Source of the DNA: Fistulifera solaris
Taxonomy: Eukaryota
Assembly (NCBI GenBank): GCA_030295235.1
Contig: AP026162.1
Location: 930,001-994,000, forward strand
Length of the DNA: 64,000 nucleotides
Direction: 5' to 3'
In this document: in pieces, positions 1-64,000 of the stretch
Numbering within the stretch: position 1 is the first letter of the stretch
Layout of the letters: each line of letters begins with the position of its first letter
Translations under genes and position numbers: made by a program
The notes under the pieces: generated by a model
Told to the model about the DNA's origin: nothing
What the model saw: the letters and a program-made list of their open reading frames with translations, nothing else
Database searches by the model: none

Positions 1-269
1 CACGAATCTAGCGCACCGACCTCCTCGGATTGCGTCCGCAACGAGCGAGTATTTTTACTTAGAACGAAAGCGGCAGCGGCTGCCGCTGTAGGAGCGAGCA
101 CACGGTATGTTCTGTAGCATTGCATCATGCTTATGTTTCCATCTCGAGTTAATTAACGAAAGAATTTAAAAAAAAATACTCCGTCTTTAACAATTGTCGT
201 TGAAAGCCCAGCAAAGATCCTTTTTTGTCGAAGATGACGACGACGACTCCCTTCTCACTCATCGACAAC

Positions 270-875
270 CCGCAGATTTCCTGGGAACTTGATAATACAA
301 CTGGTCCAGCTTATCTGGACCAGTGTAAATACTCAATCACCAAGATTTTCTGGAAACTTGAAAAATACACGTGGTCCAGAAAATCTGGACCACTGTAAAT
401 ACCAAACACCCAGATTTCCAGGGAACGCGAAATACAGCTGGTCCAGAGTTTCTGGACCAGTATAATTACCACAGACCCAGATTTCCTGGGAACGTCAAAA
501 TACAACACTCCAGATTTTCTGGACCAATGTAAATACCCTACTCCCAGATTTCCTTAAAACGTGAGAATACAACAGGTCCAGATTTTCTGGACCGTTGTAA
601 ATACTACACATCCATGTTTTCTGGAAACATGAAACTACAATTGGTCTAATTTTCTGCACTAGTGTAATTACCACGCCCCCAGATTTCCTGGGAGTGTGAA
701 ATACAACACCTCCAGATTTTCTGGACCACCGTAAATACCACTCACCCAGATCTCCTGGGAACGTGAAAAAATACAAAACCTCCAGATTTTCTGGACTAGT
801 GTAAAGTCCTGGGACCGTGAAAGCATCACGCGTGCCCAAATTTTCTGGACCACGCATTCCCAGAAAATTTGGGAG
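270..875. repeat. Degenerate tandem array, ~68 bp unit made of two ~34 bp halves, each with a CCAGA-N3-TCTGG-type palindrome
   Basis: CAGATTTCC-type anchor recurs at ~274, 343, 411, 478, 545, 613, 680, 747; TCCAGATTTTCTGGACC repeated; overlapping ORFs read QKIW/PENL periodically. Confidence 0.9.
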
Positions 876-1058
876 TGTGGTGTTTGGTGAATTTTCACGA
901 TAATATCTTCGTGACGGCGGAGGCAGCGCGGTAAAAAAGCGTCCGCAGCGAGCATCCCTTCAATTCCATCCATAACGCTGCTTTTTACTTTTGCAGCTCG
1001 ACCTTATTACTAGTAAAATAAAATATCAGCATTGTTGCTCATCGTTTATTTACACAAT

Positions 1059-4000
1059 ATGCCGAATACGTCAAAGCAGAAGAGTACCAAGCCTAAGAAT
1101 GATACGTCCAATGTAGAGTCAGCGCAAAGGCTAGACTCCGCAAAGAGCTGGATACTTTGCATCAAGAAATGGAAGTGGCAAGATACGCGACTATCGAAAC
1201 GGGCCATCAACGAAGAAAAGTTCCAAAACATCAGTCGAAAGCACGTACTCGTCAGCGAAAACATCTGGAAAAGATAGATCACGAGGAGATCTTTGCCTAC
1301 GATGAACAGGGTGAAGACGTTCCGATCCGTGGGGCAGCCGCTGCTCACACAGCCGACGTAATCAACGGGAGTCTCATTTTTGGGGTACCTGGAAAGCCCG
1401 ACGAACAGCAGGATGGCTCAGACGATGGGGGCGATTCTTCTGAGGACCAGCAAAGCGACGATGATTCACAGTTCTCCGGCGAGGATGAGAACGAGGAAAG
1501 CGCCAGTGAGGACGACACGGACGAATCTGATACCATGGAAGAAAATGTTGATGAAGATTTCGACGATGATGACGAAGACGAGGACGAAGACTTGGAAGTC
1601 TTGGAAGAAGCAGAAGATACAGACAACGGCATAAGAGCCAAGTGTAGACCTGTCGCCGATGACTTGAACGCAAACGAAGATGGTGGCAAGCAACCAGGCA
1701 AGAAGCGGAAAAATAAGTTCCAGGGCATGAGCAACAAACGTCGAAGGTACCGCATGAAAAACTTCAAGTCCTTTCGAATGGCTCAAAGACACGGAGAAGC
1801 TCTTGCGGCTCATGCACGTGGTAATCCTTCATTAGCGATTCAGAAATTGAAAGCGATCGCTCAAGATCATCCGTCGGCACCACAAATCTACTCGTCACTG
1901 GGAATGATTTATGAAGAGATGCTGCAGGATCAGAAAGCGAAAGTAATTGGAGATCGAGATGGTTCAGGAGTTACTGATGGCTTGGATCAGGGTCAGGAGG
2001 ACGATAATTCGTCACTTATCGCCTTGGCAACCAAAATGTACGGGTCTTTTCATGTAGCCGCTTATTTATGCACGAAAGACTACGCTTTGTGGGAGAGAGC
2101 TGCCAACGCCGCCATCGAAATATCGGCCTTGCACACAGAAATGATGGCTGCCTCTGATGCCTCCAATGCCGTTCGCGAGTATCACAGATCAGCGAAAGTA
2201 CGTTGGCTTTCTGAAGCGAAGAGTGACTATTATAGAGCCACAAAGCTGAACCCACCTGGAATTGAAGTGGCTTGCAAATTAGCTGCTACTCTTGTTGAAT
2301 TAGGGCATCTTTCGGAAGCCCTAACTCTGCTCACAGATTTAAAGAATCATGCAGACAAGGCCCCCTCTTTCAACGCTAGCCATGGGGCTTGGTTACTGTA
2401 TGCTGATCTTATGCTACAGATTGGCCACGAATGCTCAAAATGGAACAGTGGGAATCAAAGCAATGGTAATCACATGTTCCGAAGATGGCTTCGCAAAATG
2501 TCGAAGACGTTTAATTGGGAAGAGAGGCGTTTACAAGCCCTCGTGAAAGCGTTGGAAGCGGCCGCAGGATCAAACAACTGCGGTGCACTCTTGAGCTGGA
2601 TGCATGAGAGGGCCTTGAGTATGAGCTCGAATACAGGCAATGGTCTCCAGGGACAGTCGGATTTCAATGAAATAACAGATGCAGAGATAGAAGCGGAGAA
2701 AGAAATAGCGATGAAGCGAAACAACGAAGAACTTGAAGATTTTGACAGAGTGACCGCTGAAATGAAAGCCGTCACGGATTCAAAAGGTGCACATGCACGC
2801 CAAAAAGAAAGAGAGCATTTGCTCGAAACGCAAAGGACGAGACTGGAGAACATCGAGGAACAACAAACTATGGCTCGTGACGAGGACGGATCGACACCTC
2901 TCGCTACGAGTTACGAGACAGCTGCCAGTCTCCCAATGTCATCATCGTGCCGCACAGTGTGTACTATTGCGACAGACTTAGTACGTCAGGCTCTTAGTAT
3001 GGGGATTGCTACCATTGGAAAGCTTGCTTGCGAGGCATTTTGCTCTTATTTGAAAGAGCGATCAGAGATCACTGAGAAACGGATTGCCGATAGACAAGCC
3101 TCGACTCAAAGTAATTTGGATAACGACAAGAAATACCGACATCGGGATTACGACAATGTGGAGGAACTCAGTGACGGTTATGTCAGTGACGTCGCTTTTT
3201 CGGATGACGAAGAGCTAAACCACTCGAACAATCCAGCACTACTTCAGTCTCTAAAATATGGAAGCCTGCCCCCAGAGCTTCGTTTCCTATACGGGATTTG
3301 TCTCGCCGCAGAAGGTGGAAAGCGATTTTTGGCAATGAGATGCATTGAAATTGTGAACTCTATCGGCTTGGAAGATCTTGATTGGTTTAATGAAGACATC
3401 AATGATACAGCTGCCGTACAAGATACTTCCTGGCAAGTCCTTTTGAAGTGCACTACTGCTCCTTTAACCAGAACCGCTGCTTACGCACTACTTGGTGATG
3501 TGCTCAAAAACGATTGCTAGATATTCCCTTATATGACCTTTCCCGTCTCCTATCAGAGCACGCAAGACGTCTCATTGATCTTGGTATTGTCAAAGAAGCT
3601 CTTGCTGAGCAGTCCAAAAACTCTCTTCAGTCTCGACGTCGCAGACTCGTTATTGATGTACTTGTTACAACTGCTCGCATTCAGCTCCAACATGTGGAAG
3701 AAATGATGTCTACAAGCTTGGATTCGGAAAGAGAAAAAAGGAAAGAGCTTGTACTTAATCTCCTGGAATCACTGACAGCCTACCTCAGAGCGCTTTGGAA
3801 TATTGATTCAAGAGCTGCTGTATGTACTTCTTGCAGGGAAATTCTAATTGCTCTAGCGGTGGCATTGCGGTTGTTGTTAGTTCTTGAGGAAGACTTTCAA
3901 GAAATGTGCAGTATTACAACGAAAGTCGAAGCAGCAATTTCAATTCTTTGCGGTGTTCCTAATCTTCAGTCGACTGACAACGAACTTTACCCGACTGATA

Positions 4001-5538
4001 ATCTGAGAAGTCTCCCATTTGACTCTGCTTTCCAATCTGACTCGTTGAAAAAATTATCGCTCAGAGTGCACAACTGTGCGGTGGCGACCAACTGTTCCCA
4101 TTTTTCCGGTTGGGAAGCTAGCGAATTTTCGACGGCTCTTCTTAAAAGTGTTGACATTTCATATTTTTCGGGCATCTCGGTCGAGAATGGTCATACGTTT
4201 GGTATTCTTAACGATCGCTGGGTTCCAATTCTTGCGCGACAGTGGGAAACACTAGCAATGATTCTTCCAAATTATCGTCGATTCGATTTTGCTGAACAGT
4301 TCAAAGCTGCATCCACCCGAGACAGATACGTCGAGGTCCGAAAGAGTATGGAGGAGGCTACTAAACGAGACAAACTTTGTATCTATGGCGAAGAGAGCGG
4401 CGTCGAGATTTTACTTTCTTACTCGGAGTTGTGCCTCAGGCTTGCCTCAATCTCAAGCGCAAGGAACCGTGATTTATCCTCACAAATGTTATACAAGGCT
4501 CTGAGCATCATCTTACCACTTTCTCAATTTGCACTCCATCAAGAACTTTGGACATCTACATTGGGTACAGTTGCAGCATGTCAGACTGGACTTATTGAAT
4601 GGAGACCAATAACAACACGAACAGATGGAGCAGTTTTGCCGTCGTATTTGCTTCCAACCGAGAGTCGCAGTAAAGGGAAATCGATAGAATCAAGTCTTGA
4701 TCAGTGGTTTGATTGGGAAAATGACCAAACTCCTCTTGCTAATTTGATTCCGATTGAACCAGCGAATCTGCTGTCGTTATGGAAGATGTACGCCGAAAAG
4801 ATTCCATCATCTTCTGAAAAAAGCAGAGTGGCAATGCAGCAACTCGACGAATCACTCAAGCAAATGCGCCTATGTTTCTCAGAGCAAGCTGTTGAAAATC
4901 AGTCGCTCATTGTGGCGGCGAAACTTTTAGATGTAGCCACCTGCGCCGACTGTGCAAACCCTTTTCTTTGCATATTTCAAGCAGCTCGCTTTGCTCGACA
5001 CAGTAGAAAAGGTGGATCAAGTAGCGATGTATTCAAGGTTCCACTGGCCCTGGAAGTAGAATGTACATCTCGAGATGTCGTTGCCATTCTTGGCCGTGCG
5101 GGCTGCCTTCAATCCCTCTATTGCTTTCACGAAGCTGCATTCTTGTATAGCTTCATCGCTGGAGTCTGCGCGGTTCACCGAAAGACAGAAAATGGTTCTG
5201 TCGAGCGGAACGACCTCTGGAAAGCTTTATCGATACTTAATTACAATCAAACAGTGCGTCTTCGCGCTTCGTTCCGAATGATCGTGAAAGAGCATGGGAT
5301 CAAGGACGAACCTCTGTTTGTCTGGAAAGGCAGCGTAATTGACGAACTAAATTCGGCGAGGATCGATGGGTTGGCGCTACAACCGCATGTAGAACACGTC
5401 GCTAGCGTACCGGACGTTCTTTTACCGTTTGAAGACGTCCAGCCTGGCAGTGATTTCAACATTGACGTAAATAATTTAGGCGCCTCGGAGGATGAATCAA
5501 AAGCTGTGACAGGAGAACCGATAGTAGTTGCCGTATAG
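1059..5538 (+). CDS. Large TPR protein, TFIIIC subunit 3 (Tfc4/GTF3C3)-like N-terminal region; frameshifts near 1143 and 3510
   Basis: Acidic N-terminus, then GEALAAHARGN..AIQKL..IAQDHPSAPQIYSSLGMIYEE..AAYL....ALWERAA resembling Tfc4 TPRs; ORFs 1157-3520 and 3514-5538 join across an A-run. Confidence 0.6.
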
Positions 5539-5598
5539 TTTCTAAAGGAAAAAAATCCAAAGCGATTTAGTCATTAATGAACATCATTGCTGCAAATT

Positions 5599-6888
5599 CT
5601 ACTCAATACCAATAAAGGCTCTTTGTTGTTGTAGCATCATCATAGGATCGGGTATGTGTTGCTGCATCATCATCGAATTAGTTCCAAAGGATCCTTCGTA
5701 ACCTTGAGAAGGAATGAGTGCCATGGTGCTGGCCGGGTAAGTTTGATAATAATTGCCGCCTCCCATTGGACTACTTTCTAACCCCCGACTAAATATCCTG
5801 TATCAACTCCAGGGTTCTGATGCATCAGAGTAGGAGCCATCGCCAGGGACCCCGGTTGTTGACGCAACGCAACAGCGCGGAAATGAGGGTTACCGTACAC
5901 GATGTTAGTACCCTGGACAACAGGAGTGGAGATAACGCCTTGTGGTGCTGCCGAGACCATCATGGGCTGCATTTGCAGCTGACCTATTCCCGAATGCAAA
6001 ACGCCGTGACCTTGAGACGAGCTGTAGATATCATCGCCAACAAACTTCTGAACCATTTGAGGTGCCGCTAAAACACTAGCAGACTGAAAACCACCAGGCG
6101 CACGCAGCAGACTGCCATGAAGATGATGTTGCTCTTTACTTATGTGTTGCGCAGAGTTTGAATCAAGATACTGGCCAGAACCTCCCATCGTACCCCCCTG
6201 AGTTGGTATTCACAAGCGGAATCGGAGCATCCTCTAAAGAAGGAAGGGGGTTTGTTTTATTCAGAGCATAAAAATCAGGCTCATCTTTCTTACGCATGGG
6301 CAGCTTCTTGTGGGTTTTTGGTAATCTTCTCATGTATTTTTTGCAAGTGAGGCATACCTCGAAGAAAAAGCTGCGGGCAAAAAAGTTAGAAGAACGAAGC
6401 ATCGTCTCAAAAAAGAAGCATTTGCGATTGAATCTTACCTCGTGGTAATACGAACCGCGATCAGGTCCTCCGCTGATTCTCCGGAAGCTCCATGCATTGA
6501 CTAACCGGTTGAAGGAATGATAGTTGCTGTATTCAAAGAAGAGGGGCATTACCATGCTTTCAAACAACGCCGGCTTAAGAATTTTCCAAGATCGCCCGTG
6601 GGGCATCCATGAGATGATATCTTGAAATTCCTTTTGAGCCAGAATAACATAGAGCTTTACAGGGAATTTTTGCACGCGAATGGAGCTTTCCGGGCTTGTC
6701 CGAGAAGAAGTCGGAGGAGGATTGTCTGCAACAAGCCCTGGATCATCATCTTTGGTCACATTGCTATAATCTCGATAGGTATACTTCTCGCACTGATGAC
6801 GCTCCGTTCCTTCATTGTCGCAATTATCATCAGAAAGAAGAGGAGCAATGCTTACGCTTGACGCATCTTCCTTATCATGTTCACTCAT
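5599..6888 (-). CDS. Heat shock transcription factor (HSF DNA-binding domain); intron 6371-6438; 3' end uncertain (5778 or ~5599)
   Basis: KFPVKLY..L....IISWMPHGRSWKI...YHSFNRLVNAWSFRRI..GPDRGSYYHE; splicing GTAAG..CAG restores LFLRGMPHL. Confidence 0.9.
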
Positions 6889-8686
6889 TTTGGATTTCGG
6901 CGACGTCCTTGCGACCGTTGTTATTGATTTTCAACTTCAGATGCTTTAATAGTCGAAAGCGAGGTGCATCTCGAAGTCTTGAAGATTGCACCGCTCTCGT
7001 CGTCTCTTCTCCGTGTACGTTTTTGGTCTGTCCGCATTGGTAATCGTGAACTTCAAGGAATTTCTCGCTCAACCGCTATGACCTTAAAGTACAATGTGAT
7101 ATGTCAATACAGCTTTGATATTCTCCGCAATAGATTCACGGTTGCAGACAAGACTACACTATATATATTTCACGACCATCTCATTTCGTGGTAGTTCTAT
7201 TATCAAGCGAACTGTGCAGTCGAACTCATCAAATTACCCGTGAGAAAATCACTTAGTACAAAATAAACAAGCCTTTATTCACTTTAACCTGGCATGTAGA
7301 GAAAACCGAATGCGATAATAAGAATAAAGTGAAACGTTGTATGCCTGTTTTCTTTCGGGTCTCATTTGCATTATGCCTATCGCCTATATCATGTTAAAAA
7401 AGTATAGAAACCTATACCTACTATAATCATAACTGTACGAATTGAAGCCAGCTGTCAAAGGTAAATCTTTTTTTTCTTTTAAGCCTCACTTCGGTAGGTT
7501 TAAAGGGAGTCTTGAGCATTGGAACTGCGTCCGAAATTGTACACACTGAGTGATTTCGTTCACGGTCCGCGAGAAAACGAGATTTTTGGACGTTCCGACT
7601 GTTTTCACGTAGCAAATTTTATAATGTGAGATGGTGGGGCGGTCGTGTGTCTGTCTTGTCGTCGCTTTTCACTTGCTATTTGACTGTTTGACTGACTCAG
7701 CTTCCTCGCGCGCGCTCTTTGCCTCGGATGCAAGACAGTTACCGGGTAGTTTCTCCGTGCTAAGGTTATGAAAACGCAAATTCGATTCAGGCTAAGAGCC
7801 CAGCGCCAGCTAACTCCCGTCCCGGAAAAAGATAATCAATACAACCAAAGACGTATCGCTTGACGAAAGAAGTTATTGATCAATGATCAATCAATTTTCT
7901 TAAGGTTACCGACAGATTCGATGATCATCAAAGTTGTCGCTGGCGGGAAAGTGAAGGAGATTTGACAATTGTTTCATGTAGGCATGTAGACTGTAAACCC
8001 GTCATTCTTGTCACAAACCGTGTTCCTTTTGTTTGTGCTACTCCGAAATCGCGTTAGACATCAAGCTCAGTCTTCGAGACCAAAGAAATTCACATCGTAA
8101 ACAATCATTCCCTTCAGGTCTTCCGCTCTTCTTTATTCGAGTGTTACTCTTTAACTTGTTAGGAAAGAAAAGGAACGATCCTTCCTTTTGAGAGAATGCA
8201 AACGAGCAGAATGCCATCCGAAAATACTGACAGACGCAAAGTGGCCAAGACTACATGTCAGTCATGAATCTATGGTTTTCCGAGCCATACTTCTATCCAA
8301 CCCTTCGGTCGTTGTCGTTCCGCAAGATTAGTCGACTGAATTAGTTCCCATTGCATTCTCGAAAATGCACGCAATGATGCATGATGTTAAAAAGTCTTGG
8401 GGATCGTTGTCTTTTACACGACTCCATTTTTTTAGTCACGAAGCAATAAGAAGAGACAGCAGACTCTCTAGCTAGATACCCTCTATTCAATGACTGTTAT
8501 TGACGTCTTTGACACAAACCTAATAGACTGTCCTTTAAAACATTTGCAATTTTCGTTAAAATCATCTTACGTTGAGACGTCTTGGGGCTTGGGGATCGTT
8601 GCCTTCACATTGACTATAGACCTGGGTGTAGGCGAAACCCGACAAAGACGGCTTATAGTCACGAGACATGAATGAATGTTGCGAAT

Positions 8687-8688
<2 letters not shown>

Positions 8689-8727
<39 letters not shown>
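8689..8727. repeat. 39 nt poly-T tract followed by an AT-rich patch to ~8790
   Basis: Seen directly. Confidence 0.9.
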
Positions 8728-8728
<1 letters not shown>

Positions 8729-8930
8729 GATGGTCAAAGAATTTTTTTTTTGTTAGTCTATTTATTTTTAAAATTAAAAAAAAATTGCGCTTATTGTTTA
8801 CGCCTAGCATAGGTCCATTGACGCTACCTTGTACCAGTCTAACGCTGTTTACACCTATCACGAAATATTTCTGAAGCTGTTTAAGTGCCTTTAATTGTCT
8901 ATGTTGGCGCAGTAATCTGGGCAAGGAAAC

Positions 8931-10903
8931 ATGCCGGGGGCATCTTGGCGGAGGCTGATGCCGGTGCTGTCGAAACGTCATGCACTTCCTCCCCTAAACG
9001 AATCTCTCAGCATGTTCTTTTCCGCGTCTCCACGTGAAGCGTTAAAGTTGTACAATTCATTGACAGGAAAGCTCGAGTCTCTACCCATAGGAGATTCTGT
9101 GGCGTGTTATACCTGCGGTCCTACAGTCTATGCACCAGCTCACCTTGGGCATGCCAGAAACTACGTTTTAATGGACATTTTCCGTCGCGTATGGGAGTCG
9201 ACGGGCGCTCGACCCGTGTTTGTTCTCAACATTACCGATGTCGATGACAAGATCATTGCCGCAGCTGCTCAAAACAGTGAATCGCCTGTGGAACTAGCTC
9301 GTCGCTATGAGGAGGCATTTTGGCGAGACCTCGATGCTCTTAATTGCTTACGGCCAACGATCGTCACGCGTGTCACGGAGCACGTAGAATCCGCGATTAT
9401 TCCCTACATAGAGCGTTTGGTAGACCAGAACATGGCATATCTTGTTCCGGGGGAGGGGATATACTTTGACGTCCGAGCCTTTGATAATGTGATGCAGCGT
9501 CTGAATTCGCGATACGGTAAACTGGCGCCGTCTGTTCAAGCAAAGGACTTTGTTTTGGAGAATCAGCGAAAGAAAAGCACAACAGGAGAGTCAAAGAAAG
9601 ATCCACGAGATTTCGCACTTTGGAAATTTAAAAAGCCGGACGAAAACTTCCATTGGGCATCATCATGGGGAGAAGGACGACCGGGATGGCACATTGAATG
9701 TTCCGCTATGATTGAAAGTGTATCCAGTGCATTGAATGTTCCCTTTGCGTACACGCAGGTGGAATCGACTTGCAGTTTCCCCATCATACGAATGAAATAG
9801 CCCAAGCAGAAGCGTATCACATGCGTGGTCACTGGATTGAGCACTGGCTGCACATTGGACATCTACATATTGACGGTTTGAAAATGTCGAAGTCGTTGAA
9901 AAATTTCATTACAATAGAACACTTGCTTTCGGATCATCCTTCTTCCAAAATCTCATCTCCGGCTGATGATTTCCGTCTATGGTGTCTCTCAACATCATCC
10001 TATCGGAGCCCAGTCACATACTCCCAAGAGCGAATAGAGCAGGCAAAACAGAAAAGATTTGAGCTTGTACGCTTTCTTATCGATGCCGAGGCTTGGCTTC
10101 GGCATTCTGTAACAGAAAGGAAGAAATGGACAGCAGATGATGTGAGTCTCTTTCAATTCGTGCAAACGAAAAACGCCCAAGGAAGGGACTCGCTCTTGAA
10201 TGATCTTGGTGGAGCGCTGTACGTTGAATGCATGCTAGACATTGCCCATGAAGGATCCCGTTATCTGTCAGAATGCAGTCCTGAGCGTACTCCCCACGAA
10301 CCACTGACAGTTGCAGTGAGTACGTTAAGAGCAATGATGTCGTTGGTTGGATTTAGTGATTCTACAACGAAAGCTGGGCAACACACCACTATGAATGAAA
10401 GCTCGAGTATTGTGGGCGGCGAATCAGCACTATTAGACGAACTGGCGCAATTTCGAACAACTGTTCGCTCGTTAGCTATGAAGAGCATGAAAGTTGACTT
10501 GAATAATGTCAAGCAAAACCTAAGTGCTCTCCTTCAATCCTGTGACGACCTTCGCGACCGCACTCTACCATCCATGGGTATTGCACTGATCGACGAGAAA
10601 GTGGAAGAAGAGGAGTCTAAAGTTGGAGAAACAGTTCCCAAGTTGTGGCAGTTTTGTGTGCCGACGTCGAATCTACCGCAAGAGCAAAACACACCATTCC
10701 AGCAGCCACTTTCTTCAGACGAACTTAAAGCAATACCATTGCAAGATTTCTTCAAGGCGGGGCAATATGCAGGTCAGTTCGCTGACTTTGATGAGACTGG
10801 ATTCCCCACAAAGAACAAGGATGGGTCCGATGTATCTAGCCGTCTTCGGAAAAAGTTATCGAAGAAACTAGAAAAACATGCAAGTAGGCTCAGAAAGATA
10901 TAG
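8931..10903 (+). CDS. CARS: Cysteinyl-tRNA synthetase; frameshift near 9745; start uncertain
   Basis: [58 protein letters not shown]. Confidence 0.95.
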
Positions 10904-11285
10904 GTTAGAAAGATACAGGTTAGGTTTACAGATGAGACTCTTTATCTGGTTTCATCATGCAATATTTGTTGCTTCATAGACATAGACTCTAGGTGAATGC
11001 CGAATGCCTAAAAAAATTCTCCAGTACCAGTAATGAGTTGCGCATTGCGCATCGTCTGACTCACCCGACGTCATGAGGAGTCGTGAGTCACTGCTTCTTC
11101 GACGTCCCATTCACGAATGACAAAAGCACGACGATGAGGCGCATGCAGCACGGCGGCGACCATGAACTAACTACTACGTATTGTTGACCATGAAGCATCA
11201 GTACTTAGTAATCTCAGGACAAAACACATTGAAACAAGCATTATTTCTTAGCGACGAAATCTCTCATTATTTGTGACCATCGAAC

Positions 11286-12404
11286 ATGCATTCCACAAAG
11301 ATATTGAGAGTCCGGAAGAATCCCTTGTCAGGGACACCGCAGCTCCTTCTCCCGCCTCCCAACTTTTGGGAAAGTGCTGGTGCCGCTCTTCAAGGAGCAT
11401 GGAGTCACATCGTAGATCAGTCAGCGCGCGATAAATACGAAGTTCTTGTGGAGAAAAATGTCATCAAGGACACTGTATTGCAGAACGCCACCACGGGGGC
11501 AACGTTGACGTTTGCTTTGTTTCACAATCTGCAGAATCCTTTATTTGAAAAATATAAATTTGATGCCGCTGAATTCATGCATGCAGTAGGTCCTGCTCTC
11601 GAGAACTTTCATGATACTTTGGGGTGTTTGAAGAACGATCTTCCGGCAAATCTTGAACAAGACAAACTCAAGCTCGAAGAGTCCTTAAAAAAAGTCCGAC
11701 GAGGAACTCTTGGGAATGAAGGAAGATCTTACCACATCCTTACTGGGTGTGAATCGTTGGAAACAACAAGCCAAAGAAGACGAAAACAGCCCCGCTGGTA
11801 TTCTTTCCAAGATGACAACAGAGATATGCCTGGATGCATTCTATTATACATGCAAATTAGATGTGTTAGGTCGTGACGCGCTGGAAAAACAACCGACCCC
11901 GGCCATTCCAGCATCCCCAATCATTACATTCCCGGAAGTTGCCGAGTCAATGAAGTCGCTTTACTGAACGCTCGCGCTTCAGAAATAGGCGTTCCCGACG
12001 ACAAAGAGATCGATGAGGAGTATCCCGAGTTCCGTGCATCGGAAGACCAATCCTTTCAGAAAAATCTAGACGTCGCTGCTCAATTGGATGTTCTCTACGA
12101 GGTTTCTCATACTTATCGACTCAGCGCTGATTCGAAAGACGATTCTCAACAAAAAGACGATAGCAAAGAAGACACAACTTTGAGACAAGGGGAACGCGCT
12201 CATGAAAGCGTCAAGGATGGAGAGGACAAGCAGACGGTAGAGTCCATGGTTTATACCAACTTAGCGGTAGCAGTGTTTGAGGGATGGCTTTATCGAACAT
12301 CCGGCGGCAAGAACAGCTTACGGTGGAAAATTGCTATGATTCGGGATGCCTACGAGTTTCCACACCATCAACCTAGAGTTATTACGAATCCCCCTTCCTC
12401 TTAA
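11286..12404 (+). CDS. Hypothetical protein split by two frameshifts (possibly Tim44-like fold)
   Basis: Consecutive ORFs 11286-11876, 11710-11967 and 12084-12404; FDAAEF and C-terminal FEG..LRWKI are only weakly Tim44-like. Confidence 0.55.
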
Positions 12405-12472
12405 CTTTGTCTGTAAAATCTGTATTAACTGCTAAATGCATCCCCTGAAAATTAGCTGAGCAAGTATATCAT

Positions 12473-13105
12473 TTAAAAGTTAGGGACGCCATTGATTTGA
12501 CGGATAAGATCCCTTACGAGGAGCCCTTCCATACGATGGCCATCGACATCTCCACACCAATCGCCGGTAGTCGCGGATAGAATATATAGTAATTGCCCAG
12601 AAATTGGGGACTGCATCATAACAACTTTTTGCTCCAGATCTACTTGAATGTTATATTGCCCTCGCACGGGACCCAAGTCCAGCAGTATGAAATCCCCAAA
12701 ATCATCTTCGTGTCCTCGCGTCAAAATGTAATCATCATTCACCGACTTTAAAGGTTCTAATGCGTTGTATATTTTGTTCATGAGCTTTTCAGACTCTCTG
12801 GCAAATATTTCCGGATCTTTTACGGCAGGTTGACGAATTCCCATCGCGTCCGAATCTGTGAGGCGCTGTTCTGTGTTATCATCTTTCGCATTTCCTACAC
12901 CGTGTCGTCTTCGTCTTACGGGGAGGGAGACTGACGCGGAAGAATGAAATGAATTACCCGCTGTCGGAGCTATAAGAGAAGAAGGCCACGGATTCCAGAT
13001 TGTTTTACATTGTGCTAACTTAGCCGAGGACGGGCGGCGTAAGCAAAGAATGACCCGAGTACTACTTTTCGCACAAGAAGCGAGCGATCCTCCACCGACG
13101 AACAT
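12473..13105 (-). CDS. Frataxin/CyaY-like protein with basic N-terminal presequence
   Basis: ILLDLGPVRGQYNIQ......VMMQSPISG..Y......W.....H..EGLL.RDL. Confidence 0.8.
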   Translation of the reverse strand: MFVGGGSLASCAKSSTRVILCLRRPSSAKLAQCKTIWNPWPSSLIAPTAGNSFHSSASVSLPVRRRRHGVGNAKDDNTEQRLTDSDAMGIRQPAVKDPEIFARESEKLMNKIYNALEPLKSVNDDYILTRGHEDDFGDFILLDLGPVRGQYNIQVDLEQKVVMMQSPISGQLLYILSATTGDWCGDVDGHRMEGLLVRDLIRQINGVPNF

Positions 13106-13469
13106 CGCTCAGTAAATGCCTCTTCTTTCAATCTATTGACAGTCTAGGATACTTTTAATGAGCAAGGCGACTATGAAAGAGTTCGCTGTTTGTGGGGTTT
13201 TAATAATTTTCGAAGAGAATCGAATGATGTGTTGCAGGAGGAGTGTTTGTGATGCAATAAAAAAGGTACGGTCCGGAATCGTGAATGAAAATCAAGTAGG
13301 AGCAGTCACGAGTGTTTTGCCGATTGACAGACGGGCCACACGTAAGGACGTATAATACTTCGATCACACAACGTTCACATGCCCCTGCTTTCCAAACATC
13401 GCTAATACATGCCATGAAACAATATTCGACTTTGATCTATCATTGAAATATGAAAAAGTAGAACAGATA

Positions 13470-13751
13470 CAACGCTTCCAGTGTCTACGCATATTTTACG
13501 TAGCCGCCGTAGGAAATTTATCTCTGTAGGGGTACCCGGATATTAAGTATTTTCGCTATCATCCAATTCTCATATTTACAGGTACAGTCACCGATGTCAA
13601 CGTTTTTTTTGTCCGAGGTATTCTCTTCGTATCAGGAAGCAATAAAAGCCATCGTTTCGAAAACAAAACGTTGATGGAACGAATGATGCAACGCTTCGAA
13701 TGTCAACGTGATTTCACGTAGCTCTCGTAGGGAAATTTATCGACAGAGGGG
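13470..13751 (-). repeat. Dispersed inverted relative of the 428 bp satellite (both conserved blocks, different middle)
   Basis: CTTCCAGTGTCTACG..CGTAGGAAATTTATCTCTGTAGGG and GATTTCACGTAGCTCTCGTAGGGAAATTTATCGACAGAGGGG are reverse complements of the satellite blocks. Confidence 0.9.
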
Positions 13752-14049
13752 AAATCACACCATTGTTTGCGTCTCAATACCGCTACGATTGTGAGTAGAT
13801 ACTGTCTTATTAAGAAGTCTTTTGACGGTTTCTTATGATGTAATTGTAAACCATGTTAGGATGATTTGAAATTATTATTTAGCGTTATCGCATGATTTGA
13901 ACGTTGGCATGAATGTTGGCGTCAAATAAAAACAACCAAAGACTTTTGGTAAAGGTAGCTGGTACTTTCCATTCAAGAAGTCGTCTCAAAACCATAATTA
14001 ACAGAGTAACTGATTCATCACCTCCAAAAGAGAGGATTCTACGCGGCAA

Positions 14050-15585
14050 ATGAGCTCCCAGGAGTTTGGATCGACGCCAACGAGAAGTTCGTCCTCCGTG
14101 GCGAACCCTTTGAATGATGACGACGATTTCTTTGCAAGCAAGAAGAGTTTTCCAGCATTCGACGATGCAATTCGTACAGAGATGACCATGAACGAAAGCA
14201 GTGTCGACGACAACGAAAGGGGAGACAACGAGAGTTCCGTTTGCTCGGATGCGTCAACAAACATGCTCAACCTCTCCATTGACGCTCGAGCAGCCCTCGA
14301 TGAGCACTTGAGGCACGTCGCCAAGTTCGGTATCGACGATTCTCACTATGAGAGCGACCATAAACAAGATTGCTCCTTTGAGTCATATCAAAAAGACCCT
14401 CGCGATGCGCTTTGGCAAAGACTGGTGGACCCAAATTATTCAAACAATACAACAAAGGACGCGACGCACCTTCTGTCACATGATTTGACGAGACTCATTA
14501 GGAAGGCTTCCTTCGCGCAGTCAGCAGTAGACCAAAGCCAGGACATTGAAGCTGTGAATGATCAGAGCAGTGATTATTTCAATAGTAGCCGCGTGTATCT
14601 GCTGAAAACTCCGGAACGCAATCGGTCACAACGAGCAAGCGCCGTAACCTGTCGTAACGACGAAGCCTACGTGGACGAGTCTTTCATCACGTCAGAGTCA
14701 CCAGCATGCCTTTCGCGAAACCTTTCCAACAACCGACTCTTTGATTCCGAGACTGCAAAGATAGATGCCTCTCCGAGAGTTGGTATGCCACGCAATGACC
14801 ACAGCTTTTTGTTTTCGGCAGTCGATTTTTCTCAAATCAACGACGACGGTAGCGATGACATTGCTGAATGTACTAGTCCAGTAACATCATTCGCTTCTCG
14901 TGTCCGGGAAGGCCATATCAAACCTGAAGAAAGTGGAAGGCAACCAGCGAAAAACTGTCTTCAACCCAATCAAACTGTTAGCTATTCTCCGTCATGGCTG
15001 TCATCGAACCAGACCCCGTCTACATCGCAACGGAAAGAAATACATTCTCTCGATCCGAATAATCAATCACTTGGAGTGTTCAAAAGGCGGAGCCCACCAA
15101 CCACACCCCAGTTTTTTAGAAGAGAAGATGTCTCGGATTTTGCTGAGAATTTGACGCTATCTCCTATTGGATCACATAGTCGACAAAATACACCTTCTTT
15201 CAAACTACCGCATTCTCCTGCACAGCCGTGTCAAAAGCATTCTCGATCTCCCGCTTCGCCACATGATGACCATATCAGTTGTCTAGCTGCGTACTGTTCT
15301 GCATCAAAGTGTGCTCCTAGCGATGACCGTTCCACACCACACAATTCGCCGCCGGTGAAACAAAGACATAGAAACGGTTTGCCGGGGTTGAACTATGGAC
15401 AGGATAGCCCCGAAAGTTTGTCCTCTGCTTTTTTGCTACGAGATCGACGACGCTTCCGGACAGTCGTCCCAACTCGCGTATTCTTTACTGACGCGGACGA
15501 TATTCCGGAACACCACGATAGTTTCGCGGTGCCGCTGAAGGGCGACGCGCTGCATTCCGACCCAAATACAGCGCAAGACGTGTAA
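14050..15585 (+). CDS. Hypothetical Ser/Pro/Asp-rich protein, 511 aa
   Basis: Long uninterrupted ATG-started ORF; no recognised domain. Confidence 0.7.
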   Translation: MSSQEFGSTPTRSSSSVANPLNDDDDFFASKKSFPAFDDAIRTEMTMNESSVDDNERGDNESSVCSDASTNMLNLSIDARAALDEHLRHVAKFGIDDSHYESDHKQDCSFESYQKDPRDALWQRLVDPNYSNNTTKDATHLLSHDLTRLIRKASFAQSAVDQSQDIEAVNDQSSDYFNSSRVYLLKTPERNRSQRASAVTCRNDEAYVDESFITSESPACLSRNLSNNRLFDSETAKIDASPRVGMPRNDHSFLFSAVDFSQINDDGSDDIAECTSPVTSFASRVREGHIKPEESGRQPAKNCLQPNQTVSYSPSWLSSNQTPSTSQRKEIHSLDPNNQSLGVFKRRSPPTTPQFFRREDVSDFAENLTLSPIGSHSRQNTPSFKLPHSPAQPCQKHSRSPASPHDDHISCLAAYCSASKCAPSDDRSTPHNSPPVKQRHRNGLPGLNYGQDSPESLSSAFLLRDRRRFRTVVPTRVFFTDADDIPEHHDSFAVPLKGDALHSDPNTAQDV

Positions 15586-15684
15586 CTAATGCTTGGAATG
15601 TAAAAAGTATTTTCTTATGAATGTAGTGGCTGAACATAATACGGAGTACTTCGCACCTTAGAAATTCCCTTTCTCCTCTCAATC

Positions 15685-16467
15685 TCACAAGTCTAAATTA
15701 TTTGTTCGAAATGTTCCCCGTGAAGTAGACTTTACGAAATCTGTTGCCATTGTTTGGACTTGCATGAGACCATCCTTCAATTTATCCATTGCCCTGAGTT
15801 TGGTGCGATAATTGGGGTCCATCTGAATGATATCCTGATAATTGCGGCCGGCACTACATCCAGCATCAGTAGCTCTCAACAAAACCAACTCCTCCGTGGC
15901 TTGATTTTTGCTATTCGCAATCCAACGCGTCGTGTCTGGATGTATAACAAACGCATCTCCTGCTTTGACTTCGGGTGTGTGAGAAACCCCATACTGCGAG
16001 AAGCACCCTGTCCCAGAGAGCACGTAGTAGAATTCGACACCAAGAGACCTTGTCGGAGGAATTTCACGTCCCGGATGTAATGATATGACTGAAACATTCA
16101 GTGACGATGTTTGGGCGTTCTCCGGACTAAGAATAAGACGAATGGACCCGTTCTCAGTTTCCGTCAGGACCTGCCCCGAAGTGCAGAGTTTAGCAGCTTC
16201 GTACCAGTTCGTTTCACGTTCCTCGTCTCTCCAGATAGAATACCAAGTGTATCTCAGTCGCTCGTGGATTCGAAGCTGCGTGACAGCAGCGTTGTACAGA
16301 AGAGACAATCCTATACCTAACACAGCCCCGGAAAGAAACACACGGTCCGCCCTATCCATCATACCCGAACCGGTTTCTGAGAAACCACTATAGGACGTTT
16401 TCTTTTGATCTTTGCTTGTCGTCGCAGAGAGGGCAATGGCTAACGCCGATAACACAAGGCTCCACAT
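15685..16467 (-). CDS. Cupin-domain protein with N-terminal hydrophobic segments
   Basis: EFYYVLSGTG....EVKAGDAFVIHP...RWIAN cupin motifs. Confidence 0.8.
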   Translation of the reverse strand: MWSLVLSALAIALSATTSKDQKKTSYSGFSETGSGMMDRADRVFLSGAVLGIGLSLLYNAAVTQLRIHERLRYTWYSIWRDEERETNWYEAAKLCTSGQVLTETENGSIRLILSPENAQTSSLNVSVISLHPGREIPPTRSLGVEFYYVLSGTGCFSQYGVSHTPEVKAGDAFVIHPDTTRWIANSKNQATEELVLLRATDAGCSAGRNYQDIIQMDPNYRTKLRAMDKLKDGLMQVQTMATDFVKSTSRGTFRTNNLDL

Positions 16468-17131
16468 TCTTATTTCTCTTGGATGGTTGAGATTTCGTGA
16501 TGATGATGATTGTAGTTGCTGCTATTCGTAGAGCATTCGAAGATTGACACAACGAAGGCACATCAACATGGTGGTCGTGTGTCAACTGTCAAAACATCAT
16601 GCTCATGCGGGCGATATTTTTGATAGTTCTCCAGAATTCTATCCGCCCACTTTCAACATCGCAGCGGCAATCGTAAAAAAAAGTAATCTTCACTTAGGTC
16701 TATAGTAAAAATTACTATGGTTCCAAAGTGTTGTCCGTTTTCGCCAAGATTGGTTTTAGTCATGAGACGGGTTTGGAAACGGTGGCGATGCAACAACGAC
16801 AACGTGCGACAATGACAAAGCGGAGCAACAAATAGCATACATTCTATACGACGTTGTCTCTTCAACACTTCTGGCTGTAAATGATGCACTGGTGCGACAA
16901 CCCATAACAGCGGCGCCCTTGTGCCACTTCAGGATCTAGATTCCTCCGCCAAGTATCAGCGACTAGCTCTATAACAACCGGATAAATTCTGACGTTAGTA
17001 CAGCCACGTTCTAGCCGTAACTCAGTCCACAACTGGTATCAATTACCGGTACACGAGCACGAAACAAGTACCACCCGATCGGATTTCTCATCACAGCCCA
17101 TGTATGTATTACCCGGAGTAATTTTTTGAGC

Positions 17132-19317
17132 CTAACGCATTCTCCGAAGTACCAGCACAAGCCTGCTTTTTCGTTCTGCATGACTACCGCCACCGCTGCG
17201 CCATAAGCGATCAAAATAGCTGGCTCCTCCTTCGGATGTAGGATCATAGGGAACATGCCCTATTTGCTCATTGGGTTGACCTTCAAAAAGCTCTACCGTC
17301 TCTGTCCCCGAACTGAAAGAATCAATTTTGTGAAAACCGCCTTTACTCAGTGCAATACTAGATTCTGACTTGAGGCGTACGCCTTCCTTTCCTAACACTA
17401 ATATTGCTCGTAGTGCTGTCGTCGATAACAACCGTGCGTACCAACGATTATCGGTCACGATAACAATTCTTCCACTTGCCTTTAGACGTTTCGCCATCGA
17501 TATCATGGTAGCGGAGTTCAGCATGTGTGCTGGTTCAGCTCCACCGTCGACTACAGCGCCAAGTTCGCTCTGGTTCTCACCGAATGTTTGGGTCGGTGGT
17601 TCAGGATGATTGGCGAAAAAAGTGGAGATTGATCCTTCTTGTGGAAGGCGTAAGTCCAGAAAGCTTCCAGCATCTGATCCTACTACGCAAAGTCTCTTAC
17701 TGGAAGACGAATCTAAACCCAGCATCCCCTTCGCAAAGATTTGAGCAACACGATCAGCTCGCAGCTCGACAGCGATATGATTTCGGTCTTGATGCATGCG
17801 GGTCTGTCTTACAATCCAATCACCAAATCCAGCCCCTATCTCAACGTCGATCGGTAGGTTCGGGTTGTCAAAGATTTGACTCAAAATCAACGTGCCTTGA
17901 GAACTGACTGCACTAGCCGTATTTTTGCCATCAGTAAGGATAGGCTTTGTGTGTGATGGATGTCTATTTTGAGGAGTCGATTGCATCACTTCCGCCAATC
18001 CGAAAGAATACCAGATAGGAGACGAAACGTCAGATACAACACTTTTACCGGAGGTTTTAAGCATATCTGTTGTTCCTCCTCCACCGAAGTAAAACAATCG
18101 CTTCAAAAGTCCACAACGAACTTGCTCCAATAGATCACCCTTGTCTTTCAGTTTTCGAAGCCTAACCAATTCTTTAGCCTCGTTCTCAATCTCAGAAAGT
18201 CTATGATTGCGATAAGTATTGTTGGAAGATTTTCGTTGAAAAGCGCCTTCGTCTGATACCTTCTTCCAAGCGCGTTTCCCTCCGACAGCCTGCTGCTTTT
18301 TCAGTTGTCGTTTGGAAACAGGAGATTCCGATTCAGCACCATTCATTTCTTCCACGAGCAACGAACGTGAAAGCTTGCAAGCGCTAAACACCCGTTGACA
18401 TGCGGTCCACATATTATCAAAGTCCCCGAATAATGCATACGCTCTCGCCAGGGCGATATTTACGACAGCAAGGCTTTCTAACGATGCCTGATCTCCGCCA
18501 CTGATGCTTGCTTTTCCTTTGATCACAATTTCATACGCACTTTGAAGTTGCTTGATGCGTTCCAGGGCATCTTCGGTCCGAAGAGCTTGACAAAGAATCA
18601 CGGCAGAGTATTCATAAGAAGAAACATCAAGATGATCGGCACCAACATTCTTGCAAAGAGTTCCCATGCGTCTTCACTCGAAACGACACCCCCACATAAT
18701 TCGTCACTCTTTCCCAAAACAGACGTCGAAGCAGTCCACAAACACCCCCTTAATAATGTATTCAGCGTCCGAACGTTAGGTTTCTCCTTCTCCGACTTGC
18801 TCATTTTCCTAAACAATTGCATTGCCTGTAGAATCCGACCCGAATGAGCGTATGCTTTCATCAGTGCGGTGTTCGTTTCCACGTTACAATCGTCCCCTAA
18901 AGCACCAACAACCTTTTCTGCTTCTTCTACATTACCGCATCGCGCACAGCAGTCTATTAGGATACAAGCATGGTGAGTATCTCGGATGAAATCGTTCTTG
19001 TGACTTCGATACAAGTGTAAGGCTTCATCCAGTCGTTTACGGCGTGAGCAATCCTGCAACTGTTTTGTCAGCTCGATTGCTTCAGCGGAAAGAGGTTTCC
19101 TATTGTGAAATCTTTGTCGCTTTGGATTCGAATTTGTCTTATCATGATTGCGGTCGTCCGAACGTCGCTTTCGAGACTCTGATCGAGGTGGGCGTTCTTT
19201 GACGGAAATCTTTTCCGGCTTCCGCGCTTTTGCCTGGTCATCCTCCTCCTTACTAATTAGAGAGGATGATTTCGTTTTCTTAGCCAAGGCTGATTTGAAC
19301 AATTCTCCAAACACCAT
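17132..19317 (-). CDS. PPR repeats fused to TrmB-like tRNA (guanine-N7) methyltransferase; frameshift near 18650
   Basis: PPR: ILIDCCARCGNVEEAE, NTALMKAYAHSGRILQAMQLF, PNVRTLNTLLRGC. TrmB: VEIGAGFGDW, AVELRADRV, NHPEPP, VTDN. Confidence 0.85.
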
Positions 19318-20038
19318 TCTTTCTTATCTTGTTCGTAGATGGCAAAATGGCTGCATTTTTTGTGTTGTCGTGCCGCGATGTCGGCTGGCGGGTGAAAAAT
19401 CAAGAGCGAAGCGACCGACGACCAGACATCAATCCATTGTACTATCGACTGAAGTGTTGGTTTACGAGATCACGAACCACGACTGAGTGTCAGTCATGAA
19501 GCAATAAAAATCCGAGCTAGACTGTTGACCTTACCTAACTTCCCTTCGCTTTGCAAGCAATCAGCAATTTATTAATGCTTGTTATCACTATCCACTTATT
19601 ATTATAGTACATACAGACATTCCTGACGCTCGTGGTATTGTAAATTTACTATATTTTTTTTAGCAGAATCGCTACGACTCCATTTCAGTCATGAGCCATG
19701 AACAATTTTCTTCTCATTCGAACTGCTAGTCTAATAGGTCTAACTATCCATCGATTTTCCCGCAATATAGGAAAGCTATTTCCTTTATCGTTATTGTCTT
19801 TAATACCAGGAGCGATGTAGTATTCTTTTATACAAAGTAGCATAGGTAATGTAGGTCATTTTTCTTCCTGCGATGGTTGATCGATAATCTAGCAGTAAGT
19901 AAGTTTTATCTTTCAAAAAGACATGGGTATACGTTTGAACCAAAAACTTATTGCTTAAGGAATTAATCTATATTGCTTTATGCGAATAGTAATCCTGTTC
20001 AGGCACCAACAAACGATACCAGGTAACCCCTTAACATG

Positions 20039-21122
20039 TTACGCGTTTCTCTCCATTGATTCCGTGAAATCATCGAAAACCGATGATTGTCGATAGGTGA
20101 TCTCTCTAGCTTCTGCGATGATTCTTTGCACGAGATCTTCTACTAGAGGAATATCGTGAATCATACCATGCGATTGCCCAATAAACTGCACTCCTTCGTC
20201 CAACTTCCCGTCTACGGTTGCTGCCATGAGTGCTTCTGTAGCAGCTCCAAACTGCGCAACCATAAACATCTTGTCCCACTGAGCAATGAGGCCAGGGAGA
20301 ACTTTCCATAGCGGCAATTTCATCTTATCAGCAGCCTGGAACGCTCGATATATTGTTGTTCCTATGAATGGTTTGGACTTCATAAGTTTTTCGGATCTTG
20401 GTGTTTTCAGAACGCGAGCTGGTATGCCGTCAAAATTGCTTCCATAAATTGTATTTGATTCGTTCGATTTTACGATGGCTTCCTTGACCGCATGCGCCAA
20501 AGGGCTCTCTTGTGTTGTTGCAAATCGCGACCCCATCGCTACCGCATCCGCCCCCAACGCTAGCGCTCCGGCCAAACCTCTTCCATTCGCAAATCCCCCT
20601 GCCGCAACAATCGGTATTTCAGGAAAATGCTCCGCTATAGCGGGGATTAGTACCAGCGAGGTCACGTCCCCTCCATGTGCCGCTGCTTCGTGTCCGGTCA
20701 CCATGACGGCGTCCGCTCCTGCTTCAATAGCGGCTGCGGCATGTTTTTTTGTTTGTGACTGTCGACAGTATTTTTCCTCCATAACTGTGTGCAGCATTTG
20801 CTATCCAATCTGCTTTACCAAGACTGATATTGATGATGGGGACTTGCTCGTCGAGAGCAACTTGTGCATTCTCCTTGGCTCCGGGCATGAGCAATGTAGC
20901 CCCGATTCCGAAGGGTTTATCCGTCGCTGTTCGAATGCGTCGTATAGCTTCTCGTGTTTCGGATGCCGTCAGAGGACCCGTCGCCAAAATTCCGACCCCT
21001 CCTGCATTCGAGACAGCAGCCACCAGCTCCGGCGTTGATATCCAGCTCATACCGGGTAAGACCAGAGGATAGCGGCATCCAAAAAGCCGGGTGATTCTTG
21101 TACGAACAGCAGGTTGTGACAT
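20039..21122 (-). CDS. Nitronate monooxygenase / FabK-like flavoprotein; frameshift near 20745
   Basis: YPLVLPGMSWIS.PELVAAVSNAGGVG, GHEAAAHGG, AAGGFANGRGLAGALALGADAVAMGSRF. Confidence 0.9.
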
Positions 21123-21605
21123 TTTATGACTAAACGGCCTTTTCGGTTAGCGTATTTTGTGAATTGTGATTTGCTAGTGGATGATTCAATTCGATATTAT
21201 TGAAATGACTGACATGTAGTTTGACATCGAAAACATGACGGCCAATATTTTTCGTTTTGTTCTTTTTGCGTTATTCTTCTCTTTCATTCGACAGCCAAAA
21301 GATACTATAGCATTCTGCAGACGGTACGACATCTTCGTTATACATGATGACTGATAGTATCCGACCTCCAACCGTAATGTTCGCTTTCGCTTGGAGTGTG
21401 GCGCGCCATAACCACGAAAGGCGTCCGCCGATGGCTAAAATTATCGAAGCAGCTGCACTTTTCGTTTCCTCGTCGTCTTTCGTGTGGTTTCTTCCCTCCG
21501 AAAACTCCAAACAAAGGTGCTGACGTCGTAAAAGCCATCTGTTTCGCCTCTTCAGACCCACATTTGCTTGGATCTCAACCGCTTTACAACTAGAATAGAA
21601 ATATC

Positions 21606-23473
21606 ATGTTCGGAGGAGGAGGACGAAAGCGCCGCGATGAGCCGCAATCGCTTTCTCAAGCGATGCAACCCGAAAATCCGCCGACCGGCGGTCGCAGCAA
21701 TGTCACAGGATTCGATCCCGAAGGATTGGAACGCGCCGCAAAGGCCGCACGCGACCTCGACAACAGTCGAAACGCCCAAGCGGCGATTGAATTGATCAAA
21801 ACGCAAGAAACGACCAAACAGCATGAAGCCGCCGCGAAACGCGCCGAAATGGACGCGTATGCCCAACAGATGCGCGCACAGAACATTGAAAAGGAAGCCG
21901 ATGAAGCACGCAAGACGCTTGATGCGCAGACACAACATGATAAGCACCGTATGGAATATCAAGATCAGCTGGAGCGGAAGAGACAGGTGGACATGCTCAA
22001 TGCGCAAAAATACATGCAAGAGTAAGTTATTATCGATTTTGGTCGAAAATTATCATGCTGAAAACATGGTCTCATTTTTCGGATTGATCTGGTCTTCTTC
22101 AGGGAGCAGCTGAAGAAACAGGAAGAAATTGCGGCTCGACAAGAAGAGATGCGTCGCAAGACGGCGGAATACGAGGCGGAGTTGCGCACAAAGACCGAAA
22201 TTGCCAAAGCACGAGCCGAAACTGAAGGAAGAATTGCTCAAGAGCGTCAAAATCATGATCTAATTTTTAGAAAAAGTCCGATTGGAAGCAAAAGAACACC
22301 GAGACACGGTCATACAGGCTATTACGGATGGTGGAAAAATCTTAGGAGAGGGCCTATCATCGTACCTTGAAGACACGGAAAAATTACGCAATACTACCTT
22401 GACAATCACTGGAATTGCTGTTGGTGTTTATACTGCTCGTACCAGCATCGGGGTTGCAGGACGGTTTGTGGAAGCTCGCTTGGGTAAGCCTAGCTTGGTT
22501 CGTGAGACATCTCGACTATCTGCGGGGCAATTTTTGCGTCAGCCGTTGGCATCGACGCAACGTCTTTTTGGGATGGGTCGAAAGGATAACGATGCTTTGA
22601 AGGGAATTGTGTTGGAGAATAGCTTGGATACGCAACTTCGAAAGATTGCAGTGTCAACGGCAAACACGAAAAGAATCGTGCTCCGTTCCGCCATTTACTA
22701 CTTCACGGTAAGTAACATCTCAGTCTGTCCCTGCAACAGTAAATTGTTTACTCAACTTTTTGTTGATCAGGTCCTCCGGGAACTGGAAAGACAATGTTCG
22801 CGCGCAGCTTAGCTGAGTCTTCTGGTTTAGATTATGCCATCTTGACGGGAGGTGATATTGCTCCTTTGGGTCGTGATGCTGTTACCGAGTTGCACAAGTT
22901 GTTTGATTGGGCGAAAACGAGTCGCAAAGGCCTCCTTGTGTTTGTTGACGAAGCGGATGCCTTTTTGCAGTCACGTGAGACAGCCCGCATATCAGAAGAC
23001 CAAAGGAATGCATTGAATGCTTTTCTGTTTCGTACAGGAACAGAGAGTGATCAGTTCATGGTAGTTTATGCTAGTAACCAGCCCTCTCAGTTCGATGAAG
23101 CCGTCATGGACCGAGTGGATGAAATGGTAGAATTCAGACTCCCCGGTGAAGATGAGCGCCGCGCAATGATTGCACTGTATATTGAGAAGTATTTGTTGAA
23201 CCCACCGGGACGTTTGACAAAGAAGGTGACCACCGAAAATATTGCCGACGCCGAAATCGAAAGAGTTGTCAAGGAAACCGAGGGGTTTTCTGGACGAGCT
23301 ATCTCGAAACTAGCTATTGCATGGCAAGCAGCTGCCTACGGAACAGAGGGCGCAGTACTGGATCGCGACACTTTCTTCAGTACCGTTGAACACCACAAAA
23401 GAGTATGCTAACAAAGGAGGAATGGTTGAAGCACGCCGCAGAACGGGCTCAACTGCTCACGGCAGATCGTTAA
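21606..23473 (+). CDS. ATAD3: Mitochondrial AAA ATPase ATAD3; introns 22022-22102 and 22708-22770; homopolymer frameshifts near 22270, 22670 and 23400
   Basis: GFDPEGLERAAKAAR, coiled coil, GKPSLVRETSR, spliced GPPGTGKT Walker A, FVDEADAF Walker B. Confidence 0.95.
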
Positions 23474-23483
23474 GATAATTGAA

Positions 23484-24896
23484 TTATAGAACTTGCGCTG
23501 TCATGTCGTCTTCAATCTTAACCCCTTGCCCGTAGTCAGCGGCCAGTGTTGTCAGAGGACAAATGGTTGCATTAGGCCATTGCGCCCAAACATCACATAT
23601 CCGTTGTCTCACTTCATTTTGATTGATATATAAACATGCCAAGGCGTCGTAACCGCCTGCTCCTGGAACCAACGCAGCGACTACACCCGGTACGGCACTG
23701 GTGGCATCGGCAAGAGCAGTTTGTTCATCAGGCTCGATAGGAACTCCAGCACCCTCACCCATTGGCTTGAGATGCCGACGAGTTTCTAAAAACAGTCGTC
23801 TCAGCTCTGCTGTTAGGCTTCCCGTCTTCTTCTGAACTTCTGTCCAATTGTTTGAGCCATCGCTCCATGTCTCGGGAGAGCAGTTCGCTAGTTGGGTCAC
23901 TTCATCCTTGCTAAGAGAGGGAAGTTCCATCAACTGCTGCCACACACGAACAATTTCCTGATTCGCTTCTGCAAGATCATCCCAATGGCTTATGCGTCCT
24001 TTCTGTTGCTTTTGTTTCCACGCAAGAACCGACCGCGCCATACTAGGACTCTCGGAGCCACCGGAGACATCGGCCATGATGACTTGTAAAAAGCCGCACA
24101 TAGTCAGTGGTTTGATCACGCCCCCAGGCCAAATAGACTCGACAACATTTTTCAGTAATGATTTTGCGTGATCGACAGAAGAAGGAGTTTCGAGTGTCGA
24201 CAAGAGTTCGTGCAAAGTCGTTTCAGGAAATCGTTGATAGACATGAGACCCGTGACAGGCGGCGCTCACATCGAAGCCACTGCCGACCTTTCCTTGCGCA
24301 TAGCAATGACTGATTTGTGCCAAGTTATAGAGAATTGCATCCGGTTTCTGAAACGCGTGACAGAGTGCTCCGACCATACTCGTCACAAGACACGCGCTAC
24401 TTCCCAAGCCGGATTTGCACACTTTTCCCGAAGTTTGGTCGACAGTCGCTGGTAAGAATATCGGAAGTGATAAAGCGTTCTGTAAAGTGATGGGAAGGTT
24501 TCGTTCTTTCAAATGAGTCACCAGGGAGTAAAAGTCGTTGTCGGCTTGTATTGTCAAGTGTATGAAGTCAACCGATGGATCGTTCTCGAGGAGATAGAGC
24601 AATGACACGCGCAAAGTTTTCTCAATGAACTCATTCGATGAAGCGTTCATCGATTCGGCAATAATCCCTTCCTCTCGATTGTAAGTATACTTCCAGCTTT
24701 GACCGAATTGCGGGCTGTCGACTTGAATTTGAACCATGTTGGCGCTGTCTTCCGCACGCGATATCTTGGCGGTGGTAAATACTCTCTTGTCGACGGCAAT
24801 CACGAGACCAACGTTCATCGGTTCTAGTACAAGATAGCCCCCGGCTAGCAGTATTTTGCCTGGGGCTGATACAGTAATGGATGAGGAAGTTGTCAT
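23484..24896 (-). CDS. ERG8: Phosphomevalonate kinase, ERG8 type
   Basis: SAPGKILLAGGYLVL, KSGLGSSA, AQGKVGSGFDVSAA, VPGAGGYDA. Confidence 0.95.
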   Translation of the reverse strand: MTTSSSITVSAPGKILLAGGYLVLEPMNVGLVIAVDKRVFTTAKISRAEDSANMVQIQVDSPQFGQSWKYTYNREEGIIAESMNASSNEFIEKTLRVSLLYLLENDPSVDFIHLTIQADNDFYSLVTHLKERNLPITLQNALSLPIFLPATVDQTSGKVCKSGLGSSACLVTSMVGALCHAFQKPDAILYNLAQISHCYAQGKVGSGFDVSAACHGSHVYQRFPETTLHELLSTLETPSSVDHAKSLLKNVVESIWPGGVIKPLTMCGFLQVIMADVSGGSESPSMARSVLAWKQKQQKGRISHWDDLAEANQEIVRVWQQLMELPSLSKDEVTQLANCSPETWSDGSNNWTEVQKKTGSLTAELRRLFLETRRHLKPMGEGAGVPIEPDEQTALADATSAVPGVVAALVPGAGGYDALACLYINQNEVRQRICDVWAQWPNATICPLTTLAADYGQGVKIEDDMTAQVL

Positions 24897-25880
24897 GTTT
24901 GTTGTTAACGTATCACTTCATGATAATCTACGGAGCAATGCCGAATAATTCGATTGTGTTTGTTTTTGTTTGCTTCATCGCGTCATGTCGTTTTTTTTAC
25001 TCCCAGAAAAGCCGCATCGTCGTCACGCGACACGCGACACGTGAACGCTCTCATGCTGACGTCGACTATACGATGGGTAGTAGGATAATTACGAGTCACA
25101 GTCTCTTATTTTGGTCACGAGTCTAAAAGAGGGTCCAGTCTGTCCGTGCGTCCTGAGGGACATTTTCGATACACGCTCCGACATGTCGCAAAGAGAAGTA
25201 CCGCTCCGAGCTCAAGACTACTTTTCGATACACATCGCTGTACAACCTACTTTAAAAAGCTACTGTGCCAAACCGTGCATTTTTGCTCAAAAATGCAAGG
25301 GGGTTGCCCATGATTTTGGCTCATTCTTTTGCACCCACTTCATTCGATCGCAACAATCGATTTTGGGACGGAAAACCTTTCTTTTCATGGCATTCTTTTT
25401 ATGATGCTATCACTCTTTATCAATAAGATGGTATAATGACGAAAATTACGCAAAAGGCGCTCAATTTACTGTTAAATGCTGCATAATTTGACACTCTTGC
25501 CTTTAATACGCGTCGACCGCGGCCCGTTGTTGTGACAAAGATCGCCTGAATTAAAGTCGACTTGCGTGGTCAATCATCAGTCAGCAATCATCGATCTTCT
25601 AGACTTCCCAAAGTATGTTTCTCTTTCACCATCTACGTAGAGGTGGCCGTCATCGACAATCTGTTAATCATGGGTAGATCAAATAATACAAGTTGGCATG
25701 AATTGGTGCTTGTCGTTTATGTCAGAAGCACCCCCAGACAACATGTTTAACGAAGGATCCGCGCTCTGGTCATCGAACTACCTGACTATCAAATAAAATT
25801 GGCAAGGCGAGCTTACAACAAGCGGGTCGGATCAACGAATGAATACAGATAGATTTAGAAAGATTTGGGAGCTCTGAATA

Positions 25881-26614
25881 ATGCCAACTTTCTTTATGAC
25901 AAAATACATTGACCAGCGATTTCAAAAAGACGACGTAGTGAATGACCATGTCGCATTCGTCAATGCAGCCAGCAGTCTAAGCGCAATTTCTTACGGAATT
26001 CCGCCTGCAGGTCAAATGGAGACACGGCGAGTTGCAAGCAACATGATTCCCGCCATGATAACTACCACAGCCCTGGTGTCGGGCTTCTCGTGTATCGAGC
26101 TACTCAAACTGGCGTAGAGTCGTCTACCAATTCGAAGCTATCGAAATGGTTTCATCAATTCAGCTCTTCCTTTCTTGCCTTCCAGCTGAGCCTGTTTCGA
26201 TCTACAAAGGGCGTTCGTGCACAATATGGGACTGTTTAACGGTATGGGAAAGTAACGTGTCAGCGAAGGGAGGTTTCACGATGAGATCTATGATGTGAAG
26301 ACTAAACAAGGTGATATCCGTTAACAGCGAAAATAGATAATTCTTCTTTTTCGTTGGGGCCTTCTCTCCGTTACGCCAGTTCCCTGCATGAAGACGACGA
26401 AATAATTGACGAATGATTGTGGGAAGTAATAGGGAATGCGCTTGATGAGAACCATTTGCTCGACCATGAAAATTTTGGTGGAGAGGACACTTCCGGTCGG
26501 GCTAGTTCGCTCATGGAAAATGTCACCGTAAATTTTACCTTGACAGTCCTAGATGAAGATGGAGAGAACATCGAGCTGCCCGCGGTACCGGTTGTCCGGC
26601 ACTCTGGCGACTAG
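25881..26614 (+). pseudogene. Decayed C-terminal fragment of ubiquitin-activating enzyme E1
   Basis: FQKDDVVNDHVAFVNAASSLSAISYGIPP....TRRVASNMIPAMITTTALVSGFSCIELLK, then stops; ends DEDGENIELPAV. Confidence 0.85.
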
Positions 26615-27967
26615 CTAGACCCTTTTCACTTCCATTTTGATTAAAGCGAAGAAAGGGGAGAAAGGAAAATCTATGGGACCGTGTTCATTTTTGACCATCA
26701 GCAGCGAAAGCTTCGTCAATGAAATGTCACGCATTACCTTCCAATCTGTCGTTTTCATCGCATGGTCTGTGAAATAAATCCATCTTAATAATCCTTTGGG
26801 CAAGGGTACAAATCAGTCTAATTAGACAGACTCGAAATCTTTGAAAAAACAATTGCGTTCGCAACACGGTAATATCTATGACAAAAGGCTCCGGCCTTCT
26901 TTAAGGATGTCTTAAGGATGTCTAGAAATGGATCGGACGTCGTAAAGATAGTATCATCATGCGGTCCGGCTTGAGAGGTCAGATGTCTTCAGAGGCGATT
27001 GCCTTTTAACATAAGACTAGACCTATAGAACGAAAGAGAAAGCACATGACACCGGCAGCAACTCAACAACAAGTACTAGGCGTTTGGGACTTGGATCCAA
27101 TTCACTGTTGAACACGTTGTTCGAGTAGTGAAACAAGAGATAGAACAGGAGAACGATGCGGTGAATACAGCGATTGTTGCAGCTGCTATTGTCGGTGTAA
27201 CGCCCCAATGTCCTAAAATTCTTTGCAATCGCGAACAACGGATTAGTTACCGGCGGACTTACATACAATGAGCAGGATTTGAATTGGAAGCACATGACTT
27301 TACCCACTAGTGACCCGTTACAGATAGCACGAGCAATAGAGCACAAGTCGATTGACGCAACTTGGTAAAACGCCAAGACACATTCAATGTTTTCCTTCGG
27401 ACACTGACGAGGTACAAAATGGATGAAGCCATGCTTGGCCACTTGCTGCACATGATAGTAGCGATTTGGGTACTGCTCCTGACCATCTCATGTGACAAGG
27501 TGACAAGACAATTGCCAGGTGTGGTCAAGCGTGACTTAGTTTGGAATACGGATGTTCGGAATATGGCGAACGACATGGCGGATTGGGTCGCCGACGCCTT
27601 TGTATACGCCATCAATGAAGGGGGTATGGGTACGCGTTGTCACTGGAAGTGCATCTACTGGTAGCGAGCGAACTAAAAAGGCACCGCAGCGCTGCGTTTT
27701 GTCGGTGGTAGCCCCCGCATCGATGAAACGTTTTCGGGCTAAGAACTCATTTGATTCTGAAAACCCTGTTTAGTAGACACATTTCATCGTGATTGAGTTA
27801 GCCGAACTGCTAGAAATGCGCCCATGAACAGCAATAAAAGGTGTATTTCTTGAAGACTAGACGAGCTATTTGGCATTGCAATTTGTTATTTGTGGCAGCG
27901 TCTTGACGTTTTGTCCGAAATAACTTATAGAAGCATCAAGAGACATGAATATTGGACGATGAAATAG

Positions 27968-28234
27968 ATGAGAATGTCGATGCACGAATGCACGACCGCC
28001 TATCGCGCTGTGAAGCAGCGAGAAATACTACAACAAGTTGAATTGATAGCGATATTTGGAGCCGGCGCAGTGAGTCTTTCTTGTATCATGTTATTGATAG
28101 GGGCAAAGAAAATTGTGGCAACTGATTTGTCGAACGACGCACTCGACTTGACAATGAAGCCTGGTGTTAAGACCGATGAATCCCACAGTTTCGGGATCTG
28201 GACTTGTATGGCTCGTCTTCAGCATATCTTCTAA
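27968..28234 (+). pseudogene. Fragment of Zn-binding (MDR) dehydrogenase
   Basis: TTAYRAV.....IAIFGAGAVSLSCIM..IGAKKIVATDLSNDALDL Rossmann segment lacking both ends. Confidence 0.7.
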
Positions 28235-29382
28235 CGATAGCCTGCGGCGAATTTGTGTCCGCTTCATCATCCGCAGTAAACGTATCGTTGCTTTATTTCA
28301 TCAACTATCTGGGAAGAAACTAATTCTCGGTATCAAATCTTTCTAAATCTATCTGTATTCATTCGTTGATCCGACCCGCTTGTTGTAAGCTCGCCTTGCC
28401 AATTTTATTTGATAGTCAGGTAGTTCGATGACCAGAGCGCGGATCCTTCGTTAAACATGTTGTCTGGGGGTGCTTCTGACATAAACGACAAGCACCAATT
28501 CATGCCAACTTGTGTTATTTGATCTACCCATGATTAACAGATTGTCGATGACGGCCACCTCTACGTAGATGGTGAAAGAGAAACATACTTTGGGAAGTCT
28601 AGAAGATCGATGATTGCTGACTGATGATTGACCACGCAAGTCGACTTTAATTCAGGCGATCTTTGTCACAACAACGGGCCGCGGTCGACGCGTATTAAAG
28701 GCAAGAGTGTCAAATTATGCAGCATTTAACAGTAAATTGAGCGCCTTTTGCGTAATTTTCGTCGTTATACCATCTTATTGATAAAGAGTGATAGCATCAT
28801 AAAAAGAATGCCATGCAAAGAAAGGTTTTCCGTCCCAAAATCGATTGTTGCGATCGAATGAAGTGGGTGCAAAAGAATGAGCCAAAATCGTGGGTAACCC
28901 CCTTGCATTTTTGAGCAAAAATGCACGGTTTGGCACAGTAGCTTTTTAAAGTAGGTTGTACAGCGATGTGTATCGAAAAGTAGTCTTGAGCTCGGAGCGG
29001 TACTTCTCTTTTGCGACATGTCGGAGCGTGTATCGAAAATGTCCCTCAGGACGCACGGACAGACTGGGCCCTCTTTTGATTCGTGACTAAAAGACGTCAA
29101 AAGCCAAAACATTTCCCGGGACACACGTAGCTCCCAGTAGGATATGTACGTGCAATGGGCTTGCATTATTGTCCTTTTTTTTGCCTGCCCCATCTTCCGA
29201 AGGTTATTAACAACTATCTTTGACCTTTTCCCATTATTTATCGTTGCAACTCGCTTTTGAATTCGAGGTGCAATCAAAGGAATTTGGATTGAAGTAAAGG
29301 TTTTGAATTTGTTAGGTCGTTTCCTTTTCCGCATCCGCAACGGTGCAGCAAAAACAGTGTTTTTTTAAGTACAAGAAAAAAA

Positions 29383-30414
29383 ATGATGGAACGATTTTTC
29401 TTCACAAACGTATGCCTTTGCTATTTTTTACTCTGTCTTGAGCCATCAACCGCTCGAGATCCTCTCTACGCTGTCACTGATGTGAGCACGCGGCATCCGT
29501 GGCGGCGATCTCCTTCGTATCAACGATCGTTACCAAAACGAAAGTCGCAGTACGTGAGAAACTACATGGATTATGAAACATTAAAAATGGACAAACGTTC
29601 TCGGATTTACTCGGTCAATTTCAAAACGCGCAATATTGGAAAGTTATCTTGGACCAGTCGATTGGTGTGGGCGAATGTGCTGGTCTTTTTATTACAAGCT
29701 TGCCGACCTTCGGTCACTTCGTGGGGCATCAACCTTTCCGATCGAATACGCAGCGGACGAGAACTGTATCGTACCATCACTCCTGTGTTTCTGCACGGCA
29801 GTATATTTCATTTGGGTACCAACATGGTCTCCCTACAACGAACTGGAGGAGACGTGGAAAGATTGTTTGGCGGTGGCCGATACTTGGCGACTTATTTGGC
29901 CGCTGGTATAGCGGGGAACATCGTTTCGGCCTGGTCGTCTCCCAACCCGTCCTTGGGGGCAAGTGGAGCAGTGTTCGGTGTATTTGGAGCGTATTTTGTT
30001 TTTCTCAATCGCAATGAATGGCTGTTGGGAAACTATGGAGCATCCATGACGAATTCGATCACGCAAACCATTGCGGCGAATTTGTTTCTCGGCGCTCTCA
30101 ATCCGGTCATTGACAACTGGGCGCATTTGGGCGGCGCTCTGGGAGGCGCCGCAATGGCATACTGGTTCGGGCCGCGTTTGTACTTGACCGAGCTACCGGA
30201 ATCGGGAAGGCAAATACTTGTCGATCGTCCGGTAGTTCGGTTGCCGCGGGCGCTAGAACAGCTTCCCGAACGGCTAGGGTCATCAGTAAGTTGTGTACTG
30301 GAGAAGCTACCAGGCCTGCCGCAACAATCCGCGAAACCATGGCGAAATGGTGACTATAGAAGGCCTAAGGCCTACATGCCTACTCGATCTCTTAAACCCT
30401 TGCCGGTCGACTAG
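29383..30414 (+). CDS. Rhomboid intramembrane serine protease
   Basis: YRTITPVFLHGSIFHLGTNM, SLGASGAVFG, IDNWAHLGGALGG. Confidence 0.95.
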   Translation: MMERFFFTNVCLCYFLLCLEPSTARDPLYAVTDVSTRHPWRRSPSYQRSLPKRKSQYVRNYMDYETLKMDKRSRIYSVNFKTRNIGKLSWTSRLVWANVLVFLLQACRPSVTSWGINLSDRIRSGRELYRTITPVFLHGSIFHLGTNMVSLQRTGGDVERLFGGGRYLATYLAAGIAGNIVSAWSSPNPSLGASGAVFGVFGAYFVFLNRNEWLLGNYGASMTNSITQTIAANLFLGALNPVIDNWAHLGGALGGAAMAYWFGPRLYLTELPESGRQILVDRPVVRLPRALEQLPERLGSSVSCVLEKLPGLPQQSAKPWRNGDYRRPKAYMPTRSLKPLPVD

Positions 30415-30744
30415 TAATTGTGGACTAGAGTTGTGTATCAACTCCCGACTGGCATCATCAAAACGGGTTGCCGATCAACTAACTAGATCATCTGAGCTTA
30501 TAAATGACCTCTTCTTCTGAAAATGGCCGTCTCGTTCGTTGTTTGTTTACATTAATAACTTCATTCTGTTTTCGAGCAAGAAATATTGCTGATCTTCACT
30601 TGGGCATTGTTGGAACTAAACAAACTAAACATACTAGGCGTTCAATTAACAGATGCTCATTGTTTATTGTTTGACACAGACTGCGGAGGCAAGCGTTCGA
30701 ATGAAAACGAAATTCCTATTACATGACATTTATCCCTCCATTGT

Positions 30745-31697
30745 TTAATGTTTGTACTTGATCGCTTCTCGATCAAATGCGGTGACGACTCGTTCCAGTC
30801 CGGCGCAAAAGTCATGATTCGGATACGTTTGTTGCATCTGACCAATAAACTGGTCGGTTGGCTTGTTCTGTTGCACCAAGCAACACACCAGATTGATTAG
30901 AGTGTCAGGAATCGGCACTTCCGGATGATCACGCAAACATTCTTGTAATTTTCCTTCCGCCGCCGCAAAGTCTCCTTGATTCATATAAGCGCACGCCATG
31001 AGATTGAGCAACAGCGACGAGGGACCATACTGTTCCGTGAGCATATTCAAGGAGTGAACCGCATCCTCCGCTCCCGATGCCCCTGTCGCAAGATTGACAT
31101 AGACGGAACCCAACTGAGTCAAGATGGCATCTTCATCGGCTTGACGAAGCAATTGCAGTTGCTGCGTAGCCAAATCGAGTCGATCCATTTTCAAAAGATT
31201 TGCAAAGCTAACGCAATGTGTTCCATAGTCGCTCCCAAATGAACCAAACTCAAGGCTTCTTTGGTTTGTCCTGTCGACAAAAGAACTTGTGCGGCCGTCA
31301 GCTGTTCGGAAGGTCCCGCGGTTGCGGCAATGGTGCGGAGCTCATCGAGGGCGTTGGCGTCTTGACTGGCTTCAAAGTTGGCTCGGAGGATCAATGCGTC
31401 GAGTGCTGCCACAGTAACGAAGAGAGACGATTACAGGGGAAAATGAGAAACATAGGAAAGAGAAAAAATGATTGAAACGCAGATGTAAAACAAAAATGAC
31501 TTACCAGAAGTACCGCCGGACAGCTTGTTGTATTGACCCAACGCCAAATAAGCGCGATTGAGAATTTCTTCCCGTTCCGCCTTCAACGCCGGGCTCATAG
31601 GTCGACGGGCGATAGATTTAGCCTCTTCAATGGCTAAATTGTAATGACCCAGCCAATATTGGGCACGTAAGGTGTAAAGATCATCCGGTTCGGTCAT
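30745..31697 (-). CDS. COPE: Coatomer subunit epsilon; intron 31406-31504; frameshift near 31192
   Basis: DDLYTLRAQYWLGHY, RAYLALGQY, LKMDRLDLA, DEDAILTQL, PDTLINLV. Confidence 0.9.
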
Positions 31698-31756
31698 GGT
31701 GGTATTTTTTGTGTTGCGTTTATTGTGCGTTGCAATCGATAGCGACGACAGTGTCG

Positions 31757-32230
31757 GTACAGTTCCTACTGGACTCTACGTGTGTCCCGCGAACGACTTG
31801 CACGTCTTTTAGTCACGAACCTCCAAAGAGGGTCCAGTCTGTCCGTGCGTCCTAGGACGAAATTCTGCAAACACACTGCGACATCCAATGCCGTTTCGAT
31901 ACCGCTACGAGGAAATGCTACAACTTGAGCTTACACTAGAAATTTGTACAATTTAGGCCTAGTGTCGAAACAGGGCCCAAAATGCAAGGCATTTGCCCAT
32001 GAAAAAAAGCGTGAAATAAAAACTTGGCTCATTATTTGTTGTCATTGAGCGACCTTTTAAAGGCTATTCCATCGATTCATGTCGTTTCTTTCATAAATAC
32101 TGTCATTCCTTCTACAGATGAAAATATTGTTGCGTGGAATGCCGTCAGAAACGTTCCGTTCTTACTTTTTAATGATGTTATGGCATATCAAATTCGATGC
32201 TTGTCGCGCGACGGCCCGCGGTAGTGCAAT
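31757..32230 (+). mobile_element. Diverged solo copy of the GAGGG TIR family (core starts 31828; right limit uncertain)
   Basis: GAGGGTCCAGTCTGTCCGTGCGTCCT identical to 25129; AAAATGCAAGG..TGCCCATGA at a similar offset; 31757-31820 matches the reverse complement of 29080-29150. Confidence 0.7.
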
Positions 32231-32764
32231 TATGGCACAATACAATTGACCTTCACCGCCCATGAGCACGTCTTTCCTTTTCAACAAGACCTATTTCAAT
32301 CGAGTGACATATCTCTGTTAGTCAAAGCTGTAATTGCGAGATGCACTTACCATACTAAGTGTTGCAATTCGATGTCGGTCTTAAAGATTTTCGAATCAGA
32401 AGTCCGGCCGAGAGGATGGAACGATCATTGCACTTGCAAAAAAAGTTTCGCACCGCTTCCTTTTTTCGGTTATAAAGACAGGTGTCGTGGAATCGAATAT
32501 TAGCTCTCGGTACATTTCCAGCCTGACGCACAATGATCACGAATCATGTTAAAAAAGGTCGTCACTATCTCTTTTTATAAAAACTAAGCGTACAAGGTTG
32601 ACCCGTTTCAGGCTTAACGCTCAATAATCATGACCCATGACGCATCACATCTTATCTCAAGTCAAATTATAACGCGGTCAGTATTAACTTTGCCACAAAG
32701 CATAAATAAGGAGGTATAAACAAATGAGAAATTGAGGGATTTCCACACCACCCGTCGCGGAACG

Positions 32765-35700
32765 TTACCGAGCGCAACAATCCAGGTTTAATCCATTCGG
32801 CGAAGGACAACAGTCGCCAGTCAAATGCAGTTCTGCGCATCGAGGATGCGACTCGCACGTCCCACCAGATTGCGATCCATTACTCGAATGCGTTTCATGG
32901 ACCTTAGAGGCACCAGATGATTCATCTGATTGAGGAAAAGAATCTGTTTGATTGATAAAATGTACATTTTCCGTGTCGCTTTTGTCGCCACTGATGGTCA
33001 CAACGTCAAAATTAGCTCTTGTTGCAATCCAGTATAGTACCTGACTTTTGCTTAACGCCGAATCAAGTTGCGAGCTGATCAAATCTTGAGCCTCGGTCCA
33101 AGCAGTCGAGGGATCGAAAATCGCATGGTTAGCAATAACATATCCCTTCCACGCCATCTCTGCTCCACTCGCTTGCGCTTCCAACACATTCTGATACTCA
33201 TCGCGGACATAGTCTATTGAGAATAGTTCTCCTGTAACCGCTGTCACTGGAAGAAAATTGATCGTATGCACGTAGAGCTCCTTTGTCCCGAACCATGTAG
33301 AACAAATAGCGTCCATCATCCCTAAATTTCCCACCATGTAGTTTCGCGAGAACTCCTCACTGTAAACTTTTAGAGCGGGCGAGCCGTTCCTCTTTCCCTG
33401 AGACTTTGTTGGCGACATGTGCCAATACGTTTTGGCCCCGCGTATCTCGGTTGCAAGCAACAGGCGGGCAAAATCAGTTTCTGGTGATACATCGGACTCA
33501 GGGTTTGTCGCTGCCCCGTGTCTCACAACGGACCACAGATATGCGCCGTAGTATCCATTCACAGCTTCACTCGAACTTTCTTGGGACTTTCCGTTGCCGA
33601 ACGGAAACAATCCCGACGCGAACGAATGACCGTCAAACCACGATTTGTGTCTCGCAGCTGGAAAAAAGACTCCATCAACAACCTTGGAGTCTAAGTTGGT
33701 ATTATGGGCAATATCATAGAAGATGGTGTCGACCTCGTTTCCGAATCTCTCAACGAATGTGCTGTTGAGGCTCCCTAATATCGCACAAGCATACAGAAGA
33801 TATCCATAATGAAAATGATGGTCATTGTATCTACGCCATGAAATCGGATTGAGATACAAGTCAGTTTGTCATTTCGTATGCTCATATTATTTCTTGTTGA
33901 CTTACCTTCCGTTTCCAAAATCCGCGTGGGAATCCAGCAAACCGTTAGAAGTCACCAAGCCTCCAAGGTTGGCATCAAAGACTAAACCATCCGTAACTCG
34001 ATTTGTAAGGACTCGTTCCAGTATAGTTGAGAGAAATTGGACCGCTTGCTGCAATATACCCGCCAAATTTTCCTCCTGTATGCCATCGACAGCATTGTCG
34101 TTATCCTTTTCTTTTAAAAGAACATTTGCAATATGAGCAAGTTGAGCAAGTCTAGCACTCTGTTTCCCGAAGCCATAGATATCTTCGGACACCGTTGGTA
34201 AAGATATTTTGATGTCTTCGTAAAGACTCCGTACTATTTGCTGTCGAACAAACGGATCGTGCAAAGCTTCCGTCGTGCTTGATCCACTGTCCCCATCGAA
34301 ACCTACACTGGGAAGTACTTCGTCGTACATCCATGTAGAGCCAACGACAGGTGGCATAGGTCCTTTGATCGATTTGTATGAGAGCTCAAATTCGTCACTT
34401 GCTAATTTTACCGACTTCGGTAGACTTTCTGCGTGATGAGGTAGTGCCAACATAAGCAACGGAAGGGTATTCGTTGAACCACTAGAGGCGGAGAAGGTCG
34501 CTGTCGTATATTTAAAGCGGATGGTTCCAAGGCGCTTTGTTTTCAAAGACGAAGGAGCACTAGCTATCCCTGAAACGACTTTTGTTATCTTGTCAATACT
34601 CCCGATACTCTTTGTCTTCAAGTTATGAGTAACGTCGGTTGTCGAAGCAGGTCGGAAGGTCCAACTGACTTGTCCACCAGTTGGGTAAACTCCTGCATGA
34701 TAGACAAGCCTCTGTAAAGCCTTAGAAGAAATGACATTCAAATCCGACGAGCCGGGCTGTGAATCGGTAACATTCTGTCTTTCAGCGGGTGGTACATAGG
34801 CGAACCGTAAAACCCCGCTAAAGCTGTGTTGGGCTTCAACGGTTACTTTTTGAACTCTGTCGAATGTCAACGACAGCGATTCTGATGCAAAGGCAAACCA
34901 ATACTTGTTGTCCGTCGTCTGCATGACAAACTGGGTACCCGTAATAATGTCGATTTTCCCATCCTCGCTCCGTTCAGAGCTGCAAATACTTGATAATAAA
35001 CGTCTTCCATTAAAGTCGATTGCCCCTTCTTCGTCTCGCGGACAAAACACATCAGCGATTCCCGGGAACGCACGGATAGCTGGCATTGAATTTTTGTATT
35101 TGATTGTAATGTAGGGACTGCCCTGTACCAAATAAGTTTCCCAAAATCCGCCCGACATTGTACCATACTTCAGAGTAACACTCAATGCATCGAATTGCTC
35201 GATGTGCCGGCTCGTCGTACCTTCTCGGCAAGTAAAAGCTAAGTCGGGAATTGCATAGTCGTGAATTGATTTTGCGTCCTCTAGTCGATGACCAGCGGGA
35301 TACGATACCTGTAAGATATCATCGGACCATGTGTATGCATAGGGATACACTGCCGTTGGATACGAAAGACCGTGATCAGCGGTTACCGGCAAGACAAGAT
35401 TTACCCAGAATGCCCCGGTCGGAAACGGAAAAGTGAATTCGCGGAAGGGCTCTCTTCCTTTGTAATGGAATCTCGGATGAAAGAGATTCTTTTGCAGAAA
35501 AAGCAGAAACGGGGTCGCCCGCGTCCGCTCGATTTACGGAAGGGAAAGGCATGATGTACGCGGCCGGCGAGCTGTGAGATACCAGTAAAGATCCCGACTT
35601 GCTGAAGTGTAACACGGTAACAGAAACGGCGAATAGCAACATGGATACTCCTCCGACCCACAGAGAAATGTACGCCGTCGCATTTCGTTTCAAGGGCGCA

Positions 35701-36011
35701 AAGGAAATTATTCCGAATAAGCAACGTTGGCTACGACGATCTCCATTTGCATTTTTGTTCACCAGTGGCTGAACCTCGTCACCTTTTAGAAGTAATACGT
35801 GCGGTATATCAATAGAGTCGTTGACTGCAAGATCTTCCTCCTGCTCATTGTCGGTTGTAAGAATTGATTCTCCGACTAACGAGTCTTGGTCGGCGCCGGG
35901 AGGGGCTGCGCCGTTGCCATTCGTCCTATTATCGACATAATCAGTGCTGCCGTAAAAATAAAAGTACTGAGGCTTTTCTTTGCGCTTGTTGCCGAGTTGC
36001 TCCTGCCCCAT
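32765..36011 (-). CDS. GH81 endo-1,3(4)-beta-glucanase with N-terminal TM anchor and Cys-rich tail; intron 33831-33905; frameshift near 35390
   Basis: LVQGSPYIT, YGFGKQSARLAQLA, spliced DFGNGRYNDHHFHYGY, GHSFASGL, GKSQESSSEAVNGY. Confidence 0.95.
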
Positions 36012-36539
36012 GGCTCAATCGAACGAAGAAATTCGAGCGAAGCGTCTAAAAATGACAGAATGTGCCTTTTGCCGAACTGATTTCAAACCAGCCTTGCAAC
36101 GCCTCCATACGCTAGCGATTTTCGCCTCTCAGTACTTGCTTCAATACCGAGTAATTGCTGTCTGGTCGCCTTGCCCTGTTTGCTTTTCAGGCACCGTCTT
36201 GTAGACAAAAACAATAATGAGAGCGGAACACAAAAATAAAAAGCGTCCGACGGCGACGTCCGAAACTCGTCCTCCTGCTCTGGGCGAGTATCTCGCAATG
36301 TGTAGTGAGTGACGAATGAGAGTTTCCTGCGCGCGCGCACGCCGCTCGGCATTATACCGAAGGAACGAGAACACTGGGTCAGTATTCACAAACTTATCCT
36401 TTTATCATTACAAATGGAGGCACTTCTAATATGCGCTATGCAATGCTTTCGTTCTAAGAATAATTTAGATCGGTTCCACTAGCTTTAGTCTCCCTCGGGC
36501 GGAATTTTTGGTTCGTGACTGAAAACCAGTCGTGGCAAA

Positions 36540-36836
36540 GTTGTTTCCCACGACGGCTACGTGAAATTCACGTAGACACTGGAAGCGTTGTATATTTTTA
36601 TGTTTATATATTTCAGTGATAAACAAAAATTGATTATTGCTCAATGACAGACATGCATTAGCGATGATGGACAGAGTATTGTTGCCATTGGTGTCCGAAA
36701 GACGCGAATAATGGTGTGATCGAAATTACGCAATCTCCGTGTTACCATCTGTCGATAAATTTTACTACGAGAGCTACGTGAAATACGTAGCCATTCGAAG
36801 CGGTGCAACATTGTTCCATCAACGTTTTGTTTTCGA
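36540..36836 (+). repeat. Dispersed relative of the 428 bp satellite (block B, divergent linker, block A)
   Basis: ACGACGGCTACGT..CGTAGACACTGGAAG, CATTGGTGTC..AAAGACGC..AATGGTGTGATCGAAATT, TCTGTCGATAAATTT..CTACGAGAGCTACGTGAAAT. Confidence 0.9.
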
Positions 36837-36840
36837 CTTG

Positions 36841-37800
36841 GTTGTTCGGTTCATGACTACTGTACAATCCAGTCTTGGCTGGCGTAAACCAACACTCCGT
36901 TTCATAGCGGAATTCAAGGTGTTGATCCTCGGATTATTTCGACGTGAAAATAAAAAACTCATTGTTGCGATTTTATCTACCCGTAATTGTTATCATATTC
37001 ACAGTTGAATGAAAATGGACGGATGCGAGAGACGCAAAAACAAAACTCTTTGTTGTTCGGTTCATGACTACCGTACAATCCAGTCTTGGCTGGCGTAAAC
37101 CAACACTCCGTTTCATAGTGGAATTCAAGGTGTCGATCCTCGGATTATTTCGACGTGAAAATAAAAGAACCTCTCAACAAATAGTTCAAATCATCTTTGC
37201 TGCGACTTTATTTACCCGTAATTATACTTATATTCGCAGTTGAATGACAATGGACGGATGCGAGAGACGCAAAACGGAACCCTTTGTTGTTCGGTTCATG
37301 ACTACTGTACAATCCAGTCTTGGCTGGCGTAAACTAACACTCCGTTTCATAGTGGTATTCAAGGTGTCGATCCTCGGATTATTTCGACGTGAAAATAAAA
37401 AACTCATTGTTGCGATTTTATCTACCCGTAATTGTTATCATATTCACAGTTGAATGAAAATGGACGGATGCGAGAGACGCAAAAACAAAACTCTTTGTTG
37501 TTCGGTTCATGACTACTGTACAATCCAGTCTTGGCTGTCGTAAACCAACACTCCGTTTCATAGTGGAATTCAAGGTGTCGATCCTCGGATTATTTCGACG
37601 TGAAAATAAAAGAACCTCTCAACAAATAGTTCAAATCATCTTTGCTGCGACTTTATTTACCCGTAATTATACTTATATTCGCAGTTGAATGACAATGGAC
37701 GGATGCGAGAGACGCAAAACGGAACCCTTTGTTGTTGGGTTCATGACTACCGTACAATCCAGTCTTGGCTGGCGTAAACCAACACCCCGCGTCATAGAAA
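36841..37800. repeat. Tandem array of alternating 211 and 234 bp monomers (445 bp higher-order unit)
   Basis: GTTGTTCGGTTCATGACTAC-type starts at 36841, 37052, 37286, 37497, 37731. Confidence 0.95.
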
Positions 37801-37895
37801 TTTCAAGGATTTACGAAAAATGGCTAGATTTGTACTGACGTAAAGACTAAAGAATTCACACATAGAATGAAATCATTAATAAGTCTTTCGAGGTT

Positions 37896-39697
37896 TTAAA
37901 TAGGCACATAGGGCTTATCAATAATATGCTTGTGTTTACCGAGAGTGCCGTGACTGACCATGGCTCCGAGGGCATCCACAACAATACGAAGAGCCATCAA
38001 GGAGGTAATGTCGGCGTGATCATAAGGGGGACTGACCTCAACGACTTCCATACCACACAATCCTTCTTTGGCAATAAGTCCCACCAATTTGAGGGCTTCA
38101 CGAGGCAACAAGCCGCCGGGCTCGGGCCAGCCTGTGCCAGGAACAAACGCCGCTTCAATCGAATCAATGTCGTAACTCATGTACACCGCATCACACCCGT
38201 CCCAGGCCCTCTCCAGAGCCATTTCCGCGATCTTATCAATACCATATTGCTCAATGTCGTCCATAGTAAAGATATTGGTTTCACGCTCCACCATATTGGC
38301 AACCGCCGGGCGCGGTACCTGCCACCCACCAATTCCAATCTGCACCAAGTTCTTGGGATTGACGTTGGGCAAGTTAGTGGCGTGAAAGTATGGAGTCGTG
38401 TGCATTCTCTCGTCGAGATCTTTTTCTTGAATATCGGCATGTCGATCCACGTGGATGATTCCGATGTTCTTTGACGTGACAGATGCGATACCACGAACGG
38501 TTGGAAAACCGATCGAATGGTCACCTCCCAGGATGATGGGCATAGTTCCCGTGGAAGCGATATGTGCAACAGCGTTTGAAATCTGATCAAACGACTTTTC
38601 AATATTGGCAGGAATTGTGAAGACGTCGCCGATATCGCAAAGAGTCTAAACAAAGTACGGAGTGAGAACCAACAGAAACAAAGGAGCGCAAAATCCAATG
38701 TCACTTTTTTGTGTCTATTTACCATTTGCTCCCGAAGATCAATACCCTTTTCGTAATTGTAAGGAGTGTATAGGGCCGAAATGCGTCGGATGCCTTGGGG
38801 ACCAAAGCGCGTACCCGGACGGTAGGTGCAGCCTCCATCGAACGGAACGCCGACGACGGCACAGTCGTACATGCCAACCTGGCGAGCATCTTCGACGTAC
38901 GGAGCCTTGAGAAACGTGTTGATACCCGCAAAGTGAGGAAGTTCTCCTCTGGAGAAGGTCGGAATGGTCTTATCTTCTAACGAAGAAGCACCCGGAAGAC
39001 CAAATTCCAGTGCATGAGCAATTTCTTCGTCAAACTTGGTCCTCGGAATTTCAGCTTCCTTTACGATTAAAAAAAGATTGAGATGAATGTACTTGCACGA
39101 AAGCGTCGAAAGAATCGTTAGAAATACTTACTTTCAAAGCAGCCTTCCATCCCTTCGTAACCTTCGGGTTGAAGGGATCGGTGATGAGCACGCGCTTGCT
39201 GGAGAGTCAAAGAAGCTCTAGCAATTTCGCGTGTAACAAGCTTGTGAGTGAGGCGATTGGCAATGGACATGAGAAGATATCAATGAGTAATGAATGGTAT
39301 ATCAAAGCGGTTGATCTATTGATGACTATTTCTGCTGTTAACATGCATCAATGAACAAAATACGTTCGTGCGGTGCTGAGAAGATCTTCCGACTTCCGAT
39401 AACTGGAGAGCATAAAGAAATTGTGACACTGTTCCATCAACATCACGGCACTTTTTGCGTGGAGTGAAATTACGACGTATCCGTGATCGACACGTGCAAT
39501 TTTCGCAGTCCCCGATAAAAAGGATCGGGTCATGAGCTGCTACTATGACGTCACTTACCTTCACCGTGTGACGTACGCACGATCGGAATTTCCGATCCCC
39601 GATCCGTTTTCTTCTTCCTGCATTTTTGCGTTCTCATGACGGTGACCGGGCCACGTAGGCTGCGTAGGTGTGCGTACGGGTCGTTGCTTCTTTTCAT
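37896..39697 (-). CDS. Ureohydrolase of the guanidine hydrolase (GdmH)-like clade; introns 39195-39580 (inferred), 39059-39131, 38646-38722
   Basis: TFSRGELPHFAGINTFLKAPY, GTRFGPQGIRRISALY, GGDHSIG, DRHADIQEKDLDERMHTTP, SYDIDSI, PGTGWPEPGGLLPRE; first-exon assignment less certain. Confidence 0.85.
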
Positions 39698-39870
39698 TGC
39701 ATTGCGATAATTCAAAGCGTGAATCTCATCAATAGAATCATTCGAATAGCCAGACAAGCCCCTTGATTGACTTCCAGCGGTTTCGAAAGAAAGAAGACGC
39801 TTAACTGAGCGGCCCTCCGTTGCTGATTTCCTTGAATTGAACGCCAATTATTATTTCATAACACACTATC

Positions 39871-40588
39871 ATGTCCCCATTTCGCGCGCAAGGCCTGAAG
39901 ACGGTTCTCACTCATGTAGCAATCGGTATGGGATCTGCGTCATTGTAAGTCATTACCGAATTAGCGCAAGGATCCATGGGAAAGGCGTGATTCTTACAAT
40001 TCCTTTCGTTCCCGTCACAGTTGGAGAGGAGCGTGGTATGTTTTAGACGATCACTTATTTCCCGAAAACAAAGAATACTCTGCTCTGGCGTCCTTTGGTC
40101 TAGGAACGTTAGGCATGGCTGCTTCACAGGGTCTAGTGGCTCGCATGGAAAATTTCGCAAAGATGGAAAAGTACCCAGTTCGATTGTCTCTTTTGCGATT
40201 TGGTGCTTTGTATTCGATTGCCGTTTCGTGTGTACTCGTCTGGCGAGGAACATGGATCGGTTGGGATTGCCTTTATGCTCGCATGCACCCACTGATCGCT
40301 GAAAACGAAATAAAGACGGAAATTATTAATGCCACCGACCCCGGACACGCGACCAAGTCCGGCTTTCTCAGTCACGTGGCCGCTTGCACCATTCTCTTGG
40401 GAACGGGATTTTTCGCCAGTGTTCTCGCACCTCCGGCTGCGGCGAGTGTCATACGAGATCTCGCCGTCAGTACCGGCGGCAAAGTCTACAACGGACCCGC
40501 GCAAAGTGTGGCACGGCAATTTCTTGGACGTGTGGTGGCCCCGACGCGTTCGGTTCATAGCAATGCGACGAGACGGAGTGTCAAGTGA
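39871..40588 (+). CDS. Small multi-pass membrane protein, Fuseless-like; intron 39945-40020
   Basis: Splicing gives MSPFRAQG...SASF-WRGAWYVLDDHLFP; a second WRGTWIGWD repeat follows. Confidence 0.65.
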
Positions 40589-40808
40589 AAACGAGATTAC
40601 ATTTTAGGATGATCGGGAGTGTTGTGTTGTTTTACAACGTGAACACTCATTGTTTCGGCTCCGGATGACACTCTGCTTCATGCTCACCTTGACTACAATT
40701 TTGTTCCCAGCTAGCTTCGATAAGCAATAGAACAATTTTTGACAATCAAATGCCATTTGAACCGTACGTAGTGAACAAACAAACTCATTATTCAATTTTA
40801 TTGATTCT

Positions 40809-41575
40809 CTAATGCGCACCTTCTACTGCAGGCTCCAAACCAACTAGAGTGATACCCACACAAATGAGAAACACTCCGAACCAACCACGGAACGTCAGAA
40901 CCTCGTGCAGTAGACAAGCCCCTAGTACACAACCAAAGAAAACACTGCCGCCAATAATCGTCGGTATACTCTGCATCGCCTGTACTCCCAAACTTGAGAC
41001 AAAAAAGCTTAATATTTCGGCCGCTCCGACGGCAGCCCCCGCACAAACGGCCCATCGAATACCCGCCGCGTCCCAGTACAGAACATTCTCCTCATCTTCC
41101 GAGTTCTGAATGACAATATAAGCCAGTAAGAGAGAGCCCAGTAGAGCAGCAACAATCTGTAACACGACACCACCCAGGATTGGGTGGATGGAGGCGGATC
41201 CCTTTTAATGAAAATGTTGTAAAAGGCATACGCGAGTGCACAAAGAAGGGCGGGGCCGATCCACACCGCGAGAGGTGGCGATGCCACGGAATGCAGTGAA
41301 TCGGAAGAAACGAGTTCTACCAAGGTGCGAGGATCCATGGATCCTCCTTTTGTGGTGACTTTTGAACCGAACAACAGTCCATCTCTTTCTGCAGCAGCTC
41401 GTTGGAGAAGGCGCCGACCGGGTGAAGCTTGACTTTTCGGAGAGTCAAAGCGAAGACGACCGTACGCTAGGGACGGAGATGATGGCGCTTGTCTTAGAGA
41501 GCTATTGGAAGATCCCATGATGCTGAAACAGTTCCTCAAATATGGTTGATTGGATGGCTGTTGTCTGAGTTCCAA
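40809..41575 (-). CDS. EamA/DMT-superfamily small transporter; frameshift near 41205
   Basis: ALLCALAYAFYNIFIK...HPILGGVVLQIVAALLG and LHEVLTFRGWFGVFLICVGITLV; about 5 TM helices. Confidence 0.85.
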
Positions 41576-41973
41576 AATTTTGTCGGCACTTTCATTATTT
41601 TTTTTACATCACAGAAAAAGATCGGATGAGGGTGCGAAGGTGTCAATGGAGGGAGACCCTCCGGTACTAACTGTTTGCAAAAGAGTAGGTTTACAGGCAG
41701 AGGTGCATGATAAGAAACGTGTATATGTCTGCGTCTATTACTCTAGCACAACGTGTAGGCGACTTTTTTTCACGACTGGAATTCAGTCATGAGTCACCTT
41801 TCGTTTTCGCAGTTTGTTGCGATTATATTATCTCACACCAACCAAGGAGAACCGCAAGAGAAAATAATGTTCGAACGAAACAAAAGGTGTGAGACTACCT
41901 GTATGAATGATGCCTACGATGAAGTCCTCAATAACCGACGGGCACTGCTTTCCGTTCATTTCCTACTATTCGA

Positions 41974-43100
41974 CTACACAATAAATCTGCCTTTTTTATA
42001 GAAAATCATGTATACTAGCATTTGAAAGGAAATGCGCTGCTTCTTCCGAATGCGAAGGCTACAGATGGGACATTCGGTGCCGGCTGACGCAACACAGGTA
42101 TTGCAAATGCAAAGGTGTCCACACGGGATCAGAACGTGACGGGGTCGTCGGTCTTGACAAACGGCACACTTCGCCGTTGTGAAATCGGCATCCTCCTTCC
42201 AACGACGAAAACCCTTCATGTGAGCGTTCGAGACTACCAACACACCATCCTCACCGAGACCATTCTTCGTATCAACGACAAAGAGACTTTTTCGTGTGCC
42301 ACTCGTGAGACACGTGACACGATGAAGGACCTCCGGCGGATGTTGAACTAGCGATCCCACGGGCCGTTCCAACACATGGAGGATATCGTTGACAAAGTAG
42401 ACAAGACGCCCCCTACATACTCCGTCGGATCATTCAAGGCGACTTGTATTGTGCTGGTGGCATAGGAGCCGTCGCAGTGAAAGTCGATACAGGCATTCGT
42501 GGGACCTTTGGTCATGCGAAGAACCACTTTAGACTCCGAAGAATGCGACAGCTCCCGAAAGCCTTTTGAAGCTTCTCTAACACCAAATTGGGTAGGATAT
42601 CACCAGCATGCCTAAGAAGTCGTTTGAAGTGCTCATCTGGGACCACGAGGCGCATATCGACGCGATTGGACGAAGCAGTTGCTTCCCACATGTAGTCGAG
42701 GAAACGACAGCATCTTGTTTGAAGCTAAAAGTGTTCCATCGATTGACTTCCGCACTTTCGGCCTTCCGACGAAGCAGATCAAGAGGAATAGGTACTTGGT
42801 CGCGCTGTTCGTCCGTCAACATCAGATAGCGAATCAAGGGGTCGGAACTGTCATTGTACGTAAAGGTGCTGATCATTCCACGCAACCTCAAAATCAAATG
42901 AAGGGTTGACTCTTTTTGATTTTGTAGGAGGCTAATGAGCCTTCATCCTCAAGTTGCCGTCCCCCAAAAATGAGGCGCTGACAGTCTTCGGCTATTCCTT
43001 CCTTTTCGGCTATGCGCGTCTTCACCGTTGCAATAGAATTACGCGGATGAACGTCTAAGGTAAACGTCTTGCCTGTTATTTGTTTGACGAAGATTTGCAT
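41974..43100 (-). CDS. Ubiquitin-like + 2OG-Fe(II) oxygenase-like + RING protein, several frameshifts (possible pseudogene)
   Basis: [15 protein letters not shown]...[11 protein letters not shown]...[53 protein letters not shown]. Confidence 0.75.
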
Positions 43101-43373
43101 GATCTCTTGCCCTTTGCTATGCGAAACAACCTCGTCATTGCAATGCACCAAGTTTTGTGTGGCTTTTTTCTGCAACTGTGCGAAAAAACAGAAAAAAACC
43201 TGCGTAAACCCGCGAACGTGACATCAGTACTACGTCAGTCTGTCCATCATCAGACGGAATTTAGATTCGCACGTTTCACGATGACGGACGACGACGCGAT
43301 TCGATGACTTTTTCTCGGTGTTTCATTATTTCTCATTTATTTGCAAGAACTTTCGCCATCATCACAAAAAGAA

Positions 43374-43949
43374 ATGAAACCTTGTTTATTTTTGTTGTTG
43401 TCGGTGATCTGCGCGCCTTACTGCGATGCGGGCGCGTGGTTTGGTCAAGATTCAGGATGTACAAAGCCGTGTGTACAGGGAGACGAATCGATTATGAGTC
43501 CGAAAGAGCACGGCACGTCACGGACGCCTGTGCAGTCGCCGTTACGATGGGGATGCGATAGTCAAGTAGCCGATCAAATTTGTAATTTCAACCGTCATTA
43601 TGCGGAATATTCGGGTTATTGGCAAGCTACATCGTTCCTGGAAGAGGTCGACACTGCGGTGAAGGAAGGAACTCCTATCGTCTTTTATGACAGCAATACA
43701 GGGAAGCCGTTGTTCCGAGCGCCGGTAAATCGATCGTGGGAAGAGTTTTTGAAAGAATCTCGTAGTCATGGATGGCCCAGTTTTCGTGATGACGAAGTCG
43801 TTTGGGAGAACGTTCGAGTGTTACCGGGCGGGGAAACCGTATCCGTCGATGGCACACATCTCGGGCACAATCTACCAGACAGCATGGGACGCCGATACTG
43901 TATTAACTTAGTTTCGGTCGCCGGAAATCCGAATACGAGTCGTCGCTAA
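43374..43949 (+). CDS. MsrB-like protein with signal peptide
   Basis: GKPLF, HGWPSF, GTHLGHNLPD..GRRYCIN; hydrophobic N-terminus. Confidence 0.85.
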   Translation: MKPCLFLLLSVICAPYCDAGAWFGQDSGCTKPCVQGDESIMSPKEHGTSRTPVQSPLRWGCDSQVADQICNFNRHYAEYSGYWQATSFLEEVDTAVKEGTPIVFYDSNTGKPLFRAPVNRSWEEFLKESRSHGWPSFRDDEVVWENVRVLPGGETVSVDGTHLGHNLPDSMGRRYCINLVSVAGNPNTSRR

Positions 43950-44198
43950 CCGTCGAGTATAATGTGTTTATAGCACAAGCCGGCACGTCAAGCAAAGGCT
44001 TGATAGTTTAGATTAGTACATAAAACAATTTTGTAGGTCGATAGTGCTGAAGTGCTTCTAATCGCCTATGTTCTTCATCAAAGTAAAGCAGTGTCGGCTG
44101 GCCAAGTCGACCAGCAGTGCAAGAGACAAGATATGCAAGAAAGTGGTGGTCATATATAAGCTATGAGATGCAAGTTCCGTTAACTTTTTAGCACTCCT

Positions 44199-47100
44199 CT
44201 AAACAGAAGCTAAAGCACCCAGACTCGCATTCACTTTAGCTGCTTGGTCCTCCAGCTCAGCAAGTTCAGCACGAGCTTTCTCTACAACATCAGCCGGTGC
44301 TTTATCTGTGAATCCCTTCGACTGCAGTCGGCCAGCAAGCTTTTCGATTTCTTTCGATAACTTTTCGCTCTGCTTTTCTAGTCGCTTTCTCTCTTTTACG
44401 GGATCGATTAAACCCGAAAGTGGTAGATATGCCTCAACTCCCTCTTGCACCACGAGTTGAACAGACTCAACAGAAGCAGCTGTCTTCGCCTCTTCTGAAC
44501 CAGCTTCATACACGGCCACCTGGTCAGGATCCAACTTGGCCAAAGCAACAAGCGATTTAATCTCTTTTTCGATTTCTTTCTTGATATCTCCGCTTGCGAT
44601 AACGACTGCGCTGATTCTCTTGCCCGGTTCCACATTGTATTCAGCCCTGGCGTTTCTTATTCTACGTGTCAGTGCCTGAAAGCATTCGAACTGGTTCACA
44701 CTACTCTTATCAGTCACGAGCGGCTGCGAGTCATCCATTTGTGGCCAATTCGATAACATGAGGGCGTTGGTTGCTTGTCCCTCTGCTTTGGGACGTGGTA
44801 AGTGATGCCACAATTGTTCCGTGACGTAAGGCATGTATGGATGCAGAAGCTTCAGACTAGTGTCAAGGACATAGACCAAAACACGGCGGGCAATCTTTGC
44901 CTCTTCTTCGTTGCCACCGCCTGCGCCTTCGTAAAGTCGGGTTTTTGATATCTCAATATACCAGTCGGCAAACTGATCCCACAAAAATTCATAAACTTTA
45001 CTTCCAGCGGAGCCAAGTTGGTACTTCTCGAGGTCTTCCGTGACCTCAGCCACTAGCGTGTGACATTTTGAAATAATGTACCGTTCCGGCAACGCCATTT
45101 TCTCGAACTCGTCTTTTAGAATAGGTCCATCAACTCCGAGACTGTCGAGTTCGGCTTGATCAGCACCTTTCAGTGCATTTCCAGTTACGAACTTGCAGCA
45201 GTTCCACAACTTATTCGCGAAGTTTCTATTTGCTTCAACCTTCTCCATGTTGAGAGGGATGTCCTGTCCCGGCGTTACGCCCGTCACGAGAGAATACCGG
45301 AGACTGTCAGCACCATACTCAGCAACAGTGTCTAAAGGATCAATAACGTTGCCCTTAGTCTTCGACATCTTACTTCCATCCGCCGCTCGAACAAGACCGT
45401 GCAAATAAATGACACGAAACGGACTCTCGCCCGTTAACTCCAGTCCCATCATGACCATACGGGCAACCCAGAAAAACAAAATGTCATAACCTGTCTCCAG
45501 GCATGTAGCAGGGTAAAACCGCGAAAGATCAGTATCCGGTTTCCCCTCGTCCTGAGGCCAACCGACGGTGGCGAACGGCCAAAGACCCGAACTAAACCAT
45601 GTGTCGAGAACATCTTCTTCTTGTCGCAGCACAACATCAGCCGCGTGACCTTGCGCAATTGCTTTCTCTCGAGCTTCCGCTTCGTTCCGGGCAACAATAT
45701 ACTCAGCGTCGCCAGACTCTCCAACATACCATACCGGAATTCGGTGCCCCCACCATAATTGACGAGAAACACACCAATCATGAATATCTGTGAGCCAGTT
45801 CGACCATATTTTATCAAATCGCTGGGGTACAATTTGAATGTCTCCATCCTGGACTGCCTTCAAAGCCTTGGCACCCATGCCTTCCGTTTTTACAAACCAT
45901 TGACTACTGACCAAAGGTTCAATAATTTCACCTCCCGCGCTGCGAGCGGGGAACACGTTGAGTATGCGGGTCGACCTTGATTACAAGACCTTCTTTTTCC
46001 ATATCAGCCCACAGTGACTCTCTGCACTCGAATCGATCCTGTCCTTCGTATTTGCCCGCATTTGCGTTCATGGATCCGTCTTTGTTCATTACGTTAACAA
46101 TAGGCAGATCAAACTTTTTCCCAAGCGTATAGTCATTAGGGTCATGTCCAGGCGTAATTTTTAATGCTCCAGTACCAAACTCCATATCCACATACTCGTC
46201 AGCGATAATAGGTACAGTTCTCCCTCCGCTCATGGGCACTACAACTTTCTTTCCAACCAAATGTTTGTATCTCTCATCTTCAGGATGAACGCACACAGCG
46301 GTATCTCCGACAATTGTCTCTGGACGCGTGGTTGCGACAGGTAAAAATTCTTCAAGGAACGACAGAAGATACAATTTAGCGCTCTCGAACAAAACGTCAC
46401 AAAGCAAACGCCGTGAATCACATACCTTCACTACCGTCAACCATGTACTTGAAATAGTAGAGCTTGCCTTGTTCTTCCGAGTATTCCACCTCCAAGTCAC
46501 TGACAGCTGTTTTCAGCTGGGGTGCCCAGTTGACCATGTACTCGCCACGATACACCAATCCTTTCTCGTGCAATCGAACAAACGCTTCAGCAACTGCTTC
46601 GCTCAAAGACGGATCCATAGTGAATCGTTCGCGACTCCAGTCAGCCGATGCTCCTAGTGAGCGCAATTGACGTGTAATATGTCCTCCTTGTTCTTCTTTG
46701 TACTCCCAGACCCGCTTTAAGAATTCTTCTCTCCCTACTTCTTCTCGCGTCGTTCCTTCGGCACGCAGCAGTTTCTCGACTTGTAGTTGCGTCGCAATAC
46801 CTGCATGATCGGTTCCCGGTAACCACAAAACCGGACGTCCTCGCATGCGATGAAATCGCGCCAACACATCTTGCAATGCGACGAAAATAGCGTGTCCCAT
46901 GTGCAAACGGCCAGTTACATTCGGTGGGGGCATGGGTAACACATAAGGTGGTTTGTCTGCTTTGCTCGATTCTGCTGGCTTAAAACAGCCGGAACTCTCC
47001 CACCATTTGTAAATTTCTCCTTCAAAGGAAGAAGGATTGTATTGATCGAGACCCTTTTCTTTGTTCAGAACATCGTAGCTCTTTGCTGAGGATCCAGTAG

Positions 47101-47300
47101 TGCTCGCGGTAGAGAAGAGACGCGTTTGACTTCGTCCTTGTAATGCTAGATTTGCAATCGAACGTGATGACAACTTGCTTCGAGCTGAATTTACAAAAGC
47201 CCCGTTACGCACGAAGGCAGCACGAGCTGGGCCACTCATCCAGCAAAGGAAACAGGCCACCATTAAGGGACGACTTTGTGGCAAAAACCAAACGAGGCAT
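44199..47300 (-). CDS. VARS: Valyl-tRNA synthetase, probably organellar; intron 46350-46425; frameshift near 45940
   Basis: [48 protein letters not shown]; presequence with ARAAF. Confidence 0.95.
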
Positions 47301-47995
47301 CCCTCACTTCACGATACCGCTATAATCGACACGAACAATTAATAGAAACCGTAGTCAACGAAGGAGGCGCTTCCTTTGTTAATTGTGGATCGATATGAAT
47401 TACAGTATAGTGAGCTTTCGAGGACGAGTCAGCGACAGAACGGCGCAATCTCATCATCGCATCAAGATGATGGCCTCGTTCGTCTGATGTCACCCGTGAT
47501 TACCAGGGATCGTCAGTCGCGCGTGATAATCATAGCGTAACATACGCGAACACGTGGAAGTTGAAACACGAGTTTTATTTTCTCCCTCTAACCCTCCAAT
47601 TTTTGTCTTCCCGGTACTCAATACTGAAGCAGAAACTACGGAATAATCCGTCGCGAGTACCGTACGGTTTCAAAAGCTACAGAAAGCCGAATGATCACGG
47701 ACAGACGACGATGAACAAGGCGCGCGCAAGAAAAATAATTCATCATCGATTTTGATTTAAGGCAGTCCGAGAATCATCATCTGCAACACCAGCTTGACAA
47801 GAATTAGATGTTTGTTTGCCCTCACTTCATTTAGAGACACAACAAAGCGTCCTGGCTGCTCTTTACAATGGAAATATAGCTACCATATTTCAAGAAACAT
47901 TTTTGCATAGAAAACGAGAGACTGACGAACTACCTCGCATACGACAACAATTTCAACGATTTGTGTGCCTCGCATAATATAAAAGAAGCCTCAAA

Positions 47996-50900
47996 ATGCT
48001 GGACGTCCCCACATTTTTAATGAGATGGCTATTCCTCTCGAGCTTGTCAAGAGACGCAGCCGAGGTACAAACACTTCCCTACCATCCCTATCAACCGCCG
48101 CCGCAAATGCCAATGGCCAATCGGCAGATGGCCGAAGAAATATACAGAGACGATTGCGTGAGGGGAATATTATCAAACCCACCCGGGCCTCAACGGATAT
48201 TGGTGATTGATGCTTTGAGATGTAATTTAGTGCATCTTCTTTGTCAGGAACTACAACAAGCCGACCGCGTTATCGATCGGATCACCAGTCGGCAAGCACA
48301 ATTACGTCATGATGTACAAGACGACAATGACAGCACACTCGACGCAGACACTGATATCATGAATGTATTTGAACGAAAACTATCGACTATAAAGAGTGCG
48401 GATGCACAAGCTACGAATGGCGTCGCGGATCACGAGCCAACTGAAATCGCCCAAGATTCAGCTACTAGCGAGCCGACCGAATCAGAGATACTGATCGCTC
48501 GCCGTCTGTTACAGGATTGTCGAGATTTCTTACCACAACTAGCTTCCGCCGCATTGAAATCACCAGGAGCTTATGATCCTTATGTATCTGATCCTTTACT
48601 GAGATTACGACGCTTATTACTTCGGCGGTGTTTGCGAGATCCGAGTTGGGGTATTGAATTGTGTTGGCAGTTGGAAGCGGAAGTCGGCAAAGCGTGGAAA
48701 ACCTTATTTGAACATAGGCAGCAAACGGGAAGGAGACTAATCGTCGTCTTACCCGCCGAGAAAGCAATCGTTTTGGCAAAATTGGTTCCGAAAAACGCGA
48801 AGCGTTCGACCTATTACAAGAAGCAGAGCAAGCGACTGCCTATGGCTACACGTCTTTTGATGATAAATATTCGTTAGGCTCTACAACAGATGAGCACTCT
48901 TCCGTCCGACTCCCATCTAGTATTGGCCTTCGGCGGTGTAGTCATTTTGGCGACACAATGCACTTCATTGATCGTCTCACAAAGGTTTCATCTGACCTAC
49001 GCCGAATCCCGGCTGCTGAGAGGGAGGTACGTAGAACCATTTCCTTCAACTTTACTTGCGTTTCCTTTCCTGAAGAATGCCATGTAGTCTTTTCTCTTCC
49101 AGAGTCTCAGCGAAATCAATCGAAGGATACGGCGGCGAATGGCGAGTAAAGGGGACATAAGTCTCGATGTAGAGGATTATCAAGAGGCACACGGGTGGCC
49201 ACAACTTACTGATCTTACCACAGATGACATTCAATACTCGGTACATCTTCCTTTGAGACCCCAAGGTGGTACTTGGCCGTCAGGGGATGAAGCTTCTAAT
49301 TTCGACGGAAACTCTGGTGCAGCGTCTCCTGGAGTGGTTCGGGTCCTGAATATTGTAGTTTCGGAGAGTAGGATTTTGGCATCACGGGAACGCTGTCCTT
49401 TCTTGATTCATGTCGAAGTGGTCGATACGGGAATTGCAGGACATGATGCGAGACTTTATGCAGCGGGGCCGTCGGCGCTTGGATCCACAGTCGAAGAGGC
49501 AATCGGGGTAAATCACATGCCTCCGAGTGGAGAGTCAAGCTCTCCATCTTTCGTATCAAACCCTCAGATGGGATACAAAATTCCTTCCGAGTTACTTCAA
49601 GACCAGACGTTTTCTGGCAGGTTCAACAATGACGAACAATCTGTTAATCAGAACGTTGTCATGGAGACGAATGTCGGCTCTGCAAAGACATTTCCACGCG
49701 GCGGTTGGCAACACGACGATTTCTTTCCAGAGAATATGTCTGGCGGGTATTCTGAGGCATCTGCATACGACGAAATTCGGCAGCGACAATTTGAGCAACT
49801 TCATCAAGAATTGCATCAACAGCCTTCGCACGCGCACCACCAGCATCATTTTCCCAGACCGCGACTCTTTGTTAGGTGAGTGAAAGTATTTGAGAGGGAA
49901 GACGTCATTTGTTTGACGTCGTACTAACCATTCTTTAAGACACCCGCACGATACCGGAAAAGCGCTTTTAGATAAAACCTTCGGGGCCCCGTGGAGCGAA
50001 AAGTGCAGGGAAATACGTGCTTCATCCCCATACGGGCACTTGGAGAAATGGAAATTAGCGTCATTCATTCTCAAGGCCGGAGAAGATATACGCAAAGAAG
50101 AACTTGTCATGCAAATCATTTCCAAATTACTCCAGTGGTTTCAGGAAGAAATCCCGTTAAAAGACCGTCCGTTTATGCGCCCGTACACAATCATGTGCGT
50201 TGGTGGAGATGCTGGACTAATTGAATGTCTATCAGACGCTAAGAGTGTGGACGAGGTCAAGAAACGAACCGATGACTTCGTGTCTCTTAGAAGCTTCTTT
50301 GAACGTGCATTCCCACGTGCGTCGCTTTTCCAGAGCTTACCGGAAGGCGTTATCTCATTCGAAACTGCGCAGGACAATTTTCTCCGCTCACTGGTAGGGT
50401 ACAGTGTTGTGTGCTACATTCTCCAGATCAAAGACCGTCACAACGCAAACATTTTGCTTGATCGACAAGGCCATATTATGCACATCGACTTTGGGTTTGT
50501 GTTAGGTGAAACACCCAAGATGGGTAAAGTTCCAATTTTTAGCGAAAGGGCGCCATTCAAGTTGAGCACCGAATTCTGGGACGTTTTGGGAGGTTGGAAT
50601 TTAGCTGAGGGCGGCCTTGGAGTCAGGTTTTGCAAGATGTTTGAGCTGGCATTTGCTTGCGCTTCTCGCCACGCTGATGAAATCGCTGGTCTAGTCGAAT
50701 CGACGATGCTTTCACTCGATCAAAATCCTAGGAATGCTCGCTTGATTGCCAACGGTGTGAGGAACAGGCTTCGAATGAGGGGTGCGGCGAATTCTAGGGA
50801 CCAAAAACTATTTATCATGGATATTGTGAACGCAGCCTTAACATGTTGGGGAACGAGCACCTACGACTGGCTGCAAAAGAACATGAATGGCTATCAATAG
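47996..50900 (+). CDS. Phosphatidylinositol 4-kinase (type III beta-like); introns near 49027 and 49877; frameshift near 48780
   Basis: LASRERCPF, WKLASFILKAGEDIRKE, ILQIKDRHNANILLD, HIDFGF, ERAPFKL, YDWLQKNMNG. Confidence 0.95.
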
Positions 50901-50919
50901 ACTGACGAGAATCAAAAAG

Positions 50920-52840
50920 ATCAAGGTGTATCACTAGAGTTAATTAATGCAAGTGCTTCCGAAACACTAGCAACGTCAGCTTTTCGAATCTTATGCAATC
51001 GCGAGAAAATACCTTCCCCAATAAATCGAGCTTTGTGCGCAGGAAACAAGCCGCTAACACGGCTGGTACAAGTTGCAAGGACTCGACCTTTTTCTTCTTT
51101 TCAACCTTCTCATCCGACTTCGCTAATTTGTCTTGGATCTGAGATTCGCCGTCACGGGCAACATGCAAAATTTGCTGCATATCGACCTCAAATGTACGCA
51201 AATCAACTCCTTTATGATGCAGATAAAAGAGGACACGCTGCATATCCGCTTCGCCTGGCCGATAGTGACCGGAATGTGGATACACGCGCGTCAAGAGTCC
51301 GTCGTCGTCTGTGAGGAAGATCCCAGCAGCTGCGACTGCTTTCCCTCCGAAGAATGAAGAGTGATGAAATCGCTGCTTAGATTGACCCGAAACCGTCGTA
51401 ATTTTCTGCGCACCGTACATGATTCCGTCTCGAAGCACGAACATCCAACCGTCCGGTCCAGTTCGTACCGGATCGTTGTCTACGTCTAGAACCAAACCGC
51501 GCCCCATGTCGTCAGGTACAAAACGCATAGCATAACCACTAGTAACATCTGGATTGGAAATGTAAAGAACTGTATCGGAATCGAGTTTTGCGCGAGGGCA
51601 TTCCTCCAGCTCCGGTAGCGGTTGTCCAGCAGCTTCACCTTTGCTATCGAGCCAATCGAAAAACATGTTCGCTGGGCACCCCAAAGATTCCCAGTGCCTA
51701 TAGTACAATCTCAAGTTCTTCCCATATCGATGATACTTGTCTGACACCTCCAGCCATGCTTTTCTGTGAAGCTGCGCATAATTTCCGCGCGACGTGCCGC
51801 TCTTGACAATCTCCGGCGGGTTGCTTTGTATGCCTTTGTAAACAAAATCCTGCGCAGCAGATCCTTCTGGCAATTTGTCGAGAAAGATTCGCTTAATCGT
51901 AGCTCTCGTTCCCCCAAAAGGCCATGGAAAACGTGATTTCGTTGGCGGCGAAATGGTATCAACACTGATAGATGTGGCGGGTTCAATCTGTTTGAGCGGC
52001 GAAGTGCCTTTGTAAGACTTCAATGATACATGGACCTCCGCAGCATCGTCGTCGTCATCGTCGTCGTCATCTACTTCTTCTTCAATGATTCGCAAATCAT
52101 CTTGCTCACAAGGTCGTAGCTCTCCGACTGCTTCCGCAAATTGAGCAGCCTCGCGCTTGCGTCGAGAAGCAGTCTCTTCTTCTTCTACTTTTGACGGAAC
52201 AGATTCTTCAATCGGAAATGGTTCTTCTTCTATAACGGCGGACTCCGACATGCCGTCTATGTCACCATACATCGGTCTCTCTGAATTGTTATCATAGTCT
52301 TGTTGGACCCATAGCTCCCCGGATAAAGCTTTGCGGACTGCTTCCAGGTCATGGAATATATTGTCGGATGACGAGTTAAACGCATCACCGTTTTCCGAGA
52401 GAGCCGAGATACTCCCCCTTATTGAGTCGAAATGACGGAGACTTCTCGATCAATTGCTCGACGACTTGCTGTTCCTCTGACGACAAAAGCAATGACATTC
52501 GGGAAATAGTGCGGTTGTGTGAAGGAGATGCGTGCAGCGCCGAAACACCCGTGTTACTCCCATCAACACAGTCTCCGTTAGCGTGAATACTCTCCAAAAT
52601 ATCAGCATCTTGCTCTCGCATTAAAAGTTCTAACGTATCCCTGGAAACGAACTCAGTGCGTGTCCTGTTGGAGCGACTAGAACGAACGGATCTCGTCTCT
52701 GCTGCATCGTCTTCTGCTATCTCGTCCTCAAGACTCTCGTCTTTCTCCTCTTCCCACAGCTCAGAGCAGTCATCGGGTGTAAAATCAACAAGACTTTCAA
52801 CGGTGTTAAGTTTGGGACGAGCAGCAATGTCAGATGTCAT
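50920..52840 (-). CDS. IQM-family-like protein; frameshifts near 52395 and 51040
   Basis: WLEVSDKYHRYGKNLRLYY..W, FFDWLD, FHHSSFFGG.AV.AAG, PHSGHYRP. Confidence 0.8.
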
Positions 52841-53246
52841 CTCCTTCTGTGATGATAAAGAGGAAGCACGATCGTTTCTGATGAGACTGTGAGATCAACA
52901 GCAACACCGCATTCTAACTTCTAACACGAGCGAGAGAGCTCGAAAAGCATCACTGGTATCAACCAATGGCACTGTCTTCTCTACTGTAGTCAGCAAGAAA
53001 GAGACGACATTGAATAATTGAATTTCGCTCACCTAAAATTTCTGTACATTAATCTGTAGATAACCAGTACCGGTTCCGGAGATATTGTACTTTGCACTTA
53101 TTGCGCGCGCCACGCCGCAACGAGAGTTTTCCTCCCCATTGCATTCTTCATAACATCGCGAACATGAATCTTGTGCAAACGAATCTTGTTGTTGAATCTC
53201 TTCTCTTCCCTTTTCGTCGCAAGGAACACGTAGGCAGCTTCATGAG

Positions 53247-54155
53247 ATGAGTGTGAAGCTATTGGTGACGACCGTGCTATTATTACTTTCATACGTGCAC
53301 ACTTTTGCGGTGGAGAAAAGAGTATCGAAACTGCTTTCTTGGTCGAACTCAGAAAATGAGGCCCCTACTATCCTGGGATGGTGCGAGGAACGCCGTCTTC
53401 AAGACGCAAGAGAATTACAGGTAACCGTCAGCTGCGATGACAGTGAGCCGCTCGAAGTTTCTATCCCGATACCAACCGATGAGAACAGCTTGGCGCGCAC
53501 CTTGTGGCCTTCGTCCCTGGCAGCGGCGATTCTCCTAAGATCACCCGCATCAAAACAACTTATCAAAGATAAGCACGTTCTCGAGCTGGGCTGTGGTCTA
53601 GGGCTGGCTGGGATTGTTGCATCCAGTAGCGCAAAGAGCTGCTGTCTCACGGATCATGACGAAGAAATCATTCAGTTGTTGAAGAATCAGAACATACCTA
53701 ACATTAATGCCAGATACTTGGAATGGCGTGATGAGGACCGACCTGATGATATTCCTTCATGTGACTTAGTGATCGGAGCGGATATTGCCTACTATTTCTA
53801 TCTCTTACGCCCTCTAATGGATACAGCGAAGGATATGCTAAGATCAGATAACTCAGCATTCATGGTGGTGGGGCAAGCGAATCGAGAAAGCCAGTGGGAT
53901 CTTTATCACAATATTCGAGACGGATGCTACAATCAGCTCACTGACGAAAGAGAAGCTCCGTGGAACGGGGAAACGCGCATGTTATTGTATCAGCTTCAGA
54001 TGTTCAAATGGCAAGTCGATGATGATCCTTCTTTCGAAACCCTTGACGGAACAATTCCAATCGCTGTTATGCTACATACATCTCCGGACTTGGAGAAGTT
54101 CACTTTACGACTTTCGACCACATTGCAACAAAGAACGACGAGGAAGGCATTATGA
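53247..54155 (+). CDS. METTL21/family-16 protein methyltransferase; C-terminus possibly frameshifted
   Basis: LWPSSLA, VLELGCGLGLAG, LTD, LEW, DLVIGADIAY. Confidence 0.85.
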   Translation: MSVKLLVTTVLLLLSYVHTFAVEKRVSKLLSWSNSENEAPTILGWCEERRLQDARELQVTVSCDDSEPLEVSIPIPTDENSLARTLWPSSLAAAILLRSPASKQLIKDKHVLELGCGLGLAGIVASSSAKSCCLTDHDEEIIQLLKNQNIPNINARYLEWRDEDRPDDIPSCDLVIGADIAYYFYLLRPLMDTAKDMLRSDNSAFMVVGQANRESQWDLYHNIRDGCYNQLTDEREAPWNGETRMLLYQLQMFKWQVDDDPSFETLDGTIPIAVMLHTSPDLEKFTLRLSTTLQQRTTRKAL

Positions 54156-54530
54156 TGTCGTTTTAAACGCGTCGTCTTGGACATGCGAGTATGAGGACGC
54201 CATTTGACGCAACGAACGTTTGCTTCTAAAGCAATTTGATCATAGCTTGATGCCACGCGAAGGGTCGACAGAAAAGCTCCAATTTGTTGCACAACTACGC
54301 AATCATCATCTCTTTGGTAGATATTTCGTCCAAGAGTTGAATGACCTCAGACCTCAGCCTAGTTACTCGTGATCGAAGCAATACAGTCGATTTGGTTCAT
54401 CGCAAGATGCTCCAAAAGGAGCGTGAACTTGACGTATAGCAATGCCTATTGTTTTAACCTAATTGCTATTTCTTAGCAAGAAAACGTTTCTTCGATTGTC
54501 TAATCTCAGCTTGCGAGAGTTTCTTGTACC

Positions 54531-55125
54531 GTCTGGACACGTTGTTGGGATCTTAACAGAATTATTATGTGCGCATTCCAGAAATTCAGGACACGGTGTT
54601 TGGGATCGTAACGTAAGAAAGTGCGTGTTCCAAAAATTCTGGAAAATGCATGTTTGGCCATACAGAAATTCTGTTGTGGTCCAGAATTCTGGACCAGCTA
54701 TTTTGATCTTACCAAAATGCTGTGCACGTTCCGAAACGTCTGAACACGTTGTTGGGATCTTAACAGAGTTATTATGTGCGCATTCCAGAAATTCAGGACA
54801 CGGTGTTTGGGATCGTAACGTAAGAAAGTGCGTGTTCCAAAAATTCTGGAAAATGCATGTTTGGCCATACAGAAATTCTGTTGTGGTCCAGAAATTATGG
54901 ACCAGCTATTTCCATACTACCAAAATTCTGTGCACGTTCCGAAACGTCTGGAACGTCTGGATAAGTTGTTTGGGATCTTAACACAATTATGTGCGCATTT
55001 CAGAAATTTCAGGAGACGGTGTTTTGGATCGTAACGTAAGAAAGTGCGTGTTCCAGAAATTCTGGAAAATGCATGTTTGGTCATACAGAAATTCTGTTGT
55101 GGTCCAGAAATTCTGGACCATTTTT
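54531..55125. repeat. Tandem array, ~207-218 bp unit (~2.8 copies) with ~35 bp CCAGAAATTCTGG-like subrepeats
   Basis: GGGATCTTAAC at 54547, 54754, 54972; near-identical interiors. Confidence 0.95.
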
Positions 55126-55769
55126 TATAAAAAAAATCAAAATTGTGGATATTTACCGTTTTTATATCCTATGATTTCACCCTAGCATTGTTGCCACTAC
55201 GACAATTAGGACGACGCACGTACGTGACATGTCCCAAGCGCAACGCAACTTCACTCACCGCTCACCAATCAAAATCCGACTGCGTACTATAGTCAAATAT
55301 GTACTTTCTTCCAACTCCGGCATCTAATTTTTTGAACGCAACGCCCGCACGCCGCAGACATTCTTCCCGCCCATCGAGCCCAGTGTTTTCGCGAACGGTA
55401 GCCAGTGTACTGTAGCCGAAAAAGTAGAAGATACATTCGCGATTTTTGCGAGCGAAAGCGAGTGGCGAGAGGGAGCTGCGTAAACAACGCGGTAAAAACC
55501 TTACGGTACCTCCAGTAGTCGATGTTCAGTGCTTGAATGACACTTTTGTAATAAACAACTTGCAAAAGCTCGTCATTGAAAGTATCTGACGTGACTATTC
55601 TACACTGCATCAGGGTATTCACTGGTCCGGGGGAGAAAGCATCGAACAGTTTGCAGCCGCATCTTCGAAAACAATCCGAACAATCGTGTTCTGTTACGGT
55701 TTTACTTTCAACTTACTGTGAGCATTTGCTGTGTTTTTGATCTATTATCTCATTGGATTACTCTTTCCC

Positions 55770-56834
55770 ATGCTGAAAATGGTCACAGTTAAGGATTCGT
55801 CCTTGGTCACACCGGTCGATCCGACGAACGGTCATCTTGAAGAGCCAAGCAGCTTGAGTGACATGCATCACCACAACAAGTCCCCCGCTGTTAATTCTGC
55901 TCTCCGCGAGACGGCAATGACCACCGAAGAGCTTTCGGAAGTTGCTTTTCCCGTCGAAAAAGAACCGATGAAGTCGATTGCGGAACCGCCCCCGGTAGTC
56001 TTTGCAGTTTCGGCTTCGTCGTCCATTTGCACGAGAGAAAGTGACACCGGTGTTCTCTCGGACTTGGAAAGTAATAAGAACGGGATGGAGACACCGCTCA
56101 AGTTTCGTCAAGGGCATTCTGAAAGGTCAAATGCGCAGCTATCCTTGCAGAAGACTTCTCGACAGGGAAGGGATTTGCAGCGCTGGTCGATCGATGAAAC
56201 TACAAACGAAACTGTAAGGCTCGTTACAGGCTGCGTCCCCATTCTAAGAGAAGGAAAAATACTTCTTATTTCAGCGAACCGGAAAGCCGAATGGATTCTT
56301 CCCAAAGGTGGCTGGGAACAGGATGAAACTATGGAGGAAAGTGCAGCTCGTGAATGCTTTGAAGAAGCAGGTGTACTCGGAAAGCTAGGGCCCAAACTTG
56401 CAGAGATTCAATACGAGACTCGCAAGTCCAAGAAAAGGAGGCTGGACGCTGTGAGCTCAGAGAACCAGCAAGTCAAGAATTCTGGTCTAGATACCGTTGA
56501 AGCACCTGCATCAGATGGTAATGAACCGAATACATCATCTCTTCTCACTAACGAATCGATTAACAAAATCGAAGAAGAAACTGCTTCTGTAAGACGGCCA
56601 TGCGATGAAACTCATTCCATAGCCTCTTCATATACAGGCAACTACACACAAGTTCGGATGACACTGTTTCCGCTGTATGTCGACACAGTCTCAAGCACCT
56701 GGCCAGAAAGTGGAAGGCTGCGCAAAGCTGTTGATATTGACGAGGCGATAGAGCTGTTAGATTCACGCCCAGAATTCAAAGCGGCTCTGGTAGAGGTGAA
56801 AAATCGCGGCTTGCATGCCCTACCCTCGAAATAA
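55770..56834 (+). CDS. Nudix hydrolase, DIPP-like
   Basis: RQGRDLQR, GCVP, WILPKGGWEQDETMEESAARECFEEAG, WPE. Confidence 0.9.
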   Translation: MLKMVTVKDSSLVTPVDPTNGHLEEPSSLSDMHHHNKSPAVNSALRETAMTTEELSEVAFPVEKEPMKSIAEPPPVVFAVSASSSICTRESDTGVLSDLESNKNGMETPLKFRQGHSERSNAQLSLQKTSRQGRDLQRWSIDETTNETVRLVTGCVPILREGKILLISANRKAEWILPKGGWEQDETMEESAARECFEEAGVLGKLGPKLAEIQYETRKSKKRRLDAVSSENQQVKNSGLDTVEAPASDGNEPNTSSLLTNESINKIEEETASVRRPCDETHSIASSYTGNYTQVRMTLFPLYVDTVSSTWPESGRLRKAVDIDEAIELLDSRPEFKAALVEVKNRGLHALPSK

Positions 56835-56942
56835 TGTATCTTTTGTAAGATACATGAATTCATGTCATCGAAACTAAAACTGATATTGTACACTATAAAA
56901 GCATTAAACTGATCCTGTACAACTTGTAAAGGATTTCCATGG

Positions 56943-58148
56943 TTATCTCCGAAAGTTGTTAGCATCAGTAGGCGCATCGTAAAACACGTCATCCCAGTCA
57001 TCGTCCATCTCCTGATGTAGTGGAAATTCCGTTCCATTGGATTCGTGTCTTCTGGATGCAGATGAACCGTTATCAGTGGTAATTTCTTCCTCGCTCGGTT
57101 CGTTTCGACCTTCATTTCGTTTCGCTTCTAACAGTGCGTCTGAGACCGTCCAAATAAAAGCGTAGACAATCATAAAGATCAAGGTCCCGAACGTGTAACA
57201 TGTAAAATACCAATCACGCAGTATATTTTGCAACGTGTTGAATTCTTTTCCCATTCTAATTTCCGCCTTCGTGATTTCAACCAAGGTACTTGCCGCTAAC
57301 CGTGGCACAATTTGCACGCGAATGTGTCGCTTCCCAAGAAGATTCAAATGAGACGCACATGAAAAAATTGGTTCTCGCGATCATGCAAGATCACTTTGTG
57401 ACGACTTACCAGAGGGTAATCGCGACTCTCAACATAATGCCGGAAAACAGGAATTACGACGTGCTTGGATTCTTCTATAGCACCAATCAAATAAGGTACA
57501 AGCAGTACAGCCTTCTGCAGCACTGAAATCCATCTACTTTGGTGGGGGAAACCGCGCACTGCGGCGAGAAAGGGCCAGCACTGTACCGTTGTGAGATGCC
57601 AACTCAACTTTGACACCAAAGATACCAGTTGAAGCACGGTTTGTATCCGATTCTGGTAAGACTAGCACAAGTTCCATGAAATAAGCCCGATTTGATACAA
57701 GCAAGCGACGCGATGTAAGGGGAGTCGGCACAACGTCCTCGGTATCGACAAAATCCCAATGATGCTTTGCAAACAAATCGATTGAACCCCAAGGAGTCGG
57801 AAGCGAATTACCGTTTACGTGGCTTGATTCAACGCTCGACAAAGAAGAAGGAGCGGGCGCTCCAGTATAGTCGAGATAAATTGGAGCAGCCACTGAGAAG
57901 GATGGCATAACGACCGTGTAGAACAGATGATATGAGATGATCGACATGGAGAGAATGGCTAGGAGTTTCAGTAGCCTTCTGATCTGTCTTATCATGAAGG
58001 GAATTATACCTCCAAACTCTTCTCGGTCGTAGATACTATGAATATCAAACAAATACGTGAAAGTTTCATCCTGAAACGGCTGCAGCCTCGCAACTGAACT
58101 AGAAACAGCGGACGCAGGAAGATAACGCCTTCTTGTTAAAATAGCCAT
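56943..58148 (-). CDS. Seipin-like protein; intron 57330-57409; frameshift near 57545
   Basis: Two TM segments flanking PIYLDY...YFMELVLVLPESDTN..GIFGV; LQNILRDWYFTC. Confidence 0.8.
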
Positions 58149-58234
58149 TCCGCTCGCTGCACATCAATCATTTCAATAACCTTCTAAGATCAATCTTATT
58201 AAACGAAGGAGCTTTCATAAGCTTCTTCTCCTCT

Positions 58235-58345
58235 CCGAAAGGTTAACAAGATAAAAAAAAAGGACAACAACGTTTTATTTATTCTGTGGTTCAGAAAATC
58301 TGGAAAATCGGTGTTTGCGATCCTACTGCTACAGAAATTCTGAGG
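58235..58345 (+). repeat. ~110 bp direct repeat, copy 1 (copy 2 at 62368-62476)
   Basis: CCGAAAGGTTAACAAGATA..AAAAGGACAACAACGTTTTATTTATTCTGT..CAGAAAATCTGGAAAATCGGTGTTTGCGATCCT..TACAGAAATTCTGAGG in both. Confidence 0.95.
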
Positions 58346-58365
58346 AAAAAATCCCCATGAGATGA

Positions 58366-61245
58366 GATGGTGTGAACGAAATTGAACAATATCCGGGTTG
58401 CCCCTCTGTCGATAAATTTCCTACGAGAGCTACGTGAAATCACGCAGATGTTCGAAGCGTTGCATTACTCGCTCCATCAAGTTTTTGTTTTCAAGTCGGT
58501 GGCAATTGTTGTTTTCCAATACGAAGCAAATACGGTGCGCAACAAAACGTTGACATCTGTGGACTGGAAACCCAAGAATGGGACGATGGCGAAAAAGGCA
58601 ATTTCCGGGTTTCCCTACAGAGATAAATTTCCTACGACGGCTACGTAACATACGCGTAGACACTGGAAGTGTTTAATCTTTCTACTGTTTCAAGTTTTAC
58701 TATCCAATCAAGGTCGATGATTGATGGTTTCATGGCTCGCATGAACCATGTTGGGTTAAGTATATTTGACATTGGTGTCCAAAAGACGCTTAAAATGGTG
58801 TGATCGAAATTGAACAATATCCGGGTTGCCCCTCTGTCGATAAATTTCCCTACGAGAGCTACGTGAAATCACGCAGATGTTCGAAGCGTTGCATTACTCG
58901 CTCCATCAATGTATTGCTTTCAAGTCGGTAGCAATTGTTGTTTTCCAATACGAAGCAAATACGGTGCGCAACAAAACGTTGACATCTGTGGACTGGAAAC
59001 CCAAGAATGGGACGATGGTGAAAAAGGCAATTTCCGGGTTCCCTACAGAGATAAATTTCCTACGACGGCTACGTAACATACGCGTAGACATTGGAAGTGT
59101 TTAATCTTTCTACTGTTTCAAGTTTTACTATCCAATCAAGGTCGATGATTGATGGTTTCATGGCTCGCATGAACCATGTTGGGTTAAGTATATTTGACAT
59201 TGGTGTCGAAAAGACGCTTAAAATGGTGTGATCGACATTGAACAATATCCGGGTTTCCCCTCTGTCGATAAATTTCCCTACGAGAGCTACGTGAAATCAC
59301 GTAGACGTTCGAAGCGTTGCATCACTCGCTCCATCAACGTTTTGTTTTCAAGTCGGTGGCAATTGTTGTTTTCCAATACGAAGCAAATACGGTGCGCAAC
59401 AAAACGTTGACATCTGTGGACTGGAAACCCAAGAATGGGACGATGGTGAAACAGGCAATTTCCGGGTTTCCCTACAGAGATAAATTTCCTACGACGGCTA
59501 CGTAACATACGCGTAGACACTGGAAGTGTTTAATCTTTCTACTGTTTCAAGTTTTACTATCCAATCAAGGTCGATGATTGATGGTTTCATGGCTCGCATG
59601 AACCATGTTGGGTTAAGTATATTTGACATTGGTGTCCAAAAGACGCTTAAAATGGTGTGATCGAAATTGAACAATATCCGGGTTGCCCCTCTGTCGATAA
59701 ATTTCCCTACGAGAGCTACGTGAAATCACGCAGATGTTCGAAGCGTTGCATTACTCGCTCCATCAATGTATTGCTTTCAAGTCGGTCGCAATTGTTGTTT
59801 TCCAATACGAAGCAAATACGGTGCGCAACAAAACGTTGACATCTGTGGACTGGAAACCCAAGAATGGGACGATGGTGAAAAAGGCAATTTCCGGGTTCCC
59901 TACAGAGATAAATTTCCTACGACGGCTACGTAACATACGCGTAGACACTGGAAGTGTTTAATCTTTCTATTGTTTCAAGTTTTACTATCCGATCAAGGTC
60001 GATGATTGATGGTTTCATGGCTCGCATGAACCATGTTGGGTTAAGTATATTTGACATTGGTGTCGAAAAGACGCTTAAAATGGTGTGATCGAAATTGAAC
60101 AATATCCGGGTTGCCCCTCTGTCGATAAATTTCCCTACGAGAGCTACGTGAAATCACGGAGACGTTCGAAGCGTTGCATCACTCGCTCCATCAACGTTTT
60201 GTTTTCAAGTCGGTGGCAATTGTTGTTTTCCAATACGAAGCAAATACGGTGCGCAACAAAACGTTGACATCTGTGGACTGGAAACCCAAGAATGGGACGA
60301 TGGCGAAAAAGGCAATTTCCGGGTTTCCCTACAGAGATAAATTTCCTACGACGGCTACGTAACATACGCGTAGACATTGGAAGTGTTTAATCTTTCTACT
60401 GTTTCAAGTTTTACTATCCAATCAAGGTCGATGATTGATGGTTTCATGGCTCGCATGAACCATGTTGGGTTAAGTATATTTGACATTGGTGTCCAAAAGA
60501 CGCTTAAAATGGTGTGATCGAAATTGAACAATATCCGGGTTGCCCCTCTGTCGATAAATTTCCCCACGAGAGCTAGGTGAAATCACGTAGACGGTCGAAG
60601 CGTTGCATTACTCGCTCCATCAATGTTTTGTTTTCAAGTCGGTGGCAATTGTTGTTTTCCAATACGAAGCAAATACGGTGCGCAACAAAACGTTGACATC
60701 TGTGGACTGGAAACCCAAGAATGGGACGATGGCGAAAAAGGCAATTTCCGGGTTTCCCTACAGAGATAAATTTCCTACGACGGCTACGTAACATACGCGT
60801 AGACACTGGAAGTGTTTAATCTTTCTATTGTTTCAAGTTTTACTATCCAATCAAGGTCGATGATTGATGGTTTCATGGCTCGCATGAACCATGTTGGGTT
60901 AAGTATATTTGACATTGGTGTCGAAAAGACGCTTAAAATGGTGTGATCGAAATTGAACAATATCCGGGTTGCCCCTCTGTCGATAAATTTCCCTACGAGA
61001 GCTACGTGAAATCACGTAGACGTTCGAAGCGTTGCATCACTCGCTCCATCAACGTTTTGTTTTCAAGTCGGTGGCAATTGTTGTTTTCCAATACGAAGCA
61101 AATACGGTGCGCAACAAAACGTTGACATCTGTGGACTGGAAACCCAAGAATGGGACGATGGTGAAACAGGCAATTTCCGGGTTCCCTACAGAGATAAATT
61201 TCCTACGACGGCTACGTAACATACGCGTAGACACTGGAAGTGTTT
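58366..61245. repeat. Satellite, 428-429 bp unit, ~6.7 copies, with 2-mer higher-order pattern
   Basis: ATGGTGTGA unit starts at ~58367, 58795, 59223, 59652, 60080, 60509, 60938; GTCCAAAA/GTCGAAAA alternate strictly. Confidence 0.98.
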
Positions 61246-61469
61246 CATCTTCCTAGTTCTGTCAATCGAATTGCGTTGTTTCATGAAAGCGTTGATTGCC
61301 AAAGAGAGACTGTCTTCCGCATCGGATCATCACCACGCCAAGTCTACTGTAGGCTCGAAGTGTAGACGACTTTTTGCAAGACTGAGTTTCAGTCATGAGG
61401 CGAATTTGAAAAATAACGTTTTCGCAGAAATGCGGCGCGTGCAGTGAAGGTGCGCGACGATCCGAAGCA

Positions 61470-61672
61470 TCTATTTATAATAGCGCGCTGTGTCCGTGTG
61501 TGTGTGTCACGTAACGTAACGTAACGCTGGTCCCGGGTTTCTGAATCACGGGTTTGACGCTATCCCCGGGGATCGAGCCCCCGCAGGGGCTATTAGGGAT
61601 CGAGCCCCCCGCTTGCGGGAAGGGCGAGAACGAAAAAGCCCCCCGCAGGGGCTAGACGCCGAAGGCGGCTAG
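61470..61672 (+). mobile_element. Non-autonomous Helitron-like element, 203 bp
   Basis: A|TCTATTTATA start; (GT)n and (CGTAA)n; hairpins AGCCCC-N5-GGGGCT and CGCC-GAA-GGCG; ends CTAG|T. Confidence 0.75.
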
Positions 61673-61741
61673 TAATAATAATACCCAGCGTACTTCTATT
61701 CTTCCTTTTCACTATCTTTTAGTTGCACCGCCGAGTAAAAC

Positions 61742-62387
61742 ATGGAAGACACGGACGAATTACGACAGTACATTACGTGCGACGCGGAAGGCTGCAACGC
61801 GACACATCCGGCGAGTCGTTACTCGAAATCAAGATGGTGTATTACTGCAATCGAACGTGTCAACGAAAGGACTGGAAACGACACAAGCCCGACTGTCATG
61901 GTGTCGACGAAATGAGAAAACGGTGTACGGGAACTGGGAATTTGAGCGAGATTCAAGAAATTACCGGCATCATGCCGGGCGAATAGACCGAGACGTGCGA
62001 ATTTGTTTAGAAGACAAGATGGTCAACCCCATGATTTTTACCAAATGCCAGCACGCATTCTGTTTTTCGTGCTTAGTGCGCTTACAAAGTCTCGGTCGAG
62101 GTCCGCATAGCACTGTGAGTGGGACTAAGTGTCCTTATTGCCGTTCGGAGATCCCCGACTTGGTCGAGGAGTCGTCGAAATCGCGCATTTCGGTCTTGGC
62201 AGCCCGAGCGGGTCGACGCGATTTGCCCGAAGAAGAGCGTGAAGCCCGTGTGGCAACGGCTTTGGAAGAAATTGAGAAACTGTACAACGCAGGAGATACC
62301 GATCTGATGTTCTTTCTAATACCCATGAAAGCGAGACTACTCAGCTTGCGGGGTGACCATCGTGCGGCCGAAAGGTTAACAAGATAG
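61742..62387 (+). pseudogene. Decayed, 3'-truncated MYND finger + RING gene
   Basis: CDAEGC..YYCNRTCQRKDWKRHKPDC; ICLED..CQHAFCFSC..CPYCR; lost Cys residues, frameshifts and a stop; ends inside the direct repeat. Confidence 0.8.
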
Positions 62388-62630
62388 AAAAGGACAACAA
62401 CGTTTTATTTATTCTGTCGTTCCAGAAAATCTGGAAAATCGGTGTTTGCGATCCTGCTGCTACAGAAATTCTGAGGGCTTTCCAGAAAATAATCTGGAAT
62501 GACTTGGTGCTTGCGATCATACAGAAAATGTGTAGTAGTTCCAGAAAATCTGGAAATCATCTGGAATGAATGAATAGGCGTTAGCGATCATACAGAAATT
62601 CTGAGGCTGTTCCAGAAAATCTGGAATGAC
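62368..62630 (+). repeat. Direct repeat copy 2, continuing as a TTCCAGAAAATCTGGAA / TACAGAAATTCTG minisatellite
   Basis: Motif pair repeated 3-4 times. Confidence 0.9.
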
Positions 62631-62715
62631 CCGCATCATTTGCTGTTTGCAAAATTAGTCCGTATAACAATGTTATCAGAAATAAGTGCACTCATAAAAT
62701 AATCAGAACTTCGTC

Positions 62716-64000
62716 ATGTTTGCTGACGAGCTAGCGGGAAACTCCAGTCGTAAGCGGGCGGAAGAAAACAAAGCTCGAAGATTGAGACTCAAGGCGCAAC
62801 AACAGAGAAAGGCGACGAGTGAGAAAAATGTGTCGTCGACACCCGTTCTTGTCGCTGACGAGGCAGTGCCGCTCGCCGAGCCCTCTTCAATCAAACCGTG
62901 TTTATCTTCTCTATCGACAGAGCATACTACTTCAGCAGTGGCGAAGAACGTTTCGTCGACACCAGCAGCACCCAAAACAATCACTTCTTCCGCACAACTC
63001 TCAGCTGTCGAGAAAGCTGAACAACAGCGTCAAATTCGAGCCGAAACAACAAAAAGGTTCAAGCTTCGATCGTGATTCAAACATTTTATCGCCGATATAA
63101 CTGTAACGTTGACTTAAGAAAGCACCATGTTGAATTGTTATCCAAACGGACACAAGATATAAGTACGATTCGTGAGATGCTGCTTCAGACAAAGAATATC
63201 AGATATGTACCCCCACCTGCAACCGCGACAGCTATGGTACGGCAGCTTCTTTTTCTCACTACGCGGGTTATTTACGATAACAAGACGAAAATGAGAGTGA
63301 GGGTGAAACGTATTGACTCTTTTCGCCATTTGGATTTGCTCGCCAGTTTGGTGAATAACGTATTGCTGCCAGGGATGTCTAGTGTGGACGAGAAAGTCAA
63401 CCCTATGTTGTCATGGCTTGCAACACAAGAAGGACGAACTCGACTTCAACATCTTTTGCGTGTCGTGATGGTTGCTATTTCGTCAAAAAAGACAAATGGA
63501 AATGTTTTGGATTCACTTCTCCATTTCTTGCAGTCGGTACTAGGACTATCGAAAGATACATCAGCTCCGAAACAGGTTCAAGACTATTGCTGCTCGTTAT
63601 TATTTCCCAACAATTTGCCATTCTATGATTCGTCGCCATCAGACGATCCTCCCTATGCTTTTGAAAACAGCGATCTAGCAATGATTTCAATTGTGCGTTA
63701 CTTCCTACTATTCATATCCGCGGGACCGGACCCCATTCCCCCGGATGCCATGAACGCACGCGAATCATGCATTCCAGAAGCGTCCAGAGAGCAGGGTGGT
63801 GAGCTATTCTTGATTGTTTTACATGCTGTTAATCGTGCTCCTATGTCGAACAGACGTGGGCTCCAGAGCCAGATGGTTACCATGCTGATGACACTACCCC
63901 TCTTTACGTGGAAGGTCTCTAGTGCTGCTTTGAATGTCTTAATACATACAAATGATGCTTCAACAAGAACACCCATGGTTGAACTAATCGAGTCATTCAT
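62716..64000 (+). CDS. 5' part of a UBE3B/C-like HECT E3 ligase with IQ motif; frameshift near 63052; continues beyond window
   Basis: KAEQQRQIRAE then, after an A-run shift, VQASIVIQTFYRRY and MVRQLLF; the HECT domain itself is not in the window. Confidence 0.6.

Follow-up and report, generated by a model that had tools for sequence, protein, structure and literature searches.

Transposons and short dispersed repeats can carry and spread transcription-factor or insulator sites. Terminal inverted repeat (TIR) DNA transposons such as CACTA/En-Spm and Ac/Ds have transposase-binding motifs in terminal or subterminal positions, and non-autonomous elements derived from Helitrons/Helentrons contain central tandem repeats and a 3' stem-loop. 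Short palindromes around a spacer also occur in other settings: the CRP site TGTGA-N6-TCACA is an operator-type palindrome bound by a helix-turn-helix dimer, and recombinase core sites resemble inverted arms around a 7-bp spacer.

This article describes a recurrent bipartite palindrome, CAMGACT-N7-AGTCAYGA, in a 64-kb stretch of the genome of the diatom Fistulifera solaris (hereafter the window), which shares features with several of these systems. As in repeat-spread transcription-factor or insulator sites, a short conserved core occurs in repeat copies across gene-5' intergenic DNA, subsets of flanks are shared by descent and the core is associated with transposon ends and with satellites; the diatom motif differs in being known here from sequence alone. 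The right arm and its T-run are outermost in both ~750-bp inverted repeats of a transposon-like element and in a third end, as expected of TIR transposon terminal motifs, whereas most copies lie away from recognisable ends and pairs of copies are direct. With CRP-type operators the motif shares short inverted arms, centres about one helical turn apart (~10-11 bp in GACTG-N5-CAGTC) and a length-fixed, sequence-free spacer, although the diatom site is eukaryotic and nuclear, its arms are asymmetric and variants with other spacers are present. Similarly to Helitron/Helentron elements, the palindrome adjoins tandem arrays, with a satellite on its left-arm side in two cases. A Helitron-type 3' hairpin was considered and rejected, given weak and inconsistent folds (-0.9 to -4.7 kcal/mol, z +0.8 to -3.2, 5 of 9 motif copies folding no better than shuffles) and a homology between copies that continues 14-40 nt past the palindrome; no compensatory changes were found in the arms among the copies.

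The motif was present five times in the window (8246+, 19478+, 36513-, 41771+ and 61377+), whereas 100 shuffles of the window that preserved dinucleotides gave none (mean 0.00, maximum 0), in agreement with the initial annotation, which had noted a recurrence with an exact 7-bp spacer. A looser scan for GACT-N7-AGTC gave 7 matches (shuffle mean 0.74, or 0.85 in the spacer scan below) and included the sixth N7 copy, at 19673. One match of this looser pattern, at 794, is part of an unrelated satellite. Among spacers from N0 to N20, N7 and N12 gave 7 matches each and all others 0-4 (shuffle means 0.6-1.05); five of the N12 matches are the array monomers and the other two lie at 31795 and 3993. 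The N12 peak is thus array-driven and the preference is for N7, so that a preferred spacer length, put forward with the initial annotation as a point to check, is seen once the array is set aside. The variants described at that stage (8417, N10; 16745, GATT with N6; 31792, N12; and the N12 array at 36841) as well as the half-sites at 13303, 25113 and 29081 were all located (Table 1), and a spacer of 6, 10 or 12 occurs at 4 of 10 independent loci, the N12 array being counted once.

The spacers of the six N7 copies are six different 7-mers. When all copies and variants were aligned (13 sequences), the right-arm positions G, T, C, A, G and A were invariant, with a mean column identity of 41%. The palindrome is imperfect: there is no pairing at positions 3 and 5 in any copy, and of the two arms the right one (KTCAGTCAYGA) is the longer. 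As an outside control, CAMGACT-N4-KTCAGTCATGA has 4 copies in the 64-kb window vs 18 matches in 596 billion prokaryote bases. No match to the 22-nt motif was found in the literature searched; the passages of PMC11267843 that were read contain none of the strings GACTG, CAGTC and AGTCA.

Table 1. Copies of the bipartite motif and associated repeats in the window.
Feature	Position	Strand	Basis or context
Full motif, N7, CAAGACT...AGTCATGA	8246..8267	+	Pattern scan, flank comparison
N10 variant, 171 bp downstream of the 8246 copy, direct orientation	8417..8441	+	Variant scan
Lone right-arm half-site CAGTCACGA	13303..13311	+	Variant scan
Four-box module ending in a variant motif (CAAGATT, N6, AGTCATGA)	16714..16765	+	278 bp to cupin ATG
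Four-box module with full N7 motif (19478-19499)	19441..19499	+	98 nt homology to array monomer
N7 copy, left arm TACGACT, 195 bp from the 19478 copy, direct orientation	19673..19694	+	Looser scan
TTTTGGTCACGA, outermost bases in the alignment of the left inverted terminal repeat (4-kb element); half-site GGTCACGA at 25113	25109..25120	+	
Transposon-like element, ~750-bp inverted terminal repeats	25109..29092	.	Left/right end alignment
Tip of the right inverted terminal repeat, - strand sequence TTTTAGTCACGA; half-site 29081	29081..29092	-	
Solitary third end, same element family; N12 variant motif at 31792-31818	31757..31884	+	95 bp to coatomer-epsilon ATG
Full N7 motif; partial 429-bp satellite monomer (36544-36842) adjoining on the left-arm side	36513..36534	-	
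445-bp (211+234) tandem array, N12 variant in 5/5 monomers	36837..37797	-	
N12 variants of the array	36851-36877, 37062-37088, 37296-37322, 37507-37533, 37741-37767	-	
Four-box module with full N7 motif (41771-41792)	41740..41792	+	
429-bp satellite, 6.7 copies	58367..61255	+	Ends ~120 bp short of the 61377 motif (left-arm side)
Four-box module with full N7 motif (61377-61398)	61346..61398	+	

Flank homology of 38-98 nt is common to subsets of copies, including 19415-19510 and the array (67% identity over 98 nt), 41739-41793 and 61345-61399 (79% identity) and 16713-16779 and 61345-61412 (69% identity), and upstream-flank z-scores reach 4.7-7.6 in related subsets. The upstream part of the 41740..41792 module shares homology with the flank that the 36513 and 61377 copies derive from the satellite, the downstream flank of the 8417 variant resembles that of the 19478 copy, and the 8246 copy has 47 nt of flank homology with the 19478 copy only; in the z-score comparison neither the 8246 nor the 19673 copy had a significant flank partner on either side. 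A longer multi-box module is common to 5 of 10 independent loci and consists of ACTNTAG, GTGTWG, CAMGACT and AGTCAYGA at near-fixed distances, the second box, GTGT[AT]G, lying 10-19 nt upstream of the motif (background 0.00048 per position). More motif copies exist elsewhere in the genome, since the organism's own DNA run contains four contigs of single-copy depth in which a left flank of the 16745 type leads into a motif of the 19673 type. As judged by these comparisons, the copies constitute a repeat family, with flanks shared within subsets, and are not independent promoter sites.

Many flank pairs are at shuffle level, with most z-scores between -2 and 2, the downstream sequence is not conserved in copy-to-copy comparison, and the DNA between 8246 and 8417 shows no homology to that between 19478 and 19673 (score 10.0 vs shuffle mean 10.3). 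Since so many flank pairs and the DNA between copies resemble shuffled sequence, the arms are far better kept than their surroundings; the apparent selection on them is partly ascertainment, as the copies were found through their arms. The array monomers contain 0 arm changes vs 1.5 expected, which is a weak test.

The association of the motif with repeat and transposon boundaries, proposed in the initial annotation, proved to be real and involves satellite pieces, the array and transposon tips. The copies at 36513, 41771 and 61377 adjoin pieces of the 429-bp satellite, the monomer of which carries a degenerate version of the motif only. The half-site at 13303, which may be a chance match, adjoins one inverted monomer of this satellite (13392-13767). 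In the 4-kb transposon-like element the left/right alignment begins exactly at TTTT(G/A)GTCACGA (25109 / 29092), which places the half-site in inverted orientation at both tips of one complete element, and the inverted terminal repeats are 99% alike from 25125/29077 inward. The third end carries the same bases at 31807-31818, and its homology with the right end extends outward to 29149. GAGGG follows the half-site by ~9-10 nt at 3 of 3 ends, as had been noted from the proximity (within ~10 bp) of GAGGG TIR ends to the motif. The two transposon ends agree at 12 of 12 half-site bases vs 77% overall (p ~0.04; a weak test), and the left arm is absent from 2 of the 3 ends. The interior of the element contains a fragment of a ubiquitin-activating enzyme, no ORF over 154 aa and no transposase gene, and no direct repeat indicative of a target-site duplication was found at the boundaries tried (25109/29092, 25125/29077 and the module edges). 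The end with the half-site is repeated in the genome, because 19 contigs of the DNA run cease matching the window at 25114 and the summed contig depth over this end is ~9 times that of neighbouring bins (325 vs ~36). The presence of the half-site at these tips fits a purely transposon-related function equally well.

Full copies are all located outside coding spans supported by ORFs or Pfam, consistent with their earlier description as intergenic, and all occur in intergenic regions that contain a gene 5' end. Distances from the motif to the ATG of the left-arm-side gene are 278 (cupin), 161/356 (PPR-methyltransferase), 217 (GHMP kinase/ERG8-like), 295 (rhomboid), 95 (coatomer epsilon) and 253 (ORF 41009-41518). 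The latter had been taken for an EamA gene, an assignment that was not recovered, as ORF 41009-41518 gave no Pfam match at E<=0.1. The same orientation relative to the gene had also been claimed; this pattern is largely automatic because either orientation faces a 5' end in divergent intergenic regions, and in the 4 informative loci (tandem regions) 3 fit, which is indistinguishable from chance. All 5 motif sites of tandem intergenic regions fall in the half nearer the gene 5' end; taken together, neither the orientation of the copies nor their distance to genes departs significantly from random.

The reading that we tentatively prefer is that the motif could be a repeat-borne candidate binding site for a dimeric protein. 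The 22-nt core is the conserved part of a short dispersed intergenic repeat family of F. solaris, ~40-110 nt long, that shares descent with the tips of the long-TIR transposon-like element and with two local tandem arrays. A sequence-specific protein would bind the core in dimeric form from a single helix face, selection may have kept the arms while the flanks decayed, and repeat or transposon activity would have spread copies into gene-5'-side intergenic DNA, where their most likely role would be that of upstream regulatory or boundary sites. In the initial annotation the palindrome was considered to fit a dimeric transcription-factor or insulator site. This is still the most economical reading of conserved arms around a variable spacer of fixed length, but its view of the copies as independent promoter sites did not stand. 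A rigid dimer would be unable to bind the N6, N10 and N12 variants, because those spacers turn the arms to different helix faces. An extended version, which we consider unlikely, is that a diatom DNA-binding protein as yet unknown marks promoter-side boundaries, its dimer on N7 sites regulating or insulating genes and also tethering long-TIR insertions and satellite growth; repeat ends would then lie within ~10 bp of the motif because the boundary protein tethers insertions.

The main rival of binding by a dimeric protein is a function limited to transposition, in which the right arm (TTTYAGTCAYGA) would serve a non-autonomous long-TIR DNA transposon family as its transposase-binding sequence, in terminal or subterminal position, and the full motifs and modules would be solo, abutted or internal fragments with no host role. 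This is rather doubtful, even though the alignment of the element ends starts at the half-site, the third end carries the same bases, the half-site-bearing end is repeated in the genome and three full copies adjoin satellite pieces. A single inverted half-site pair flanks an element, while the full-motif pairs (8246/8417, 19478/19673 and the array) are direct, and two of three ends lack the left arm. Over the 45 nt downstream, solo copies are not significantly like the three element ends (z <= 2.3 for every copy); target-site duplications were missing at the boundaries tried, and neutral relics are unlikely to retain 15 of 15 arm positions with unalignable flanks. The same retention bears on the possibility that the motif is just the part of an old satellite or dispersed repeat that has decayed least, picked by the search and recognised by no protein. 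Such an origin would agree with the ascertainment of copies via their arms, the clear relatedness of subsets by descent, the related arrays and satellite within the same window, the N6, N10 and N12 variants and the degenerate satellite version. It is nevertheless quite unlikely, as six copies retain all constrained arm positions and the exact N7, several of them with shuffle-level flanks, at ~70% flank identity 15/15 matches would be expected in ~0.5% of copies, and N7 is prominent in the spacer scan, to which arm ascertainment does not apply.

Fixed box distances at 5 loci, direct pairs and arrays spaced 171-234 bp, A-rich stretches after the motif and, 155 nt downstream of the 19478 copy, a run of T8 would also fit an snRNA-type upstream element driving short unannotated transcripts, which would explain the 170-234 bp tandem units. 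We regard such a promoter as very unlikely, since neither an Rfam match at gathering score nor a tRNA is present in the whole 64-kb window, conservation between copies is lacking downstream, and in the array a T4-G-T5 run ~15 nt after the motif would stop RNA polymerase III at once. Barely plausible is the proposal, also made in the initial annotation, of a tyrosine-recombinase core site of Crypton/DIRS type, with strand exchange in the 7-bp spacer integrating elements at the motif. Repeat boundaries do adjoin the motif, but all six spacers differ and thus provide no overlap region common to the copies, homology between copies spans the spacer instead of breaking there, and the bounded element has ~750-bp inverted repeats with inverted half-sites and not direct core repeats at its junctions. 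Moreover, no recombinase, integrase or transposase domain was detected in 52 window ORF translations (31 + 21) scanned against Pfam, which leaves the crossover-site proposal unsupported.

To our knowledge, very few cis-acting DNA elements have been defined in diatoms. If its role is confined to transposition, the motif would be an ordinary family signature, mainly useful for repeat annotation in the two subgenomes of this allodiploid alga. If it is instead recognised by a boundary protein, diatom genomes would gain their first boundary or targeting element defined by sequence. With its strictly conserved arms and constant spacer length, the 22-nt site, which recurs at intervals of 5-20 kb in the DNA 5' of genes, constitutes a concrete oligonucleotide for protein-finding screens, and its use as bait could identify either a new transcription or boundary factor or the protein through which a transposon family binds DNA.

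The palindromic motif CA[AC]GACT-N7-AGTCA[CT]GA, two inverted arms around a 7-nt spacer, is real. That it recurs in the window, as the initial annotation had proposed, was borne out by five exact copies in the sequence and none in 100 dinucleotide-preserving shuffles, and the variants and half-sites attached to it were all recovered in place. The looser pattern GACT-N7-AGTC gave 7 matches where 0.74 were expected; six of them are the motif, including a copy with a TACGACT left arm, and the remaining one, at 794, sits in a satellite unrelated to it. When spacers of 0 to 20 nt were scanned, N7 and N12 were found seven times each and any other length 0-4 times, with shuffle means of 0.6-1.05. The N12 matches correspond to five monomers of a single array plus those at 31795 and 3993.

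Coordinates of the motif copies, repeats and other features in the window (exact copies from the pattern scan)
Feature	Position	Strand	Remark
Exact N7 copy	8246	+	
Exact N7 copy	19478	+	
Exact N7 copy	36513	-	
Exact N7 copy	41771	+	
Exact N7 copy	61377	+	
N7 copy, TACGACT arm	19673		
Variant	8417		N10
Variant	16745		N6
Variant	31792-31818		N12
Half-sites	13303; 25113; 29081		
Tandem array, 445 bp	36837-37797		211+234 bp; N12 in monomers
429-bp satellite	13392-13767; 36544-36842; 58367-61255		dimer, halves ~211+218 bp
Perfect palindrome CTACGTGAAATTCACGTAG	36557-36575		9+1+9, within satellite piece
Repeat family, 67-bp and ~207-bp units	273-805; 54530-55120; 58292-58345; 62423-62626		separate from the satellite
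Transposon-like element	25109-29092		inverted terminal repeats
Ubiquitin-activating enzyme fragment, and stretches matched by RNA contigs	25878-26117; 27016-27706		UBA_E1_SCCH, E = 1.8e-07
Third, solitary element end	31757-31884		
HSF-type gene	6163-6888		
Uninterrupted run of 39 T	8689-8727		between 8417 variant and cysteinyl-tRNA synthetase gene start
AAA-ATPase gene: two GT..AG introns, poly(A) site	22021-22110; 22706-22770; 23504	+	confirmed by RNA contigs

As an outside control, prokaryote genomes totalling 596 billion bases contained only 18 matches to a pattern fitting four window copies, and a scan of a metagenome collection yielded 37 loci, each with a single match and unrelated flanks (some are one bacterial contig repeated), none of which gave a BLAST hit to the window. 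These match numbers are at chance level and uninformative on other diatoms. In one metagenome contig of 28% G+C (L036) the match, at 1003-1024, closes a short tandem array as the last of its ~20-nt units (CGACTAGATTTCAGT-type); it has no relation to the window and is probably a coincidence. A literature search returned no described motif of this kind, a plain string search led to primers and oligonucleotides only, and none is described in passages of PMC11267843.

The copies are not independent, as judged from their flanks, where subsets have more than the 22 nt in common. Local alignments join 19415-19510 to the array monomer (67% over 98 nt), 41739-41793 to 61345-61399 (79%), 16713-16779 to 61345-61412 (69%), 41726-41792 to 36578-36513 (70%) and 8245-8291 to 19477-19523 (72%). 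A shuffle test on 45 nt of each side, the motif itself being left out, grouped 19478 with the array and 16745, grouped 41771 with 61377 and 36513, and joined 8417 to 19478 on the downstream side; 8246 and 19673 had no significant partner in this test. At five of ten independent loci a GTGT[AT]G box precedes the left arm by 10-19 nt (background 0.00048 per position), and a third box, ACTNT(A)G, follows a few bases further upstream in four dispersed copies and two array monomers, so that the unit is a module of 55-60 nt, which reaches ~110 nt in one cluster, with CGTTTTCGCAG recurring downstream. Four contigs of single-copy depth from the DNA run of the organism carry the 16745 left flank, then 3-9 other letters and then the 19673 copy, the join beginning at its left arm; the module is thus present at further loci in mixed forms. 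Two pairs of copies lie in direct orientation, 171 and 195 bp apart, an array-like spacing. The DNA between the motifs of each pair showed no similarity to that of the other pair or to the 211/234-bp array monomers, and their reading as decayed array dimers was dropped for want of homology in this DNA, between the pairs or to the array.

In the cluster formed by 41771, 61377 and 36513 the upstream part is satellite sequence. The left-arm side of the 36513 copy adjoins a partial 429-bp monomer, and on the same side of the 61377 copy a 6.7-copy array of the satellite stops ~120 bp off; within the monomer itself the motif is present only in degenerate form, as judged by eye. Many contigs end at the edges of this satellite. 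Depth in two DNA runs, one of the organism itself and one metagenomic, reached ~80x that of neighbouring bins for the satellite piece and ~9x for the element end, both values being sums over contigs and not copy numbers. CTACGTG words related to the 9+1+9 palindrome turn up in each half-monomer of the satellite, and two transposon ends have them in their outer part. The separate family of 67-bp and ~207-bp units is centred on palindromes such as TTCCAGAAAATCTGGAA, which resemble the alternating TTC/GAA units of a heat-shock element. A wetland-labelled metagenome run (X2) contained 0.67 of the words sampled from 15600-25000, as well as long contigs that differ little from it, so that an environmental data set includes near-identical diatom DNA.

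The transposon-like element has inverted terminal repeats of ~750 bp, 99% alike inward of 25125/29077, and no ORF longer than 154 aa. Its interior contains the ubiquitin-activating enzyme fragment and is matched piecewise, with loose ends, by RNA contigs from other loci; it looks like host gene fragments taken up by a non-autonomous transposon. When its two ends are aligned, homology begins at TTTT(G/A)GTCACGA, which corresponds to the motif's right arm and the T-run preceding it. The solitary third end has these bases too, with a left arm 12 nt away, and on its outer side another 57 nt match the right end of the element. Nineteen DNA contigs cease matching the window at 25114, and by eye their consensus continues with sequence similar to what flanks the right end on its outer side; the element family probably reaches outward past the half-site, the left end here being atypical. 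No target-site duplication was found at the element boundaries and module edges tried, nor was an empty palindromic target GTCAYGA...TCRTGAC. By eye, the sequence past the right arm of the solo copies had seemed to align with the transposon tip, a likeness dropped when the shuffle test gave it no support. With no duplication, no empty target and no significant tip likeness, the link between motif and element comes down to some 12 bases that the tips share in one family. A fixed element terminus directly after the palindrome was likewise rejected, since homology runs 14-40 nt further in three copies.

Eukaryotic and gene-dense, at ~46% G+C, the window codes for an HSF-type factor besides ordinary housekeeping functions. 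Supported coding spans occupy ~54% of it and the full motif copies all fall outside them. The distances to gene starts in the initial annotation were right: ATG-to-motif distances are 95-356 bp for ORF 41009-41518 and for the cupin, PPR-methyltransferase, ERG8-like, rhomboid and coatomer-epsilon genes. The accompanying rule of a constant orientation relative to the gene was not borne out statistically. Three of four tandem-gene loci obey it; at six loci it is automatic because the genes there diverge, and the count is not significant, nor is it when the nearer 5' end is taken in divergent regions (7 of 10 loci). In tandem regions each of the five sites falls within the half closer to a gene 5' end, a weak hint at a position on the promoter side. 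Two runs (X3 and X4) show RNA behaviour, with GT..AG joints and a loose poly(A) end; their contigs, from one study, give almost no cover of 19339-20005 and none of 8000-8666, and neither transcription of the motif nor the position of transcript starts is deduced from them. One AAA-ATPase intron has alternative forms of 81 and 88 nt in RNA contigs, and reads seem to be cut at the 39-T run when mapped to the window.

Within its repeat family, made up of dispersed 55-110-nt modules, the 445-bp array, the related 429-bp satellite and the tips of the element with long inverted terminal repeats, the motif is the best-preserved part. In an alignment of 13 sequences (all copies and variants) six right-arm positions are invariant at a mean column identity of 41%, and no constrained arm position has changed in any of the six N7 copies. 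Full arm retention at ~70% flank identity would not be the outcome of neutral decay, an argument weakened by the ascertainment of copies through their arms, and the motif as a neutral relic is ranked as improbable. Among copies found independently, 12 of 12 bases agree between two element ends whose overall identity is 77%; such excess conservation is only suggestive.

A hairpin or cruciform was rejected, the predicted energies (-0.9 to -4.7 kcal/mol) being weak and inconsistent and five of nine copies no better than shuffles, and no compensatory change was found in the motif arms. No Rfam family or tRNA was detected anywhere in the window, and a small-RNA promoter module is given little credence. 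The tyrosine-recombinase crossover proposed by the initial annotation is not supported, since the spacers all differ and copy homology spans them, the bounded element has inverted and not direct terminal structure, and no recombinase domain turned up among the 52 window ORF translations scanned; a recombinase site is judged very improbable. The main rival, a terminal binding sequence serving the transposon only, would account for the arm bases at all three element ends and is considered somewhat less likely than the favoured reading below; the solo copies show no significant likeness to the element tip.

In its anatomy the motif combines two short inverted arms, spaced by roughly a helical turn, with a spacer fixed in length and free in sequence, and the arms persist where the flanks do not. 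These features suggest that a putative dimeric DNA-binding protein recognises it. We tentatively favour, at somewhat less than even chances, a repeat-borne putative binding site that would be of relevance to the host.
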